DNA of 61,963 nucleotides, the filler included, from Nitrospirae bacterium CG2_30_53_67 (GTDB lineage: Bacteria > CG2-30-53-67): NCBI GenBank assembly GCA_001873285.1. It is 6 parts of 6 records of this genome, joined end to end, with 100 filler letters (N's around TTAATTAATTAA, not from the genome) between each part and the next. Parts side by side here need not be neighbours in the genome. Positions count along the whole stretch, not along the records: positions 1 to 16,398 come from MNYV01000123.1; positions 16,499 to 32,738 come from MNYV01000168.1; positions 32,839 to 49,235 come from MNYV01000138.1; positions 49,336 to 52,872 come from MNYV01000156.1; positions 52,973 to 57,196 come from MNYV01000071.1; positions 57,297 to 61,963 come from MNYV01000089.1. One strand, given 5' to 3'. This document shows positions 1 through 61,963 of the stretch, one piece after another. The notes beneath the pieces are model-generated. The model saw only the letters and a list, made by a program, of their open reading frames with translations. It had not been told where the DNA came from and made no database searches. A program made the position numbers and the translations under genes. Numbering within the stretch: position 1 is the stretch's first letter; the number at the start of each line of letters is the position of its first letter.

Positions 1-183
1 AGTCTTATCAATGATGTTTGGAGATTTACAAATTGTGAATTGGAGACACAAGTATTACTCGCTGAAGATCTTGGTTATATCAGGGATGAGAAGTTAAAGA
101 GACTTAAGAGTGATATCGAGGAGGTTGAGCGGATGCTCAAGGCACTGATCAAATCACTGGAAAACAAACACTTGACCCCTTGA
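1..183 (+). CDS. Four-helix-bundle protein (23S rRNA IVP/Avd-like family), C-terminal part; 5' end outside the window or truncated
   Basis: Frame +1 is open from base 1: ...NCELETQVLLAEDLGYIRDEKLKRLKSDIEEVERMLKALIKSLENKHLTP*. ELETQ..LxxDLGY and ERMLxxLIKSL resemble this family. Not in the ORF track. Confidence 0.75.
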   Translation, partial: SLINDVWRFTNCELETQVLLAEDLGYIRDEKLKRLKSDIEEVERMLKALIKSLENKHLTP

Positions 184-231
184 ACCCTGGAATCCTCGAA
201 CCCTTTTTACCCACTAATTTGGAGATGAACC
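169..231. repeat. 8-nt tandem-repeat element, C-rich right arm (copy A)
   Basis: CACTTGACCCCTTGAACCCTGGAATCCTCGAACCC followed by ACCCAC-N-TGGAGATGAACC; overlaps the four-helix-bundle stop codon. Confidence 0.85.
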
Positions 232-330
232 AGAAAAAGAGATGGGCTTTAAGTTCTCCCCTCCGATCCAGCGAAGGGGGGAAACTGCAGGCAGGATGAG
301 AAACCCTTTCTTGAAACGAGTGACACGAAT

Positions 331-747
331 ATGGCTGTTATTCGATTCGGCATATCGCTTGAAAAACCGCTGCTTGAACGGTTCGACAGGCAGATCAGAA
401 AAAAAGGCTATGCGAGCCGAAGCGAGGCCATCAGGGACCTGATCAGGGACAGCCTTGTGACGGAGGAATGGGAGTCGGCCACTGCCGAGACCGTCGGAAC
501 GATCACCATCGTCTATTCGCATGAGACCCATGAGCTTACAGACACCCTTACGGATCTTCAGCACCGGTATTTTTATTCGATCATTTCTTCCATGCACATC
601 CACCTCGACGAGCACAACTGCCTTGAAGTCATCGTGGTCAAAGGCAAGGCAAAGGATATAAGAGCCATTGCCGACAAATTGATCGGGACCAAGGGGGTGA
701 AGCATGGGAAACTCTCGGTGACCACAACCGGAAAACACCTCAAGTAA
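331..747 (+). CDS. nikR: Nickel-responsive regulator NikR
   Basis: N-terminal ribbon-helix-helix ([17 protein letters not shown]) and [11 protein letters not shown]i site; adjacent to the Ni transporter genes. Confidence 0.96.
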
Positions 748-756
748 ATTTTTTTC

Positions 757-791
757 TTGACAAGGTAACACGAATAATATAATGGTAACAC
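757..791 (+). promoter_or_regulatory. sigma70-like promoter overlapped by a putative NikR operator
   Basis: TTGACA 757-762, TATAAT 778-783 (15-nt spacer); GTAACAC-N13-GTAACAC at 765-791. Confidence 0.6.
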
Positions 792-793
792 TT

Positions 794-958
794 GATCGGA
801 ATCCTGATCCATCATCCCATACGGATCCGGCATTTATCATCGGGGGATTGATTTACTCTGTTTCGGAGAATCTTGAGATCAATTTCGGGATTAAGCGCGG
901 ACTCAACAAACCCGAAACTGACGATTCGGTTCTCGCGGGCATAACCTGGAGGTTCTAA
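794..958 (+). pseudogene. C-terminal remnant of an outer-membrane beta-barrel transporter
   Basis: Reads DRNPDPSSHTDPAFIIGGLIYSVSENLEINFGIKRGLNKPETDDSVLAGITWRF*, with amphipathic strands and a terminal Phe. Its TAA overlaps the nikM ATG (TAATG). No N-terminus or RBS. Confidence 0.65.
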
Positions 959-1644
959 TGCATATCCCCGACGGTTACTTGAGCCCTCAGACCTATGTCC
1001 CACTCTACGGGGCGTCGTTTGTGTTCTGGTCCGTTGCCCTGAGGAAGATCAAGCAGGACCTTTCCACAAAGCAGATTCCGTACCTTGCGATGGCTGCTGC
1101 TTTTTCTTTCCTCATCATGATGTTTAATGTCCCCATCCCCGGAGGAACCACGGGCCATGCGGTCGGGGCGGGCATGATCGCCATCCTCCTCGGACCGTGG
1201 ACGGCGGTCATCGCCGTGTCCGTTGTCCTGATCATTCAGGCCGTGGTCTTCGGTGATGGAGGAATCACCACGATCGGCGCAAACTGCTTCAACATGGCGG
1301 TGGTGATGCCGTTTATCTCCTACTGGGTGTTCAAGGCCGTCAGTGGGAAGTCAAAGAATCCATCTCGGTTATTCCCTGCCGCCTTTCTATCCGGGTATGC
1401 CGGACTTTCCGGCGCAGCGATTGTGACGGCGATCGAGTTCGGCATCCAACCTTTAATTGCCCACGGCGCCGACGGGAGGCCTCTCTACGCCCCCTATCCG
1501 CTGTCGGTTGCCCTTCCTGCTATGGCATTGGAACATCTGCTTTTGTTCAGTGTGATCGAAGGCGTCGTAACCTTTTTGCTGTTCCGGTATTTTCTTAAGT
1601 ACGAGCCGGATTTGGTTTATGCATTATCGGAGACGAAAGTTTGA
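958..1644 (+). CDS. nikM: ECF Ni/Co transporter S component NikM/CbiM
   Basis: N-terminal MHIPDGYL (NikM type); GGTTGH; FGDGG. Confidence 0.93.
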   Translation: MHIPDGYLSPQTYVPLYGASFVFWSVALRKIKQDLSTKQIPYLAMAAAFSFLIMMFNVPIPGGTTGHAVGAGMIAILLGPWTAVIAVSVVLIIQAVVFGDGGITTIGANCFNMAVVMPFISYWVFKAVSGKSKNPSRLFPAAFLSGYAGLSGAAIVTAIEFGIQPLIAHGADGRPLYAPYPLSVALPAMALEHLLLFSVIEGVVTFLLFRYFLKYEPDLVYALSETKV

Positions 1645-1645
1645 G

Positions 1646-1981
1646 ATGACACGGTTTCAGAGAAATCTCTGGATAGGACTCATCCTCATGGCGCTTCTCT
1701 CCCCGCTGGGTATCCTTCTGCCCGGAAGATTCCATGCAGAAGATGCATGGGGTGAATGGGGGATGAATACCATGGAGAAACTTCTGGGGTATGTCCCGCA
1801 AGGCTTGAAGAAATATTCCGAACTCTGGAAGGCTCCCATACCCGATTACAACTTCTGCAGTGAGAACGCCTCCATGACTTTCCAAATAGTCTCCTATATG
1901 ATTTCGGGTTTTCTGGGCATTCTTGCAACAGCGCTGATTGTATTCTTGATTTCGAGGTTTCTAATCAAACATGAAAAGTAA
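1646..1981 (+). CDS. nikN: NikN-like (PDGLE-type) membrane component
   Basis: Two TM segments, AWGEW and APIPDY motifs; lies between nikM and nikQ. Start chosen at ATG 1646. Confidence 0.8.
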   Translation: MTRFQRNLWIGLILMALLSPLGILLPGRFHAEDAWGEWGMNTMEKLLGYVPQGLKKYSELWKAPIPDYNFCSENASMTFQIVSYMISGFLGILATALIVFLISRFLIKHEK

Positions 1982-2894
1982 TATACCCTCATTCTTGCTG
2001 GAAAAACCGCGCCTGAGGTTCCCGGAAAAGACGGGAAAGGTTTCAAGACCCTCCTTTCTTGAAAAAGGGGTGCGGCAGTTCTCCAAATTGATCAGGACCA
2101 CCTATGTCCAGTGGGAGACCGCTAAGCAGGAAGGCTTTTCCCAGAGACTTGATGCAAGGGTAAAGGTTTTGTTTCTGATATTTTTTCTGGTCATCGTCAG
2201 CGTAAAGAAGGATATCCTTCCGGAAGTGCTCATCGGCGCTTTTGTCTTTTTGCTTGCCGCCGCGTCAAAACTGAACCTTGCCGGTTTCTATCGAAGGGCG
2301 CTTTTCTTTGGCTTTGTGTTCGGATTCCTGATTGCCCTTCCTTCGTCCCTGAATATCATAACCCAGGGAGAGGTGATGATTCCGCTGTGTAAGCTTTCAA
2401 GGCCGTATGACTTCTGGATTTATCATGTCCCCGCAAGCATAGGCATGACACGGGAGGGACTGCTCAGCGTTGCCCTTTTGACGCTGCGGGTTGTGAATTC
2501 CATCTCTCTTTCTTTTCTCGTGATCTATACGACCTCGTTTCCCGAGATCATCAGGGCTTTAAAGATCTTCAAGGCGCCGGATGCCTTTCTGATGGTGCTC
2601 ACACTGACTTACAAGTCTATCTTCATCTTTGCGCAAGGTGTCGAAGAGATGCATCTTGCGAAGAAAGGGAGGACGGTGGGCGCGGCTGCTTCGGATGCAA
2701 GGACCTGGGCCGCAGGCAGGATGGCCATCCTGTTCAGGAAAACCCGGATCCGGTGTGAAGAGGTATTCATGGCCATGCAAGGCAGGGGATTTTCGGGTGA
2801 GATCGTGATCTATGCCCCTGCGAAGTTCACGGTCCCGGACTTATTCGCGGGCCTCTTTTTTTTCGTGATCGGTCTTGGGTTTCTCTTATGGTGA
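1971..2894 (+). CDS. nikQ: ECF transporter T component NikQ/CbiQ
   Basis: LDARVK near the N-terminus, several TMs, AMQGRGF motif. Confidence 0.88.
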   Translation: MKSNIPSFLLEKPRLRFPEKTGKVSRPSFLEKGVRQFSKLIRTTYVQWETAKQEGFSQRLDARVKVLFLIFFLVIVSVKKDILPEVLIGAFVFLLAAASKLNLAGFYRRALFFGFVFGFLIALPSSLNIITQGEVMIPLCKLSRPYDFWIYHVPASIGMTREGLLSVALLTLRVVNSISLSFLVIYTTSFPEIIRALKIFKAPDAFLMVLTLTYKSIFIFAQGVEEMHLAKKGRTVGAAASDARTWAAGRMAILFRKTRIRCEEVFMAMQGRGFSGEIVIYAPAKFTVPDLFAGLFFFVIGLGFLLW

Positions 2895-3727
2895 GGTCTA
2901 TGAACGATATCATCCATGCCGAGGAAATTCGTTACAGCTACCACCGGCAATTTGAGGCGCTGGCGGACGTGAGCGTGAAGATTAAACAAGGAGGAAAACT
3001 CGCTGTCATCGGCGCGAATGGATGCGGGAAAACAACCCTTTTGCAGATTTTGGGCGGGCTGAGACATCCCTCCTCCGGACGCGTCTTCTACAGGGGACGG
3101 GAGGTCACCGAGGCTTCATTGAAGGAGAGGGAATTTCTGCGGGTCTTCAGGCAAGGGGTGGGCTATATATTTCAAGACGCGGATGTTCAGTTGTTCTCCC
3201 CGACGGTGTTTGATGAACTGCTCTTTGGGCCCGTGCAACTGGGCATTGAGGAAGATGAGGCTATAGAAAGAGTGCATGGCGTCATGAGAATGCTGGAAAT
3301 AGAAAACCTCAAGGAGAGGCCTTCCTACATGCTTTCCGGAGGCGAGAAGAAGCGGGTGGCGATCGGTTCGGTGCTCACCATGAATCCCGAAGTCCTCCTC
3401 CTTGACGAGCCGACCAACGGCCTCGATCCGAGGACGGAGTGCTTTCTCGTGGAACTCATGCTTGCGCTGAACGCGGCCGGGAAAACCATTGTCGTGGCCA
3501 CGCACGATCTCTCGCTCGTTGACGAATTACAGGCCGACGTGGCGGTCCTCTCCGAGGAGCACAGGATGGAGAGGATCGGCGCCGCAGGCGAGATCCTCAA
3601 GGACCAGGAACTGCTTCTCAAGGTCAATCTCATCCATGAGCATGTTCACCTTCATGGCGCCCATGCGCACAAGCATATCCATTCACATTTTCTCTTTCAC
3701 CGCCACGACGGCGGGAATGAACCCTAG
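2888..3727 (+). CDS. nikO: ECF ATPase NikO/CbiO with His-rich C-terminal tail
   Basis: GANGCGKT, LSGGEKK, LLLDEP; tail HEHVHLHGAHAHKHIHSH. Confidence 0.92.
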   Translation: MVRSMNDIIHAEEIRYSYHRQFEALADVSVKIKQGGKLAVIGANGCGKTTLLQILGGLRHPSSGRVFYRGREVTEASLKEREFLRVFRQGVGYIFQDADVQLFSPTVFDELLFGPVQLGIEEDEAIERVHGVMRMLEIENLKERPSYMLSGGEKKRVAIGSVLTMNPEVLLLDEPTNGLDPRTECFLVELMLALNAAGKTIVVATHDLSLVDELQADVAVLSEEHRMERIGAAGEILKDQELLLKVNLIHEHVHLHGAHAHKHIHSHFLFHRHDGGNEP

Positions 3728-3781
3728 GACAGAGTGACGGACATGGATTCATATGCAGTCGTGTAAGAGAGAATGATCAGA

Positions 3782-4996
3782 TCAGAACTGCCTATGGTAT
3801 TCCCTGACCTTCCTGGCAAAGTCCTTTCCGAATTCATAGCATCTCGATTCGTCTTCAGCGCCGGGCCTGTAGCGCACCTCAACTCCAGGCTCCACCATCT
3901 GAAGGCCCATTCTCTTTAACTCGGCATAGGCCTCTTTGACGCCGCCTCCGCCCCATCCGAAGCTCCCGAAGGCCCCGACGATCCTGTTTTTGGGCCTCAA
4001 CCCACGAAGGTGAGCGAGGAACTCGGCCACCGAAGGGAACATGATGTTGTTTAACGTGGGGGTTCCGAACAGAGATCCTCTCGCCTTCCAGAACTCCTTG
4101 ATGGCGATACTCATGGGAGTGGCCCTGAGCTTGATTACCTTGACCTCCATGTTTTCATCCTGGATCCCCTGCATCAAAGGCTGGGTCATGAGCGCTGTGC
4201 TCTTCCACATGGTGTCATAGATGATGACCACCCGTTCGTCCGCTCGGCCGCCGGCCATGTCCAGATACATGTTGATGATTTTTCCGGGGTCCGCCCTCCA
4301 GATGATTCCATGATCCGGGGCGATCATCTCGATCTTGAGCCCGAGCTTTTGGATCTCGGCGATCTTGGCCTTGATCAGGGAGCCGAAGGGCATGAGGATG
4401 TTCGCATAGTAGTCCTTGACCGAATCTTCGAGTTCATAGACCGAGTAACAGGTTAAGAATTCGTCGTCGAACCGGCCGGACGTGGCGTAATGCTGCCCGA
4501 AGGCGTCCTGGCTGATGAGAAGGCCGTCTTCCCTGACATAGGTCATCATGGAATCGGGCCAGTGGAGCATGGGTGTCTCCAGAAACATGAGGGTTTTCCT
4601 GCCGGTGTTCAGGGTATCCCCGCTCTTGACGATTTTGAAGGTCCAGCGCGATGTATCATAGCATCGGTCCAGCCCCTGCTTCCCTTTGGATGTAATAAAG
4701 ATGACGGCCTTGGGCGCAAGCTCCATGACCTTGTCCAGGCTGCCGGCATGGTCCGGTTCGATATGATTGATGATGACATACTCGATCTTGCCCGGATCAA
4801 CCATATTGCGGATATTCTCCAGCATCGTCTTTGAAAAGTTTTCCTTGACCGTGTCAATGAGCGTGACTTTTTCATCCAGGATAAGGTAGTTGTTGTAGGT
4901 GGTTCCGTTGGGGGTCACATAGCCGTGGAAATCCCTGACCCCCCAGTCAATGACGCCTACCCAGAAGATCCCCGGTTTGATTTCAGTTGATTTCAT
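3782..4996 (-). CDS. fprA: Flavodiiron protein (FprA/ROO)
   Basis: HIEPDH, HWPD, DAFGQH, PDHG and a flavodoxin domain (FGSFGWGG). Confidence 0.95.
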   Translation of the reverse strand: MKSTEIKPGIFWVGVIDWGVRDFHGYVTPNGTTYNNYLILDEKVTLIDTVKENFSKTMLENIRNMVDPGKIEYVIINHIEPDHAGSLDKVMELAPKAVIFITSKGKQGLDRCYDTSRWTFKIVKSGDTLNTGRKTLMFLETPMLHWPDSMMTYVREDGLLISQDAFGQHYATSGRFDDEFLTCYSVYELEDSVKDYYANILMPFGSLIKAKIAEIQKLGLKIEMIAPDHGIIWRADPGKIINMYLDMAGGRADERVVIIYDTMWKSTALMTQPLMQGIQDENMEVKVIKLRATPMSIAIKEFWKARGSLFGTPTLNNIMFPSVAEFLAHLRGLRPKNRIVGAFGSFGWGGGGVKEAYAELKRMGLQMVEPGVEVRYRPGAEDESRCYEFGKDFARKVREYHRQF

Positions 4997-5030
4997 GAAT
5001 ACCTCCCTTAGTTATTTTATATCAAAACTT

Positions 5031-5073
5031 AACCACAGAGAACACAGAGTCTTTCTCTCGGCACTCTGTGGTT
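5031..5073. repeat. 9-nt-unit hairpin repeat (ACCACAGAG/CTCTGTGGT family)
   Basis: AACCACAGAGAACACAGAG...CACTCTGTGGTT. Confidence 0.8.
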
Positions 5074-5409
5074 TCATCTCTCATGGAATGTAATATAAAG
5101 TTCCGGGACGTTCAAGAACTTTTTGTGCCTATCGCTGTTTCGGGGCCGGCCCTGAAGTTGACAGACGTCGGAAACATTATTAATATGTTAAAAATACCGT
5201 GACTTTTTGGGCCGCATGGGTGCGGGAAGCCGCTGATCAGGCTATAAATGATAATAATATCAGCGAGTTGTAAGTGTTTATTTATTTTTTTGATTTTTTT
5301 TGCAAAAATAAATATCAGTGGTATACTTTAAATCCTTTTCATTCGTACCACGGATTCAACGACTATTCACAGAACGGGGATAGAGAATGCTCATCATAGG
5401 TCGTTCTGA

Positions 5410-6420
5410 ATGACGGGGTTTCAAAAGAAAATCGAACTGCTGAAGAAGATGGTCGTTCCTTCCAGACGGGTACTGATTCTGACTCATGATAACCCGGACC
5501 CTGATGCCATTGCCGCCGCCTTCGGGTTTAAATATTTTCTCAAGGAGCAGTTCGGCCAGGAAAGCATCATCTCTTACGGCGGGATCGTGGGCCGCGCCGA
5601 GAATCAGTCGATGATCCAGCACCTCAAGATTCCCATGACCCCTGTAGATCAGATCCGTTTCCAGGATGATCTTTTCATGGTCCTGATGGATACTCAGCCC
5701 AGGACCGGGAACAACTCCCTCCCCGATACGGTCGTGCCGGACGTCGTGATCGACCACCACCCTCTTCGTGAGGAAACCAAGAAGGTCCCGTTTTCCGACG
5801 TGCGGGAAGAGGCCGGGTCGTGCTCCAGTATCATCACCTCTTATCTGAGGGAGGCCGGGATCGGGATCCAGCCGAGGCTGGCCACGGCGCTCTATTACGG
5901 GATCAAATCCGACACGAATGACTTTGGAAGGAACGCGGATGCCCTGGATCAGGAAAGTTATCTTTTTCTGTTTCCCAAGGTGCAGAGGGACATCCTGAAC
6001 CGGATCATCCATCCCAAGGTCTCGGCGGAGTATTTCAGGATATTAAACCGGGCGTTCAAGAAGGCCCGCATACACGGTTCGTCGTTGGTCACCTCCATCG
6101 GGCGGACCAGGAATCCGGACATGGTGGCCGAGGTCGCCGACATGCTCCTCCGTCATGAGGGTGTGGAATGGGTGCTGGTCATGGGGATCTTCCGGAAGGC
6201 CATGATCCTTTCCGTGCGGACGAGCGACATGCGGGGCGGCGCGGGAGACCTGGTGCAGGGCATGGTACGGGGCATGGGCAAGGCCGGAGGCCATGGGATG
6301 ATGGCCGGCGGCAAGATAGACATGAAGGATGGACTGAAGCAGGAACTGGAAGAGATGCTTCAGGAAAGGTTTCTGAAAAAGGTCGGGGATATCAACCAGC
6401 CCGCCGAGGCGCTGGTATAG
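5410..6420 (+). CDS. DHH/DHHA1 family phosphoesterase
   Basis: HDNPDPDA, IDHH, SDT, GGH motifs. Confidence 0.92.
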   Translation: MTGFQKKIELLKKMVVPSRRVLILTHDNPDPDAIAAAFGFKYFLKEQFGQESIISYGGIVGRAENQSMIQHLKIPMTPVDQIRFQDDLFMVLMDTQPRTGNNSLPDTVVPDVVIDHHPLREETKKVPFSDVREEAGSCSSIITSYLREAGIGIQPRLATALYYGIKSDTNDFGRNADALDQESYLFLFPKVQRDILNRIIHPKVSAEYFRILNRAFKKARIHGSSLVTSIGRTRNPDMVAEVADMLLRHEGVEWVLVMGIFRKAMILSVRTSDMRGGAGDLVQGMVRGMGKAGGHGMMAGGKIDMKDGLKQELEEMLQERFLKKVGDINQPAEALV

Positions 6421-6438
6421 ATTCAATCGGGATCCGGA

Positions 6439-6942
6439 ATGGACAAGGAATCGTTGGTTCAGATCATTCAGAGGGCCGTTCAGACCGAGAAGGACGGGAA
6501 CCTCTTTTACAGCCGTGCGGCCGGCGCCATCCGTGATCCCAAGGCAAAAAAGATGTTCGAGCTGTTGGCCAGGGACGAACTTTACCACGTGAAAATCATC
6601 GAGGATCTCTACCGGGACCTATTGACGGGCGGTAACATAGAGGCTGTAAAGGGCTATCCGATCTTTGAAAAAAGAGATGAGAACTTCAGGGAGGAGATCT
6701 CGAATTCCGGGAGCGAAGCAGATGTTCTTGAGCAGGCCATCGGAGATGAGATGGCGTCGAAAGATTTTTATCGGGAGGCGGCGGAGGTCCTGGAACCGGG
6801 GGAGGAGAAAGAAATCTTTCTGGATCTGATGGAGATGGAGGAAGGGCATATCCGGCTGCTGAAAGCGGAACTCGACTTCCTGAAAAAAACCGGAATCTAT
6901 TTTGATCCTACGGAATTCCCTGTAGAGGGTGAAAAGGAGTGA
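6439..6942 (+). CDS. Ferritin-like (rubrerythrin-domain) protein
   Basis: Two E..FY..ExxH half-sites (DELYH, EEGH). Confidence 0.88.
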   Translation: MDKESLVQIIQRAVQTEKDGNLFYSRAAGAIRDPKAKKMFELLARDELYHVKIIEDLYRDLLTGGNIEAVKGYPIFEKRDENFREEISNSGSEADVLEQAIGDEMASKDFYREAAEVLEPGEEKEIFLDLMEMEEGHIRLLKAELDFLKKTGIYFDPTEFPVEGEKE

Positions 6943-7102
6943 TGCCCCAATAAACAAAGTGCTCCTCGGTCTTTTACGGCACAGCCTCGTTTCGAGGGGC
7001 GTGAAGGACGAGGTTCTCTGAGGTGGGATATTTCTTAAGTTACAGCCTGAGGTTTTTGGATTTTGAATCTATCCGGGTCAACAAAGCCATGAGGAGAAGG
7101 GT

Positions 7103-7315
7103 ATGAATTGTCCAAAATGCGGTGCGGCGAAGATGTCCATGGACAAGCCCGTCTATTTTAACGGGGACAATCATGAAGGGGATTTTCTTTATGCCGAAGA
7201 GATCCGCCGGTGCCGGATCTGCGGCAAGGTCGTCTTCGCCAAGAAAAATCTTAAGAAATCCAGAAAGAAGTTCATTAAAGGGCAGGTGATTACGGGAGGT
7301 TATGAAAACCTGTAA
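7103..7315 (+). CDS. Small zinc-ribbon protein with basic tail
   Basis: CPKC...CRIC; GAGGAG RBS; upstream of the rubredoxins. Confidence 0.65.
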   Translation: MNCPKCGAAKMSMDKPVYFNGDNHEGDFLYAEEIRRCRICGKVVFAKKNLKKSRKKFIKGQVITGGYENL

Positions 7316-7336
7316 TATCAAGATAAGGAGGGCAAA

Positions 7337-7498
7337 ATGAGAAAATGGAAGTGCACGGTCTGCGGCTATATCTACGATCCTGATGCAGGCGATCCTGACA
7401 GCGGAATCGCGGCTGGGACGGCCTTTGAAGATCTTCCGGATGATTGGCGCTGCCCGGTCTGCGGCGCCGCCAAGAGCGAGTTCGAACTGGAGGAATAA
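7337..7498 (+). CDS. rub: Rubredoxin (53 aa)
   Basis: [15 protein letters not shown]...[25 protein letters not shown]; below the ORF-track cutoff. Confidence 0.95.
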
Positions 7499-7522
7499 GG
7501 CCTGGGGTAGTCTTAAAAGCTG

Positions 7523-7564
7523 ACCACAGAGTGCACAGAGAAAGACTCTGTGTTCTCTGTGATT
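7523..7564. repeat. 9-nt-unit hairpin repeat
   Basis: ACCACAGAGTGCACAGAG AAAGA CTCTGTGTTCTCTGTG. Confidence 0.8.
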
Positions 7565-7604
7565 AGGTTTTAATAATGCGGGTCCGGGAAGAGGGGGAAC
7601 GGGA

Positions 7605-7763
7605 ATGAGAAGCTATCGATGCAGGATGTGTGATTACGTGTATGATCCGGATGAAGGGGACATGGACAGCGGGATTGAGCCCGGCACCTTGTTCGATGAA
7701 CTTCCCACAGCATGGGTCTGCCCCGCCTGCGGCGCCGGCCGGGAGGAATTCGAGAGGCTTTAG
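7605..7763 (+). CDS. rub: Second rubredoxin (52 aa)
   Basis: [15 protein letters not shown]...[15 protein letters not shown]; below the ORF-track cutoff. Confidence 0.93.
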
Positions 7764-7769
7764 GAAAAT

Positions 7770-9401
7770 ATGAAGTCATCAGAACTTTTTGTGAAGTGCC
7801 TGGAAAATGAAGGGGTCCGCTATATCTTCGGTCTGCCCGGCGAAGAGAATATGGATATCCTGGACGCCCTGTTTGACTCCCCGATTGAGTTTGTCTGCAC
7901 CCGCCAGGAACAGGGCGCGGCCTTCATGGCCGATGTTTACGGGAGGCTGACCGGCAAGGCGGGGGTATGTCTCGCGACCCTCGGGCCCGGCGCCACCAAC
8001 CTGATGACCGGCGTGGCGGATGCCTTCCTGGACCGGTCTCCCCTGGTGGCCATTACCGGGCAGACCGGCCGCGAACTCCTGCACAAGGAATCCCACCAGA
8101 ATATCGATATTGTCCAGACGTTCAAGCAGTTCACCAAATGGAACGCCAGGGTGGGAATCTCCCGGACCATTCCGGAAGTCGTCCGCAAGGCCTTCAAGGT
8201 CTCGGAAACCGAGAAACCCGGTCCCTGCCATATCGAGATCCCCGAAGATGTCGCCGCTGAAGAGGTCGAGGGCGAACCCCTTCCGGTCACCGGTTTCAAG
8301 CGGCCCCATACCGATCACATCGTTTGCAGGAAGGCGGCAGAGATTATCCAGCAGGCCAGGAGGCCTATTCTCCTTGCAGGGAACGGGGTCATCCGGGGGC
8401 GGGCCTCGGATGCGCTCCGGAAGTTTGTGGAGAAGACGAGGATTCCCGTGGCCAACACCTTCATGAGCAAAGGGGTGCTCCCGTCGGAAAGCGAGCTTTC
8501 CCTCTCGACCATCGGGCTTCAGTCCAGGGACTTCATTTCCTGCGGTTTCGACCGGGCCGACCTGATCATCTCCGTGGGATACGATTTCGTGGAATACGCC
8601 CCTTCCTTCTGGAACAGGGGGAAGAAGCCCGTGGTTCATATTGACTTTACGCCGAGTGAAATCGATGAGTATTATATCCCCCAGGTCGAGGTGATAGGAG
8701 ACATCGCCGCGAACCTGGCCAACATGATGAATGAAATCGAACCGATTGAGCAGGATGACTTCCCGAGGCTGCTCAAGACCATGGTGGAGGATGAACTCAA
8801 AGAGTACGCAGACGACGCATCCTTCCCCCTCAAGCCCCAGAAGATCCTTTACGACATCCGAAGGATCATGGGGAGAGAGGATATCCTGATCTCGGATGTG
8901 GGGGCGCACAAGATGTGGATTGCGAGGATCTATCCTGCTGAAGAACCCAATACCACGTTGATCTCCAATGGATTCGCCGCCATGGGATTCGCCCTCCCCG
9001 GCGCCGTCTGCGCCAAGCTGATTCACCCGGAAAGGAAGGTCCTCGCCGTCTGCGGAGACGGCGGTTTCCTGATGAGCAGCCATGAGTTGGAGACTGCGGT
9101 CCGGATGAAGCTCCCTTTTGTCATTCTGATCTTCAATGACGGGAAGTACGGCCTCATCGAATGGAAACAGATCAACCGATTCGGCCGAACCTACGGCGTC
9201 TCTTTCGGGAATCCCGACTTCGTACAGTTGGCGAGATCCTTCGGCGCGGCAGGATACCGCGTCCAGACGGCACAGGAACTCCATCCGGCGCTGAAAGAGG
9301 CGTTTGCGGCCAAGGTTCCCGCGGTCGTGGATGTCCCGGTGGACTATCGGGAGAATATCAATCTCACGGAGAAGCTGGGGAGGTTGATCTGTTATATATG
9401 A
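7770..9401 (+). CDS. Acetolactate synthase large subunit (TPP enzyme)
   Basis: FGLPGEE, TLGPGATN, GDGGF..ND TPP motif; no small subunit adjacent. Confidence 0.9.
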   Translation: MKSSELFVKCLENEGVRYIFGLPGEENMDILDALFDSPIEFVCTRQEQGAAFMADVYGRLTGKAGVCLATLGPGATNLMTGVADAFLDRSPLVAITGQTGRELLHKESHQNIDIVQTFKQFTKWNARVGISRTIPEVVRKAFKVSETEKPGPCHIEIPEDVAAEEVEGEPLPVTGFKRPHTDHIVCRKAAEIIQQARRPILLAGNGVIRGRASDALRKFVEKTRIPVANTFMSKGVLPSESELSLSTIGLQSRDFISCGFDRADLIISVGYDFVEYAPSFWNRGKKPVVHIDFTPSEIDEYYIPQVEVIGDIAANLANMMNEIEPIEQDDFPRLLKTMVEDELKEYADDASFPLKPQKILYDIRRIMGREDILISDVGAHKMWIARIYPAEEPNTTLISNGFAAMGFALPGAVCAKLIHPERKVLAVCGDGGFLMSSHELETAVRMKLPFVILIFNDGKYGLIEWKQINRFGRTYGVSFGNPDFVQLARSFGAAGYRVQTAQELHPALKEAFAAKVPAVVDVPVDYRENINLTEKLGRLICYI

Positions 9402-9420
9402 TCGTTTTATTGGTTCTCTG

Positions 9421-9778
9421 AAAGCCCGGTCCTTTGGGCCGGGTCAGAGTTGAAAGGCTGTGCCGTGTTATTTCGTGGGAAAATTCGAAATTCGAAGCAC
9501 TAAATCCTAAACAAATTCGAATGACCGAAATCCAAAATTCAAGACTTATTTATCCAAATGTTGCATCATCACGTGTAGAATTGAAGCTTGCGAAATAGAT
9601 TCTCTCATGCACGATTTAGGTACAATATACAGATATAGACGAGGTTTTAAACATTTGAATTTTGAGTTTAGGATTTGTTTAGGATTTAGATTTTAGGATT
9701 TCGTATTTTCTACAAGACGCAAGGGAAACCCCTTCCAGGGGTAACACAAAGCTACGTCCTCTGGGCGTGGATGTTTAC
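9421..9778 (+). mobile_element. Putative IS200/IS605-derived non-autonomous element
   Basis: Two related hairpins in the same orientation at the ends: AAGCCCGGTCCTTTGGGCCGGG (9422-9443) and AAGCTACGTCCTCTGGGCGTGG-ATGTTTAC (9749-9778); no transposase ORF. Confidence 0.55.
9479..9710. repeat. Inverted arms of about 7-nt tandem repeats around a ~100-nt spacer
   Basis: Left arm AAATTCG AAATTCG AAGCACT AAATCCT AAAC AAATTCG AATGACCG AAATCC; right arm TTTGAATTTTGAGTTTAGGATTTGTTTAGGATTTAGATTTTAGGATTTCGTATTTTC. Confidence 0.8.
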
Positions 9779-9809
9779 TTGAACCCTTTAATCTATAGGA
9801 GAGGAAACT

Positions 9810-9983
9810 ATGCCACACAAGATTACCGATGAATGCATTCTCTGCGGCGCCTGTCTCCCTGAATGTCCCGAAGAGGCGATCTCCGAGGGGGATCCCAAGT
9901 ACATCATTGATCCGAAAAAATGCTCGGATTGCGGAAACTGCGCAGAGGTCTGCCCGACTGATGCCTGTGTTCCGGACGAATGA
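9810..9983 (+). CDS. fdx: 2[4Fe-4S] ferredoxin (57 aa)
   Basis: CILCGACLPECP...CSDCGNCAEVCP; AGGAGAGG RBS; below the ORF-track cutoff. Confidence 0.95.
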   Translation: MPHKITDECILCGACLPECPEEAISEGDPKYIIDPKKCSDCGNCAEVCPTDACVPDE

Positions 9984-9998
9984 GACATGTCAAAAGCT

Positions 9999-10038
9999 AA
10001 CCACAGAGTGCACAGAGAAATACTCTGTTCTCTGCGGT
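9999..10038. repeat. 9-nt-unit hairpin repeat
   Basis: AACCACAGAGTGCACAGAGAAATACTCTGTTCTCTGCGGT; near-identical to the reverse complement of 21986-22024. Confidence 0.8.
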
Positions 10039-10079
10039 CAGGTTCTGATCATACAAGAGGAAGAATAAGGAGAACGGCC

Positions 10080-10562
10080 ATGATACGAGGAGATGAGGAT
10101 ATTGCCGAAGGTCTTCTGAATGCCTTCCGGCTTGAAAAAGGGGCCCATGCGTTCTATGAGGCTGCATCCGAGCGCGTACAGGACAGGAGCGCCGTGGAGA
10201 TGTTCAGAAAGCTTGCCGACGTCGAAGAGAGGCATATGCACGACGTCTACGATCTCTATCATGCCTTTATCGGGGACCGCGGTCCGGTTCCTTTTCCGGA
10301 GTTCAAAGAAAAGATGCCTGCCGAATACACCGAGAGCGGCAAGACCATCGAGGCTGCGCTATCGGACGTGCAGGGCCGCTTCTTCATGGACGCGAAGGAG
10401 GTTCTGCGCGTGGCCCTGCAGGAGGAGAGTTCGGCCCTGGACCTCTACACCCGGATGGCGGAACGTTCCGAGGACCCCGGCACGGCCGCGCTCTACAGGC
10501 AGCTTAGCGGCGAGGAGGAGGAGCACAAAAGCATGATCGAGAAGACACTCAAGGGGCTTTAA
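10080..10562 (+). CDS. Ferritin-like (rubrerythrin-domain) protein
   Basis: EKGAHAFY..EERH and EESSALDLY..EEEH; AAGGAG RBS before ATG 10080. Confidence 0.88.
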   Translation: MIRGDEDIAEGLLNAFRLEKGAHAFYEAASERVQDRSAVEMFRKLADVEERHMHDVYDLYHAFIGDRGPVPFPEFKEKMPAEYTESGKTIEAALSDVQGRFFMDAKEVLRVALQEESSALDLYTRMAERSEDPGTAALYRQLSGEEEEHKSMIEKTLKGL

Positions 10563-10566
10563 TCAA

Positions 10567-10992
10567 GGATTATCTCCAAAAGAATGGGTGAGAACATAAG
10601 GGTCCAAGGGTTCAAGGGTTCCAGGGGTCAAGTGAAGTGCTTTTCAATACTTGAGGGTCCGAGGGGCCAAGGGTTCAAGGGGTCAAGTGAAGTGCTTTTC
10701 AATACTTGAGGGTCCGAGGGGCCAAGGGTTCAAGTGAAGTGCTAAAAATAACATAAGGGGCCGAGGGTTCTAGTGTTTTTCTCTGGAGATTTTACTTGAG
10801 TTTAAGTATTTCACTGGACCCCTTGACCCCAAGATACCTCAGTGTAGTAGCCGTCGCAGACGGTCCCGGCCCGGCAAGAATAGATTCAAGTAGATGCCGG
10901 GATCTAACGACAAAAATAGAGAAAAGCGGGGCACGCGAAGCGTAACCCTGGAATCCTCGAACCCTTTTACCCCACTATGTGGGAGAAGAACC
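10567..10992. mobile_element. 8-nt tandem-repeat element, two-armed (copy B), with internal 55-bp duplication and nested insert
   Basis: Left end TCTCCAAAAGAATGGGTGA, G-rich arm, core CTCTGGAGATTTTACTTG, C-rich arm, right end CCCAC..GTGGGAGAAGAACC. Confidence 0.8.
10831..10945 (+). mobile_element. Small element inserted into the 8-nt repeat (115-nt form)
   Basis: AAGATACCTC...CGAAGCGTAA; matches the reverse complement of 36109-36176 apart from 47 extra nt (10864-10910) and one substitution. Confidence 0.75.
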
Positions 10993-11001
10993 TTAATTAA
11001 A

Positions 11002-11613
11002 GTGAGACCATTGTATATCCTGGGGCTATCAGGAAGTCCGAGGCGCCATGCCAACTCCGAGACCCTTCTGGACCAGGTCCTGAGCGGGGCATCCGAGGCA
11101 GGCGCCGAAACCGGGAAGATCATCGCCTCGGGTTTCCAAAATCTTCGCCCCTGCGTGAACTGCGGAGATTGCCTGAAGACCGGCCGGTGCCGCGTCCAGG
11201 ATGAGATGCAGGAGATCTATCCCATGCTCGACCGGGCTGACGGACTGGTGGTGGCCTCTCCGATCTACTTCATGGGGGTCTCCGCCTTTCTGAAAATCAT
11301 CATCGACCGATGTCAATGCTACTGGTCACGCAAATATGTTCTCAAAGAGCCGCTCTTTCCCGAAGACCCCAAACGGATCCGCAAGGGGCTCTTTCTTGCA
11401 ACCGCCGGCCATGACAAACCCGTGGTCTTCCAGGGGGCCAGGATGACGGTTCGAGCCCTGTTTGATGTTCTGGATGTTTCTTACCTGGGCGAATATTTCG
11501 CAACACGCATGGAGAAGCCCAGGGATATTCTTGATGTGGAAGGGGCCATGAGTTCCGTCCACGACATGGGAAAGCGGCTGGTGGAGGAACTGAAAGGGCT
11601 GCCCCATGAATGA
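11002..11613 (+). CDS. Iron-sulfur flavoprotein / flavodoxin-like (NADPH-dependent FMN reductase family)
   Basis: GSPR..NS, CVNCGDC..C, ASPIYF. The ORF extension to 10894 is repeat DNA. Confidence 0.9.
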   Translation: MRPLYILGLSGSPRRHANSETLLDQVLSGASEAGAETGKIIASGFQNLRPCVNCGDCLKTGRCRVQDEMQEIYPMLDRADGLVVASPIYFMGVSAFLKIIIDRCQCYWSRKYVLKEPLFPEDPKRIRKGLFLATAGHDKPVVFQGARMTVRALFDVLDVSYLGEYFATRMEKPRDILDVEGAMSSVHDMGKRLVEELKGLPHE

Positions 11614-12166
11614 AGCGGACCGGATACGCTGGGACAAAAAGTACAATGACAAAGAGCCGCCTCAGGAGATCGCGCCCGATTCTTTCCTGGTCCGGAGCAT
11701 CAAGGGGATCCGGCCGGGCCGTGCCCTCGACCTCGGATGCGGTTTCGGAGACAATGCCATCACCCTGGCCGGTGCCGGCTTCGAGGTGACGGCCGTGGAT
11801 ATTTCCCAGGTCGGCCTGAAGCGTGCAGTGGAGCGGGCCCGGAAGGCCGGGGTCTCGGTCCTGTTTCAACAAAGCGATGCCGAGGACTTTGATTTCGGGG
11901 ATCAGGTCTATGATTTGATCACCTCTTTTTATTTTATGAACCGGGCCATCTTTCCCCGTATCAAGAAGTCGCTGAAACCCGGCGGAATCTTTCTCTACAA
12001 GACCTATACCGTGGACGAACTCCGTTACCGTCCCGAGCTGAACAGGGCCTATCTTCTGGAGCATGATGAGTTGAAGACCCTGTTCGAGGATTTTGAGATC
12101 CTGTTAAATGACGAGAGGGATACAGGAACAGAATGTTCGGTCCGCTTTTTAGCCAGGCGTCCATAA
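11606..12166 (+). CDS. Class I SAM methyltransferase (TehB-like)
   Basis: WDKKY, ALDLGCGFG, LKPGG. Confidence 0.88.
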   Translation: MNEADRIRWDKKYNDKEPPQEIAPDSFLVRSIKGIRPGRALDLGCGFGDNAITLAGAGFEVTAVDISQVGLKRAVERARKAGVSVLFQQSDAEDFDFGDQVYDLITSFYFMNRAIFPRIKKSLKPGGIFLYKTYTVDELRYRPELNRAYLLEHDELKTLFEDFEILLNDERDTGTECSVRFLARRP

Positions 12167-12257
12167 AAATCAAAAAACTCCCTCTCCATCGAGGGACTGT
12201 GTCACAATTATGGAGATTCAGTTCCTTTGGGGACAAGGTTTAGGGCAATCAATAAAT

Positions 12258-12410
12258 TTCCTCTCCCCGTGAATGGGGAGAGGGCAAGGGTGAGGGGTTG
12301 ACCGGAAAGAGCCCCCCTCATCCTCACCTTCTCCCCAAAAGGGAGAAGGAACATAAGGAAGAGATCAAGATTACGACACAGCCTCCGAGGGAGAGAGTGG
12401 GGGTGAGGGT
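12258..12410. repeat. REP-like palindromic cluster (CCCTCTCCC/GGGAGAGGG..GGGTGAGGG family)
   Basis: CCTCTCCCC..GGGGAGAGGGCAAGGGTGAGGGG and the inverted CCCCTCATCCTCACCTTCTCCC..GGGAGAAGG; related to 53106-53225 and 57030-57110. Confidence 0.75.
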
Positions 12411-12445
12411 GTCGGTTCACTCGATAGAGTAAAGAGGGCAAAAGA

Positions 12446-13864
12446 TTGATGGATTCCGGAGGCTCGATAAAGAAGACAAGAGTCGAGGAGGATTCCCTGG
12501 GAGAGAAGGCGGTCCCGTCCTCTGCGTACTACGGCATCCAGACGGCGCGGGCCCTGGAGAATTTTCCGGTGAGCGGCACGCGGGCCCATCCTCTTCTCGT
12601 CCGGGCCTATGTCCTGATCAAAAAGGCCGCGGCCCTGACCCATGAACAGCTTTCTTTACTGGAGCCTGCGATTGCACAGGCGATTGTGCAGGCCGCCGAC
12701 GAGGCGCTGAACGGGAAACTGGCGGACCAGTTCGTGGTGGATGTGTTCCAGGCCGGGGCAGGGACCTCCTTCAACATGAATGTGAACGAGGTGCTAACCA
12801 ACCGGGCGCTGGAAATCCTGGGGGACACCCGCGGGAACTACAAACGGGTCAGCCCCAATGACCATGTGAACCTCTCGCAGTCCACCAACGACACCTTCCC
12901 CACGGCCATGCATGTCGCCTCGCTTCTCATGCTGCGGGAGCTGCTTCCGGTTCTGGCGCGGCTCTCCCTGTCTCTGGAAGACAAGGGCAAAGAGTTCTCG
13001 GACGTGATCAAGTCCGGCAGGACCCATCTGCAGGATGCCGTCCCCGTGACCCTGGGGCAGGAGTTTTCGGCCTATGCCGTATGCATCCGCAAATCCATCA
13101 AGGCCCTCCAATCATGCCGGCCCTCGCTTGAAGAACTTCCCATCGGAGGGAGTGCGGCCGGTACCGGGCTGAATGTCCCCGCCGGATACCGCGAAGAGAT
13201 GGTTCGAAGGCTGAGCGAAATGACCGTTCTTTCCCTCCGGCCCGCGGCGGACCTGAGAGAGGCCATGCAGAGCCGGGCCGCGATCTCTGCGCTCTCCTCC
13301 ATGCTCCGGAATCTTTGCCTGGACCTGATCCGGATCGCGAATGACCTGCGCCTCCTGAGCTCCGGTCCACGCACCGGATTCGCCGAGATCAGCCTCCCGG
13401 CAGTTCAGCCCGGCTCCTCGATCATGCCCGGCAAGGTCAACCCGAGTCTGGCCGAGTGCCTGAACATGGTCTGTTTCCAGGTTATGGGCAATGATCTGGT
13501 CATCGCCATGGCCTCGCAGTCCGGACAGCTCGAACTCAACGTCATGATGCCCGTGATGATCCACAACCTTCTCCAGTCCATGGAGATCCTGAAGAACTTT
13601 GTCCCGGTCTTTGCCGAAAAATGCGTGGCCGGGATCACGGCCCACAGAGAACGCTGCCGGTCGTACTTTGAGAAAAGCCTGGGACTGGCCACGATCCTGA
13701 ACCCCCATATCGGATATCTCAACGCCTCACAACTGGCCAAGGAGTCGGAAGAGAAAGGTATCCCTATCCGGGATCTGATCCTGAAAAAAGGGCTTCTCTC
13801 TCCGGAGGAACTCGACCTGATTCTCGATCCCGACCGGATCACGGGCCAGGATCAATCAATTTAA
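12446..13864 (+). CDS. aspA: Aspartate ammonia-lyase (fumarase/aspartase family)
   Basis: GAGTSFNMN, STND, GRTHLQDA, GSSIMPGKVNP. Confidence 0.88.
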   Translation: MMDSGGSIKKTRVEEDSLGEKAVPSSAYYGIQTARALENFPVSGTRAHPLLVRAYVLIKKAAALTHEQLSLLEPAIAQAIVQAADEALNGKLADQFVVDVFQAGAGTSFNMNVNEVLTNRALEILGDTRGNYKRVSPNDHVNLSQSTNDTFPTAMHVASLLMLRELLPVLARLSLSLEDKGKEFSDVIKSGRTHLQDAVPVTLGQEFSAYAVCIRKSIKALQSCRPSLEELPIGGSAAGTGLNVPAGYREEMVRRLSEMTVLSLRPAADLREAMQSRAAISALSSMLRNLCLDLIRIANDLRLLSSGPRTGFAEISLPAVQPGSSIMPGKVNPSLAECLNMVCFQVMGNDLVIAMASQSGQLELNVMMPVMIHNLLQSMEILKNFVPVFAEKCVAGITAHRERCRSYFEKSLGLATILNPHIGYLNASQLAKESEEKGIPIRDLILKKGLLSPEELDLILDPDRITGQDQSI

Positions 13865-13880
13865 GATCTGTCTTTTCCCT

Positions 13881-13958
13881 TTGCTTTCGCATCCGTTCCC
13901 TCGTATAATCCCCGCAGTTAACTGACATTGGACGGCTTGTGCGGCACTCTCTGAATGA
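13881..13958 (+). promoter_or_regulatory. Repeated promoter/leader box P1
   Basis: TTGCTT-17-TATAAT; 13901-13958 matches 15560-15617 at 52/58 nt. Confidence 0.7.
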
Positions 13959-14053
13959 TTGCCTGCCCTGAGTGCAGCCGTCATCTTACAACAACATCGC
14001 GCCCCAGCCCGCATCAATCATCCCGAAAAATACGGCGCGCCTCAGGAGGAGAT

Positions 14054-14605
14054 ATGCCCATGGAAAAGAATCTTATCCCACAAGACGCCATTGAACAGAA
14101 AATCTTCTTGATACGAGGCCAGAAGGTCATGATCGACAGAGATCTTGCAGAGCTTTATGGGGTACTAACCAAGGTGCTCTTGCAGGCAGTCAAGCGGAAC
14201 CTCAGGCGCTTTCCGTCTGACTTTATGTTTCTTCTTACATTTCAAGAGTTTAAAAACTTGAGGTCACAAATTGTGACCTCAAGTTCATGGGGTGGTCGCC
14301 GCTACCATCCCTATGCCTTTACCGAACAAGGCGTGGCCATGCTCTCCAGCGTGTTAAATAGTGACCGGGCGATCGAAGTGAATATCCAGATCATACGGGC
14401 GTTTGTCAAACTACGGGAGATGATCGCGTCACACAAGGACTTGGCGAAAAAGCTCGACGAACTTGAGAAGAAGTACGACACCCAGTTCAGGGTTGTCTTT
14501 GATGCAATCAGAGAGTTGATGAAACCTCCGGCACCGCGTCGAAAGAAAATCGGCTTCCTCGCCAAAGAACCCAGACCCGAATACAAGGCGGCACGCCCCC
14601 GTTAG
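14054..14605 (+). CDS. ORF6N-domain DNA-binding protein
   Basis: [60 protein letters not shown]. Confidence 0.92.
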
Positions 14606-14690
14606 ACGCATGGCGCGTAACGGGGCTTAAATCCCCCTTTGGCAAAGGGGGATGCAGGGGGATTTTTGAATGCTGTCCTTCGTCCTCTGC
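14558..14690 (+). repeat. Tail repeat T1
   Basis: ORF6N 3' end plus CCCCGTTAGA..TAACGGGG and CCCCCTTT..AAAGGGGG hairpins; directly repeated at 15897-16023 and partly at 16108-16151. Confidence 0.85.
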
Positions 14691-14744
14691 TGGTTTCCCG
14701 CTGCTCCGTTCCCGGCGTTCCAAATATTTCCCCAAATATTTCCC

Positions 14745-14781
14745 TTGACAGAGTTATGCCAAAGGCATAAGATCTTATGCC
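14745..14781 (+). promoter_or_regulatory. sigma70 promoter with a triple-box operator upstream of the HTH-MNT gene
   Basis: TTGACA(14745)-17-TAAGAT(14768); TTATGCC-AAA-GGCATAA-GATC-TTATGCC. Confidence 0.7.
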
Positions 14782-14801
14782 TCACGTCCATGAGGTGCGT
14801 C

Positions 14802-15356
14802 GTGTTCTCCGAGAACCAATTGAGACTTCTTGCCTTACTTATGAGCCAGCCGGACAAGGAATATTACCTCAGTGAACTGGGGGAGATCCTCGGGAAGAGG
14901 CCCGGCATCTTTCAGCGCGGCATCAACTCTTTGGACGATCAGGGCATTGTGATCAGCAGGCGAAGAGGCAACCTCAGGCTCTTCACCATCAACCGTCAGC
15001 ATGCCTTGTACCCGGAGATCAAACGCATCGTGGAGAAGACGGTCGGCATAGAGGGGCTGTTGCGCAAGGTTGTCCAGGACCTGAAGGAGGTTACGATGGC
15101 CTTAATCTATGGCTCCTATGCCAGGGACGTCATGCGGACGGATTCGGATATCGATCTTGCCGTGGTCGGAAAGGCCGCTGTAGAAGCAAAACTCCTCAGG
15201 CAACTCAAAAAAGTTGAGAGAGCCATTGACCGGGAAGTCAACTTCAAGCTCTATACAAAAAAGGAATTTATCGAGCGAATGGAAAAAAGTGACCCTTTCC
15301 TGGCCGAGATCCTTTCAGACAAATACATTCTCCTCAAAGGAGACTTGAATGTTTGA
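14802..15356 (+). CDS. Winged-HTH plus minimal nucleotidyltransferase (MNT antitoxin-like)
   Basis: N-terminal HTH (YYLSELGEILG); YGSYAR..SDIDL; GAGGTG RBS before GTG 14802. Confidence 0.85.
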   Translation: MFSENQLRLLALLMSQPDKEYYLSELGEILGKRPGIFQRGINSLDDQGIVISRRRGNLRLFTINRQHALYPEIKRIVEKTVGIEGLLRKVVQDLKEVTMALIYGSYARDVMRTDSDIDLAVVGKAAVEAKLLRQLKKVERAIDREVNFKLYTKKEFIERMEKSDPFLAEILSDKYILLKGDLNV

Positions 15357-15510
15357 ACCCTACCTCAAGAAAGGTCTCCTCAAGAATTCGATTCAATCCA
15401 CGACCCAAACCGAAGCAAAGAATGCTTTCAAAATCGCAAAGGTCATCCTCAACAAGATTGAGGAAATTCTGTGCCGCGATAATCCCCAGTTGAGGTTAGA
15501 TGTGGATTAA
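15349..15510 (+). pseudogene. Probable internally deleted HEPN partner (53 codons)
   Basis: MFEPYLKKGLLK joined to TQTEAKNAFKIAKVILNKIEEIL..NPQL; start overlaps the MNT stop; no RxxxxH motif. Confidence 0.55.
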
Positions 15511-15539
15511 TGGACTCTTTCCGGCCTCCTGTTTTCTCC

Positions 15540-15617
15540 TTGCCTCCCTCCCCATTTCTTCGTATAATCCCCATAGTTACCTGACATCGGACGGCTTGTG
15601 CGACACTCTCTAAATGA
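15540..15617 (+). promoter_or_regulatory. Repeated promoter/leader box P2
   Basis: TTGCCT-17-TATAAT; homologous to P1. Confidence 0.7.
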
Positions 15618-15629
15618 GGAAGGCGATCC

Positions 15630-15809
15630 ATGCCAAGCGAGTTTTGCACAATATGCAAAAAGATTACAAACACGGTCGTAACCGTCATGCCGCGGATCAT
15701 CACCGGCCCGGACGGGAAGGTGGAAACGATTACGGTCAAGACGTATCATTGCGAATCCTGCCGATCATTTATGCGCAGTGAGGAGACAGGCCGGTGCATC
15801 GTGACATAA
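15630..15809 (+). CDS. Small zinc-ribbon protein (59 aa)
   Basis: MPSEFCTICKK...YHCESCRSF; GAGGAAGG RBS; below the ORF-track cutoff. Confidence 0.7.
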   Translation: MPSEFCTICKKITNTVVTVMPRIITGPDGKVETITVKTYHCESCRSFMRSEETGRCIVT

Positions 15810-15896
15810 AATTCATCAGGTGCACTGTGCCCTCTGTGGCAAGAGAAGCAGTTCGCTTTTTATGGAGTAAAAATCAAGAGGAAAGACTTGGTTCCT

Positions 15897-16023
15897 CTCG
15901 CCAAAGAACCCAAACCCGAGTACAAGGCGGCACGCTCCCGTTAGACGCATTGCGTGGGGCTTAAGTCCCCCTTTGACAAAGGGGGATGCAGGGGGATTTT
16001 TGAATGCTGTCCTTCGTCCTCTG
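15897..16023 (+). repeat. Tail repeat T2
   Basis: Direct repeat of 14558-14690. Confidence 0.85.
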
Positions 16024-16151
16024 TCCTCTGTTTTCGCTTGTTTTCACGCCCATTCTTTCGTATAATCCGCTCAGCCACCGGGTTCAAATCGGTACGCCCT
16101 GCCTTATTAGACGCATGGCGCGTAACAGGGCTTAAATCCCCCTTTGGCAAA

Positions 16152-16398
16152 CTGACCCTTACCCATAACCTGGGTTGCTGGACACAGGGGGGCTTTGAAG
16201 ATGTGGCGCATGAGTCCGGGTCAACAATTTCCACATGGCGGTGAGGTCGTCCAGACGTTGCAACCCCAACCAGAGACTTTGTGTGCCGGGCTCACCATCT
16301 CCCTTCCGGCCGAGAAAGCCGCCGAGCCGGGCCGCCATGCGCGTGGCCTCACGCAGCGTCGGCTCCGCCTCCGGAGGTCTCGGATCTTGAGTCATATA
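16152..16398 (-). mobile_element. IS4-family (IS50/Tn5-like) transposase 3' end and terminal IR, cut by the contig end
   Basis: ARLGGFLGRKGDGEPG..LWLGLQRL; terminus CTGACCCTTACCCA resembles the Tn5 end CTGACTCTTATACAC. Confidence 0.88.
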
Positions 16399-16498
16399 NN
16401 NNNNNNNNNNNNNNNNNNNNNNNNNNNNNNNNNNNNNNNNNNTTAATTAATTAANNNNNNNNNNNNNNNNNNNNNNNNNNNNNNNNNNNNNNNNNNNN
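16399..16498. other. Artificial contig linker
   Basis: N-run, TTAATTAATTAA, N-run. Confidence 0.98.
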
Positions 16499-16563
16499 TG
16501 TCAACATCGGGTTTAGCTATGGGTCTGCACAAAAAAGTTGGTACACATCAGGATTACATATGG

Positions 16564-16767
16564 TTGTCATGCCGGACCTGATCCGGCATCCACACCTTGG
16601 CGTCTGGATTCCACGATCGAGTCGTGGAATGACGCTACACAGCGGAAAGAGCGTGTCAACGATCCTAAATTCTCCGATCAAGCCTGCCCTCCGATCCCCC
16701 GATGAAGTCGGAGGACAGGCCCGATTGGGGGGCGGAGGGTAGGCTTGATCGAGGGTCGGGGAATGAC
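16564..16767. repeat. REP-like palindromes (GTCAT..GGAATGAC family) with nested CCTGCC..GGTAGG insert
   Basis: GTCATGCCGGACCTGATCCGGCATCCA..TGGATTCCACGATCGAGTCGTGGAATGAC; the second unit is interrupted at 16683-16743. Confidence 0.7.
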
Positions 16768-16824
16768 GCTCTTAGAGAAATGGTTACCCATAAATTTGTC
16801 GCACACACGAATCAGCGTTTATAT

Positions 16825-16852
16825 TTGACACATCCTTTAAAATATATATAAT
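16825..16852 (+). promoter_or_regulatory. sigma70 promoter of argS
   Basis: TTGACA-16-TATAAT. Confidence 0.6.
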
Positions 16853-16855
16853 AAT

Positions 16856-18571
16856 ATGTTTGAACAAAAGATGTCAAAAACCTTTGTGAGGTTGTTGGAT
16901 TTGAAAGAGACACTGACCGAGATATTGGCCGGATCCATCGACCGGGCCCGAGAGGACGGGACGCTTCCGCTGAACAGGCGTCCTGCAATCCAACTGGATA
17001 TTCCCAAGGATTCCCTGCTCGGTGATTTTGCGTCCAACCTGGCCATGGTCCTGGCCAGAGACCTCAAGCGCTCCCCGCGAGAGATCGCAAAGGTCGTGAT
17101 CGACCATCTATCGGATCCGGATGGGTTGATCGCCAGGTGCGAAGTGGCCGGCCCGGGCTTTATCAACTTCTTTTTAAAGGAAGACTACTGGGTCAAGGTC
17201 CTAAAAGATATTGAGGCCAAGGGGGATGCCTACGGAAGGTCCGAATTGGGCAAGGGGTCCCGTGTCATCGTGGAATTCGTCAGCGCCAACCCTACGGGTC
17301 CTCTCCATATCGGTCACGGACGAGGGGCCGTGGTCGGTGATGCCCTCTGCCGGATACTGAATGCTTCAGGGTATGAGGTATCCCGTGAGTTTTATATCAA
17401 TGACGCCGGGAGACAGTTGAAGGACCTCGGCCGGTCCGTCTGGCTCCGGTATCGTCAACTCTTCGATGGATCGGTCCCGTTCCCTTCGGAGGGGGTCTAC
17501 CCAGGCGAATATGTCATGGATATCGCGAGGCAGGTCCGGGATCGAGAAGGGGACCGCTTTCTCTCCATGGACGAAGCTGCGGCGATATCGGCGCTTTCCG
17601 ATTCAGGCTGCAGGATGATGCTCGATGCCATCCGGTCGGACCTAAAAAAAATGGGGGTCCGGTTCGATCTTTTTTTCTCCGAGAAGTCCCTCTATGAGCA
17701 GGGAAAGGTCCAGGCGTGCATCTCCGAGCTGAAAGAGAAGCATCTTGTCTTTGAGGAAGAGAACGGCGCCCTGGTTCTGAGGACCTCCCTGTTCGGCGAC
17801 GACAAGGACCGGGTCCTGATCAAAGGGAACGGCGAGTACACCTATTTTGCCTCGGATATCGCCTACCATCGTGACAAGCTGGGGAGAGGGGCTGACCGCC
17901 TGATCAACATCTGGGGGGCCGATCACCATGGATATATCCCAAGGATAAAGAGCGTGGTACGGGCCCTGGGTCACGATGCCGATACCCTCCAGGTCCTGCT
18001 GATTCAGATGGTGAATCTGTTGAGAGAGGGGAAGCCGGTGCGCATGGGGAAGAGAAGCGGTGAGTTCGTCACCCTGTCCGAGGTGATCGAGGAGGTGGGA
18101 ACCGATGCGGCCCGTTTCTTTTTTCTTCTCAGGCGGTCGGATTCGCATCTGGATTTCGACCTGGATCTCGCCAAAACCCAGAGCAATGAAAATCCGGTTT
18201 ATTATGTGCAGTATGCCCACGCCAGGATCTGCAGCATATTCCGCCAGGCCGGGGACAAGGGGATCCCGATCCCGGAAAGCGGCGATGTCAACTTCGACCT
18301 CCTTTCACTTCCGGAAGAGAAAGATTTGATGAGATTTCTCGGCGCCTATCCCGAAGTGGTGGAGGGCGCGGCCTTGGCCCTGGAGCCGCACAGGATTCCT
18401 TTCTATCTGCAGGAACTGGCTGCGCGGCTCCATGCATACTATTTCAAGCAGCGAATCATTTCTGAAGAACAGGAGAAGAATTCGGCCCGGCTCTTTCTCG
18501 TGGGGGCTGTGCGAACCGTGATCAGGAATGCCCTGAATCTCCTGGGCGTTTCCGCTCCGGAGAAGATGTAA
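16856..18571 (+). CDS. argS: Arginine--tRNA ligase (true start probably near TTG 16901)
   Basis: SANPTGPLHIGH, GADHHGY, YVQYAHAR, VSAPEKM. Confidence 0.98.
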   Translation: MFEQKMSKTFVRLLDLKETLTEILAGSIDRAREDGTLPLNRRPAIQLDIPKDSLLGDFASNLAMVLARDLKRSPREIAKVVIDHLSDPDGLIARCEVAGPGFINFFLKEDYWVKVLKDIEAKGDAYGRSELGKGSRVIVEFVSANPTGPLHIGHGRGAVVGDALCRILNASGYEVSREFYINDAGRQLKDLGRSVWLRYRQLFDGSVPFPSEGVYPGEYVMDIARQVRDREGDRFLSMDEAAAISALSDSGCRMMLDAIRSDLKKMGVRFDLFFSEKSLYEQGKVQACISELKEKHLVFEEENGALVLRTSLFGDDKDRVLIKGNGEYTYFASDIAYHRDKLGRGADRLINIWGADHHGYIPRIKSVVRALGHDADTLQVLLIQMVNLLREGKPVRMGKRSGEFVTLSEVIEEVGTDAARFFFLLRRSDSHLDFDLDLAKTQSNENPVYYVQYAHARICSIFRQAGDKGIPIPESGDVNFDLLSLPEEKDLMRFLGAYPEVVEGAALALEPHRIPFYLQELAARLHAYYFKQRIISEEQEKNSARLFLVGAVRTVIRNALNLLGVSAPEKM

Positions 18572-18591
18572 TCGAAAATGATAAGAGATGA

Positions 18592-18609
18592 AACCACAGC
18601 TCTGTGGTT
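18592..18609. repeat. Collapsed 9-nt-unit hairpin repeat
   Basis: AACCACAGCTCTGTGGTT. Confidence 0.55.
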
Positions 18610-18624
18610 AGGTTTTGACAATGC

Positions 18625-19365
18625 GTGTTTTGCCGGTCGGAGGAGTCTATGGAAAAGGATATGATGGATCTGGATAAGATCGTGGAAGATGATGAATTTC
18701 ATCTGGACGACAAGAAGAACAAGCTGATGATCTCAGGAGCCGTTGTGACCTGCATCCTGGTCTTTGCGCTCGGATTCCTTGTCGGCCGCTATTTCCCAAT
18801 CACCAGCGATGTCCAAAAGCAGGCAGCCGAGGTTTCCGCTTCTCCGGATGCGGGCGGGCATCAGGCCGAGGTGGGAGCGCCGGCGCCTAAATCCGAATTT
18901 ACTTTTTATGATGAACTCTCGAAAAAGGGACCGAATGACGGGATCTCGGACCAGGGACCGATTCCATCTATTCCTTCTCCTTCTCCCTCACCGGTTGTCG
19001 GGGCCTCGCCGCCTCAGCCCATGCCCGAAGAGAGTCCTTCGGCGCGTACGGAGGCTGCCGGATCCGCTGAGAGCCGGGAGGCCTCGGCCCCTGCTGTTTT
19101 TGAGACTCAAAAGATCATGGCCTCGCAGTACACCATACAGGTCGGCGCATTTGAAGATCGGTCGGCAGCGGAGAAGCTGGCGGGTCATTTGAAACAGAAA
19201 GGCTACCCGTCCTACATCCTGCCGAAGACGGTTCCAGGAAAGGGGACCTTTCACCGGGTCCGGGTCGGGCGTTATCCGGATCGGGCTGAGGCCGAACAGA
19301 CGGCGAAACTCCTTGAGGATAAGGACGGGGTTTCAACGTTCATTACGCTTTATGCCAAGCAGTAA
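18625..19365 (+). CDS. SPOR-domain cell division protein (FtsN/DedD-like)
   Basis: Single TM, FTFYDEL, Pro-rich linker, YTIQVGAF..HRVRVG; follows argS. Confidence 0.88.
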   Translation: MFCRSEESMEKDMMDLDKIVEDDEFHLDDKKNKLMISGAVVTCILVFALGFLVGRYFPITSDVQKQAAEVSASPDAGGHQAEVGAPAPKSEFTFYDELSKKGPNDGISDQGPIPSIPSPSPSPVVGASPPQPMPEESPSARTEAAGSAESREASAPAVFETQKIMASQYTIQVGAFEDRSAAEKLAGHLKQKGYPSYILPKTVPGKGTFHRVRVGRYPDRAEAEQTAKLLEDKDGVSTFITLYAKQ

Positions 19366-19372
19366 CAGGGAT

Positions 19373-20287
19373 ATGCATATAGAGACGATCAGAAAGCCGG
19401 TGACGGTCAGGACCATCGGCGATGAACTCAGAAAGCAGTTCGGCTGCCGCGTGCACAAGATCCCGGTTCATGCGGGGATGACCTGTCCGAACCGGGACGG
19501 CACGCTCGGCGCCGGAGGATGCGCGTACTGCGGGCCGTCCGGGTCCGCATCCGCCTGGAACGACCCGGACCAGCCGGTTGTCCGGCAGGTTTCTAAAGGC
19601 ATGGAGATTGCAAGAAGCCGGTTCCATGCCGAGAAATTCATCGCCTACTTTCAGCCGTTCACCAACACCTATGCCCCGGTCCGGAGATTGCAAAGGCTTT
19701 GGGACGAGGCGCTAAGAGTTCCGAATGTGGTGGGACTATCCGTAGGCACACGGCCCGACTGCCTGCCGGAGCCGGTGCTCGACCTGTTCAGTTCCTATCA
19801 GGATCGGCTCCCCTATCTCTGTCTGGAGATCGGGCTTCAGAGCGCTCACGACAGGACTTTACGGGAGATTCGCCGGGGTCATGATTTTGCCTGTTTTAAG
19901 GATGCGGTTTCTCGGGCGCAGGCACGGGGGATCCCGATCTGCGCGCATGTCATCCTCGGACTTCCCGGAGAATCCGAACAGGAGATGATGGAGACCGTGC
20001 AGGCTGTGCTGGATATGGGAATTCAGGGGATCAAACTCCACCATCTTCACATCATCAAAGGCGCTCCCCTGGAACAGGAGTATATTCAGGGGAGGGTGCG
20101 GCTTTTCGAGATGGAAGAATATGTCCGTCTGGTTTGCAGAATCCTTGATGGGATCGGAGGACGCATGGTGATCCACCGTTTCATGGGCGAGGCCCCGGGT
20201 GATCTTCTCGTGGCCCCTTTATGGACGAGACGCAAGGGTGAGGTGCTCAACGCAATTTACAGGGAGTTGAATCTATGCATTCAGTAG
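19373..20287 (+). CDS. YhcC/TIGR01212-type radical SAM protein
   Basis: TCPNRDG..GCAYC, YFQPFTNTY, GTRPDC, GIKLHHLH. Confidence 0.92.
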   Translation: MHIETIRKPVTVRTIGDELRKQFGCRVHKIPVHAGMTCPNRDGTLGAGGCAYCGPSGSASAWNDPDQPVVRQVSKGMEIARSRFHAEKFIAYFQPFTNTYAPVRRLQRLWDEALRVPNVVGLSVGTRPDCLPEPVLDLFSSYQDRLPYLCLEIGLQSAHDRTLREIRRGHDFACFKDAVSRAQARGIPICAHVILGLPGESEQEMMETVQAVLDMGIQGIKLHHLHIIKGAPLEQEYIQGRVRLFEMEEYVRLVCRILDGIGGRMVIHRFMGEAPGDLLVAPLWTRRKGEVLNAIYRELNLCIQ

Positions 20288-21012
20288 AAACCCCGGAAGG
20301 GAACCGTCTGACCATGGTGCGGAATTTTTTCGGCAGGAAGAAGACCATACAGGAGGTGATCACCTCCGGCCAAGAGGTGCGGAGGAACCTCGAATGGGCG
20401 CTTGGAAGCCAGGTTGAAGTCAGGCTCTCTGCGGGATCCTTTCCGCGCTCCTTTCATGCCAAGGTGTCCGGGGTTGATCATTCCCCGCTCAACGCCTATA
20501 TTCTGCTTCGGGCGGAGATCCCTCAGGAAGTGAAATCCATCCTGAACGGTAAAGGATCCCTTACCCTGGAATATGACTCAAGGCGCGGGACCCGCTTTCA
20601 TTTTCAATCCTTTCTCCTGTCGGAGATGGACATGGCATCCGGTGAGTTCAGGGCGGGCTATCCGTCCGAGATCGAGACCGTACAGGATATTCATGCCTAC
20701 CGTTTCAAAAATATCCTGCGAGAACCGATCCAGGTCGATCTGGGAAAAGAGCGGGGTGTGGCAGTGGATATCGGTCTTCATGGGCTGCTCATCACCTGCA
20801 ACCGGATATTCGAGAAAGAGGAATTTATCAGTGATCTGAAGATTGCCCTCCCTGAACTCAGCCTGGTGCAGGGAACGGCCGTGGTCAGGCATATCCAGAA
20901 CTCCAAAGCCTATCCAGGCTGGCGGTATCTCTGCGGGGTGGAGATCACCGGGATGAAACCCAAGGATCATAGAAATCTCAACCGTTATCTGACCCGGATG
21001 TTGAGTCAATAG
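20275..21012 (+). CDS. PilZ/YcgR-like protein
   Basis: YcgR-like N domain; DIGLHG and C-terminal CGVEI beta-barrel pattern; RxxxR motif degenerate. Confidence 0.6.
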   Translation: MHSVETPEGNRLTMVRNFFGRKKTIQEVITSGQEVRRNLEWALGSQVEVRLSAGSFPRSFHAKVSGVDHSPLNAYILLRAEIPQEVKSILNGKGSLTLEYDSRRGTRFHFQSFLLSEMDMASGEFRAGYPSEIETVQDIHAYRFKNILREPIQVDLGKERGVAVDIGLHGLLITCNRIFEKEEFISDLKIALPELSLVQGTAVVRHIQNSKAYPGWRYLCGVEITGMKPKDHRNLNRYLTRMLSQ

Positions 21013-21041
21013 CAGCCCCGCTTTCCGTGCGGTTCAACTTA

Positions 21042-21073
21042 GCGGCCTTATTCGTAAATACGGTCGGTACGTT
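21042..21073. mobile_element. Deleted remnant of the TTA-flanked MITE
   Basis: TTA|GCGGCCTTATTCGTAAATACGG fused to TCGGTACGTT. Confidence 0.55.
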
Positions 21074-21104
21074 TTAGACACGAAAGAGACCATTCTTCCA
21101 GCCT

Positions 21105-21956
21105 ATGATGCAGACGCTCAGAAATCTTCTCAGGATGATCAAGTTTCCCCATACGGTTTTTGCCCTTCCGTTTGCCCTGATGGGGGCCTTGCTTGCCGAG
21201 AAGAGAATCCCCCCGGTTGACAAGCTCCTCTGGATTCTTCTGGCCATGGCCGGCGCAAGAACAGCCGCCATGACCCTCAACCGGATTGTGGACAGGGATC
21301 TCGATGCCGCCAACCCCAGGACCGCAGAGCGGGAGATCCCTCAAGGGATCATCACGACGAGGCAGGCCATGGTGATGCTCGCGGCATCGGTCATCCTCTT
21401 CGAATGGGCCGCTTTTTCCTTGAACCGGCTCTGCCTGATTCTTTCCCCGGTCGCCCTCTTCATCATTCTGGGGTATTCGTTCACCAAAAGGTTTACCCGG
21501 TATTCCCACATGGTTCTCGGCCTCTCCCTCGGGATTGCGCCGGCCGGCGCCTGGATCGCCGTTCGGGGATCCGTGGACCTTCCCGTCATCCTCCTCAGCC
21601 TCGCCGTTCTCTTCTGGGCGGCCGGGTTTGATATCCTGTATGCCATTCAAGACGTGGACTTCGACAGGAAGGCGGGACTCCACTCGATTCCACGTTTCCT
21701 CGGGGTCAGGGCCTCTTTACTCCTTGCACGGGTCTTCCATGCTTTCACATTCATGATCCTTCTGATCATCACTTTTCTTGTCGGCCTGGGAGTCTATTAT
21801 CTCATTGGCGTCCTGACTGTGGGGGGGCTCCTCTTTTATGAACATTCGCTGGTCAGCGAGAAGGACCTCTCCCGGCTCAACGTGGCCTTCTTCAACATGA
21901 ACGGCTATATCAGCGTTACCATATTTGCCTTTACACTCCTTGATATTCTGTTGTAA
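21105..21956 (+). CDS. ubiA: UbiA-family prenyltransferase (MqnP-like)
   Basis: IKFPHTVFALPF, NRIVDRDLDAANPRT, DILYAIQD. Confidence 0.92.
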   Translation: MMQTLRNLLRMIKFPHTVFALPFALMGALLAEKRIPPVDKLLWILLAMAGARTAAMTLNRIVDRDLDAANPRTAEREIPQGIITTRQAMVMLAASVILFEWAAFSLNRLCLILSPVALFIILGYSFTKRFTRYSHMVLGLSLGIAPAGAWIAVRGSVDLPVILLSLAVLFWAAGFDILYAIQDVDFDRKAGLHSIPRFLGVRASLLLARVFHAFTFMILLIITFLVGLGVYYLIGVLTVGGLLFYEHSLVSEKDLSRLNVAFFNMNGYISVTIFAFTLLDILL

Positions 21957-21985
21957 GGTTGTTTAAGGGCAGACAGTCCGAAATA

Positions 21986-22024
21986 AACCAGAACACAGAG
22001 TATTTCTCTGTGCACTCTGTGGTT
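21986..22024. repeat. 9-nt-unit hairpin repeat
   Basis: AACCAGAACACAGAG..CTCTGTGCACTCTGTGGTT. Confidence 0.8.
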
Positions 22025-22074
22025 CGGTTTTTGGTCAGGTTTAACAATACGGACGCATGTCCCCTGAGTCTTGT

Positions 22075-22707
22075 ATGAGTCATAAGAATCATCATAAAAA
22101 ATGGATCCTCGGCATCTCCGGCGCCAGCGGGGCGGTGTACGGTCTGCGTCTTCTTGAAGTCCTGAACCGGAAGGGCCGCGACGTGGACCTGATCCTCTCG
22201 GATGCCGGGAAGATCGTGATCCGGGAAGAGACGGGCATTGACCTTCTCAAGGGAAAAGAAGACCCTCGTAAGGTCCTGAAGAAGAAGCTCGGCATCAATC
22301 CCGCTTCGATACGGGTCTTTAATAACTATGATTTTGAAACACCCGCTGCCAGCGGGTCCAATCCCGTGGAGGGGATGATCATCGCCCCATGTTCCATGGG
22401 GACCCTTGCGGCCGTGGCCTGCGGTCTTGCCGACAACCTGATGCGCAGGGCCGCGGACGTGATGATCAAACAGAAAAAGCCTTTGATCCTTGTTGCGAGG
22501 GAGACCCCGCTCTCGGCCGTTCACCTTGAGAATATGCTGAAGCTCTCCCGTCTCGGCGTGGTGATCCTTCCTCCCATGCCGGCGTTCTATCACCATCCCA
22601 AGACCATCGAGGAACTGACCGATTTTGTGGTGGGCCGTGTGCTCGACGTGATCGGCATCGAGCATGAACTGTATCAGAGATGGCAGGGAGAGCGGCCGGA
22701 TTTATAG
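22075..22707 (+). CDS. ubiX: Flavin prenyltransferase UbiX
   Basis: GISGASG, ASGS, PCSMGT, RETP, PAFY. Confidence 0.95.
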   Translation: MSHKNHHKKWILGISGASGAVYGLRLLEVLNRKGRDVDLILSDAGKIVIREETGIDLLKGKEDPRKVLKKKLGINPASIRVFNNYDFETPAASGSNPVEGMIIAPCSMGTLAAVACGLADNLMRRAADVMIKQKKPLILVARETPLSAVHLENMLKLSRLGVVILPPMPAFYHHPKTIEELTDFVVGRVLDVIGIEHELYQRWQGERPDL

Positions 22708-22725
22708 GGAGGCGCCAATATCAAA

Positions 22726-22781
22726 TTATCAATGTCTGACCCTCAAAAAGATCTTATCAATGTCTGACCCTCAAAAAGATC
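22726..22781 (+). repeat. Perfect 28-bp tandem duplication spanning the dinG start
   Basis: TTATCAATGTCTGACCCTCAAAAAGATC x2. Confidence 0.92.
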
Positions 22782-24700
22782 TTAAGAAGATATTCGGCGG
22801 GTCCGGAAGTCTTTCCGGCATTCTTTCCGACTATGAATCGAGGCCTCAGCAGTCGGAGATGAGCCGCATGATCTACCGGGCATTGCTGAAAGGGGGGCAT
22901 GTCCTGGTGGAGGCAGGCACCGGGACCGGGAAAACCTTGGCCTACCTTATACCGGCGGTCCTGTCGGGAAAGAAGGTGATTGTTTCTACCGGGACCAAAG
23001 CCCTTCAGGAACAGCTCTTTTACAAAGACATCCCTCTGATCCGAAAAGCGTTATCTATCCCTTTTCTTGCCAGTTACATGAAAGGGCGGTCCAATTATCT
23101 CTGCCTGAACCGGTTTCTTAAGTTCAGCGCCTTCCCCTTATTGGATACCCCGATTGAGGCCAGGCTTTTCCGCACGGTGCAAAGATGGGTTGGGAAGACA
23201 AAAACCGGGGATGCGGCGGACCTCTACGGCGTGGACGTGAACTCCCAGCTCTGGCGCAGGATCAATTCCGGGGCGGAAACCTGCATGGGGAGTCAGTGCC
23301 CGGATATTGAAAAGTGCTTTATCACGCGGATGCGCAGGGAGGCGGTCAAATCAGATATCGTGATTGTGAACCATCATCTTTTTTTTGCCGATTTGTCCGT
23401 CAGGGAGAAGGGTTATGGCGAGGTGATCCCGGCCTATGATGCGGTGATCTTCGATGAGGCCCACCTGATCGAGGAGGTCGCAACCCATTACTTCGGCTTT
23501 CAGGTCAGCAATTACCGGGTTTCCGAACTGATTCGGGACACACGCCAAGGGCTTCATGATCTCAAGAATAAAAAGGGCGCGGTCAGGATTGGAAAGACCT
23601 GCTCTGAGCTTGAGGAAAAGTCCATGGATTTTTTTTCGTCTTTCGTGCACGGGCCGGAAAGAATGCGCCTTCTGAAGGAGAAGACGGATGCCGGCCTTTT
23701 ATTGAAGAGCTCGCAGTTGATGATTCTCCTTGGCCGGCTGCAAGGAGAACTCAAGGAAATCGTATCCGGCGGCGAGGCGCTTGCCTCATGCGCCGGAAGG
23801 ACGGGTGAGTTATCCGGCGATCTTCAGCGGATCATGGAGGCGAAAGATCCGGATAGGGTCTACTGGCGTGAGATCCGTGGGAAAGGGGTCTTCCTTCATG
23901 CATCGCCGATAGATGTCTCCAATGATCTGGCCGGGAAAGTTTTTTCCAAGGTCTCCTGCGCGGTGCTGACTTCGGCCACATTAACGGCCGGGGGGAGCTT
24001 CGGATTCATCAAGAAACGGCTGGGGATCGCAGACGCAGCAGAGAGGTCCTTTCCTTCTCCCTTTGACTATGCCTCGCAGGTTATTCTTTATCTCCCGGAT
24101 ATGAAGAGCGAACCGGACAGTCCGGACTTTGTCGAAGAGGCATCGCTTCATATACAAGAGATATTGGAGAAGACCAGGGGCCGTGCGTTCATTCTTTTTA
24201 CAAGCTACCGGCATATGAACGCCGTCTACGATCTGCTTGAGGGAAGGATAAACTATCCTCTATTAAAACAGGGGGATGACTCCGGGGAGGCCCTTCTTGC
24301 ACGGTTCCGAGAGGAGACCGAGTCCGTGCTTTTGGCCACGCGTTCCTTCTGGCAGGGGATCGATGTCCAGGGAGAATCTCTTTCTTGTGTGATCATTGAT
24401 AAACTCCCGTTCGCCTCGCCTTCGGATCCTGTGGTGGCCTCCCGGATCGATGCGATCCGAAGAAGGGGAGGGAACCCCTTTTACGAATACCAGCTCCCTG
24501 AAGCGGTGATCAACTTGAAACAGGGGTTCGGGCGCCTGATCCGGAACAAAAAGGACCGGGGTGTTCTTTCCATCATGGACAGGCGCATACAATCCCGCTC
24601 GTATGGAAAGGTCTTCTTGCAGAGCCTTCCTCCCTGTACGGTGATCCATGAACCAACGGGGATCGAAAAGATTTTTTCCACCCATGAAAAAATCTTTTAA
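22760..24700 (+). CDS. dinG: DinG/YoaA-family helicase
   Basis: EAGTGTGKT, Fe-S Cys residues, DEAH, QGFGRLIR. Confidence 0.93.
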   Translation: MSDPQKDLKKIFGGSGSLSGILSDYESRPQQSEMSRMIYRALLKGGHVLVEAGTGTGKTLAYLIPAVLSGKKVIVSTGTKALQEQLFYKDIPLIRKALSIPFLASYMKGRSNYLCLNRFLKFSAFPLLDTPIEARLFRTVQRWVGKTKTGDAADLYGVDVNSQLWRRINSGAETCMGSQCPDIEKCFITRMRREAVKSDIVIVNHHLFFADLSVREKGYGEVIPAYDAVIFDEAHLIEEVATHYFGFQVSNYRVSELIRDTRQGLHDLKNKKGAVRIGKTCSELEEKSMDFFSSFVHGPERMRLLKEKTDAGLLLKSSQLMILLGRLQGELKEIVSGGEALASCAGRTGELSGDLQRIMEAKDPDRVYWREIRGKGVFLHASPIDVSNDLAGKVFSKVSCAVLTSATLTAGGSFGFIKKRLGIADAAERSFPSPFDYASQVILYLPDMKSEPDSPDFVEEASLHIQEILEKTRGRAFILFTSYRHMNAVYDLLEGRINYPLLKQGDDSGEALLARFREETESVLLATRSFWQGIDVQGESLSCVIIDKLPFASPSDPVVASRIDAIRRRGGNPFYEYQLPEAVINLKQGFGRLIRNKKDRGVLSIMDRRIQSRSYGKVFLQSLPPCTVIHEPTGIEKIFSTHEKIF

Positions 24701-24797
24701 AATCAAAAAATTTTAGAATATGAAACTTCAGGCCTTGACTGAAACATGAATGATTTCTATCAGTCAATCGCAATCCGGGGCAGAACATGGAAAGAGC

Positions 24798-25041
24798 TTA
24801 TCGTTTCCTGATATAGAATTTGATCGTTCCTTCATCCATCTTTGCTGGTCGTCAACAGCTCTTTGCCCGTTCTGGAAACCCAAGCAGGAATATCATACTC
24901 CGTGCATTCGTCCGTGGTGATCACTTCCAGTACTTTCCCCGCTTCCATGCCGTCCAAGGTCTGTTTCGTCTTCATCATGACCAATGAGCATGCGATCCCT
25001 CTGACATCCAACGTCTTATCCGGTGTGATGATGGCCGCCAT
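24798..25041 (-). pseudogene. tusA: TusA/SirA-family sulfur carrier, frameshifted near the 3' end
   Basis: LDVRGIAC..GKVLEVITTD..DIPAW. A GATG duplication gives KDG*; removing one copy restores KDEGTIKFYIRKR*. Confidence 0.75.
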
Positions 25042-25233
25042 GATTTTTCCTCCCTTCAAAATTTTTCCCCTCATCCTCTCCTTCATGTGTTATCCATATT
25101 CTACCTTAAATGTGTCTATTCGGCAATTTCTTTTTAAACTTACAATTTGAGTTCAATCGGTGTACGGCGGACTCTGAAAAATAATATTTAATATAATGAT
25201 TTTTTGTTTAATAATTTCGGGAAAAACCATCTT

Positions 25234-26679
25234 TTATCCCTTTATGACACCTAAAGGCCTCATTTTCGCTACTTTAAGCGCGATTCCTGCATCATGCATG
25301 ACCTGTACAACGTTATGGATATCTTTATAGGCCTCGGGCATCTCCTCGGCCAGGGTGGATTTTCCTCTGGACATGACGATAATGCCCTGGTCTTCGAGTT
25401 CCCTGTAAATGGCCCTTCCCTTGGCGGCTTTGACGGCCCCATGCCGCGAGAGGAGACGACCGGCGCCGTGGCAGGTGGAGCCGAAGGTCTGCTGCATGGC
25501 CTCTTCAGTTCCTACCGATACATAGGATGCGCGTCCCATGTCTCCCGGAATCAGGACCGGCTGGCCGACCCGGCGGTAATCCTTGGGAATGAGGGGATGG
25601 CCGGGGGGGAAGGCTCGTGTGGCCCCCTTTCTATGTACACAGACCCTGCGTTGATGACCGTTGATACGGTGCTCTTCGATCTTGGCGATATTGTGACAGA
25701 CGTCATAAACGAGCCGCGCGCCGATTTCTTTCGGACCCATGCCCAAGGCCTTCTGAAGGGTATGGATGGAGAGATGCATCATGATCTGGCGGTTCGCCCA
25801 GGCGAAGTTGGCAGCGCAGGCCATGGCCGCCATATAATCCTTCCCCTCCGGAGAGGATAGAGGAGCGCAGGCCAATTGACGGTCCGGAAGTGTAAAATGG
25901 TATTTGGATGCGGCGTGGGACATGACCTTGAGGTAATCGTCGCAGATCTGGTAGCCGAAGCCTCTGGATCCTGAATGGATCATCAAGGTGATCCCCTGTT
26001 TAAAAAGGCCGAATGTGCCGGCTGCGGCCTCATCAAAGATCTCATCAACCACCTGGATCTCAATGAAGTGATTCCCGGAACCGAGCGTGCCCAGTTGGTT
26101 CAATCCTCGCTCGCAGGCTTTCTCGCTGACCTTGTCCGGGTCAGCGCCGGGCATACATCCGGATTCCTCGGTATGATCGAGGTCGTCCTGGGTTCCAAAG
26201 CCGTTTTTCACGGCCCAGGCTGCGCCCTGAACCATGACCTTTTCTTCCTCCGAACGGTTCAATTCCGGGATGGCGCCATGGGAACCCACACCGCAGGGGA
26301 TGTTCTGAAAGAGCGCCGTGACCAAGTCTCGTATACGATGCTTGATTTCCCCATGAGTGAGGTTTGTGCGGATCAGCCTGCATCCGCAGTTGATATCATA
26401 TCCCACGCCTCCCGGGGAGATCACACCTTGGTCCATGTCCGTTGCAGCCACCCCGCCGATGGGAAATCCGTATCCCCAATGCATGTCCGGCATGGCCAGG
26501 GAATATTTGAGAATACCGGGGAGGGCGGCCACGTTCATGACCTGCTCCGGGCTTTTATCTGCAAGGATATCTTTGAGCAGTCTTTCATTTGCAAAGATGC
26601 GGCCGGGGACTCTCATCGCCCCCTGTATCGGGATCTCATAGAGGTTGTCATGGATTTTTTTGAGATCTTTGAACTCCAT
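25234..26679 (-). CDS. rtcB: RNA ligase RtcB
   Basis: PDMHWGYG, DINCG, GNHF, HSGSRG, HN, HGAGR. Confidence 0.97.
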   Translation of the reverse strand: MEFKDLKKIHDNLYEIPIQGAMRVPGRIFANERLLKDILADKSPEQVMNVAALPGILKYSLAMPDMHWGYGFPIGGVAATDMDQGVISPGGVGYDINCGCRLIRTNLTHGEIKHRIRDLVTALFQNIPCGVGSHGAIPELNRSEEEKVMVQGAAWAVKNGFGTQDDLDHTEESGCMPGADPDKVSEKACERGLNQLGTLGSGNHFIEIQVVDEIFDEAAAGTFGLFKQGITLMIHSGSRGFGYQICDDYLKVMSHAASKYHFTLPDRQLACAPLSSPEGKDYMAAMACAANFAWANRQIMMHLSIHTLQKALGMGPKEIGARLVYDVCHNIAKIEEHRINGHQRRVCVHRKGATRAFPPGHPLIPKDYRRVGQPVLIPGDMGRASYVSVGTEEAMQQTFGSTCHGAGRLLSRHGAVKAAKGRAIYRELEDQGIIVMSRGKSTLAEEMPEAYKDIHNVVQVMHDAGIALKVAKMRPLGVIKG

Positions 26680-26694
26680 CTGTAAGATCCTCTT

Positions 26695-27123
26695 TTAAAT
26701 ATCCAGCAGAATCTCGGCGGTCCAGACCCCGGCATGCTCTTCTATCCGCAGATTGTGATAGGTTGCCGCCTTGATGTCCGTGAGCCATTCATGCCTGCCG
26801 GGTTGATACGCCTCTCCCCATGCAGCGGCTTCAAGGAAGGTCCGGCTCATGTCCTGAATTTCAAACCTTTTGAAGATCATATACCTTGTATCCCGAATAT
26901 AAAGGAAATGATTCAGCCAGTTCACCATGAGTTCCTGGATATCCATTCCTTCTACCAGGATCTTCTCTTCGCATTTCTCTTGAACATTCTGCATCGCCGC
27001 CATGTTGTCAAAGAGGGTGAAGGCTGCATTCTCAAAGAGATTCGCCAGGGTCTTCCCCCTGACCCGAACGGCCAGATCAGCGGTGTGATTCATGATCTCA
27101 TAGGGTTTAATATGATGCTTCAT
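26695..27123 (-). CDS. Archease
   Basis: HTAD, IKAATYH, terminal LDI; directly upstream of rtcB. Confidence 0.94.
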   Translation of the reverse strand: MKHHIKPYEIMNHTADLAVRVRGKTLANLFENAAFTLFDNMAAMQNVQEKCEEKILVEGMDIQELMVNWLNHFLYIRDTRYMIFKRFEIQDMSRTFLEAAAWGEAYQPGRHEWLTDIKAATYHNLRIEEHAGVWTAEILLDI

Positions 27124-27221
27124 CCCGTTCGTCCTGTTTTTTTAAATTTAGGTATTCTTCTATCATCTCATCTACCCCCGGGGCTCTTGATCTGTTAACC
27201 CCTCAGCTTCTTGCTAAGCTT

Positions 27222-27287
27222 TTCACTCGAACCCTGGACCCCTTGAACCCTTGAACCCTGATGTTTTAACCCACTCTTTTGGAGATG
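27222..27287. repeat. 8-nt tandem-repeat element, single arm (copy C)
   Basis: Reverse complement CATCTCCAAAAGAGTGGGTTAAAACATCAGGGTTCAAGGG.. nearly equals 40214-40260. Confidence 0.85.
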
Positions 27288-27323
27288 TCAAAATTATACC
27301 CGATCGTGAGAATTCTGCAAACT

Positions 27324-27977
27324 CTACATGGGGGTCTCCTTGTCCCATCCCTCCACGCCGATCAGGGGGACGAAGATGCATCCCCCCAGGTTCTCTGTGA
27401 CAAAATCATCTCCATGCCGGGTGATTCTGTGAAGTTCCTGGTAACCTCGTCCTCCTACGGGAATGACCAGCCTCCCGCCGTCCGCCAATTCTTCCTTTAA
27501 CGATGGAGGGATCCCGGGTGAGCCGGCTGTGACGATGATGGCATCGAAAGGGGCATGTTCCGGATCTCCTTTGGTCCCGTCACCGACCATGATCGTCACA
27601 TGGGCGTATCCGAGTCTCTTGAGCGTCTCTCTTGCCTTTATGGCCAGGGTCGGAATACGTTCGATGGAGTAGACATGTTCAGCAAGTTTCGAAAGGATGG
27701 CGGTTTGATATCCGGAACCGGCGCCGATTTCCAGAACCTTCTCACGGCCGCGAAGCCTGAGCGCCTGGGTCATCAGGGCCGCCATATAGGGCTGAGAAAT
27801 GGTCTGGTCTTCTCCGATCGGGATAGGGCGGTCTTCATAGGCCATGGAGCGGGATGTTTCCGGGACGAAGTTCTCTCTGGGGATCTCCTGCATGGCATCC
27901 AATACCCTTGGGTCCTTGATGCCCCTTGGAATAAGCTGGGTCTCGACCATTTTTATCCGCCGAACTTTATCGTTCAT
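27324..27977 (-). CDS. pcm: Protein-L-isoaspartate O-methyltransferase
   Basis: QTISQP, VLEIGAGSGY, APFDAI, FVPL; ATG overlaps the amrS stop. Confidence 0.96.
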   Translation of the reverse strand: MNDKVRRIKMVETQLIPRGIKDPRVLDAMQEIPRENFVPETSRSMAYEDRPIPIGEDQTISQPYMAALMTQALRLRGREKVLEIGAGSGYQTAILSKLAEHVYSIERIPTLAIKARETLKRLGYAHVTIMVGDGTKGDPEHAPFDAIIVTAGSPGIPPSLKEELADGGRLVIPVGGRGYQELHRITRHGDDFVTENLGGCIFVPLIGVEGWDKETPM

Positions 27978-28993
27978 CAGGACCACACGCCGTCCATGAG
28001 GAGACCGCAATCAGGACACTTTCCCCCGGTGATGCGGTTTTGCATGATCGTGTAACCGGCACGCTCGATCAGAAGATGGCCGCACTGCGAACAAAAGGTA
28101 TTCTCTCCTTGTTCCCCGGGGAGGTTCCCGACATAAACATGTTTCAATCCGGCCTGGATGCCGATTTCTCTGGCCTTGCGGATGATCTCCGGGGGTGTCC
28201 TGGGTTTGTCCATGAGCCGGTAGGAAGGGTGGAAGGCGCTGAGGTGCCATGGGATCGAACAATCCATATCGGATAGGATTTCGGCCAGGCGCCGCAGTTC
28301 GTCTTCGCTGTCGTTCAGGCCGGGGATGACCAGCGTCGTCACTTCAACCCAGATCTTGAGTTCACGCATTTTCCGGATCGTCTCCACCACGGGCTTCATG
28401 CGGGCGCTGCAGATCTTTTTATAGAAGGGATCCAGCCCCTTTAAATCAATATTGGCGGCATCGAGATAGGGGGCGATCCGTTCAACCGCCTCCCCGGTCA
28501 TGTATCCATTGCTTACAAAGACATTCCTGATCCCCAACTCGTGGGCTGGTCTCATGATGTCATAGGCATATTCGAAAAAAATCGTAGGCTCGGTGTAGGT
28601 GTAGGAGATGCTCCGGCAATCCTGTGATCGGCATTCCCGGACGATCTCTTCCGGAGGGACCTCTTCCCCGATGATCCGGTTCAAGTCGTGCGGCATGTGG
28701 GCGATATCGGCGTTCTGACAGTGACGGCAGCGGAAATTGCATCCTACGGTCGCGATGGATAATGACCTGGAACCGGGCAGAAAATGGAAAAGGGGTTTCT
28801 TTTCGATCGGATCCACGGCCTTGGCGATGAGTTTTCCGTAGACCAGCGAATAGAGGACCCCCTGCCTGTTCTCCCGGACTCCGCAGATGCCGCGTTTTGA
28901 GTCTTTGATCCGGCAACGATGGCTGCAAAGATTGCAGATCACTTCGTTTCCCTGGGTCTTCCGGTAGAGCATGGCCTCTTTCAACGAAGGCAT
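27977..28993 (-). CDS. amrS: AmmeMemoRadiSam system radical SAM enzyme
   Basis: DPIEKKPLFHF, CNFRCRHCQN, YTYTEP, VYVGN. Confidence 0.93.
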   Translation of the reverse strand: MPSLKEAMLYRKTQGNEVICNLCSHRCRIKDSKRGICGVRENRQGVLYSLVYGKLIAKAVDPIEKKPLFHFLPGSRSLSIATVGCNFRCRHCQNADIAHMPHDLNRIIGEEVPPEEIVRECRSQDCRSISYTYTEPTIFFEYAYDIMRPAHELGIRNVFVSNGYMTGEAVERIAPYLDAANIDLKGLDPFYKKICSARMKPVVETIRKMRELKIWVEVTTLVIPGLNDSEDELRRLAEILSDMDCSIPWHLSAFHPSYRLMDKPRTPPEIIRKAREIGIQAGLKHVYVGNLPGEQGENTFCSQCGHLLIERAGYTIMQNRITGGKCPDCGLLMDGVWS

Positions 28994-29015
28994 CCTTTTT
29001 TGAAAATGAAAGGTT

Positions 29016-29357
29016 TCAGGTTTCTTTGACTGCGCAGGGCTTGCAGGCGGTTGTGTAGGGGAGGGCCAGAAGGCGGTCTTCCGGGATATTCTTTCCGCAA
29101 CGGATGCAGATGCCGTAGGTTTTGGATCGGATTCTCGAAAGGGCCTCTTCGATGAAGGAGAGTTCTTTTTTCTGACGATAGTCCAGCTTGTTCAGGAGAT
29201 GGACCGCGGTTTCCTCCCCGCTCCGCTCATTGAACTCGATCAGTTGTTGACCCATATAAGCATTGATTTCACTTTCGATGCCTTTGACGGACCTGAGGAG
29301 TTTATCCCGGCTTGAAAGGATGATGTCTCTGAAAAATACGAGTCTTTCCGTATCCAT
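29016..29357 (-). CDS. TraR/DksA C4 zinc-finger protein
   Basis: YGICIRCG..RLLALP..CKPC. Confidence 0.9.
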   Translation of the reverse strand: MDTERLVFFRDIILSSRDKLLRSVKGIESEINAYMGQQLIEFNERSGEETAVHLLNKLDYRQKKELSFIEEALSRIRSKTYGICIRCGKNIPEDRLLALPYTTACKPCAVKET

Positions 29358-29527
29358 CCTTCGCGCTCCTTTTTTACGGTCATGCTCGTAGGTCCATACA
29401 GCCGGTCCATCCGTTGATGAAATCCACTATACCATAAGACCGGAGAATATCAAGTCAAGCAGAAAGATGGGATTCCATAGTCTGAAAGGAAAGGACTGCC
29501 GTTATGTGGAAACGCCGGATCTGCGGA

Positions 29528-31495
29528 TCAGGATGTCATGTTTTTGCGGTCCCGGATCAATACGTCAATGACCTCCGGTTCGGCCAGCGTGGTCGTATCC
29601 CCCAGTTGATCGTAGTCCATACCGGCAATCTTACGGAGGATTCTGCGCATGATCTTGCCGCTTCGGGTTTTGGGAAGTCCGGGCGCCCAGTGGATGATGT
29701 CCGGGGCGGCGATAGGCCCGATTTCTTTTCTGACCTGCCGGATCAGCTCTTCTTTGAGTTTTTCAGAAGGTTTCAGGCCGTTTTTAAGGGTGACGTAGGC
29801 GTAGATCCCCTGTCCCTTGATGTCATGAGGGTATCCCACGACTGCGGCCTCGGCGACCTGACTATGAAGCACCAGCGCCGACTCCACTTCAGCCGTACCG
29901 ATCCGATGGCCTGAGACGTTGATCACGTCATCCACGCGTCCTGTGATCCAATAGTCGCCGTCTGCGTCCCTTCTGGCGCCGTCGCCGGTGAGGTAGTACC
30001 CCCTGTAGGTTGAAAAGTAGGTCTTGTAGAATCGTTCAGGATCTCCGAATACGCCCCTCATGATGCCCGGCCAATCATTCTTGATGGCCAGCAGACCGCT
30101 CGCTTCACCGGTCAATTCGTTTCCATCCTGATCCAAAATCGCCGGTTCCACGCCGAAGAACGGTTTGCACGCCGATCCGGGTTTGAGCGGCATAGCGCCT
30201 GGAAGAGGGGTGATCAGGATCCCCCCGGTTTCCGTCTGCCACCAGGTATCCACAATGGGACATTTCCCTTTACCCACCTTATCGTGATACCAAAGCCAGG
30301 CCTCGGGATTGATGGGTTCGCCCACGGTGCCGAGAAGCCTGAGGCTGGTCAGCCGGTTGTTTTTGAGATGTTGCTCCCCTTGACGGATGATGGCCCGGAT
30401 GGCCGTCGGCGCCGTGTAAAAGATGGAAACCTTGTGAAGGTCCACCACGTCCCAGAAACGGCTCCATGCCGGATAGTTCGGGACCCCTTCGAAGATCAGG
30501 CTTGTCGCTCCGTTGCAAAGCGGACCATAGACGATATAGCTGTGCCCCGTGATCCATCCGATGTCGGCGGTGCACCAGAAGACGTCGTCCTCACGAAGGT
30601 CGAAAATCATCTCATGGCTGAAGCTGGTATAAACCAGAAAACCGCCGGTTGTATGCATGACCCCTTTGGGCTTGCCGGTGGAACCGGAGGTGTAGAGAAT
30701 AAAAAGCGGGTCTTCCGCATCCATCTCTTCGGGTTCACAGGTGTCGGCAATATCGGGAGATGACATCTCGTCTTCCCACCAGAGATCTCGTCCGGGCTGC
30801 ATGTCGGCCGAGCGCCTGCCCGATCGGTTCAAGACGATGCAGGTTTTAATCTGCCGGGAGCCATCCAGGGCCTGATCCACATTCTGTTTCAAGGGGATCT
30901 CCTTTATGCCCCGGTAACCCGCGTCGGCGGTGATCATCATGACGGAACCGGAGTCGTTGACACGGTCCCGGATGGAGTCCGGGCTGAAACCGCCGAAAAT
31001 AACGTTGTGGATGGCGCCGACCCGGGAACACGCCAGCATGGCCGCGGCCAGTTCAGGAACCATGGGCAGATAGATGGTCACACGGTCCCCCTTGCGGATT
31101 CCGTTTTTCTTGAGAACGTTCGCGAAACGGCAGACCTCGCGGTGCAGCTCGGCATAGGTGATACGCCTGGAGCGGCCGGGCTCATTCCCTTCCCAGATCA
31201 GGGCGACCTTGTCCCGCCGCGCGCCGCTCAAGTGCCGGTCCAGGCAGTTGTAACTGGCATTCAGTTTCCCGCCGGTGAACCAGGCAATCTTTGCCTCTGC
31301 AAAGTCCGTATCCCTGACCTTGTCCCATGGATGAAACCAATGGATTCGTTTTGCCGCCTCTCCCCAGAAATGCTCCGGGTTATGGATGGATTCATGATAC
31401 ATCCTTTTGTAGTCATCCATCTTGACTCTTGCCCCGGCGGCAAATTCTTTGGGTACGGAGAAGATGGTTTTTGACTGATTTGGAAGATCGCTCAT
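29528..31495 (-). CDS. acs: Acetyl-CoA synthetase
   Basis: [32 protein letters not shown]. Confidence 0.97.
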
Positions 31496-31732
31496 TTTTA
31501 CGGCCCCTTCTCGGTTAAGAAAACAGGATGAATCCGACCTTCCTTACATGGAGTATGATCGGTTCGTGACCTGTTCATTTCAGGAGATCGGAAGATTTTC
31601 TTTGCTTATATATGTATTATATGTATTTTTGCCCGCTGAATAAAGAGTTTTTTTCAGCGAAGGGTAGGACTGGTTGAAAAGCTGCGTTTCACTTTACTGA
31701 ATCATCCGCCCATGAACCGGATTGGCGCCGTC

Positions 31733-32146
31733 TTACTGTATTTTGCATTCCAGGGCGTCTACTTGAAGCGCTTTCCTGACAATGAGCCTGAGATCTTTTA
31801 GCTTGATAGGTTTATTGATATACTCGAAAACGCCTGCATCCATGGCATCAATATAGGTCTTTACATGGCCGAAAGCCGTAATCAGAATGAAGGGCGTATC
31901 GGGTGCGACTGCCCTGGCCTTCCGGATCAATTCAAAACCCGACATTCCCGGCATCTTAAGATCGCTGATGACCAGGTCGAAGGCCTTCTGCTGAATCAAA
32001 AGAAGTCCATCCGACCCATTTAAGGCCGTCTCCACACGATAGTCTTCTCGGCTTAGAAACTTCTTGATAAGTCGGCCCATTTCCGGATCATCATCAATGA
32101 CCAATATACGCATGGTAGGCTCGTATCCATTTTCAAAAGGCGGCAT
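31733..32146 (-). CDS. Stand-alone receiver-domain response regulator
   Basis: ILVIDDD, DLKMPG, T, KP. Confidence 0.9.
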   Translation of the reverse strand: MPPFENGYEPTMRILVIDDDPEMGRLIKKFLSREDYRVETALNGSDGLLLIQQKAFDLVISDLKMPGMSGFELIRKARAVAPDTPFILITAFGHVKTYIDAMDAGVFEYINKPIKLKDLRLIVRKALQVDALECKIQ

Positions 32147-32227
32147 GACAGCCCTCTTGGGGTCGGTATGGCAGATGCCTCGATCCCTTCACCCGGAATA
32201 CAAAACCAGGTTTCATGGATGCTATAT

Positions 32228-32243
32228 AGCAAATATAATGCCA
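32228..32243 (-). promoter_or_regulatory. sigma54 (-24/-12) promoter
   Basis: Minus strand TGGCAT-TATAT-TTGCT, about 80 nt upstream of the response regulator ORF. Confidence 0.75.
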
Positions 32244-32462
32244 TATTCCCCCAACCGGCGGTTGGTGTATAACCCATTCATTTTAAAAGGTTATTTTTGA
32301 GGGCAATCCTGATGGGGAAAAAGAGAAAGGCGGCGGAATGGGGCGATTTGACACATCAGTCTGTATGCGGATGTAATCTATTGGAAAATAAAGGATTTTA
32401 CAGAGGGCAAAATCGGCCGGAATGGAGGCGATTTTCTACTTTTTGCAAAAAAAATCTTCCCT

Positions 32463-32738
32463 TTATTTTTCCTGATCTCCTTTGGAAAGGGCCGCCTTCT
32501 CCAGGATATCCCGCGCATTCTTGACGAGGAGAGACGAGTAGGCCGCGTTATGGAAGCCTCGGCTTCGATCCTTCTTCAGTGTCTGCAGGATCTTTTCTCC
32601 CTGGTCGATCACAGGCTGCATCTCCTTCTGGGAGACATCGGGGATATCGTAGACCACTTTCTTTTTGGCTTCCAGAAGTTTCTCCAGCTCTTGAATCGAG
32701 TCGTCCGTCTTCTTCTGGATCTCATCCACTCTCTTTTC
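32463..32738 (-). CDS. C-terminal fragment of a probable multiheme cytochrome c
   Basis: DRSRGFHNAAY resembles the DxSxGxHN motif of NrfA/HAO-like C-termini; no CxxCH visible; cut by the gap. Confidence 0.6.
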   Translation of the reverse strand, partial: EKRVDEIQKKTDDSIQELEKLLEAKKKVVYDIPDVSQKEMQPVIDQGEKILQTLKKDRSRGFHNAAYSSLLVKNARDILEKAALSKGDQEK

Positions 32739-32838
32739 NNNNNNNNNNNNNNNNNNNNNNNNNNNNNNNNNNNNNNNNNNNNTTAATTAATTAANNNNNN
32801 NNNNNNNNNNNNNNNNNNNNNNNNNNNNNNNNNNNNNN
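32739..32838. other. Artificial contig linker
   Basis: N-run, TTAATTAATTAA, N-run. Confidence 0.98.
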
Positions 32839-32976
32839 CGTACCGAGAGTGCCGTAGGGCGGTCTTATCAAGGCGCGCGACTGAGGTGTACCCCCTGTGG
32901 TACGCCGCAAGGAGCGGAACGCTGAGGAGACCGCCCTACGGCACTCGAATGCGACCGTATTTACGAATAGGACCAC
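32839..32976 (+). mobile_element. TTA/TAA-flanked MITE, left end cut by the gap
   Basis: Close match to 49011-49148; ends TATTTACGAATAGGACCAC|TAA. Confidence 0.85.
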
Positions 32977-33020
32977 TAAGTACGGCTCCGGTTGATGCAT
33001 TCAGCCATCTTGCTTCGGGA

Positions 33021-33671
33021 TTATTCGTCTTTATGTCCCTTGTCTTTGCCTTTGTTTTTCCCGTGTTCCTTGCCGTGATCTTCGTGTTTCCCGGCTTTTT
33101 CGTGGCGGCCTGCCTTGAAGTCGTCATTGATGACGACAAAGTCCCGGCCCTGAGATCTCATGCCGATTACGTCTCCAGGAGTGCATCCGTGGTATTCGGA
33201 TATGAAACGGAGGTTGACGAGGTTCACCACGTCATCGTTTTCAAGGCGGATGGTTTTCCATTCCTTTTTAGGCTTATGCTTGTAATAACCGTATGCCTTG
33301 CCATAGGGCGGGCCGTGGATTTCCGCCTGGACCGGCACATAGAAGATCTCCGGACCGAGACCGAAATGCAGGGTGATGTCCATCCAGGACATGCCGCTCA
33401 GTCTGAGATCAATCATGGCCTCCGGCGTCACATGGGCCCGTGATGCAAGGAAAAAGACCACGGGAATTTCTTCATAAGGGATTCCCCTTTGCCGGATGAC
33501 GATGACTTCCGGTTCCGGCACGTGGTAATAATCTCCAACCGAAACATAGAAACGGCGGATCCCCTCTTCTCCGATGGATACCCCGACATCCACCTGGTCT
33601 GCATACACGGGAATGACCGGGATGACGGGCAGAAGCCAAATCAGCATGAAAAAAACAAGTGATCCTTTCAT
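33021..33671 (-). CDS. Exported hypothetical protein with Lys/His/Gly-rich tail
   Basis: AGGAGG RBS, signal peptide MKGSLVFF..VYA, GPPYGKAYGYYK, tail GKHEDHGKEHGKNKGKDKGH. Confidence 0.75.
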   Translation of the reverse strand: MKGSLVFFMLIWLLPVIPVIPVYADQVDVGVSIGEEGIRRFYVSVGDYYHVPEPEVIVIRQRGIPYEEIPVVFFLASRAHVTPEAMIDLRLSGMSWMDITLHFGLGPEIFYVPVQAEIHGPPYGKAYGYYKHKPKKEWKTIRLENDDVVNLVNLRFISEYHGCTPGDVIGMRSQGRDFVVINDDFKAGRHEKAGKHEDHGKEHGKNKGKDKGHKDE

Positions 33672-33926
33672 CGTCTTCCTCCTTATGTAGTGACCGGATG
33701 CAGACATTTTCCGGACATCGTGACGAGTGATGAGATATTAAACCATGTTTTAGAAGATCGTCAACAAGAATTTTGTCTATCCCGAATCACCTTGGAGGAG
33801 GTCTTTTATTAATAGTCTCGAAATAGAGAGGGGAGGGATTTTCGATATGATGTCGTTTATATTATGAGAACCTTAATTAAAGGGCGTCTTTGAAGGATAA
33901 CCCCTTGAGTTCAGAAAGAAATTGCA

Positions 33927-33955
33927 TTGACATAGGCAAACAGGTATTATAAGAT
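33927..33955 (+). promoter_or_regulatory. sigma70 promoter of lipA
   Basis: TTGACA-17-TAAGAT. Confidence 0.55.
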
Positions 33956-33993
33956 TTAAAATCTAATATTTAGCCGAAAAATGCTTTTGGGAA

Positions 33994-34884
33994 GTGTGGA
34001 TGCAACCTGAAAAATATATGGCTATGCCCAGGAAAAGGCTTCCGGAGTGGGTGAGGAAGCGGAGGGGGGATCCGGATTCGATCCGCAGGATCAAGCGGAT
34101 GCTTCGTGGGATGAATCTGCATACGGTTTGTGAATCGGCCCTATGTCCGAATCTGGGGGAGTGTTTCTCCAGGAATACGGCCACCTTTATGATTCTCGGA
34201 AACCGCTGCACGAGGAGATGCGCCTTCTGCGCCGTGGAACATGAACAGCCCTTGCCTTTGGATCACGGGGAGCCGGAGAGGGTTGCGGCGGCGGCAAAGG
34301 AGATGGGACTCAAGCATGTCGTGGTTACCTCGGTGACGCGGGATGATCTTCCCGACGGCGGAAGCGCTCAGTTTGCAGAGACCATCCGTTGTTTGCGTGC
34401 CGGAATCCCTGATGCGACCATTGAAGCGCTGACACCGGATTTTCAGGGGAATCAGGAAGCGATCCGCTGCGCGGCCGAGGCCGGGCCGGACATCTACAAC
34501 CACAACATCGAGACGGCGCCGAGGCTCTATCCTACGGTCAGAAGCTCGGCCGATTACCGGCGCTCCCTGGATCTCATACGCCGGGTCAAGTTGTACAGGC
34601 AGGATCTCTCGACCAAGTCAGGGATCATGGTCGGACTGGGTGAGACCGGAGACGAGGTGGTTGCCGTCATGCGGGATTTAAGGGACATGGAATGTGATCT
34701 GCTGACCGTGGGCCAGTACCTCCAACCCGGGAAGGCAAACCTTCCGGTGGCGGAATATATTCCTGAAGAACGGTTTGCCGAATATGAACGGATCGGTTAT
34801 GAGCTTGGTTTCCGTCAGGTGATGTCCGGCCCGTTGGTTAGAAGTTCCTATCATGCAGATGCTGCAATAGGTTTGATATCATAA
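33994..34884 (+). CDS. lipA: Lipoyl synthase
   Basis: [24 protein letters not shown]. Confidence 0.97.
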
Positions 34885-34894
34885 AGGACGGATC

Positions 34895-36064
34895 ATGGAT
34901 TTTGTTTTTCGCAGAATTGAACGGATGCCTCCCTATGTCTTCGCCATCGTGAATGATCTGAAGATGAAGGCACGGCGCCGAGGGGAAGACATCATTGATC
35001 TCGGGATGGGGAACCCGGACCAGGGGACGCCGAAACATATCGTGGACAAGCTGATCGAAGCGGCCCGGAACCCCAAGAACCACCGATATTCCGCTTCCAA
35101 AGGGATCCCTAAGCTCCGGTCGGCCATTACCGACTGGTATCAGGAGAAGTATAACGTAGAACCGGATCCGGAAAGCGAGGCCATCGCCACCATCGGCTCC
35201 AAGGAAGGGATGTCGCACCTTGCCCTGGCCCTGTTCGGTCCCGGGGATACGGTCCTGGTCCCCAACCCGACCTATCCGATCCATGCATACAGCGTGATCA
35301 TCGCCAACGGGGATGTGCGCCATGTGCCCCTGATGCCGGATACGGATTTTTTCGAAGAGCTGCGCAAGGCCTACGTGCAGGCCTGGCCGAGGCCCAAGGC
35401 CATGATCATCAGTTTTCCGCACAACCCGACCACGCAGGTGGTGGATCTCGGCTTCTTCGAAAAGATCGTCGCCTTTGCCAAGGAAAACAGCGTGATCGTG
35501 ATTCATGATCTGGCCTATGCCGAGCTCGTCTTCGACGGTTATACCGCGCCGAGCTTTCTGCAGGTCCCCGGGGCCATGGATGTGGGCGTTGAGTTTGTCA
35601 GCCTTTCGAAGAGCTATAATATGCCGGGCTGGCGCGTGGGATTTGCCGTAGGGAACAGCAGGATCATCGGCGCCCTGACCCGGATGAAGAGTTACCTGGA
35701 TTACGGGATGTTCCAGCCGATCCAGATCGCAGCCATCATCGCGCTCAAGGGCCCGCAGGATTGTGTGCAGGAGATCGTGGAGCTCTACCGGTCGAGAAGA
35801 GACACCCTCTGTGACGGTTTGAACCGGATCGGCTGGGAGATGGAAAAACCCAAGGCGACCATGTTTGTCTGGGCCCGCATTCCCGAAAAATACAGGGCCA
35901 TGGGGTCGCTCGAGTTTTCCAAGCTCCTTCTGGAAAAGGCCAAGGTCGCGGTCTCGCCGGGCGTTGGGTTCGGTGAGTATGGAGATGAGTATGTCCGGTT
36001 CGCTCTGGTGGAAAACGAACACCGGACAAGGCAGGCGGTCAAGGGGATACGGACATTGTTTTGA
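34895..36064 (+). CDS. alaC: Class I/II PLP aminotransferase (AlaC-like)
   Basis: [35 protein letters not shown]. Confidence 0.85.
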
Positions 36065-36074
36065 GAAATTGTTT

Positions 36075-36259
36075 AGGGTCAGGGTCCAAGGGGTCAAGGG
36101 TTCCATGGTTACGCTTCGCGTGCCCCGCTTTTCTCTATCTTTGCCGTCTGCGACGGCTACTACACTGAGGTATCTTGGGGTCAAGTGAAATGCTCAATGA
36201 TCAAGTCGTTAGAACACAGACACTCGGACCCTTGAATCCTGGAACCCTCGAACCCTTTG
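36075..36259. mobile_element. 8-nt tandem-repeat element (copy D) with four-helix-bundle remnant and 68-nt insert
   Basis: G-arm, insert 36109-36176, CAAGTGAA-ATGCTCAA, remnant IKSLEHRHSDP*, C-arm. Confidence 0.8.
36109..36176 (-). mobile_element. Small element inserted into the 8-nt repeat (68-nt form)
   Basis: Homologous to 10831-10945, with the same flanking context. Confidence 0.75.
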
Positions 36260-36320
36260 TGCCGTAGTAAGCGGGAGAGCAGTCTTTTTTGACTGATTTT
36301 TCAATGCCGCAGAGGATGAA

Positions 36321-37655
36321 GTGATGAAAAAGATTTACGTGGGACTTTTCGGTCTCGGAACCATCGGGACCGGCCTGGTCAGGGTGCTTGAACAGAACCG
36401 GGATGTGATCCGCCGGAGACTGGGCGCGAAGATCGAGATCAAGAAGATCGTGGATCTCGACATCACGTCGGACCGAGGCGTCAAGATCGAACCGCATATC
36501 CTTTCCACCAGGGCCGAGGATATCCTGAATGATCCTGAGATCCGGATCGTGGTCGAGTTGATCGGCGGGACCGATGCGGCGCTCAGAATCGTGAGGCAGG
36601 CCCTTTCCGCGGGCAAGCACGTGGTCACGGCCAACAAGGCCCTCCTCGCGGTCCATGGCGAGGAACTTTTTACCCTTGCTTCTGAAAAGGGGGTCAAGAT
36701 CGGTTTTGAGGCCAGCGTGGGGGGCGGGATCCCGATCATCCGAATTCTCAAGGAAGGACTCGCGGCCAACCGGATCGAGTCCATCTACGGCATTGTGAAC
36801 GGCACGGCCAATTACATCCTGACCGAGATGACCGACAAGGGGTCCGAGTTCGGGGCCGTGCTCAAGGAGGCGATGAGCCAGGGATATGCCGAAGCGGATC
36901 CCACCTATGATATTAAAGGAACCGATTCTGCGCATAAACTGGCCATCCTGGCTTCGCTTGCCTTCGGGTCGCCCATCCCCCTCGACCGGGTCTATACCGA
37001 AGGGATATCCAAGATCACGCCTGTGGACATCGAGTATGCCCGAGGGTTCGGGTACAAGATCAAACTCCTCGGGATCACCAAGATCTCCGGCGGGGAGGTG
37101 GAGGCCCGCGTGCACCCGACTATGATTCCTGAGGATACCCTCCTGGCGCAGGTGGACGGCGTGTTGAATGCGATCTATGTGAACGGGGACGCGGTCGGGC
37201 CTACGCTTTATTACGGGAGAGGCGCAGGCTCGCTCCCTACGGCCAGTTCGGTGCTGGGGGACGTGATCGAGATCAGCCGTGATATCATCCACGGAGGGAC
37301 GGCACGCGTCCCTTTATGCGCCTTTCTCAATCAAGAACGCCGTCCCCTCCCGATCCGGAACATGGATGACGTCATGTCCAGATATTTCCTCCGGTTCACC
37401 ACAGCGGACCAGCCAGGGGTATTATCGAAGATTTCAGGCATCCTGGCCTCGCACGGGATCAGCATTGCCTCGGTGATTCAGAAGGGAAGAAAGTCGGACC
37501 GCCCGGTCCCCATCGTCATGGTGACCCACAAAGCCAGGGAGAAAGACGTCTTTGATGCGCTTTCCGAGACCGACGTGCTGAATATTGTTTCGGCGAAGAC
37601 GGTACTGATTCGGATTGAAGACGGGGAAGAGACAGTAGACCCCGTCGGAGGATAA
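36321..37655 (+). CDS. hom: Homoserine dehydrogenase with ACT domain
   Basis: GLGTIG, VTANK, EASVGGGIP, GYAEADP. Confidence 0.97.
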   Translation: MMKKIYVGLFGLGTIGTGLVRVLEQNRDVIRRRLGAKIEIKKIVDLDITSDRGVKIEPHILSTRAEDILNDPEIRIVVELIGGTDAALRIVRQALSAGKHVVTANKALLAVHGEELFTLASEKGVKIGFEASVGGGIPIIRILKEGLAANRIESIYGIVNGTANYILTEMTDKGSEFGAVLKEAMSQGYAEADPTYDIKGTDSAHKLAILASLAFGSPIPLDRVYTEGISKITPVDIEYARGFGYKIKLLGITKISGGEVEARVHPTMIPEDTLLAQVDGVLNAIYVNGDAVGPTLYYGRGAGSLPTASSVLGDVIEISRDIIHGGTARVPLCAFLNQERRPLPIRNMDDVMSRYFLRFTTADQPGVLSKISGILASHGISIASVIQKGRKSDRPVPIVMVTHKAREKDVFDALSETDVLNIVSAKTVLIRIEDGEETVDPVGG

Positions 37656-37707
37656 AAAATTGAGATTTGAGATTTGAAATTTAAAACGAACTGAGGAGCA
37701 AAAAGTT

Positions 37708-38769
37708 GTGACGACGTGGCGAGGAATCATTGAGGAGTATCGAGAGTTTCTTCCAGTAACGGACAAGACGCCGGTCGTGACCCTTCTCGAAGGGAACACC
37801 CCTTTGGTTCGGACGAAACGTCTGGCGGAGGCGATTCATCCGGACCTCGCGATCTATTTGAAGTTTGAGGGGGCCAATCCTACGGGCTCCTTCAAGGACC
37901 GGGGCATGGCCATGGCGATTTCCAAGGCCGTGGAGCAGGGATCCAAAGCCGTGATCTGCGCCTCCACAGGCAACACCTCGGCCTCGGCGGCGGCCTATGC
38001 CGCGCGGGTCGGGATCCGGGCCTTTGTCCTGATCCCGGAGGGGAAGATCGCCTTAGGTAAACTCGCCCAGGCCATGATGCACGGGGCCAGGGTGCTTCAG
38101 GTCAAAGGGAATTTTGATCAGGCCTTGAAGATCGTCCGGGAGGTTTCGGATAGGTATCCGGTCACGCTGGTCAACTCCATCAATCCGTACCGGATCGAGG
38201 GACAGACCACGGCCGCATACGAGGTCTGCGACCGGCTGGAACGCGCGCCGGATTTCCATGCCCTCCCTGTGGGGAACGCGGGAAACATCACGGCCTACTG
38301 GAAAGGATACAGGCGTTACAAGGACGCGGGGAAGATTGACCGCCTGCCGAGGATGATCGGATTCCAGGCCGCAGGGGCCGCGCCCATCGTCCTCGGACAT
38401 CCGGTTGAAAAACCTGAGACCGTGGCCACGGCCATTCGGATCGGGAACCCTGCATCCTGGAAATATGCGGAAGAGGCGGCCAGGGATTCCGGGGGGAAGA
38501 TTGATATGGTGACCGATGAAGAGATCCTGGGGGCGTACCGGATGATCGCCTCGCTTGAGGGGGTCTTCTGTGAGCCGGCCTCAGCCGCCTCGGTGGCCGG
38601 TGTGATCAAGCGGAGCGAAGCCGGCGGATTTCAGGAGGGGGACACCATCGTCTGCACCCTGACCGGGCACGGCCTCAAGGACCCGGATACGGCGATCTCG
38701 GTTTCGGAAAAACCGGTCACGGTCCACGCGGACCTGGATGAGGTGATACGAGCCCTCGGATATAAATAA
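37708..38769 (+). CDS. thrC: Threonine synthase
   Basis: [30 protein letters not shown]. Confidence 0.97.
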
Positions 38770-38966
38770 GGGTTCAAGGATTCGAGGGGCCAAGGGGTCG
38801 AGGGTTTAAAGGTTCAAGAGTTTAAAGGTTTAAGGGTTTAAGGGTTTAAAGGTTTAAGGGTTGATGTTTTCACTTGACCCCTTGACCCCTTGAACCCTTG
38901 ACCCCTTGAACCCTTGACCCCTTGACCCCTTGACCCCTTGAACCCTTCTGTCCCACTACATGTGGG
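38768..38966. repeat. 8-nt tandem-repeat element (copy E), longest arms
   Basis: 12 G-rich units (38768-38863) facing 9 C-rich units (38873-38944). Confidence 0.92.
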
Positions 38967-38985
38967 TTAAAACGGAATTTCTAAT

Positions 38986-40197
38986 ATGGCGGCAAATAAA
39001 CCGAATCATATGAGGTATATTGTTCTGTTGGGCGATGGGATGGCGGATCTCCCGATTCCTGAATTGGGAGGGAAGACCCCCTTGCAGGCGGCGAACACCT
39101 CGAATATGGACCGGCTCGCCCGAGGGGGCGAGATCGGCCTGGTCAAGACGATTCCGGATGGTTTTCTCCCGGGGAGCGACGTGGCGAACTTAGCGGTTTT
39201 CGGCTATGACCCTGCAAAATATTTTACCGGCCGGGCGCCCCTGGAGGCTGCAAGCATGGGGGTGGATCTCGGTCCGGACGATGTGGCCTTCCGGTGCAAT
39301 CTGGTGACCATCGAGGATGCGGTCATGGTTGATTTCAGCGCGGGGCACATCAGCAGTGAGGAGGCCGCTGTTCTGATCCGGGATATCAACCAGGCCCTGT
39401 CGGATGACCGGGTCTCGTTCCATCCGGGTGTGAGTTACCGCCATCTCATGGTCTGGAGGAAGGGGAAGTCCGCCACCCTCTGCACGCCTCCGCATGACAT
39501 CACCGGCAGGCCGATATCGGATTATCTTCCGTTCCAGGACGGATCTGAAATGCTCAAGGATCTCATGCTCCGTTCCCAGAACCTGTTAAAAGACCATCCG
39601 GTGAACCGCAAGCGGGGAGAAGCGGGGAAACGCCCCGCCAATTCCATCTGGCTATGGGGACAGGGGAGGCGGCCGAGCCTGCCCGCATTTAAGGAAAAGT
39701 ACGGTCTCAGCGGTTCGGTGATCTCTGCCGTGGACCTGGTCAAGGGGATCGGGATCTATGCGGGACTGAAACCAATCCGGGTTCCAGGGGCCACCGGGTA
39801 TCTGGATACCAATTACCGGGGCAAGGCTTTGGCGGCCGTTAAGGCCCTTGAGAACGGCTCGTTTGTCTATCTCCACGTGGAGGCGCCGGATGAAGCAGGC
39901 CACATGGGAAACATAGAGGAGAAGGTCAGGGCCATTGAAGCGTTCGATGAGCAGGTGGTCGGGACGGTGCTTTCGGGTTTGCAGAAGTTCGATTCATTCA
40001 GGGTCCTCCTGCTGCCGGATCATCCCACGCCGATCTCGATCCGGACGCACAGCAGAGAGATGTCTCCTTACGTGATCTATGACAGCCGGAAGGTCAAGGA
40101 GACCGGACAGGTCTACGATGAGATCTCTGCGAGGCAATCCGGCCGGGTGGTCAATCCCGGTTACCAGATCATGGACCGGCTGATCAGGGGAGATTAG
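38986..40197 (+). CDS. apgM: Cofactor-independent phosphoglycerate mutase family (proposed homoserine kinase)
   Basis: GDGMAD, PGSDVAN, HVEAPDEAGH, PDH. Confidence 0.88.
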   Translation: MAANKPNHMRYIVLLGDGMADLPIPELGGKTPLQAANTSNMDRLARGGEIGLVKTIPDGFLPGSDVANLAVFGYDPAKYFTGRAPLEAASMGVDLGPDDVAFRCNLVTIEDAVMVDFSAGHISSEEAAVLIRDINQALSDDRVSFHPGVSYRHLMVWRKGKSATLCTPPHDITGRPISDYLPFQDGSEMLKDLMLRSQNLLKDHPVNRKRGEAGKRPANSIWLWGQGRRPSLPAFKEKYGLSGSVISAVDLVKGIGIYAGLKPIRVPGATGYLDTNYRGKALAAVKALENGSFVYLHVEAPDEAGHMGNIEEKVRAIEAFDEQVVGTVLSGLQKFDSFRVLLLPDHPTPISIRTHSREMSPYVIYDSRKVKETGQVYDEISARQSGRVVNPGYQIMDRLIRGD

Positions 40198-40210
40198 ATC
40201 ATTATTTTTC

Positions 40211-40379
40211 GATCATCTCCAAAAGAGTGGGTGAAAACATCAGGGGTCAAGGGGTCAAGGATTCCAGGGGTCAAGTGAAGTGCTGAAAACATAAGGGGCC
40301 GAGGGGTAAAGGGGTCGAGTGAACTACTCAAACCCTTGAACCCTGGAACCCTTGAACCCACAAAATGGGAGAAGGATCA
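40211..40379. mobile_element. 8-nt tandem-repeat element, two-armed (copy F)
   Basis: GATCATCTCCAAAAGAGTGGGT...ACCCACAAAATGGGAGAAGGATC. Confidence 0.82.
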
Positions 40380-40432
40380 GAAACTATTATGTTGTCAAGA
40401 GTAACAACCTGTCCGCATAATGAAAGGTTTTT

Positions 40433-41683
40433 ATGGGTTTGATCGTCCAGAAATACGGCGGAACCTCGGTTCGGGACATTGAGCGGATCCGCAGCGTGGC
40501 CGAGCGGGTCGGAAGGATGCGTGAGCAGGGGCACGATGTGATCGTCGTGGTTTCGGCCATGGCCGGAGAGACCGACAAACTGGTCAAATGGGCCGGGGAG
40601 TTTACGGAAATTCCGGACGAACGCGAGTATGATCTTCTCCTTTCTTCCGGGGAGCGGATCACGAGCGCGCTGCTCGCCATCGCCCTTCAGACCATCGGAT
40701 ATCCGGCCCAGTCCTTCACCGGACGGCAGGCCGGGATCATCACCGATTCTGCGCATGGAAAGGCGAGGATTGCGAGGATTACAGGCGAGAGGATACAAGA
40801 GGCGCTCGCTCAGGGGAAGATCGCCGTGGTCGCAGGGTTTCAGGGGATCGATGAAAAGTCCGATGTCTCCACACTCGGAAGGGGCGGTTCGGACACCTCC
40901 GCGGTGGCCCTGGCCGCGGCCTTTCATGCGGACCTGTGCGAGATCTACACGGACGTGGATGGTGTTTACACCACGGACCCGAACCTCGTCCCGGAGGCGA
41001 GGAAACTTGAGAAGATCTCCTATGACGAAATGCTCGAGCTCGCGAGTCTCGGCGCCAAGGTGCTGCAGACCCGCTCCGTGGAATTCGCAAAAAAATACAA
41101 TGTTCCGCTCATGGTGCGGTCGAGTTTCAACGAGCATTCAGGGACATTGGTGACCCAGGAGGAATCAGACATGGAAAAAGTGGTTGTTGCCGGCATCGCC
41201 TACAACAAGGGAGAGGCAAAGGTCTCCATCATCGGGATCCCGGACCGGCCCGGCGTGGCCAAACGGATTTTCCGCTCCCTGGCGGATGCCAATGTCGTGG
41301 TGGATATGATCATACAGAATATCGGAAAGGACGGGCTGGCGGACCTGACTTTTACGGTTTCCAAAGAGGACAGGCCCAAGGCCGAGAAAATCATGCAGGA
41401 ACTCAAGAATGATCTCTCGGCCCGTGAAATCCGTGTGGACGAGGATATCGTCAAGGTGGCCATCGTGGGAGTGGGCATGCGCTCACATACCGGCGTCGCG
41501 GCGAAGATGTTCGAGATCCTTGCCGATGTCGGGATCAATATCCAGATGATCAGCACCTCGGAGATCAAGATCTCCTGTATCCTTGCGGCAAAATATCTGG
41601 AACTTGCAGTACGGGAACTGCACAAGGCCTTTGAACTCGACAAGGAGCAGACCCTTCACGAGAAGCGTTATCCGTCCCGATAG
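40433..41683 (+). CDS. lysC: Aspartate kinase
   Basis: [18 protein letters not shown], two ACT domains, STSEIK. Confidence 0.97.
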
Positions 41684-41713
41684 AAGAAGCTTCAAGACCG
41701 GGTGAAGACGAAC

Positions 41714-41739
41714 GAACCCTTGAACCCTGAAACCCTTTT
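41714..41739. repeat. 8-nt repeat remnant (copy G)
   Basis: GAACCCTT GAACCCTG AAACCCTT. Confidence 0.6.
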
Positions 41740-41767
41740 GACCACTGCAACGGAGGGAAAACCAGAC

Positions 41768-43372
41768 GTGAGCACACACACCAAGCCGCATGTGACGATC
41801 TATGATACCACGCTGAGAGACGGCACCCAGTCCGAGGACATTTCCCTTTCGGTTCAGGACAAGCTCCGGATCACCGGGTATCTCGATGATTTAGGTGTTC
41901 ATTACATTGAGGGGGGATGGCCGGGTTCCAATCCCAGGGATATCGAGTACTTCAAATCCGTGCATCAACTCCCGTTGAAACGCTCAAAGGTCACGGCCTT
42001 CGGAAGCACCAGGCGCCGCGGCGTCACCCCGGGAAAGGACAGAAACCTCCGGCAGATCATGAAGTCCGGCGTGGAGACGGCCACGATCTTCGGGAAATCA
42101 TGGGATTTCCATGTCCGCCATGCCCTGCATGTCTCCATGAAGGAAAACCTCGACATGATCTATGATTCGGTCCGCTACCTCAAGGCGAGGCTTTCCGAAG
42201 TCATCTACGATGCGGAACACTTCTTTGACGGGTACAAGGCCGATCCGGAGTATGCGATCCGGACCCTGCTGGCCGCCGAGGATGGAGGCGCAGACATCAT
42301 CGTGCTCTGCGACACCAACGGCGGGACCCTCTCCCATGAAATCGGCCCGATCATGGAAGAGGTGAAAAAAAAGATCAGGACCCCGCTCGGTATCCATGCG
42401 CACAATGACACTGAGATGGCCGTGGCCAATACCATCACGGCCGTGAGGCACGGGGCCGTTCAGGTGCATGGAACCATCAACGGGTACGGGGAGCGGTGCG
42501 GAAATGCCAACCTCTGCTCCGTGATCCCGAACCTGATGTTGAAACTCAAGATCCCGTGCCTCGGCATGAAGGACCTGGCCAAGCTAAAGAAACTCTCCGG
42601 GTTCGTCTCCGAGATCGCCAACCTCCCTCACAACAAGCGCCTCCCTTATGTCGGGGATTCGGCCTTCGCCCACAAGGCCGGGATCCATGTGAGCGCGGTT
42701 AAGAGGGAGTCCGGGACCTACGAGCATGTCCGTCCGGAATCCGTGGGCAATCATCAGCGCATCCTGGTCTCCGACCTCTCGGGGAGAAGTAATATCCTGC
42801 ACAAGGCACAGGAGTACGGCGTGGACATTGAAGGACGCTCAAAAGAGGTCAGGCAGATCCTCCGCGTGCTCAAACAAATGGAGAATCAGGGTTTCCAGTT
42901 TGAAGGGGCCGAGGCCTCGTTCGAGATCCTGATGCGCGAGGGCATGTCAAAGCAGAAGCGTTACTTCGACCTGCTTGGTTTCCGTGTGATCAACGAAAAG
43001 AAAGGGGATCAACCCACGGCGTGCGAGGCCACGATCATGCTGCGCGGGCCGGACGGCAGGGTGGTGCACGAGGCATCCGTGGGGAACGGGCCGGTGAACG
43101 CCCTGGACAATGCCCTGCGCAAGGCCCTGTATGTCTTTTATCCTGAGCTTTCCGAGGTCCGTTTAACGGATTACAAGGTCCGAGTCCTGACAGACAAGAA
43201 AGGGACCGGCGCCAGCGTGCGCGTGCTCACTGAATCCAGCGACGGCGTGGACCACTGGGGTACGGTGGGGGTCTCCGAGAACGTGGTTGAGGCCTCCTGG
43301 CAGGCCATGGTGGACAGCCTGGTCTATAAATTGATGAAAGCCGATGATCGAAGAAATTGGGACCATCATTGA
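41768..43372 (+). CDS. cimA: Citramalate synthase
   Basis: [39 protein letters not shown] before GTG 41768. Confidence 0.93.
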
Positions 43373-43775
43373 AATCCATGAAGGCCGGGCGCTGGTCAGG
43401 ACCGACCGGAGCAGCGCATGTTCCGGGTGCGCCTCCATGGGCTTATGCCATGTCACGGAATCCGGAGATGAGCGCACGGTTGAGGCGGATAACCCGGGCC
43501 ATGCCGTGATCGGTCAGAAGGTCCGGGTAGCCGTTCCCACTTCAAGTTTTTTAAAAGGAACCTTCTTTCTTTATCTCTTTCCCCTGATCGGTCTCTTCTC
43601 AGGCATGGCCGCGGGTCTGTGGTTTGCGGGCCGGTATGCCAAGGGGAGGGAAGACCTCTTCGCCGCCGCCGGCGCCCTTATCGGCCTTCTCATCTTTTTC
43701 TTCCTGCAGCGCCTCTTCAACAAAAGGTTCGAACGAAACAAGGTTTTCCGTCCCCGTATTGTGGAGGCGCTGTAA
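43344..43775 (+). CDS. RseC/MucC family protein
   Basis: MIEEIG, ACSGCAS..C, YLFP, two TMs. Confidence 0.88.
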
Positions 43776-43831
43776 TAAATATTTATTCATTAAGACAGGG
43801 GCGTTTAAAACATTCTCGTGGAGAATAATCA

Positions 43832-46800
43832 TTGATGGAACCCCGGCATAAGCCCAGAATAAAAACCGCCGAAAAAACTAAAGTATCGCACAGGGCGTCC
43901 AGCCTGTCCGTTCAGCAAAAACGTGTCCGTTCAAACAAAGATCGATTCCTGATGGGCGACAGCCCATATCATCTTCTGTTCCAAAAGATCCGGGACGCCA
44001 TCTTTGTGGCCGATATTCGTACACGAAGAATCGTGGACGTGAATCTTGCCGCGGTCCGTCTTATGGGATATTCCCGGAAAAAACTTCTGACCATGAAGGC
44101 GGATCAGCTTCACCCTGAGTCGGTCCGGGCCGAGACCATGGAGGGCTTCAAACGTCATGCAGCCGGGTCCACAGAGGAAGTGGAGAGCCTGGTTCTGACT
44201 TCAAGGGGCAGAGAGGTCCCTGTGGGCATTCGAACGAGTGCCCTTAAAATTGAAGGGGAAAAGCGCCTTTTAGGGATCTTCCGGGATATCACAGAACGAA
44301 AAAATATGGAGAGGAATCTCAATGATCAGAAGGCTTTTTTTAATGACGTTCTTGAAAGCATACAGGACGGGATCAGCATCCTCGATAATGATCTGAATAT
44401 TCTTTACACCAACTCCACCATGAAAAAGTGGTATGCACATAACCTTCCTCACACCGGCAGGAAGTGCTTCGACGTCTATCAGGGAAGGACCAAGCCCTGT
44501 GAGATCTGCCCAAGCATTCAAACCTTGAAAAGCGGGAAAGAGGCTGTTGAAATCGTCCCATATACAGGCGAAAAGGGTGTTCAGGGTTGGCAGGAGCTTT
44601 ATGCCTTCCCGCTTGTGGACTCCATGACGTCCAAGGTGACCGGCGTCATCGAATATGTCCATGATATCACGGAACGCAGGAGGATGGAGGAAGCGCTCAG
44701 AGAATCCGAAGAGAAATACCGGATGATCTTTGAAGATTCACCCCTGGGGATCCTTCATATTGACCGGAACGGTGTCGTGACAGCCTGTAACGAACATCTT
44801 GCCCGGATCCTGGGGGCCGACAGAGAAAAAGTGATCGGGTTTAACATGTTGACCTCGTTGAGGAATGAAAAATTAAGATCCGCTGTAACCTCGGCGCTCT
44901 CCGGAAAGAGAGGATACTTTGAAGGGGAGTATCTGTCGGTCCTCGGGGGAAAACATTCGTTCTTAAAAGCCGATTACAGCCCCTTGCTTTCCGATGACGG
45001 TTCGGTCCTCGGAGTCACCGGCATTCTCGAAGACATCAGCCGGCGCAAAAAGGCCGAGGAGGCAGTGCTGAAGATTGCAAGAGGGGTTTCCGCCGAGGTG
45101 GGTGAAAAATATTTCCGTTCCATGGTGGAACACCTGGCAAAAATATTGGAGGCCGATTATGCGTTTATCGCCGAAATTATGGCGGATCAACCCCATATGA
45201 TCAGAACGATTGCCATGTATGCCGACGGCGGCATCGTAGATAACGTCGAGTTCAATCTTCAGGGCACGCCCTGTGAATCCACTCTCGGGAAAAGCGCCCA
45301 TTCTTATTCCAGAGACGTACAGAAGCTGTTCCCTGAGTGTGAGTTGCTGGTGAAGATGAATGTCCATGCCTATATCGGGATTCCGTTATTTGACTTGACG
45401 GGGCGGTCGCTCGGCATTATGGTGGTCATGTTCAAGAGTGCCGTCAATAATATCAAGATGATCGAATCGACGCTGCAAATCTTCTCGGACCGAGCCGAGG
45501 CCGAGATCGAACGGCGGCTATCCGACGAGGCGTTAAGAGAGTCCGAACGCTCCTACAGAACACTGGCGCAGAACCTTCCCGCTGTCGTTTACAGAATATT
45601 TCTGAGAGAGAACAACCGGATGCATTTTTTCAATAATCTGCTCAAAACCATGACAGGCTATTCCGAGGAGGAACTGAGTCATGGCAGGGTCTGTTCCATT
45701 GAGCCGCTGATTATTTCCGAACAAAGACAAGGGGTGATCCGAGAGATCGAGCGTGCGCTTTCAGAAGAGAGGCGGTTCTCAGTCGAATATCCAATCAGGC
45801 ATAAGGATGGAACGATCCGGTTCTTTCTTGAAAGGGGAACCCCTGTCTCCGGTGCGGACGGAAAGCCGCTCTATATTGACGGATTAATCTATGACATCAC
45901 CGAAAATAAACGGATGGAGGAGGAACTCTCCCGGGCCCAGCGGCTTGAGACTGCCGGAAGGATCGCAGGGCAGATCGCCCATGATTTCAACAACCTTCTC
46001 TCTCCGCTGATGGCCTATCCTGACCTGATGCGTATGGAATGTGCGGAGAAGAACAGCAAACTTTTACCTCTCCTGGACCAGATGCAGTCTGCAGCGATTC
46101 AGATGGCGGAGATCAACCAGCAGCTCCTGACCCTGGGAAGGAGAGGGCACTACACCCTGGAAGCCGTCCATCTGAACGCGGTGATCGAAGAACTGCTCGG
46201 ATCCATGCCGATCCCCCATACCGTGACCGTGGAGAAAAAATATGATCCCGATCTGCTGCCGGTCAAGGGCGGATCGGCACAGCTTTCACGCGTGTTCACC
46301 AACGTCATCGCCAATGCCGTCGAGTCCATGGCGGATGTCGGGACGTTGAGGATCGCCACAAAGAATGTCTATCTGGACCAGCCTTTGAAAAGCTATGAAA
46401 CCATTCAGGGGGGGGAATATGTCCGGGTTGATGTTGAAGATACCGGATGCGGTATTTCCCCTGAAATCATCAACAGCATTTTCGATCCGTTTTTCACGAC
46501 CAAGAAGGCGGACAAGAAACGGGGCTCCGGCCTCGGCCTGAGCGTGGTCAAGGCGGTGATCGAAGACCATAACGGCTATATCGGGATAGTGAGCCGGTCG
46601 GGCAAAGGAACGACATTCTCCCTCTATTTTCCCATCACCCGGGATGTGGAATTCCAGGCAAAGGCGGCGGAGGAGATTGCCGGAGGGAGTGAGCGTCTCC
46701 TGATCGTGGATGATGACCCGGTCCAGAGGGAGGTGATCAAACGCCTCCTCGATCAGCTCGGCTATAAAGTCCATGCCGTGGAAAGCGGAGAAGAAGCGGT

Positions 46801-47050
46801 GGAATATGTCAAGGGGCATCCGCAGGACCTGCTGATCCTGGATATGATCATGGATGGGATCGACGGGACCGAGACCTTCCGCAGGATCCGTGAGTTTCGT
46901 CCCGATCAAAAGGCGGCCATCCTTTCAGGTTATGCAGAAACCGAGCGTGTGGCCGAGGCGCAGCGTATGGGAGCGGGGATCTATATTAGAAAACCTGTGG
47001 ATCTGAAATCCCTCGCCAGGGCCGTCAGGCTTGAGATTGATCAATCATAA
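43832..47050 (+). CDS. Hybrid sensor histidine kinase (PAS x3, GAF, PAS, HisKA, HATPase, REC)
   Basis: Repeated DITERK-type PAC ends, AHDFNN, DPFFTTK, GLGL, C-terminal receiver domain. Confidence 0.95.
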   Translation: MMEPRHKPRIKTAEKTKVSHRASSLSVQQKRVRSNKDRFLMGDSPYHLLFQKIRDAIFVADIRTRRIVDVNLAAVRLMGYSRKKLLTMKADQLHPESVRAETMEGFKRHAAGSTEEVESLVLTSRGREVPVGIRTSALKIEGEKRLLGIFRDITERKNMERNLNDQKAFFNDVLESIQDGISILDNDLNILYTNSTMKKWYAHNLPHTGRKCFDVYQGRTKPCEICPSIQTLKSGKEAVEIVPYTGEKGVQGWQELYAFPLVDSMTSKVTGVIEYVHDITERRRMEEALRESEEKYRMIFEDSPLGILHIDRNGVVTACNEHLARILGADREKVIGFNMLTSLRNEKLRSAVTSALSGKRGYFEGEYLSVLGGKHSFLKADYSPLLSDDGSVLGVTGILEDISRRKKAEEAVLKIARGVSAEVGEKYFRSMVEHLAKILEADYAFIAEIMADQPHMIRTIAMYADGGIVDNVEFNLQGTPCESTLGKSAHSYSRDVQKLFPECELLVKMNVHAYIGIPLFDLTGRSLGIMVVMFKSAVNNIKMIESTLQIFSDRAEAEIERRLSDEALRESERSYRTLAQNLPAVVYRIFLRENNRMHFFNNLLKTMTGYSEEELSHGRVCSIEPLIISEQRQGVIREIERALSEERRFSVEYPIRHKDGTIRFFLERGTPVSGADGKPLYIDGLIYDITENKRMEEELSRAQRLETAGRIAGQIAHDFNNLLSPLMAYPDLMRMECAEKNSKLLPLLDQMQSAAIQMAEINQQLLTLGRRGHYTLEAVHLNAVIEELLGSMPIPHTVTVEKKYDPDLLPVKGGSAQLSRVFTNVIANAVESMADVGTLRIATKNVYLDQPLKSYETIQGGEYVRVDVEDTGCGISPEIINSIFDPFFTTKKADKKRGSGLGLSVVKAVIEDHNGYIGIVSRSGKGTTFSLYFPITRDVEFQAKAAEEIAGGSERLLIVDDDPVQREVIKRLLDQLGYKVHAVESGEEAVEYVKGHPQDLLILDMIMDGIDGTETFRRIREFRPDQKAAILSGYAETERVAEAQRMGAGIYIRKPVDLKSLARAVRLEIDQS

Positions 47051-47079
47051 TTTATACCGCTTTGCCGTGAGGTGACTTA

Positions 47080-47261
47080 GTGCCCCTATTCGTAAATACG
47101 GTGGCATTCGAGCGCCGTAGGGCGGGCTCCTCGGCGTTACGCTCCTTGCGGTGTGCCAGAGGGGTACGCCTCAGTCGCGTGCCTTGATGAGACCACCCTA
47201 CGACCCTCTACCGGTAAACGAGTACAAGTCGGTACGTCACCCTATTTACGAACAGGACCAC
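47080..47261 (-). mobile_element. TTA-flanked MITE (182 bp)
   Basis: 19-bp imperfect TIRs with TTA on both sides; about 20 nt longer than the 48986 copy. Confidence 0.88.
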
Positions 47262-47387
47262 TTAGATCCGCCTGTCATCAAAAAAGAGTTGTCAAATCCA
47301 TATTTTTGGGATAAAAATAACGGCACATCGAGAAGAACCGGGAACCGGATGGGTTCCTTAATATGTAAAAAAATAGGAGAATAAGAA

Positions 47388-48914
47388 ATGAAAAGCTTCA
47401 AACAATTCACGGTGGCATTCGTCATCATCCTCGCCTTTATAGGCGGCATGCTTTATGCGGAATACGGCGGTTCCATTCATTCAGCCGGCGCGGCTTTTGA
47501 CTTTTTCAAACCCAGGGTGGAGGCCAAGCCTGAAGAAAAGCCTGCTCCGACCCCTGAAAAGACGGCCCCGCAGCCTGGCATCACACAGGCGCCGCCCTCG
47601 TTCGTGGAACTGGTCCGGAAGGAAAAACCGGCCGTGGTGAACATCAGTACTACGCAGATCATCAAGCAGAAGGGGTTCACCCATCCTCCACTCGGCGGGA
47701 GACAGAGCCCGTTTGACGAATTTTTCGGGGACGATTTTTTCAAGAGGTTCTTCGGTGATGTCCCGCCCAGGGAATTCAAGTCCAAGAGCCTCGGCTCAGG
47801 CTTCATTATCAGCGGGGACGGGTATATCCTGACCAACAATCACGTGATCGAAAACGCCTCTGAGATCAAAGTGAAACTGACAGACGAAAAAGAGTTCGAT
47901 GCCAAGATCATCGGCCGTGACGCCAAAACCGATATCGCACTGATCAAAATAGAAGACAAAGACAATCTGCCGGTCGTGAATATCGGAGACTCGGATCAAC
48001 TTGAGATCGGTGAATGGGTGGTGGCCATCGGGAATCCCTTCGGTCTGGAGCAGACCGTGACCGCAGGGATCGTCAGCGCCAAGGGACGGGTGATCGGCTC
48101 AGGGCCGTATGACAACTTCATTCAGACCGATGCCTCCATTAATCCGGGCAACAGCGGCGGACCCCTCTTCAATATTCGCGGGGAGGTGATCGGGATCAAC
48201 ACAGCCATCGTGGCCAGCGGGCAGGGGATCGGGTTTGCCATCCCGATCAACATGGCCAAGGATATTCTCCCGCAGCTCAAGGATAAAGGCACGGTGACCC
48301 GAGGCTGGCTTGGGGTCATGGTCCAGCATATCACCCCGGATATAGCGGAGAGCCTGCATTTAGAGGGCAAAGAGGGCGCCCTGGTCGCAGACGTGGTCAA
48401 AGGAGGGCCTGCTGAAAAAGCCGGGATCAAACGCGGGGATGTCATCCTGGAATTCGACGGCAAGCAGATCGGGAAGATGAGGGATCTTCCCTCTGTGGTC
48501 GCCTCAACGCCTTTAGGAAAAGAAGTCAAGGTGCTGATCCTGCGGGAAGGAAAGGAAAAGACCTTGACGGTTACGATCACCAAGCTTGAAGAAGAAAAGA
48601 CGGCTTCTTCTGAGACCAAAGAAGAAGCCGGAGATTTCGGAATGAAGGTTCAGGATCTCACTCCTGAAGTGGCCGACTATTTTAATTTGCAGGAGACCGA
48701 AGGTGTGGTGATCGTGGACGTGGACAAGGACGGCGCCGCGGCCGAGGCCGGGATGCAGCCCGGAGATTTGATTTCGGAGGTGAACCAGAAGCCGGTCCGC
48801 TCCCTCAAGGATTACCGGGAGGCCGTCTCACTCAAGAAAGCGGGTGAGCCTTCCCTCTTCTGGATTAAAAGAGGTGACAATACCCTTTACTTCGCAGTCA
48901 GGAAACAGAAGTAA
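47388..48914 (+). CDS. degP: DegP/DegQ serine protease
   Basis: TNNHV, D, GNSGG, two PDZ domains. Confidence 0.95.
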   Translation: MKSFKQFTVAFVIILAFIGGMLYAEYGGSIHSAGAAFDFFKPRVEAKPEEKPAPTPEKTAPQPGITQAPPSFVELVRKEKPAVVNISTTQIIKQKGFTHPPLGGRQSPFDEFFGDDFFKRFFGDVPPREFKSKSLGSGFIISGDGYILTNNHVIENASEIKVKLTDEKEFDAKIIGRDAKTDIALIKIEDKDNLPVVNIGDSDQLEIGEWVVAIGNPFGLEQTVTAGIVSAKGRVIGSGPYDNFIQTDASINPGNSGGPLFNIRGEVIGINTAIVASGQGIGFAIPINMAKDILPQLKDKGTVTRGWLGVMVQHITPDIAESLHLEGKEGALVADVVKGGPAEKAGIKRGDVILEFDGKQIGKMRDLPSVVASTPLGKEVKVLILREGKEKTLTVTITKLEEEKTASSETKEEAGDFGMKVQDLTPEVADYFNLQETEGVVIVDVDKDGAAAEAGMQPGDLISEVNQKPVRSLKDYREAVSLKKAGEPSLFWIKRGDNTLYFAVRKQK

Positions 48915-48920
48915 TAAACG

Positions 48921-48962
48921 GTTCACCCCGTTAGAGGCCTTAAGGCCTCTAACGGGGTGAAC
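48921..48962. repeat. Perfect 42-bp palindrome (CCCCGTTAGA family), possible terminator
   Basis: GTTCACCCCGTTAGAGGCCTT|AAGGCCTCTAACGGGGTGAAC, 6 nt after the degP stop. Confidence 0.85.
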
Positions 48963-48985
48963 TTGAGTGAGACCTTCCATACTTA

Positions 48986-49148
48986 GTGGTCCTGTTCGTA
49001 AATATGGTAACGTACCGAGAGGGTCGTAGGGTGGTCTCATCAAGGCGCGCGACTGAGGTGTACCCACTGTGGTACGCCGCAAGGAGCGGAACGCAGATGA
49101 GGCCGCCCTACGGCACTCGAATGCGACCGTATTTACGAATAGGGCCAC
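48986..49148 (+). mobile_element. TTA-flanked MITE (163 bp)
   Basis: TTA|GTGGTCCTGTTCGTAAATA...TATTTACGAATAGGGCCAC|TTA. Confidence 0.9.
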
Positions 49149-49235
49149 TTAGTCGGAAATTTTGGGTATGATTTTCGGCTTGTATCCCAGGATGGGGTCA
49201 ATCACAGGCGCATAGCCGGCAGGAACCGGGAAGGG

Positions 49236-49335
49236 NNNNNNNNNNNNNNNNNNNNNNNNNNNNNNNNNNNNNNNNNNNNTTAATTAATTAANNNNNNNNN
49301 NNNNNNNNNNNNNNNNNNNNNNNNNNNNNNNNNNN
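49236..49335. other. Artificial contig linker
   Basis: N-run, TTAATTAATTAA, N-run. Confidence 0.98.
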
Positions 49336-49637
49336 TCCGGATGCGGGTGGACGGAGAGCGTGTGGAAATGGAATCCACAGGCGACGGCCCCGTGGATGCC
49401 GTCTATTCCGCGATCAAGAAAATTACAAGGAACGACTCCCCCTTAGTCGGGTACTTTGTCAAGGGGATCACCGGCGGGACCGATGCCCAGGGCGAGGTGA
49501 CCACGCGTGTCAAGGAGGGAGACCAGATCTTCATCGGGCAGGGGGCCGATACCGACATTATCGCAGCCTCAGCCAAGGCCTATGTGAATGCCTTGAATAA
49601 ACTGGAACATTGGAGGAGAAACCGCAAGAAGCAATAA
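49336..49637 (+). CDS. leuA: 2-isopropylmalate synthase, C-terminal regulatory domain (partial)
   Basis: GDGPVDA, ITGGTDAQGEV, DIIAASAKAYVNALN. Confidence 0.92.
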
Positions 49638-49661
49638 TTTCATCCGAGGATTTTTTTGCGA

Positions 49662-49772
49662 AAGGGTTCAAGGGGTCCAGGGGCCAAGGATTCAAGTGGA
49701 ATAATGAAACGCAAGCAAAATCTTCAGAGAAAAACACTGGAACCCTTGAACCCTGGGACCCTCGAACCCTTT
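49662..49772. mobile_element. 8-nt tandem-repeat element (copy H)
   Basis: G-arm, core CAAGCAAAATCTTCAGAG (inverted relative to copies B and I), C-arm. Confidence 0.82.
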
Positions 49773-49858
49773 GTTCGAAGCAAGAGAAGAGAACAACTGA
49801 TGCAACTCAGTCGAACAGATCGCGTGCTGAAATCTGATAATTCTTTTTGGAGACCAAC

Positions 49859-51121
49859 ATGGGAATGACTATCACTGAAAAAATCCTGGCCGCGCACGCC
49901 GGGGAAAAAAGTGTTTCGCCCGGGGAATTGATCACGGCCAAGGTGGATATCGCTCTGGCCAATGACATCACCGCGCCTATCGCCATCAAGAAGTTCCGGG
50001 AGTCCGGGGCCGCCAAGGTCTTCAATAAGGACTTTATCGCCCTGGTGCCGGACCACTTTGCCCCCAACAAGGACATCGAGTCCGCGGAGCAGTGCAGGAT
50101 GCTCAGGGACTTTGCCAGGGAACATGAGCTGACCTGTTATTTCGAGGTCGGGCGGATGGGCGTGGAGCATGCCCTCCTTCCCGAGCAGGGGATCGTGGTC
50201 CCCGGAGACGTGGTCATCGGCGCCGATTCCCACACCTGCACCTACGGCGGCCTCGGCGCATTCTCCACGGGCATGGGCTCCACGGACCTGGCCGCGGCCT
50301 TCATCACCGGAGAGACCTGGTTCAAGGTTCCCGAGTCCATGAAGTTCGTCTACAAAGGAATGCTCAGACCGTGGGTCGGGGGCAAGGATCTGATCCTCTA
50401 TACGATCGGGGATACCGGCGTGGACGGGGCTCTTTACCGGGCCATGGAGTTCACCGGCGAAGTCATCGAATCCCTTCCCATGTCCCACCGGCTGACCATG
50501 GCCAACATGGCCATTGAGGCCGGGGCCAAGAACGGGATCATCGCACCGGATCAGATCACTGAGAAATATGTGATCGGCCGAGCCAGGAGAAAGCCCGTTT
50601 TTTACCGGAGCGACCCGGATGCGCGCTACTGCGACGTCAGGGAATACGACTGTTCCGCTTTGGAGCCGCAGGTGGCCTTTCCCCATCTGCCTGAGAATGT
50701 CCATAGCGTCCGGGAGGCCTCGAATATCACCATTGATCAGGTGGTGATCGGCTCCTGCACCAACGGGAGGCTTTCGGATCTCAGGGAGGCGGCCATGGTC
50801 ATCCGGGGGAAGAAGGTCGCGCCCTATGTCCGGCTGATCGTGATCCCGGCGACTCAGAAGATCTACCAGGATGCGCTCAAGGAGGGACTGATCGGGATCT
50901 TCATCGAAGCCGGTGCGGCGGTGAGCACGCCTACGTGCGGTCCCTGTCTGGGCGGTCACATGGGAGTCCTGGCCAAGGGGGAACGGGCCGTCTCCACCAC
51001 CAACCGGAACTTCGTGGGCCGGATGGGACACCCGGAGAGCGAGGTTTATCTCGCAAACCCGGCCGTGGCCGCGGCCTCGGCCGTGACCGGCCGGATCACG
51101 CATCCGGAAGAGATTGTGTAA
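49859..51121 (+). CDS. leuC: 3-isopropylmalate dehydratase large subunit
   Basis: [37 protein letters not shown]. Confidence 0.96.
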
Positions 51122-51129
51122 AGAACCAC

Positions 51130-51210
51130 TTACCGCAGAGAACGCGGAGAGCGCAGAGTCAAGAGGTTTAAAACAAAGATCTTCCTCTGCATCTGTGACC
51201 TCTGCGGTAA
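51130..51210. repeat. 9-nt-unit inverted repeat
   Basis: TTACCGCAGAGAACGCGGAGAGCGCAGAG...CTCTGCGGTAA. Confidence 0.78.
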
Positions 51211-51241
51211 AGGGGTGACTATTTAAAACGGAGGACTGAAA

Positions 51242-51742
51242 ATGCCAATCAAAGGACGCGCCTTTAAATTCGGCAAGGATGTGGACACGGACCAGATCAT
51301 TCCGGCCCGATATTTGAATACGTCGGACCCCGATGAACTAGCCAGGCACTGTATGGAGGATGCGGATCCGGAGTTCATCAAAAAGATGGCCCCCGGCGAC
51401 CTGATCGTGGCGGACAAGAATTTCGGCTGCGGTTCTTCCCGTGAGCACGCCCCCATCGCCATCAAGGCCGCAGGGGTCTCCGCGGTGATCGCCAAATCCT
51501 TTGCCCGGATCTTCTACCGGAACGCCTTCAACATGGGGCTTTTGATCTTCGAATCCGGGGATGCCGTGAACGGCATCTCCCAGGGAGACGAAATCGAGGT
51601 GGAGATGGAATCCGGCCGGATCCTGAACCGGACCACAGGCAAGACATACCAGGCCGCGGCCATCCCCCCGTTCATGAGGGAGCTGATCAACGCGGGCGGG
51701 CTCATGGCCTTCGTAAAGAAGAAGATCCGGACGGGAATGTAG
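51242..51742 (+). CDS. leuD: 3-isopropylmalate dehydratase small subunit
   Basis: VDTDQIIP, NFGCGSSREHA. Confidence 0.96.
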   Translation: MPIKGRAFKFGKDVDTDQIIPARYLNTSDPDELARHCMEDADPEFIKKMAPGDLIVADKNFGCGSSREHAPIAIKAAGVSAVIAKSFARIFYRNAFNMGLLIFESGDAVNGISQGDEIEVEMESGRILNRTTGKTYQAAAIPPFMRELINAGGLMAFVKKKIRTGM

Positions 51743-51765
51743 GTCAGCCTTGAAATGTTCTCTAA

Positions 51766-51791
51766 GTAGTCCTGTTCGTAAATAGGGCCAC
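51766..51791. mobile_element. Collapsed 26-bp MITE footprint
   Basis: TAA|GTAGTCCTGTTCGTAAATAGGGCCAC|TAA: the two TIRs fused. Confidence 0.7.
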
Positions 51792-52872
51792 TAAGAGCGG
51801 GTGTAATTCAGCAGCCCGCCTGCGACAAGGATGGATCTCTGGCGTTCGGTCAGGGCATAGGAGACCGGGATCTCTTTGTTCCGGGTCTTGTTGATGAGCG
51901 TGGGCTTCTTTCCCTGTCTGAGAGATTCCCGGATGCCCGGCAGCAGGATCTCATCCCCTAAACCCATCTCCGCATCATCCGTGCCATGGTCAAAGGTCAG
52001 CGGAAGGATCCCGAAGTTGATCAGGTTCGCGGTATGGATCCGCTCCAGGGATTTGGCCAGCACGACCTTGACCCCGAGGTACATGGGGCAGAGGGCCGCA
52101 TGCTCCCGGCTGGAGCCTTGTCCGTAGCTTTCCCCGCCTACGATGATGTTGTGGATACCCGATGCCTTATTCTTGAGGCACCGAGAGGAAAAATCCGGGT
52201 CCACCCCTTCGAAGACGAACTCGGCATATTTGGGGACATTGGACCGGTATTTGAGACGAGATCCCGCGGGCATGATGTGGTCGGTGGTGATCTTGTCCCC
52301 GACCTTGATCGAGACCATCCCCTGAATCGTTTCGGGCATGGGATCGTTGACCGGCGGCTCTCCGATGTTGGGGCCCCGGACGATCTTGACCGCGCCGGGG
52401 TCTTCCCAAGGCTTCAGGATCATGGAGTCATCCACCCAGAAATGATCCGGGAGCCGGACCTCAGGATAGGAGATGCCCAGGTCTCTTGGATCCGTGATCC
52501 TGCCGGTCAGGGTGCAGGCTGCGGCTGTCTCGGGACTGGCCAGATAAACCTTCGCGCTTTTGGTCCCGGAGCGCCCCTCAAAATTCCGGTTGTTGGTCCG
52601 GATGGAGACGGCATGGGTCTCCGGGGCCTGGCCGTTCCCGATGCAGAAACCGCAGGCCGATTCCAGGACGCGAACCCCGGATGCGATCAGGTCGGTCAGC
52701 GCGCCGGACTCAGAAAGCATCCCCAGGACCTGCCGGGACCCCGGCGCCACACCCACGCTCACCTCCGGATGCACCCGCCTCCCCTTGAGCAGCGAGGCCA
52801 CGATCATGAGATCTCTGTACGAAGAGTTGGTACAGGAACCGATCAGGACCTGATTCACCGAGGTTCCCTGCA
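51791..52872 (-). CDS. Aconitate hydratase, C-terminal part
   Basis: IGSCTNS, CGFCIG, NRNFEGR, TTDHI, YGQGSSREHAA; cut by the gap. Confidence 0.93.
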
Positions 52873-52972
52873 NNNNNNNNNNNNNNNNNNNNNNNNNNNN
52901 NNNNNNNNNNNNNNNNTTAATTAATTAANNNNNNNNNNNNNNNNNNNNNNNNNNNNNNNNNNNNNNNNNNNN
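52873..52972. other. Artificial contig linker
   Basis: N-run, TTAATTAATTAA, N-run. Confidence 0.98.
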
Positions 52973-53105
52973 ACCGCCGGCCAGCTTGAGCGCCTTGCCC
53001 TCCCACTCTCCCAAAACGACTACGGCCGCTATCTTTTACATATACTGAATGAGGACGGACGAGAAGAATGAGCATGATCGAAACCAGCCGCCCGATTTGG
53101 ATTCA

Positions 53106-53225
53106 TTCCCCTCTCCCCGGTGGGAAGAGCGGGAATCACAAATAGTCTTCCCCTCTTCCCGGAGTGGGAGAGGATTTCACCCGTCATTTCCTCTCCCCGC
53201 GTGGGAGAGGATAAAGGAGAGGGGG
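53106..53225. repeat. REP-like palindromic cluster
   Basis: Three CCTCTCCC..TGGGAGAGG hairpin units. Confidence 0.7.
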
Positions 53226-53304
53226 AAATGCTAAGGAGCTTTTTCATGTTCATTGGATCGCACACTAAAGAGCAATCGTTTTTAGAGTTTTCTCAGGAGT
53301 ATTT

Positions 53305-54069
53305 ATGAATCAAGATACGGAAAGATCTGAAATCAAGACCATTAGAGATCATCCCATCGCAGACACAATAGGGAAACGGAGTTACCTGCCCAAGACATCC
53401 TCCCTTCTGATCAGCCTGGCCATTCTGGGGCTTCTCATTCTTGTCAGCGGGTTTGTTCAGAAAAGGGAATACATTCCAGGGCCCACCAACCTCCGGCAGG
53501 CATTCCCAAGGACCATCGGAGAGTATAAGTCAACAGAGGATGCTCCCATAGATCAAGAAATCCTGGACGAACTCGAACTGACGGATTACCTCAACCGAAC
53601 TTATCTTTCCCCTAAGGGCTACGCGGTTCATCTCTACGTGGGGTATGTAAATTCTCAAAACGAGATGCCGTTGATTCACACCCCCGTCGGGTGTCTGCCG
53701 GGAGGCGGGAACGCAATACTATCGCATGAAGCGGTTCCCTGGTGGCAGGCCCCGGCCGGCCGAGGGCAAGCCGGCCAGCAGGAGCCGTCCCAGAACATCA
53801 ATCTGATTCGTCTGGCCAGCGGTGAGGAGAAGCAGATTGTCATCTACTGGTACCAGGAGAGGGGCCGTATCATTCAGAACGACTGGATGGAAAGGTTTTA
53901 TCTTTTCTGGGATGCGGTGGTCCGAGGAAGGACCGACGGCGCCCTGGTCCGGTTCATCACGGCGGTGGGGCCGTCCGAAAACATGGAGCAGGCCGAACAA
54001 AGGATACGAGATTTTGTCCAGAAAACCATACCGTTCCTGCAGAGCGAGCTTCCCGGAAAAGACACGTGA
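53305..54069 (+). CDS. epsI: EpsI family exosortase-associated protein
   Basis: YLNRTY, IHTPVGCLPGGG, YWYQ, RTDGALVR. Confidence 0.9.
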   Translation: MNQDTERSEIKTIRDHPIADTIGKRSYLPKTSSLLISLAILGLLILVSGFVQKREYIPGPTNLRQAFPRTIGEYKSTEDAPIDQEILDELELTDYLNRTYLSPKGYAVHLYVGYVNSQNEMPLIHTPVGCLPGGGNAILSHEAVPWWQAPAGRGQAGQQEPSQNINLIRLASGEEKQIVIYWYQERGRIIQNDWMERFYLFWDAVVRGRTDGALVRFITAVGPSENMEQAEQRIRDFVQKTIPFLQSELPGKDT

Positions 54070-54956
54070 AAGGTGCAGAAGATATGACTGGTGCAACGAA
54101 CATTACCAAGAATGATTCCCTGTCCCCGCTCCTGTTGTGCCTGGCCTGCCTGGGTCTACTGGCCTGGTTGTTTCAGCCCTTCGCCGGGAAGGTGGTTGAA
54201 TTCTGGACCGAGAACCCGACCTACACCCACAGCCCCCTGATCCCCTTTGTTATTGCTTATCTCATCTGGGATAAGCGAAAGACCCTGGCCGAGACAGAAA
54301 TAGTGCCTTCATACAGGGGCGGTCTGCCTATGCTCCTGATCAGTTCTCTCATCTGGATTGTCGCCGTGGGAGGCAAATCTCGCTTTGCCGTCGAGCTAAC
54401 TTTTGTTTTTTTGATTATTTCGGTCGTCTGGTTGAACTTCGGATCGGCGCTCACCAAGAAGCTTTCCTTCCCGTTATTTCTCCTTTTAATGATGGTCCCT
54501 ATCCCGACAATCCTTTACGCGGCCATATCCAGGAAGCTGCAACTTCTTTCGTCCACATTCGGCGTGGCGTTCATACAATTGTTTTCCATCCCGGTCCACG
54601 GTGAAGGGAACATCATTTATTTGCCCGAAACCACACTACAAGTGGCCGAGGCCTGCAGTGGGATCAGCTCTCTGGTCTCACTCTTCACGCTCGCCATGAT
54701 TTATGCCTACATCAGCCAGAAAGGATTTCTACGGAGATCCCTCATTGTTCTCAGTTCGTTTCCTATCGCCGTGTTTATGAACTGGGTACGGATCGCCGCA
54801 ACGGGGATGATTGCTCATTATTGGAGTCTTGAATACGCACAGGGTTTTTACCATAGTTTTTCGGGTTGGATTGTTTTTATTGTGGCCTTTGGTATTTTCC
54901 TGATGGTGGGGTCTGCGATATCGTATTTCTCTAAGGCAATGATGAGTCGCTCTTGA
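54066..54956 (+). CDS. Exosortase (EpsH family)
   Basis: YTH, VAEACSG (Cys), NWVR (Arg), FYH (His); many TMs. Confidence 0.93.
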   Translation: MKGAEDMTGATNITKNDSLSPLLLCLACLGLLAWLFQPFAGKVVEFWTENPTYTHSPLIPFVIAYLIWDKRKTLAETEIVPSYRGGLPMLLISSLIWIVAVGGKSRFAVELTFVFLIISVVWLNFGSALTKKLSFPLFLLLMMVPIPTILYAAISRKLQLLSSTFGVAFIQLFSIPVHGEGNIIYLPETTLQVAEACSGISSLVSLFTLAMIYAYISQKGFLRRSLIVLSSFPIAVFMNWVRIAATGMIAHYWSLEYAQGFYHSFSGWIVFIVAFGIFLMVGSAISYFSKAMMSRS

Positions 54957-54978
54957 AGGCGAAGACAAGGAGTGATCC

Positions 54979-56064
54979 ATGAAGATAGCGCTTATTACCG
55001 GCATCACGGGCCAGGACGGGGCCTACCTGGCGGAGCTTCTGTTGAAAAAGGGTTACAACGTTCACGGGATCAAGCGCCGCGCCTCGCTGTTCAACACGGA
55101 TAGAATTGATCACTTATACAAGGACCCGCACGAGAAAGAGAGCCGATTCCATCTGCATTATGGCGACATGACGGATGCGACCAACCTGATCCGCATTGTC
55201 CAGGAAACCCAGCCGGATGAAATCTACAACCTTGCCGCACAAAGCCATGTCAAGGTCTCCTTTGAAACGGCTGAGTACACGGCCAATGCCGACGCCCTCG
55301 GAACGCTTCGCCTGCTCGAGGCTTTGCGCATACTGAATCTGGAGAAAAAATGCAGATTCTACCAGGCCTCCACCAGCGAGATGTACGGGAAGGTGAGAGA
55401 AGTTCCGCAAACAGAAACCACGCCTTTTTATCCTCAGAGCCCTTACGGGGCGGCCAAGGTCTATGCCTACTGGATCTGTGTCAACTACCGCGAGGCCTAC
55501 GGTATCTACGCCTGTAACGGGATTCTCTTCAACCACGAATCACCCATTCGCGGGGAAACATTTGTCACGCGTAAGATCACCCGGGCCGTGTCCCGGATCC
55601 ATCTCGGTCTTCAAGATCGAATCTTCCTGGGGAACCTCAACGCCAGAAGGGACTGGGGCCATGCCAAGGATTACGTAGAAGCCCAATGGCTGATCCTGCA
55701 GCAGCCCGAGCCGGATGACTATGTGATCGCCAGCGGCGAGCAGCATTCGGTGCGAGAGTTTGTCGAGATGGCTTTCAAGGAGGTTGACATAGAGATCCGG
55801 TGGGAAGGTAAGGGAGTGGATGAGAAGGGTATTGATTCCAAGAGCGGCAAAGTTTTGGTCGAAGTCGACCCGAGTTACTTCAGGCCTACAGAGGTGGAGA
55901 GTCTTCTGGGAGATCCCACCAAAGCCAAAGAAAAACTCGGCTGGAAGCCGAAGATCAGTTTTTCCGATATGGTTGCCGAGATGGTCCGGGAAGATATCCA
56001 GGAAGCGAAAAAAGATGAGTATTGCAAGAACGGCGGGTTCAAGACCTTTCATTATTTTGAATAG
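54979..56064 (+). CDS. gmd: GDP-mannose 4,6-dehydratase
   Basis: [30 protein letters not shown]. Confidence 0.98.
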
Positions 56065-56124
56065 CAGAGCTCTATTCTGGTTGCTGACCAAACGAAAAAT
56101 CAGCATAATATTGGGGGCAACGGG

Positions 56125-56457
56125 ATGAAGTTGAAACCATACGAACGAAAAGCCCTTAACGAAATTATAAAGAGGATCGTCGAGCGCTTTAATCCGGAAA
56201 AGATCATCCTTTTCGGGTCCTATGCCCATGGGTCGCCTGGACCGGATAGTGATGTGGATCTCTTAGTCGTTATGCAGATTGAAGGGTCACGTCGAAGCAA
56301 GGCAACGGCAATGGACCTTGCACTTGTCGGGGTGGAAGTCCCGGTGGATCTGATCGTTGTGACTCCTGAAGAAATCGAAAAGCACCGTGACCAGATAGGA
56401 ACGATCATCCGTCCGGCGCTGCGCGAGGGAGAAGTGCTCTATGAGCGAACGGCCTGA
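56125..56457 (+). CDS. Minimal nucleotidyltransferase (MNT)
   Basis: LFGSYAHG..DSDVDL. Confidence 0.92.
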   Translation: MKLKPYERKALNEIIKRIVERFNPEKIILFGSYAHGSPGPDSDVDLLVVMQIEGSRRSKATAMDLALVGVEVPVDLIVVTPEEIEKHRDQIGTIIRPALREGEVLYERTA

Positions 56458-56848
56458 GAATTCAGAAGAAGTCGCTCGGTGGATTGAAAAAGCCGAAAAC
56501 GATTTCAGAAACGCTGAACATACCTTGACACTTGAGGTTGACTGCCCATTTGATACGGTATGTTTTCATGCTCAACAATGCGCTGAAAAATATCTCAAAG
56601 CGCTTCTTGTATCCTTATCTGTCGATTTTCCAAAAACACATGACCTGCGCTTATTAATGCAACGTGTTGCGGGAAAGATTACGCTTGATATAGAAATTAG
56701 TGATGTGCTGGTTTTGAACCGGTACAGCATTGAGGCTCGCTATCCCGGTGATTGGGAACCCATAGATCGTGATGAGGCTGAAAAAGCAGTGGCTATCGCC
56801 CGACAAATTCGCAAACGAGTCAGGGCCAATCTCCTGACCAAGGGATAA
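56441..56848 (+). CDS. HEPN domain protein
   Basis: W..KA..D, CFHAQQCAEKYLKA, KTHDL, RYPG; overlaps the MNT gene. Confidence 0.92.
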   Translation: MSERPENSEEVARWIEKAENDFRNAEHTLTLEVDCPFDTVCFHAQQCAEKYLKALLVSLSVDFPKTHDLRLLMQRVAGKITLDIEISDVLVLNRYSIEARYPGDWEPIDRDEAEKAVAIARQIRKRVRANLLTKG

Positions 56849-56951
56849 ATTTTGATATATTCCAAGCTCTTTACCTGTGTCCATTGTTTCCTTTTCACAG
56901 AATTGGAGAGAGCAAGGGAGAGGGGGCGTTGATCATTCCCAGGTTCTTTTT

Positions 56952-57192
56952 TTGTCATCCTCCGGCGCGACCGGGGGATCCAACTGTCATTGCCCGACTG
57001 GATCGGACAATCCAGAGTCGTTCCCCAGCGTTCCCCTCTCCCAATGGGAAGCGCGGAAATCACAAAGAGTTTTTCCCTCGCCCCAGCGTGGGAGAGGGCA
57101 GGGTGAGGGGAACAATTTCCTCCGTGCCCTCCGCTCTTTCTGTGGAGCGTGTCTTTGCAATTGGTTTTAGCCAGTTACATCTTTTCTCTGCG
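56952..57192. repeat. Mixed cluster of REP-like palindromes
   Basis: GTCATCCTCCGG..CCGGGGGATCCA, GTCATTGCCCGA..TCGGACAATCCAG, CCCTCGCCCC..GGGAGAGGGCAGGGTGAGGGG and a half 9-nt arm. Confidence 0.7.
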
Positions 57193-57196
57193 ATCT

Positions 57197-57296
57197 NNNN
57201 NNNNNNNNNNNNNNNNNNNNNNNNNNNNNNNNNNNNNNNNTTAATTAATTAANNNNNNNNNNNNNNNNNNNNNNNNNNNNNNNNNNNNNNNNNNNN
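57197..57296. other. Artificial contig linker
   Basis: N-run, TTAATTAATTAA, N-run. Confidence 0.98.
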
Positions 57297-57436
57297 AGGG
57301 GTCAAGGGGTCAAGGATTCCAGGGGTCAAGTGAAGGGCTAAAAACATAAGGGGTCGAGGGTTCAAGGGTTTTTCTCTGGAGATTTTGCTTGTGTTTCAGC
57401 ATTTCACTTGAATCCTCGACCCCTTTTTACCCGCTA
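57297..57436. mobile_element. 8-nt tandem-repeat element (copy I), left end cut by the gap
   Basis: G-arm as in copy F, core CTCTGGAGATTTTGCTTG as in copy B, short C-arm. Confidence 0.82.
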
Positions 57437-57455
57437 TTTTCAAAAGGAGTTTAAA

Positions 57456-58487
57456 ATGAAGGTTCTCATTCTGGGCGTAAACGGGTTCATCGGAAACAGT
57501 CTGACCTATAAAATCATGAGCGATACGGACTGGGAAGTCTACGGCATGGACATGGCGTGCGACAAGCTGGAGCACTCCATCAACAACCCGAGATTCCATT
57601 TTGTCGAAGGAGACATCTCCATCAACAAGGAATGGATCGAATACCACATCAAGAAATCGGATTTGGTTCTTCCCCTTGTGGCCATTGCCACGCCGGCAAG
57701 CTACGTGCAGGACCCGCTCGCCGTGTTCGAACTCGACTTCGAGGAAAACCTCCGGATTGTCCGGCAGTGCGTCAAGTACAAAAAAAGGGTCATCTTCCCC
57801 TCCACATCAGAGGTCTATGGCATGTGTTCGGACCCGGAGTTCGACCCGGATACCAGCCCCCTGGTGCTCGGGCCGATCCATAAAGAGCGGTGGATCTATA
57901 GCTGCAGCAAACAACTCATGGACCGGGTCATCTGGGCCTACGGAAGAGAGGGGCTCCAGTTCACCCTGATCCGCCCGTTCAACTGGATCGGACCCAAACT
58001 GGACCGGATTACCGTGGGCAAGGAAGGGAGTTCCCGGGTTCTGACCCAATTTCTGGGAAACATCATGATCGGCGAGCCGATCAAACTCGTGGACGGCGGC
58101 AGGCAGAGCCGGAGCTTTACCTATATTGACGACGGGATCAACTGCCTCCTGAAGATCATAGAAAACAAAAACAATGTCTGCCAGGGAGAGATCTTCAATA
58201 TCGGGAACCCGGCCAATAACATTTCCATCCGTGATCTGGCCCATACCCTCCGGGAGATGGTCATGCAATACCCAAAATACCGGAAAAAGGCCGAGGCCGC
58301 GCAAATCATCGAGGTCACATCCGAAGACTACTACGGCAAAGGGTATCAGGACATCATGACCAGAGTCCCATCCATCAAAAAGGCCCATGAGCTTCTCGGA
58401 TGGAAACCCAAGGTGAATCTTAAGACCGCGTTGAAAAAGACCCTGGACTACTATCTTACGGAAGATCATAAAGAAACGATTCTATGA
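57456..58487 (+). CDS. arnA: UDP-glucuronate oxidase/decarboxylase (stand-alone ArnA C-terminal domain)
   Basis: LILGVNGFIG, EWIEYH, FELDFEEN, RWIYSCSK, RPFNW. Confidence 0.9.
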   Translation: MKVLILGVNGFIGNSLTYKIMSDTDWEVYGMDMACDKLEHSINNPRFHFVEGDISINKEWIEYHIKKSDLVLPLVAIATPASYVQDPLAVFELDFEENLRIVRQCVKYKKRVIFPSTSEVYGMCSDPEFDPDTSPLVLGPIHKERWIYSCSKQLMDRVIWAYGREGLQFTLIRPFNWIGPKLDRITVGKEGSSRVLTQFLGNIMIGEPIKLVDGGRQSRSFTYIDDGINCLLKIIENKNNVCQGEIFNIGNPANNISIRDLAHTLREMVMQYPKYRKKAEAAQIIEVTSEDYYGKGYQDIMTRVPSIKKAHELLGWKPKVNLKTALKKTLDYYLTEDHKETIL

Positions 58488-60220
58488 CGGCGGAACCCTT
58501 AACCTCGGAAAATTCGGGAAGGACTCCGGGAGAGATGAAGACATCCGGGAAGGATCTCACCCTCATCCTGATCCTCACGGCACTATCCGCCCTTCTCCTG
58601 CTCCACGGATTAGGAGATCGTTCTCTCTGGGGATCTGAAGGAAGATGGGCCGAGGCTGCGCGTGAGATGCTTGCTGCATCAGATTACCTGACTCCGAGGA
58701 TCAACGGCGCCCCCTACAGGGACAAGCCGTTCCTTTCTTATGATATGATCCTATTCTTCACGCCCTTTACCGGAGGACGGGTGACCGAGCTTTCGGCGAG
58801 ACTCCCTTCCGCGGTTTCGGCCATGGCGGCCCTGCTGCTTCTTTATGGAATGGGGAAGCGTCTCTACGACAGGGAGACCGGATTCCTCTCCTCCTTGATC
58901 CTCGGCACATCATTTTATTTTATTTACTGGGGGAGGACCGCATCGGCCGATCTCATCAATATGACCGGGGTGCTGCTCTCCCTCTGGATATTTGTCCGTT
59001 TTGAGCCGGCCCCCTCGAGAGGCTGGCTCTATCCTTTTTACCTCTCCATGGCCGTAAATTCGCTCACCAAGGGGCTTCTCGGATTCGCCCTTCCTATGGC
59101 GGTCCTTCTCCCCTATGCGTGGATCCGGAAACAATGGGGCTGGCTATGGAACCGGCATACCATCCCCGCGGGTCTTTTTTCCGCCCTGATCTACCTGATC
59201 CCATTTTTCCTTGATTTCACCCGGAGCGGCTCTACCGACTCCCTCTACCTGGTATTCAAGGAGAACGTCCTCCGCTTCTTCGACCCCTTTGATCACAAAC
59301 AGCCGGTCTATTACTATTTTTACGAGATCTTCGCAATCTTTGCGCCGTGGGCGCTGTTCCTCCCGGGCGCCCTGATCCATCATCTCAGGAAGCCGACCTG
59401 CCTGTGCAACGGCAGACAGGGGCCCATGGACGGCTCGACAGGGTTTGTCATCCTCTACTTCTGCTCCCTGTTTTTATTCTTCACCCTCTCCGGTTCAAGG
59501 CGGAGTTATTATCTTCTGCCGCTCTTTCCCGCAGCCTCTTTAATCATTGGCAGAAGCTGGTCGGATCTGATGCGCGAGCCTCTCCGGGGATGGAGATCCT
59601 GGGTCCAGGTCCTAATCCCGGCGGGTCTTATGACACTGATCATGGGCTCGGCCGCTATCCTTGTTTTTTTACAGCCGTCTTTGCTCAAACCGTATGAAGC
59701 GCTTAACCTCAGCCGGCATGCCTGGGCGGCGGCCATCACAGCCCTCGGGCTGATCCTCTCGATCCTTCTTTATGCCGGATCCAAGGTCAGACACTCCTTC
59801 GACAGTGAGCTCAGGACAGTCAAACTGTTTGTCGCCGTCCTTCTCACCGTTGTGTTCTGCATGGACCTCTACTTGTTTTTTGTTGTTTTGCCCGCGGCGG
59901 AATCCTTTCGGGGTCTTCGAGGCCTTTGCAGCAGCGTAAACCGGATGCATATCCCTCAGGATCGCCTTGCCGTCCTCCACCAAGGGAGGGAGGGAAACCT
60001 CTTTTTTTACCTGGATCAAATCCCTGTCCGGAGGATCGATGATCCCGAAGAGGCCGGGCGTTTTCTACAGGATTCCGAAAATTATCTTCTCATCGAAGAA
60101 AAACACAGAAAGGAGATCTCCGGGATCAGTCCGGACCAGATACTCCTGCAGGAGAACCCATCCCCATTCAAACAGAATGACTCGGAAAGGTTCTCCCTGA
60201 TTCAAGGGAGGTCAGGATGA
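58484..60220 (+). CDS. arnT: ArnT/PMT-family (GT83-like) membrane glycosyltransferase
   Basis: EGRWAEAAREM, DKP, RLPSA, TKG, YYLLP. Confidence 0.85.
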   Translation: MTAEPLTSENSGRTPGEMKTSGKDLTLILILTALSALLLLHGLGDRSLWGSEGRWAEAAREMLAASDYLTPRINGAPYRDKPFLSYDMILFFTPFTGGRVTELSARLPSAVSAMAALLLLYGMGKRLYDRETGFLSSLILGTSFYFIYWGRTASADLINMTGVLLSLWIFVRFEPAPSRGWLYPFYLSMAVNSLTKGLLGFALPMAVLLPYAWIRKQWGWLWNRHTIPAGLFSALIYLIPFFLDFTRSGSTDSLYLVFKENVLRFFDPFDHKQPVYYYFYEIFAIFAPWALFLPGALIHHLRKPTCLCNGRQGPMDGSTGFVILYFCSLFLFFTLSGSRRSYYLLPLFPAASLIIGRSWSDLMREPLRGWRSWVQVLIPAGLMTLIMGSAAILVFLQPSLLKPYEALNLSRHAWAAAITALGLILSILLYAGSKVRHSFDSELRTVKLFVAVLLTVVFCMDLYLFFVVLPAAESFRGLRGLCSSVNRMHIPQDRLAVLHQGREGNLFFYLDQIPVRRIDDPEEAGRFLQDSENYLLIEEKHRKEISGISPDQILLQENPSPFKQNDSERFSLIQGRSG

Positions 60221-61221
60221 CGCCTTCCCCTCTGAATCTGAACAGTTCGACTGTCCTGAGCTCACTGTCCAAGGACGGCCTGGCATTCAAGGTGGACGTG
60301 GACACCTACCGGGGACTCGAATACGGGGTCCCTGCGCTGCTGAATCTTTTCAGGGAAACCAAGATCCGAGCCTCTTTTTTCGTATCCCTGGGCCCTGATC
60401 ATTCCGGCCGGGCCGTCTTCCGGATCTTCACGAAAAAAGGATTTTTAAAAAAGATGATCCGGACCCGGGCCGCAAGGATGTACGGCTTCTCCACCCTGCT
60501 GTACGGGACCCTTCTGCCGGCGCCTAAAATCGCGCACGCCCTGCCGCACATCATCCGCGCCATTCCCGAGGCAGGCCACGAGATCGGGATCCACTGCTGG
60601 GACCATGTGAAATGGCAGGATAAGCTCCACCGGATGAGCATAGAGCAGATCCGAAAGGAGCTCAACCTCGCCCGCTCGGCCTTCCGAGAGGTCCTGGGCC
60701 GGGACGCTCTCAGCTCCGCCGCCCCGGGTTGGATCTCCAATGCCCGGAGCCTCGCCGTCCAGGACCAGGCCGGCCTCATCTACTGCAGCGACATGCGGGG
60801 TGAGTCCCCATTTTTCCCTGTAGTGGACGGCGTGCGGTTCAACACCCTCCAGATCCCCACGACCCTTCCCACCATGGATGAGATCATGGGAGAAGAGGCG
60901 GGAAGCGACAGGGAAATTGCAGATTATTATCTCTCTCGTCTGAAACCGGGCAGACTTCACGTCATGACCGTGCACGCAGAAACCGAAGGCATGGGCAAGA
61001 AAGAGGTCTTCCGAAGGATCATCGAAGGGGTCCAGGGGAGGCTTCCGATTCTTATGCTCTCCGAAACGGCCCGGCTTTGTCTTGAACAGCCGTCGAACGT
61101 GCCGCATTGCGAGGTTCTGTACGGCCCTGTCCCGGGGCGGGCCGGAGACCTCTCCATACAGGGGGAAAGGATTCAAGGAAATGAAACCGCCCGAACTCTC
61201 CGTGGTGATCCCGGTCTATAA
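60217..61221 (+). CDS. arnD: ArnD-like deformylase (polysaccharide deacetylase fold)
   Basis: KVDVDT..G..GVP, SLGPD, LLYGTLLP, HCWDH, PTTLPT, HAETEG. Confidence 0.88.
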   Translation: MTPSPLNLNSSTVLSSLSKDGLAFKVDVDTYRGLEYGVPALLNLFRETKIRASFFVSLGPDHSGRAVFRIFTKKGFLKKMIRTRAARMYGFSTLLYGTLLPAPKIAHALPHIIRAIPEAGHEIGIHCWDHVKWQDKLHRMSIEQIRKELNLARSAFREVLGRDALSSAAPGWISNARSLAVQDQAGLIYCSDMRGESPFFPVVDGVRFNTLQIPTTLPTMDEIMGEEAGSDREIADYYLSRLKPGRLHVMTVHAETEGMGKKEVFRRIIEGVQGRLPILMLSETARLCLEQPSNVPHCEVLYGPVPGRAGDLSIQGERIQGNETARTLRGDPGL

Positions 61222-61912
61222 CGAAGAAGAGAATATCCCCATCCTGATCCGAGAACTCGAAGAGACCCTGAATCACCTCGGAAAAATATACGAGATCATC
61301 ATGGTGGATGATGGAAGCCGGGACAAAAGCCTTGAGAGAATCCTGGAGGCCCGGCGGGAAAACCCGAGGATCCGGGTCATCAGCTTTGAAAAAAATGCCG
61401 GGCAGACCTCGGCCATGGACGCCGGCTTCCGGGCCGCTCTCGGAGAGGTGATCGTGACCCTGGATGCGGACCTGCAAAACAGCCCCGGAGACATCCCCCT
61501 GCTCCTCGAAAAAATCCCGGAATACGATATGGTATGCGGCTTCCGGGCCGAGAGATCGGACCCCTGGATCAGGAAGATCTCTTCGGTGATCGCCAATTCG
61601 GTCAGGAACGCCTTGACTCATGAGGAGATCAAGGATATTGCATGCTCGCTCAAGGCCTACAAACGGGAATGCCTTCAGAAGGTCAAGCTCTATAACGGCA
61701 TGCACCGTTTCCTTCCCACGCTCTTCAAAATGGAAGGATTCCGGGTGATCGAGGTCCGCGTCGGACATTACCCGAGGCGGCACGGAACAGCCAAATACAA
61801 CATCCGAAACCGGATCTTTCGATCCTTCGTGGACCTTCTTGCGGTCCTGTGGATGAAAAAAAGACAACTGAATTACCGGATACGGGAAGACATCCCGGAC
61901 AAGGGAGAGTGA
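61181..61912 (+). CDS. GT2 polyprenyl-phosphate glycosyltransferase (ArnC-like, short form)
   Basis: VIPVYNE, DDGS, DADLQ, MHRFLP. Confidence 0.88.
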   Translation: MKPPELSVVIPVYNEEENIPILIRELEETLNHLGKIYEIIMVDDGSRDKSLERILEARRENPRIRVISFEKNAGQTSAMDAGFRAALGEVIVTLDADLQNSPGDIPLLLEKIPEYDMVCGFRAERSDPWIRKISSVIANSVRNALTHEEIKDIACSLKAYKRECLQKVKLYNGMHRFLPTLFKMEGFRVIEVRVGHYPRRHGTAKYNIRNRIFRSFVDLLAVLWMKKRQLNYRIREDIPDKGE

Positions 61913-61963
61913 AGTGAGAACCATTCAGAAATTGGTAATGTCAAAAGTTTTAAGAAACTTAAG

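Follow-up and report, generated by a model that had tools for sequence, protein, structure and literature searches.

The octamer repeats dispersed through the draft genome of Nitrospirae bacterium CG2_30_53_67 are probably (we estimate about 80%) ISL3-type MITEs derived from a founder cassette with a PF05635 gene in a hairpin, of which gene-less forms were amplified. The elements have conserved ends similar to the repeats of ISL3 insertion sequences, 8-bp target duplications, a deletion series, and a distribution restricted to one bacterial family; the transposase acting on them is presumably of the ISL3 family. The founder would have been a mobile insertion cassette, in which a 123-aa gene of the PF05635 (S23p/23S-rRNA-IVS) type, already enclosed by a hairpin of its own made of inverted 8-nt tandem repeats, lay between two ISL3-type ends. 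Internal deletions would have taken out the gene, after which the gene-less forms would have been amplified. The elements would move as DNA through a DDE transposase of the ISL3 family acting in trans, with 8-bp duplications of AT-rich targets as a result.

Octamer arrays and their ends

The window, which is the whole 61,963-nt stretch analyzed here, consists of six contigs with 100-N linkers between them, so neighborhood across any linker is uninformative. The draft genome from which it comes amounts to 2.37 Mb in 183 contigs and is 95% complete. An earlier note on this DNA had listed nine loci sharing an 8-nt unit in variable number, with a G-rich arm facing a C-rich arm. Tandem Repeats Finder reported period-8 arrays at all nine loci, with 2.9 to 9.4 copies, and the layout is inverted as described, with C arms beginning CACTTGA opposite G arms that have CAAGTGAA at the end. 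The outer ends proposed in the same note are shared by only part of the set. Allowing up to 5 substitutions, we found TCTCC..GTGGGT ends in the window at five loci, 225(-), 10573(+)/10986(-), 27285(-), 40216(+)/40372(-), and 57445(-), but none at 36075-36259, 38768-38966, 41714-41739, and 49662-49772. At 36075-36259 and 49662-49772, there appears to be a decayed end beyond the C arm.

The longest assembled family-1 element (426 bp; 10567..10992, plus strand) is complete, with both ends found, and runs from a type-A end through G arms, nested modules, and a C arm to a type-B end. Its G arms contain an internal tandem duplication of 55 nt (2.5 copies), and its flanking 8-mers, TTAATCAA and TTAATTAA, are alike at 7 of 8 positions. 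Another complete element, 169 bp from type-A end to type-B end, occupies the apgM-ask spacer (40210..40378, plus strand), and its RNA is predicted to fold at -61 kcal/mol (z = -3.9). Contig starts cut the element at 1..231 (plus strand), of which the right-hand part remains (gene remnant with stop codon at 181-183, C arm at ~167-205, and type-B terminal repeat with its outer end at 231), and the element at 57297..57451 (plus strand), which retains a G arm, core, short C arm, and degenerate type-B end with 4 mismatches. Decayed elements lie in the alaC-hom spacer (36075..36290, plus strand; G arm, nested ACGCTTCGCGTGCCCCGC module, C arm, degenerate type-B end) and in the leuA-leuC spacer (49662..49772, plus strand; G arm, AATCTTCAGAGAAAAACACT core, C arm, degenerate ends). 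At 27222..27291 (minus strand; C95:10787), a solo type-A end with one mismatch to the end core accompanies an octamer array, and no partner end was found for it. The thrC-apgM spacer holds a long hairpin of ~10 G units against 9.4 C units (38768..38966, no strand assigned) with no recognizable terminal repeat, and the ask-cimA spacer holds an isolated array of three C units (41714..41739, minus strand), also without a terminal repeat. The genes flanking the alaC-hom, thrC-apgM, apgM-ask, ask-cimA, and leuA-leuC spacers are co-directional, as had been noted. These element-bearing intercistronic spacers belong to an amino-acid biosynthesis cluster.

Across the draft genome, we detected 154 arrays of at least three units and 225 conserved ends (118 type A and 107 type B), which give 70 complete pairs and 85 solo ends. 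Complete elements are 67 to 426 bp long and non-coding, with no transposase gene inside, and are bounded by imperfect terminal inverted repeats of ~28 bp, GG(A/T)TC(A/T)TCTCC..AGTGGGT(G/A)AAAA. We found no end pairs with a matching duplication 450 to 4000 bp apart. In total, 38 of the 85 solo ends are no more than 350 nt from a contig end and face it, which explains the fragmentation of the draft genome.

Target duplications and similarity to ISL3

The 8-mers just outside GG(A/T)TC(A/T)TCTCC are identical in 15 of the 70 complete elements and have at most one difference in 28 of them, compared to an average of 1.49 and at most 6 for shuffled pairings (1000 trials). No exact match was found for target duplications of length 7 or 9; the signal occurs at length 8 only. 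The duplications lie in AT-rich DNA. ISL3 elements are described as generating 8-bp direct repeats and favoring AT-rich DNA (PMC3469429). The ends of our elements match ISL3 repeats from metagenomes at 22 to 24 of 28 positions and the sister-species copy at 21 of 28, with a shuffled maximum of 15. In the sister species, the repeat GGGTCTTCTCCCAAACGAGTGGGTAGGAA stands upstream of a decayed, truncated ISL3 transposase, and 80 metagenome loci encode transposases 74 to 87% identical to it. TCTCC-type repeats occur at 19 of these 80 loci (e.g., GGCTCTTCTCCCAATCGAGTGGGTAAAAA and GGGTCATCTCCAAAGTGAGTGGGTGATT), and perfect 8-bp AT-rich duplications occur at at least 11. Given the ISL3-matching terminal repeats and the exact 8-bp AT-rich duplications, we infer that the elements are miniature transposons of the ISL3 type, mobilized in trans at the DNA level. 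A cognate transposase is described as able to activate both MITEs and mobile insertion cassettes (PMC3129680).

Some observations fit this explanation less well. PF01610, the ISL3 transposase domain, was not found in the 95%-complete, 183-contig draft; three of five relatives have it, and the copy in the sister species is truncated. Binned assemblies often lack insertion sequences. In the MITE, the two conserved repeat boxes stand 1 nt closer together than in the IS repeats, based on 11 aligned TCTCC-type IS repeats from six loci and the sister species. Flanking 8-mers differ at two or more positions in 42 of the 70 complete elements, and 42 of the 154 arrays are more than 300 nt away from any recognizable end. 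An observation in favor of the explanation is that the 208 kb surrounding the 80 ISL3 loci contain no octamer arrays; the arms are not an ISL3 feature and would belong to the gene cassette, not to the IS.

Of eight further genomes from the same bacterial family, five had family-1 elements, compared to none of 32 genomes outside it; they are restricted to one bacterial family. A comparison of orthologous spacers, which the earlier note had suggested, revealed a difference: the alaC-hom and apgM-ask spacers, which hold an element here, are both without one in the sister species (2/2 tested).

The PF05635 gene and its hairpin

In family 1, the gene begins with a GTG start right after the G arm ..CAAGTGAA and its stop lies within the first C unit, so arm, open reading frame, and arm form a discrete unit, as had been proposed. 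The four-helix-bundle open reading frame reported at 1-231 is indeed fused to the C arm, with its stop in the first C unit, but it is not intact. The window copy (1-183) keeps residues 14-24 and 73-123 of the 123-aa protein and, because it is a remnant, scores 29.7 bits against PF05635, under the Pfam gathering cut-off of 33.8. The intact form (P0002) scores 141.9 bits (23S_rRNA_IVP, E = 1e-41), and the fragment on contig C140 scores 45.6 bits. A G arm upstream of base 1, a further check that had been suggested, is present on contig C176, which overlaps window 1-134 at 100% identity and carries a type-A end, G arm, and gene start, although the join is not certain because the sequence is repeated.

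All 24 assembled gene copies, including window 1-231, are deletion remnants, and none is complete. Deletion breakpoints are common to dispersed copies, with residues 25-72 missing in seven contig pieces and residues 32-95 missing in five, indicating that gene-less forms were amplified. These gene-less derivatives, the empty copies of the earlier account, constitute a nested deletion series in which copies with a common deletion keep both ends. Among the best 120 matches in relatives, 95 are exactly 123 aa long and 81 have the C-terminus ..KSLENKHL(N/T)P. The N-terminal read-throughs of some relatives spell the G arm, and 123-aa relatives occur in other phyla.

Inverted 7-8-nt tandem arrays bracket PF05635 genes generally, with a lineage-specific unit sequence. 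When we checked PF05635 matches for flanking inverted arms, as the earlier note had recommended, the bracket exceeded all 400 controls in 11 of 18 genes, with 10 of the class's 14 genomes represented. In a broader set of genes from diverse bacterial families, it exceeded all 48 controls in 18 of 25. A hairpin around the gene is thus the usual state in this family. We found no description of inverted tandem-array bracketing of PF05635 genes in the literature searched. A second, unrelated hairpin family, absent from the earlier list, lies at 9470..9710 (no strand assigned) and has inverted arms of 7-8-nt units (AAATCCT, AAATTCG); on contig C169, an intact PF05635 gene is enclosed by these same arms.

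Alternative explanations and related systems

Bracketing this far above chance favors an alternative in which arm, four-helix-bundle gene, and arm make up a hairpin cassette that is mobile independently, by an undiscovered mechanism, and that entered an ISL3 MITE or was captured by one; the protein would bind the arm repeats of its own cassette and might help it move, and ISL3 would account for the last burst only. Also in its favor are an intact 123-aa version on record, identical across the 67 residues kept by contig C140, and the second family, which has about six dispersed copies of the same plan in the genome, some of them gene-less, with no ISL3-like ends. In addition, a loose ISL3-end search over ~233 kb of PF05635 and P0002-relative loci returned 23 scattered single matches and no flanking pair. 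We nevertheless consider this alternative unlikely: no target duplication and no defined end were seen for the non-ISL3 cassettes, the family-2 cassette and its gene occupy orthologous positions in the two species (85-94% nucleotide identity), which looks like vertical inheritance, and the amplification of gene-less family-1 forms indicates that the gene is not needed in cis.

The earlier note had proposed spread by an unknown, possibly RNA-based route, i.e., an Avd-like protein and a reverse transcriptase working through an RNA intermediate and leaving empty copies. The long stem it envisaged is borne out by the predicted transcript fold, which loops out the open reading frame remnant (z = -6.2), and the protein matches a bAvd-like Pfam model weakly, at 35.5 bits (cut-off 40). 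However, terminal inverted repeats and duplications of a fixed 8 bp indicate DNA transposition of the DDE type, whether cut-and-paste or copy-paste, copies with a common deletion retain both ends, and the outer ends match the inverted repeats of a known IS (ISL3), an outcome the note itself had named as contrary to its proposal. Its suggested screen for a reverse transcriptase partner yielded a single RVT_1 match in the genome, truncated and with a group-II-intron maturase domain, and no DGR reverse transcriptase among the matches examined. An RNA intermediate is thus highly improbable. The protein belongs to a four-helix-bundle fold family related to DGR Avd, with its bAvd score under the cut-off and its Pfam assignment to 23S_rRNA_IVP; we rejected an Avd identity given that the single RVT_1 match is of the group-II-intron type. 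We give almost no weight to the arrays being REP-type repeats, immobile and with a structural or regulatory role, which a Y1 (RAYT/IS200-type) transposase would spread or which would arise in spacers through slippage and recombination. This holds despite three PF01797 (Y1) matches in the genome, the position of elements between the cistrons of an amino-acid biosynthesis cluster, and the variable unit number. To our knowledge, Y1 transposases produce no target duplication and use no long terminal inverted repeats, and both are present here. No family-1 element adjoins any Y1 gene of the genome, the nearest family-1 end being ~1 kb from the Y1 gene on C69, and a REP/RAYT (REPIN) identity was rejected on these grounds.

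The preferred reading, ISL3-type MITEs, places the elements beside ISL3 insertion sequences, MITEs, and mobile insertion cassettes, which have GGNTCTT..GTGGGT terminal repeats and an 8-bp AT-rich duplication. MITEs and mobile insertion cassettes also resemble our elements in lacking an internal transposase and in their high copy number, internal deletion derivatives, and founder passenger gene. Unlike in ISL3 elements, the interior here is a long tandem-octamer hairpin, not seen at the 80 related ISL3 loci, a PF05635 gene serves as passenger, and the repeat spacer is shorter by that single nucleotide; unlike for ISL3 MITEs, no cognate transposase was found in this 95%-complete assembly. Cyanobacterial STRRs are short tandemly repeated heptamers. 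The TAACTGA heptamers of Beggiatoaceae are likewise described as intergenic tandem repeats abundant in some genomes (PMC4679880). Both resemble the present arrays as abundant intergenic tandem short units but are direct arrays upstream of genes, and the portions of the source drawn on here describe no inverted PF05635 bracket. The 23S rRNA intervening sequences encoding S23p (Coxiella, Leptospira) share a PF05635 open reading frame inside long-stem terminal inverted repeats; suspicions of their mobility date back to 1990-93, and both origin and functionality are still described as unclear (PMC4990558). In contrast, our elements lie in protein-gene spacers and have tandem 8-mer arms, IS-type ends, and duplications. 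An identity as 23S rRNA intervening sequences was rejected given the position between protein-coding genes and the absence of Rfam matches in the window.

There is a modest chance that PF05635 genes are distinct, widespread cassettes with hairpin arms of ~3-10 lineage-specific 7-8-nt units, whose pentameric protein recognizes its own arm repeats and which ride any carrier (rRNA, operons, open reading frames, ISL3 ends). If so, the window would be the first case with a nameable carrier, and one route for the S23p/IVS type. We know of no function or origin assigned to S23p/IVS-type four-helix-bundle genes since about 1990. ISL3-type ends and duplications on one cassette lineage provide a named, testable DNA route of cassette spread, which would leave gene-less hairpins in operon spacers. 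As a general companion of PF05635 across bacteria, tandem 7-8-nt hairpin arms suggest a specific interaction between protein and repeat, one amenable to bench work.

Octamer arrays and their outer ends

The draft assembly of Nitrospirae bacterium CG2_30_53_67 comprises 2.37 Mb in 183 contigs (53% G+C). Six of these contigs make up the window (61,963 bases), joined by 100-N linkers at 16399, 32739, 49236, 52873, and 57197, so gene order across a linker has no meaning. The earlier note had described nine loci that share an 8-nt repeat, and we found period-8 arrays at all nine, two of which (1-231 and 57297-57436) are truncated by contig starts. The spacers that it had named, alaC-hom, thrC-apgM, and leuA-leuC, were also confirmed, and apgM-ask and ask-cimA are flanking gene pairs as well. 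The window gave no matches to Rfam at gathering scores. Over the whole genome, a simple unit pattern yielded 154 arrays with at least three units.

By inspection, we recognized conserved outer ends of two nonidentical types: type A (GGATCATCTCCAAAAGAGTGGGTGAAAACAT, then G units and ..CAAGTGAAGTGCT) and type B (read inward, GGTTCTTCTCCCATTTAGTGGGTAAAAAGGGTTCGAGG). A search with a 22-nt core, allowing up to four substitutions, detected 225 ends genome-wide (118 A and 107 B), which resolved into 70 complete pairs (66 A-B, two A-A, and two B-B) and 85 solo ends, 38 of them facing a contig end within 350 nt. The complete elements, here referred to as family 1, span 67 to 426 bp with the six outermost bases counted in. 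Complete elements contain 57 of the 154 arrays; another 47 have a solo end no more than 300 nt away, 8 are near contig ends, and 42 are distant from every recognizable end, some of the 42 being visibly decayed copies. An exact search of a public genome collection for the end pattern returned 11 stretches in only two other assemblies. The stretch is contained in 23 sequencing runs, with no RNA runs listed among them; in four runs, the Logan contigs end at every element, and none spans an empty site.

Several family-1 elements have additional internal structure. Within the 426-bp element, a 55-nt unit (G units plus GTGAAGTGCTTTTCAATACTTG) occurs in 2.5 tandem copies at 10599-10734, indicating that whole arm modules duplicate, beyond single 8-nt units. 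A module running from ACGCTTCGCGTGCCCCGCTTTTCTCTAT to GCCGTCTGCGACGGC is present in opposite orientations at 36108-36180 and 10826-10945, and in either orientation in many family-1 elements; it has the appearance of an additional nested insert. Outside the window, a palindrome of about 28 to 33 nt (CCCCGTTAGAG..CTCTAACGGGG) is nested in family-1 elements of contigs C160, C170, C105, C127, and C164, at sites reading ..GTGAA/TGAAG.. or ..TTTCA/TTCAC.. Because TGAA/TTCA is duplicated on either side, this palindrome resembles a mobile insert of very small size. The A-A elements at C50:6954-7246 and C7:6533-6822 are palindromic, and DNA beyond their ends is also inverted-repeated in both, which suggests that they are fold-back or recombination products, not simple insertions.

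Target duplications and ISL3-like ends

Duplications of a fixed length, placed outside terminal inverted repeats, are characteristic of DDE transposases. When flanks were aligned on the true termini, GG(A/T)TC(A/T)TCTCC, before comparing 8-mers, the 8 bases directly outside one end matched those outside the other perfectly in 15 of 70 elements and with no more than one mismatch in 28 of 70. Shuffling left and right partners as a control gave 1.49 on average and never more than 6 in 1,000 trials. At lengths of 7 or 9, with the register kept, there were no exact matches. The duplicated 8-mers are AT-rich; ISL3 members are described as making 8-bp direct repeats and as possibly preferring AT-rich DNA (PMC3469429).

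The ISL3 DDE domain (PF01610) was not found in this genome, nor were any elements of 450 to 4,000 bp with matching ends and a duplication; the domain is present in three of five relatives. On contig C17 of a sister species (G001), an ISL3 transposase is frameshifted and truncated, with GGGTCTTCTCCCAAACGAGTGGGTAGGAA upstream. A metagenome scan with this transposase retrieved 519 relatives, the best 80 loci being 74 to 87% identical, with elements approximately 1.37 kb long. Among these best 80 loci, 19 have TCTCC-type repeats (for example, GGCTCTTCTCCCAATCGAGTGGGTAAAAA at L041 and GGGTCATCTCCAAAGTGAGTGGGTGATT at L044), and at least 11 have perfect 8-bp AT-rich duplications. The ends of the noncoding family-1 elements, which we read as ISL3-derived miniature transposons (MITEs), agree with these ISL3 repeats at 22 to 24 of 28 positions with one gap, compared to at most 15 for shuffled sequence. 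The frame GGTTCT..GTGTGGGTAA is kept in a more distant ISL3 element from another genus in the family. We dropped an assignment of type A to IRR and type B to IRL, as scores separate the ends inconsistently.

The earlier note had proposed a possibly RNA-based route that leaves empty copies, and had named a match between the outer ends and the terminal repeats of a known insertion sequence as one outcome that would count against it. The ISL3-like ends constitute such a match, the 8-bp duplications are as expected for ISL3, and the genome's single reverse-transcriptase match is a truncated sequence of group-II-intron maturase type; the RNA route is therefore not borne out. Y1 transposase genes are present in the genome, yet they would leave the target duplications unexplained. 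A cognate transposase can, according to one account, activate MITEs and mobile insertion cassettes (PMC3129680). We infer that ISL3-type transposition in trans replaces the mechanism proposed earlier.

The four-helix-bundle gene and its deletion remnants

The genome contains 14 matches to PF05635, the four-helix-bundle family. Two complete genes, on contigs C67 and C169, lie outside family-1 repeats, and the family-1 elements themselves contain eleven fragments, of which eight are at contig ends; one further match on C169 was left out of this sorting. In 16 family-1 copies, the G arm is followed by the gene leader. Querying protein sequences with the longest fragment (67 aa, contig C140) retrieved an intact 123-aa protein, P0002, which is identical to the fragment at 67 of 67 residues and matches PF05635 (E = 1e-41). 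Its N terminus is MLKHYKELKVWQ, with a GTG start immediately after ..CAAGTGAA; it ends in ..KSLENKHLTP, with the stop codon within the first C unit.

Mapping P0002 onto the genome identified 24 loci, and the assembly has no complete copy among them. Residues 25 to 72 are absent from seven contig pieces with at least five distinct left flanks, a class that includes window 1-231, and residues 32 to 95 are absent from five; there are smaller classes too. Because these breakpoint classes are common to dispersed copies, deletion came first and copying afterwards, and the PF05635 gene is not required in cis.

The earlier proposal that arm, gene, and arm form a discrete unit held up, given recurrent protein ends in relatives and read-through of the G arm. 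Among the 120 best relatives of the C140 fragment, 95 are exactly 123 aa long, 86 contain ..KSLENKHL(N/T)P, and 81 share the exact C-terminal end. Nine have longer N termini, several of which include ..RGQGFKGSSE, the translation of a G arm ending CAAGTGAA. Source labels for some relatives are Nitrospirota, Syntrophaceae, and Desulfobacterales. For the 123-aa protein, a survey of 400 additional genomes gave no relative above 56% identity, and viral contigs gave none above 47%; none of the PADLOC defense-system models matches the four-helix-bundle proteins. Since 208 kb around related ISL3 loci contained no octamer arrays, the arms would belong to the gene cassette rather than to the insertion sequence. 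For an element with a gene remnant, the predicted fold is a single long stem from which the remnant loops out (-83 kcal/mol, z = -6.2), and a gene-less element is predicted to fold better than shuffles (z = -3.9). The structural half of the earlier interpretation is supported, and extends to other PF05635 genes; the mechanism is not.

Distribution, a second family, and inverted arms in general

Family-1 sequence has 34 matches in the sister species and also turned up in four further genomes from this organism's bacterial family; a search of 32 genomes from outside the family detected it in none. In the sister species, the orthologous alaC-hom and apgM-ask spacers are without the element and contain other short repeats. 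Its alaC-hom spacer (G001:C27 ~2371-2470, L160; orthologous to window 36065-36340) has a different small hairpin of GTTCAAAC-type 8-mers, indicating that such spacers gather unrelated tandem-repeat hairpins. Another repeat family, of approximately 170 to 190 nt, is present as inverted copies at window 47073-47266 and 48982-49153, flanking a degP/htrA-type protease gene (47388-48914); the sister species has roughly 20 matches to this family, and each of the two window copies shows high summed contig depth.

Both intact PF05635 genes of this genome are bracketed by inverted tandem arms of 7-mers, GCAGTGR-type at C67 and AAACTCT-type (70 nt) at C169, of unrelated sequence. The C67 cassette (L001, 600-2210) is embedded in a Type III methyltransferase coding sequence (PADLOC MTase_III, E = 1.8e-86, match in three stretches), whose reading frame is open through the entire cassette (536 aa). 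Arms of the C169 type define a second hairpin family, which recurs at six or so loci, window 9470-9710 among them; gene-less hairpins with a loop of 11 nt are found among its copies, and no copies have ISL3-like ends. The sister species has the C169 cassette at the orthologous position (85 to 94% identity); the gene is intact in each of the two species, and the cassette is apparently a stable resident.

PF05635 was found in 79 of 251 sampled genomes. We scored bracketing as the best inverted match between 220 nt upstream and 220 nt downstream of the gene. Within this organism's class (18 genes from 10 of 14 genomes searched), 11 genes scored above all 400 random controls and 13 reached the control maximum. 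In a sample of 28 loci from varied bacterial families, 18 of the 25 testable loci scored above all 48 shifted same-locus controls, with an arm period of 7 nt in 14 loci, 8 nt in three, and 9 nt in one. Subscription journals aside, we found no description in the literature linking PF05635/S23p genes to flanking heptamer or octamer arrays; in passages of three papers, the PF05635-type protein is called uncharacterized and IVS elements are said to be of unclear origin (PMC11270868, PMC3936711, PMC4990558). When approximately 233 kb from PF05635 loci and loci of P0002 relatives was scanned permissively for ISL3-like ends, only 23 scattered single matches and no flanking pairs emerged, which argues that capture by ISL3 ends would be special to family 1.

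Follow-up and report, generated by a model that had tools for sequence, protein, structure and literature searches.

A 68-nt element that occupies a fixed position within 8-mer repeat arrays of this genome is, on a reading to which we give about an even chance of being right, a miniaturised non-autonomous insertion module, a TLR (tRNA-linked repeat, RtT-like) core that has become detached and moves via an enzyme acting in trans. Our analysis establishes its copy number, its fixed junctions and orientation, the filled and empty sites of its hosts, the covariation of its hairpin, and its colinearity with RtT. What is new is a TLR core spread away from tRNA genes, and in the literature examined we found no TLR core dispersed in like manner. 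With about 50 cores off tRNA genes, sharp junctions, and empty sites, the TLR question becomes testable, and the copies form a graded series that includes forms with a long hairpin 2, with a short hairpin 2, internally deleted, and insert-bearing.

The window, the whole 61,963-nt stretch of DNA that was analysed, consists of six contigs (C94, C95, C98, C102, C104, and C108) joined by N runs, so its two element loci lie on separate contigs (C94 and C98). The source organism is a groundwater bacterium, and its genome (G000 among the family genomes compared here) is a draft MAG of 183 contigs, 2.37 Mb, and 53% G+C that is 95% complete. Contigs of this MAG are broken by these repeats and many element copies sit at contig ends; the repeats that hold the element make up much of the lineage's intergenic repeat content.

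Two copies in the window and 50 loci in the genome

The left 33 nt of the element occur exactly twice in the window, at 10831-10863 on the + strand and at 36144-36176 on the - strand, as do its right 30 nt (10916-10945, + strand; 36109-36138, - strand), with no such end matches expected by chance (100 shuffles). The - strand copy (36109-36176) is the short form of 68 nt, with an equivalent block CCCC...GCGTA of 71 nt at 36110-36180. The + strand copy (10831-10945) is a long form of 115 nt: the 68-nt element with one A/G difference, plus 47 nt (10864-10910) after position 33, with an equivalent block CCCC...GCGTA of 118 nt at 10827-10944. This internal insert has its own CCCGGC...GCCGGG hairpin and marks a long subfamily, which comprises 14 loci in the genome and is also found in the sister species G001; no insert standing alone was found.

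Each copy contains two hairpins. Hairpin 1 has a 6-bp stem and a GNA triloop, GCCGTC-GCA-GACGGT at 10850-10864 (+ strand) and GCCGTC-GCA-GACGGC at 36143-36157 (- strand). Hairpin 2, ACGC-GAA-GCGT, follows a conserved GGGG at 10928-10943 (+ strand) and lies at 36111-36121 (- strand); it is shortened from the ~45-nt hairpin of the tRNA-linked and class-C copies described below. On the left, both copies abut CTTGACCCC, an 8-mer unit of the C-rich strand (10822-10830, + strand; 36177-36185, - strand), and on the right they continue into CCCTGGAA, the next 8-mer unit (10946-10953, + strand), or into CCATGGAA (36101-36108, - strand). Exact matching on both strands thereby bore out the sequence-only reading, which had placed a 68-nt element at two loci between CTTGACCCC and CC(C/A)TGGAA. 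The + strand copy is preceded by one or more G-rich 8-mer arms at 10590-10770 (+ strand), antisense to the C-rich arm in which the element sits. The same reading had listed an uninterrupted site, the 14-mer TTCCAGGGGTCAAG (reverse complement of CTTGACCCCTGGAA), and this is present on the + strand at 10619-10632, 40262-40275, and 57317-57330, with none expected by chance in 100 shuffles. It had also reported no terminal inverted repeats, and we agree: as judged by reading, AAGATACC... at one end and ...GCGAAGCGTAA at the other do not form an inverted pair. This sets the element apart from a classical MITE, a DDE transposon derivative with terminal inverted repeats and a target-site duplication of constant length.

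A blastn search of the whole genome recovered 39 full copies plus orphan ends, and nhmmer, with an HMM built from 34 seeds, recovered 50 loci, 43 of them full length. These 50 comprise 27 short, 14 long, two internally deleted (~46 nt), and seven partial or divergent loci, where two of the 14 long loci (C65 and C89) are contig ends with identical flanks and may be one locus. All copies are intergenic and, relative to neighbouring ORFs, they point in every direction without a pattern, both by crude ORF calling. The left flank is NCCC in 42 of the 47 extracted copies (CCCC 30, ACCC 7, TCCC 5) and the right flank is CCCT, CCAT, TCCT, or CCTT in 40 of them, the remaining copies being truncated or mis-anchored by the extraction pattern. 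The resulting junction consensus is T-(T/G/C)-G-A-N-C-C-C^AAGAT...GCGTAA^C-C-C-T, where ^ marks a junction. Within the 8-mer arrays every element copy lies on the C-rich strand; the single fixed position and single orientation claimed for the 8-mer repeat hold across the genome copies by these flank counts.

The arrangement around the element is regular too. Of the copies, 36 have 150 nt of sequence on each side; read in the direction of the element, 31 of these have a G-rich arm at most 200 nt upstream, none (0/36) has one downstream, and 26 have C-rich units downstream. Element subtypes match flank classes, ACCTCAG going with class A and GCCTTAG with class B. When the left NCCC was compared with GGGN, T paired with A in 9/9 cases and C with G in 35/48, although these rows are related to one another and CAC stands in place of CCC in three of the nine T cases.

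By blastn the element was detected in seven of the eight sister genomes, and none of the 32 genomes searched beyond the family had it. A strict two-word pattern run over 185,579 species returned 31 loci, 29 of them in five MAG records of this lineage; the records are labelled Nitrospirota, Nitrospirae, or 'bacterium'. The other two loci were dismissed as chance matches, being coding DNA without the hairpin. The window sequence is found in 23 public DNA runs, all of them groundwater or aquifer metagenomes with no RNA run among them, and these runs were available as contigs, which break inside repeats.

Filled and empty host sites

We defined a class-B host unit as CTCCAGAGAAAAACAC, then n 8-mers, then TTATGTTTTTAGCAC. 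Searching with the left anchor (at most 3 mismatches) gave 127 rows, 71 with both anchors; the 56 rows without the right anchor, four of them visibly element-bearing and many of them false matches, were left out. Most units were empty: 54/71 lacked the element and measured 16-69 nt, 28 of them exactly 32 nt, and 17/71 contained it and measured 95-158 nt, seven of them exactly 103 nt (32 + 71). A filled class-B unit thus equals an empty one plus 71 nt (68 + CCC), in keeping with what the sequence-only reading called a 'short GGG core or duplication'. Since the block starts (A)NCCC and the site goes on A(C/T)CC, the junction slides by up to ~4 bases, so a 3-nt duplication and no duplication fit equally.

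The sequence-only reading had also asked whether all genome-wide blastn matches would lie in the 8-mer arms. Many do lie in arrays, but the block also occurs in other contexts. In this genome the class-C repeat (the 'GGACTTTTTACGAAG' repeat, ...GACGAAGGAYGMAGCGCA^ACGCCGCAGAYGGACTTTTTACGAAG) was read in two filled copies (C33 and C36) and at least 10 empty ones, and filled class-C copies also occur in three other genera. The block lies inside a multi-copy ~250-nt repeat at many contig ends of G007 (TTTGA^ATTTAC), at a non-array site of G002 (CAAA^ATAA), and at TTCGA^ATCC in the T-loop context of tRNA-Ser 3' copies in sister genera. In G004 the block interrupts the T-loop of a tRNA-Ser(cga) gene that is otherwise complete (GGTTCGA^block^ATCCCTCTCTCTCCGCCA); 700 nt upstream stands an intact copy. 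Common to all contexts is a 71-nt block, CCCCAAGAT...GYGTA, between two A's (A^A).

Near-identical elements were found between unrelated distal flanks. The C1 and C98 elements are 100% identical with flanks at 42% and 38%, those of C98 and C161 are 97% identical with flanks at 17% and 33%, and those of C92 and C125 are 97% identical with flanks at 25% and 25%, in an ungapped comparison that may understate flank likeness. On this evidence the two window loci do not derive from one arm copied wholesale, a possibility raised by the sequence-only reading itself. The five relatives whose C98 locus was read (G001, G003, G004, G005, and G007) all have a spacer of only ~34-100 nt there, without array and element, and at the C94 locus G001, the sole relative read there, has a 153-nt spacer with a different repeat, again without array and element. 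Among the relatives read and the metagenome contigs we found no orthologous pair of filled and empty sites for the element alone. When metagenomes were searched with a 22-mer that marks the C98 locus alone, one contig was retrieved, with the element in place. Contigs of four public runs contain joints from 10827 to 10946 (skipping 118) and from 10863 to 10911 (skipping 47), but with sides of 20-41 letters these most likely represent paralogous arrays or short-form copies and are uninformative on excision at the 10831-10945 locus. Because subtypes of the element go with particular flank classes, at least part of the spread may be host mosaic copying with the element aboard, and as 8-mer arrays expand and contract, copies at differing places in an array are not necessarily the product of separate insertions.

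No autonomous copy was found. The orphan ends (C147, C62, C46, C35, C183, C81, and C61) are truncated or internally deleted, adjoin unrelated sequence, and enclose no gene, and the longer versions with a transposase or recombinase between the same ends, which the sequence-only reading had suggested looking for, are absent from the genome. Its proposal of a repeat-targeting non-autonomous parasite survives in part: the element is short, non-coding, multi-copy, without a transposase, and at a fixed site, but it is not confined to arrays and the family proposed for it was wrong.

Conserved hairpins and tRNA-linked relatives

Folded singly as DNA, the sequence forms two small hairpins only, with z of -1.8 and -2.1, which is unremarkable alone. 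The suggested check by folding and covariation gave a firmer answer in a structure alignment of 84 unique copies from nine genomes: 489 of 504 hairpin 1 cells are paired, and compensatory double changes are found at all six pairs, e.g., at pair 5, where 48 copies have T-A and 35 have C-G. Among 24 distinct hairpin 1 stems 90% of positions are paired, against a mean of 79% and a maximum of 85% in 2000 shuffles. The loop is GNA in 71/84 copies and in 29 of 40 distinct stem-loop forms. Hairpin 2 varies while its shape is kept: ACGC-GAA-GCGT here, ACAC-TTCA-GTGT in G007, and long forms elsewhere. Alongside the covarying stems, the unpaired stretches CCCAAGAUACC and AAAGCGGGRCAC have been conserved in five genera. 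As DNA, C(GNA)G triloops have unusual stability, which makes us lean towards a single-stranded DNA stage.

The context of the block in sister genera relates it to a known class of repeats. PMC8144298 describes TLRs as known in E. coli since 1978 (citing Egan & Landy 1978 and Rudd 1999), counts 22 of them at ten loci in K-12, names as their hallmark a 3' end of 18-19 bp that exactly repeats that of the tRNA or rRNA upstream, reports that they are transcribed and processed, and states that they "have no known function", an early stringent-response claim having been withdrawn. Elsewhere, RtT-family RNAs adjoin tRNA-Asn and tRNA-Lys genes in Pasteurellaceae (PMC4986893), and among Erwinia strains one RtT was gained and one was replaced by a tRNA (PMC7542023).

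G005 has three tRNA-Ser genes in succession, and behind each stands a ~150-nt unit, which comprises in order a strand complementary to the tRNA 3' end, GAUGAGAA...GGUUCGA, the block, and AAUCC with the tRNA's last bases through CCA. Like units occur in this genome, where one follows tRNA-Ser(cga) on contig C131, and in G002, G003, and G004. The tRNA-linked units carry GGAUGAGAA and GGUUCGA, have a hairpin 2 of ~45 nt, and end with the last 19-20 nt of the tRNA including CCA; the dispersed 68-nt form equals their core minus ~38 nt between CACGCG and AAGCGT.

Covariance models link these units to those of E. coli. RF00391 aligned over its full length to the G005 units at 30.5, 27.6, and 25.9 bits and, across the sister genomes, to six tRNA-linked units in 4/8 at 26.2-31.9 bits, short of its gathering score of 45. 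It matched nothing in 6 genomes of other families or in 142 further genomes outside the family at E 1e-3, and among 14 control genomes only E. coli matched. Rfam searches of window positions 10300-11300 with E up to 1 returned no family, RF00391 included. In the opposite direction, a model built from ten units of the family (R1) matched all 4/4 RtT units of the E. coli tyrT-tyrV locus at full length, with 17.1-21.9 bits and E of 1e-4 to 3e-3 in a 71-kb search, which returned nothing beyond RtT units and element copies at E up to 1. In the R1 alignment hairpin 1 falls on E. coli GUUGCC-GCA-GGCAAC, and the two window copies score 51 and 34.7 bits. The E. coli block between GGTTCGA and ATCCTTCCCCCACCACCA measures 68 nt in 4/4 units, compared with 71 nt here. 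At the E. coli tyrT locus the number of TLR places varies from 1 to 14 per genome.

Judging from these models and the shared layout, the tRNA-linked units of the family fit the TLR design. The C131 unit and the G002-G005 units come directly after a tRNA gene in its operon and the tRNA-linked relatives share the 3' end of the upstream gene (...AATCCCTCTCTCTCCGCCA and similar), whereas the window copies do neither: ARAGORN finds no tRNA genes on C94 or C98, and GCGTAA is followed by CCCTGGAA or CCATGGAA. On these two grounds the window copies are the TLR core alone and fall outside the TLR definition. A core of ~70 nt that splits the T-loop (GGTTCGA ... ATCC) and has a 6-bp triloop hairpin some 20 nt from its start is present. 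Among the observations that count against the insertion-module reading are the lack of an orthologous pair of filled and empty sites, the tracking of flank classes by element subtypes, the dissimilarity of the two hairpins, the non-GNA loops (about one in six), and RF00391 scores under 45 bits.

Candidate enzymes, explanations, and known systems

Y1/RAYT-type genes are present in 9/9 family genomes. This genome has three Y1_Tnp loci and two IS200-like genes are cut by contig ends; C69 encodes a 326-aa RAYT-like protein with a DnaA-type C-terminal domain, which matches NF047646 (82.4 bits, cut-off 80) and PF01797, with PF08299 below its cut-off. Sister genomes yield 3-6 RAYT protein matches each, some partial or stop-broken. 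At the three Y1_Tnp loci here and at seven family RAYT loci, no Y1 gene is bounded by the element's hairpins. The RAYT genes are flanked by inverted repeats of their own (GGGGTCAGAC... and GGTGTCAGGCC...), and at the Y1 genes at contig ends the flanking repeat differs from the element. RAYT as the specific partner was rejected on these differing repeats and because RAYT genes are also widespread where the element is lacking (5/5 genomes of the sister family, 20/31 overall). As a lead only, from few cases, RAYT cassettes end ...TCTGACCCC, twice followed by AAG, which resembles the left junction of the element, GACCCC^AAGAT.

If the element is an insertion module, its conserved home in the family would be the T-loop position (TTCGA^ATCC) of tRNA-Ser 3' copies; in this genus, a core that lost most of hairpin 2 would have spread to about 50 loci. 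It would always enter as one discrete block of 71 nt, CCCCAAGAT...GYGTA, in one orientation between the A's of T-loop-like sites, and the C-rich 8-mer units (TTGA^ACCC) may have supplied many such sites. Movement, present or recent, would proceed as DNA through an enzyme in trans, and our preferred guess for a candidate is an HUH/Y1 type (RAYT or IS200-like) that recognises hairpins in single-stranded DNA.

A clearly less probable explanation, though one we take seriously, is that the block is not mobile on its own: it would be one functional part, such as the RNA domain of TLR/RtT RNAs cut from tRNA operon transcripts, of mosaic intergenic repeats that spread and recombine whole, like the motif shuffling of E. 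coli BIMEs, and its fixed place would reflect the order of the mosaic (antisense G-arm, spacer, core, sense C-arm). The regular G-arm upstream (31/36, against 0/36 downstream) mirrors the TLR order of antisense arm, core, and sense arm, the subtypes co-vary with flank classes, and at orthologous loci whole mosaics are absent, beyond the element; a functional RNA would also suit the unpaired CCCAAGAUACC and AAAGCGGGRCAC conserved across five genera together with covarying stems, and the transcription and processing of E. coli TLRs (PMC8144298). However, the same block with the same ends recurs in at least five unrelated host sequences, most host units are empty (54/71 in class B, most in class C), identical elements have unrelated distal flanks, and copies face all orientations relative to neighbouring ORFs, while truncated, internally deleted, and insert-bearing copies resemble decaying selfish DNA.

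Two further routes of spread carry much lower probability. It is very unlikely that the core spread via RNA, by processing of a tRNA-Ser operon transcript, reverse transcription of the core, and integration at T-loop-like sites. Conserved copies do belong to tRNA operons and finish with a CCA-bearing minihelix resembling that of a tRNA, and PMC8144298 has E. coli TLR RNAs processed from such transcripts, but no processing is known to occur where the dispersed block ends (after TTCGA and before ATCC), and its 5' ends are precise, against the ragged truncation usual for reverse transcription. We give almost no credence to a non-autonomous IS110/IS1111 derivative with bridge or seek RNA targeting and a short shared core, the affiliation to which the sequence-only reading had pointed. 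Insertion into a repeat is orientation- and site-specific, terminal inverted repeats are lacking, and a 3-nt CCC stands on both sides, all as expected of that family; yet this genome (95% complete) has no DEDD (PF01548) transposase, the single PF01548 genes in 4/9 family genomes lie at loci that share no sequence with the element (no nhmmer match at E up to 10), no longer copy has the element's ends, and all sister genomes carry the element, with or without such a gene.

Returning to the insertion module in trans, several known systems resemble it in part. Like IS1111/IS110 elements that insert into REP sequences, it sits in a genomic repeat in one orientation, with a short shared core; unlike them, it lacks a DEDD transposase here and any ends in common with the few family copies. 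As in REP/BIME and REPIN-RAYT systems, there are short intergenic hairpin repeats in tens of copies, a mosaic architecture, and RAYT-type genes, and GTAG, a REP hallmark, stands just 5' of hairpin 1; in contrast to REPINs, there is no inverted pair of identical hairpins and the RAYT genes are not flanked by the element. With the miniature elements of IS200/IS605 (PATEs) it shares the lack of terminal inverted repeats and of a clear target duplication, strand-specific insertion beside a short word (TYGA), and subterminal hairpins with DNA-type GNA triloops. Considered as a PATE or RAYT substrate, the element has the hairpins and the strand specificity, its junction is ambiguous over (A)NCCC and compatible with a 3-nt duplication, and no cognate Y1 HUH gene with the same hairpins was found. 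It differs from IS200/IS605 ends in that its two hairpins are dissimilar, no IS200/IS605 copy has them, and its left end shows no evident complementarity between guide and cleavage site.

TLR/RtT provides the closest layout. The core occurs in units directly behind tRNA-Ser (C131 and four sister genera) that start with the complement of the tRNA end, covariance models match both ways, if weakly, a block of 68 nt (E. coli) or 71 nt splits the T-loop, and the GCA-loop hairpin lies at the same distance. Unlike TLRs, the two window copies and ~45 others lie away from tRNA genes, without a tRNA 3' end, and the dispersed copies sit in 8-mer arrays and other repeats. On a bolder view, which we consider rather unlikely, TLR/RtT cores at large might be more than passive side products of tRNA operons, namely a widespread, ancient, tiny, hairpin-bearing mobile DNA homing to T-loop-type A^A sites and moved in trans, which 'escaped' in this lineage and multiplies within 8-mer arrays that resemble T-loops; mobility of this kind would account for the split T-loop and the varying number of E. 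coli TLRs. E. coli RtT and the Nitrospirota-type cores differ in sequence and have their layout in common.

Mosaic repeats around the hairpin element

The hairpin element is hosted by mosaic intergenic repeats of 8-nt units, found at 10590-10995 and about 36040-36270 of the window and also genome-wide. The units are GGGTTCAA, GGGGTCAA and similar, plus their complements, and in each mosaic a spacer separates a G-rich arm from the C-rich arm that follows it. Imperfect inverted ends, ATCTCCAAAAGAGTGGGTGAAAAC... and ...TTTTTACCCACTAAATGGGAGAAGAACC, delimit the mosaics. The units look like a T-loop together with its stem (TCGAATCC), and the spacing of the G-arms fits the G3N5 pattern of quadruplex-forming DNA. 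The N runs (16399-16498, 32739-32838, 49236-49335, 52873-52972 and 57197-57296) divide six different contigs (C94, C95, C98, C102, C104 and C108); distances and synteny across them carry no meaning.

Other repeats in the same genome and in the sister species

Another repeat family of the Nitrospirae genome, about 150 nt long and with GATGGACTCGTAAAAAGTCC ... GGACTTTTTACGAAGCCGTC as its inverted ends, is present in a dozen or more copies (contigs C8, C57, C61, C75, C81, C105, C122, C141, C175 and others). Inside this repeat lies GGATGA(A/G), near the element's insertion point in two copies. In the sister species G001, the orthologue of the C94 spacer is filled by this ~150-nt repeat. The C98 spacer's orthologue in G001 contains a short-period array unlike the one at C98 (GGTTCAAGTCGTTCAAACAGTTCAAATGG... 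plus complement; about 2371-2470 of L022, from contig C27), so that the type of array occupying a given spacer differs between related genomes. Separately, an isolated fragment at C81:2713-2747 combines a hairpin-1 variant (GCCGCC-GCA-GGCGG) with 19 nt from the start of the 47-nt insert of the element's long form, in an unrelated context.

RAYT-like and IS200-like genes

A RAYT-like gene of 326 aa, combining Y1_Tnp with a DnaA C-terminal HTH, occupies 878-1922 of L001 (C69:14368-17694; compare L050 and L051), where it sits between two genes as an insertion, bracketed by inverted repeats of 17-22 nt (GGGGTCAGACATTGATA...). Paralogues are surrounded by other inverted repeats (GGTGTCAGGCCTTGACA..., GGGTCAGATCTACACATT...). 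RAYT-like genes with their own inverted repeats look like discrete cassettes. At C109:43270-43673 and C125:13480-13770 the contigs end within IS200-like transposase genes. A ~40-nt repeat (..AAATAGGGACAGCGCCCATTTTTACTTG..) occurs one to three times ahead of them; this is probably an insertion sequence present in many copies, at which the assembly breaks.

tRNA-linked units in a sister genus and in E. coli

In the sister-genus genome G004, copies of tRNA-Ser(cga) are densely clustered (1-1800 of L046/L037, contig C229) in whole, truncated and T-loop-interrupted forms, together with tRNA-linked units bearing two tandem cores, the second core type having GGGGGACUGGCCCG...; runs of GGACAGA repeats lie between these copies and units. 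In E. coli, the RtT unit is present in 4741 of 5426 complete genomes, with 18 plasmid-borne places across the set, and its copy number varies within the species: a genome has it at a median of 3 places, with a range of 1 to 14.
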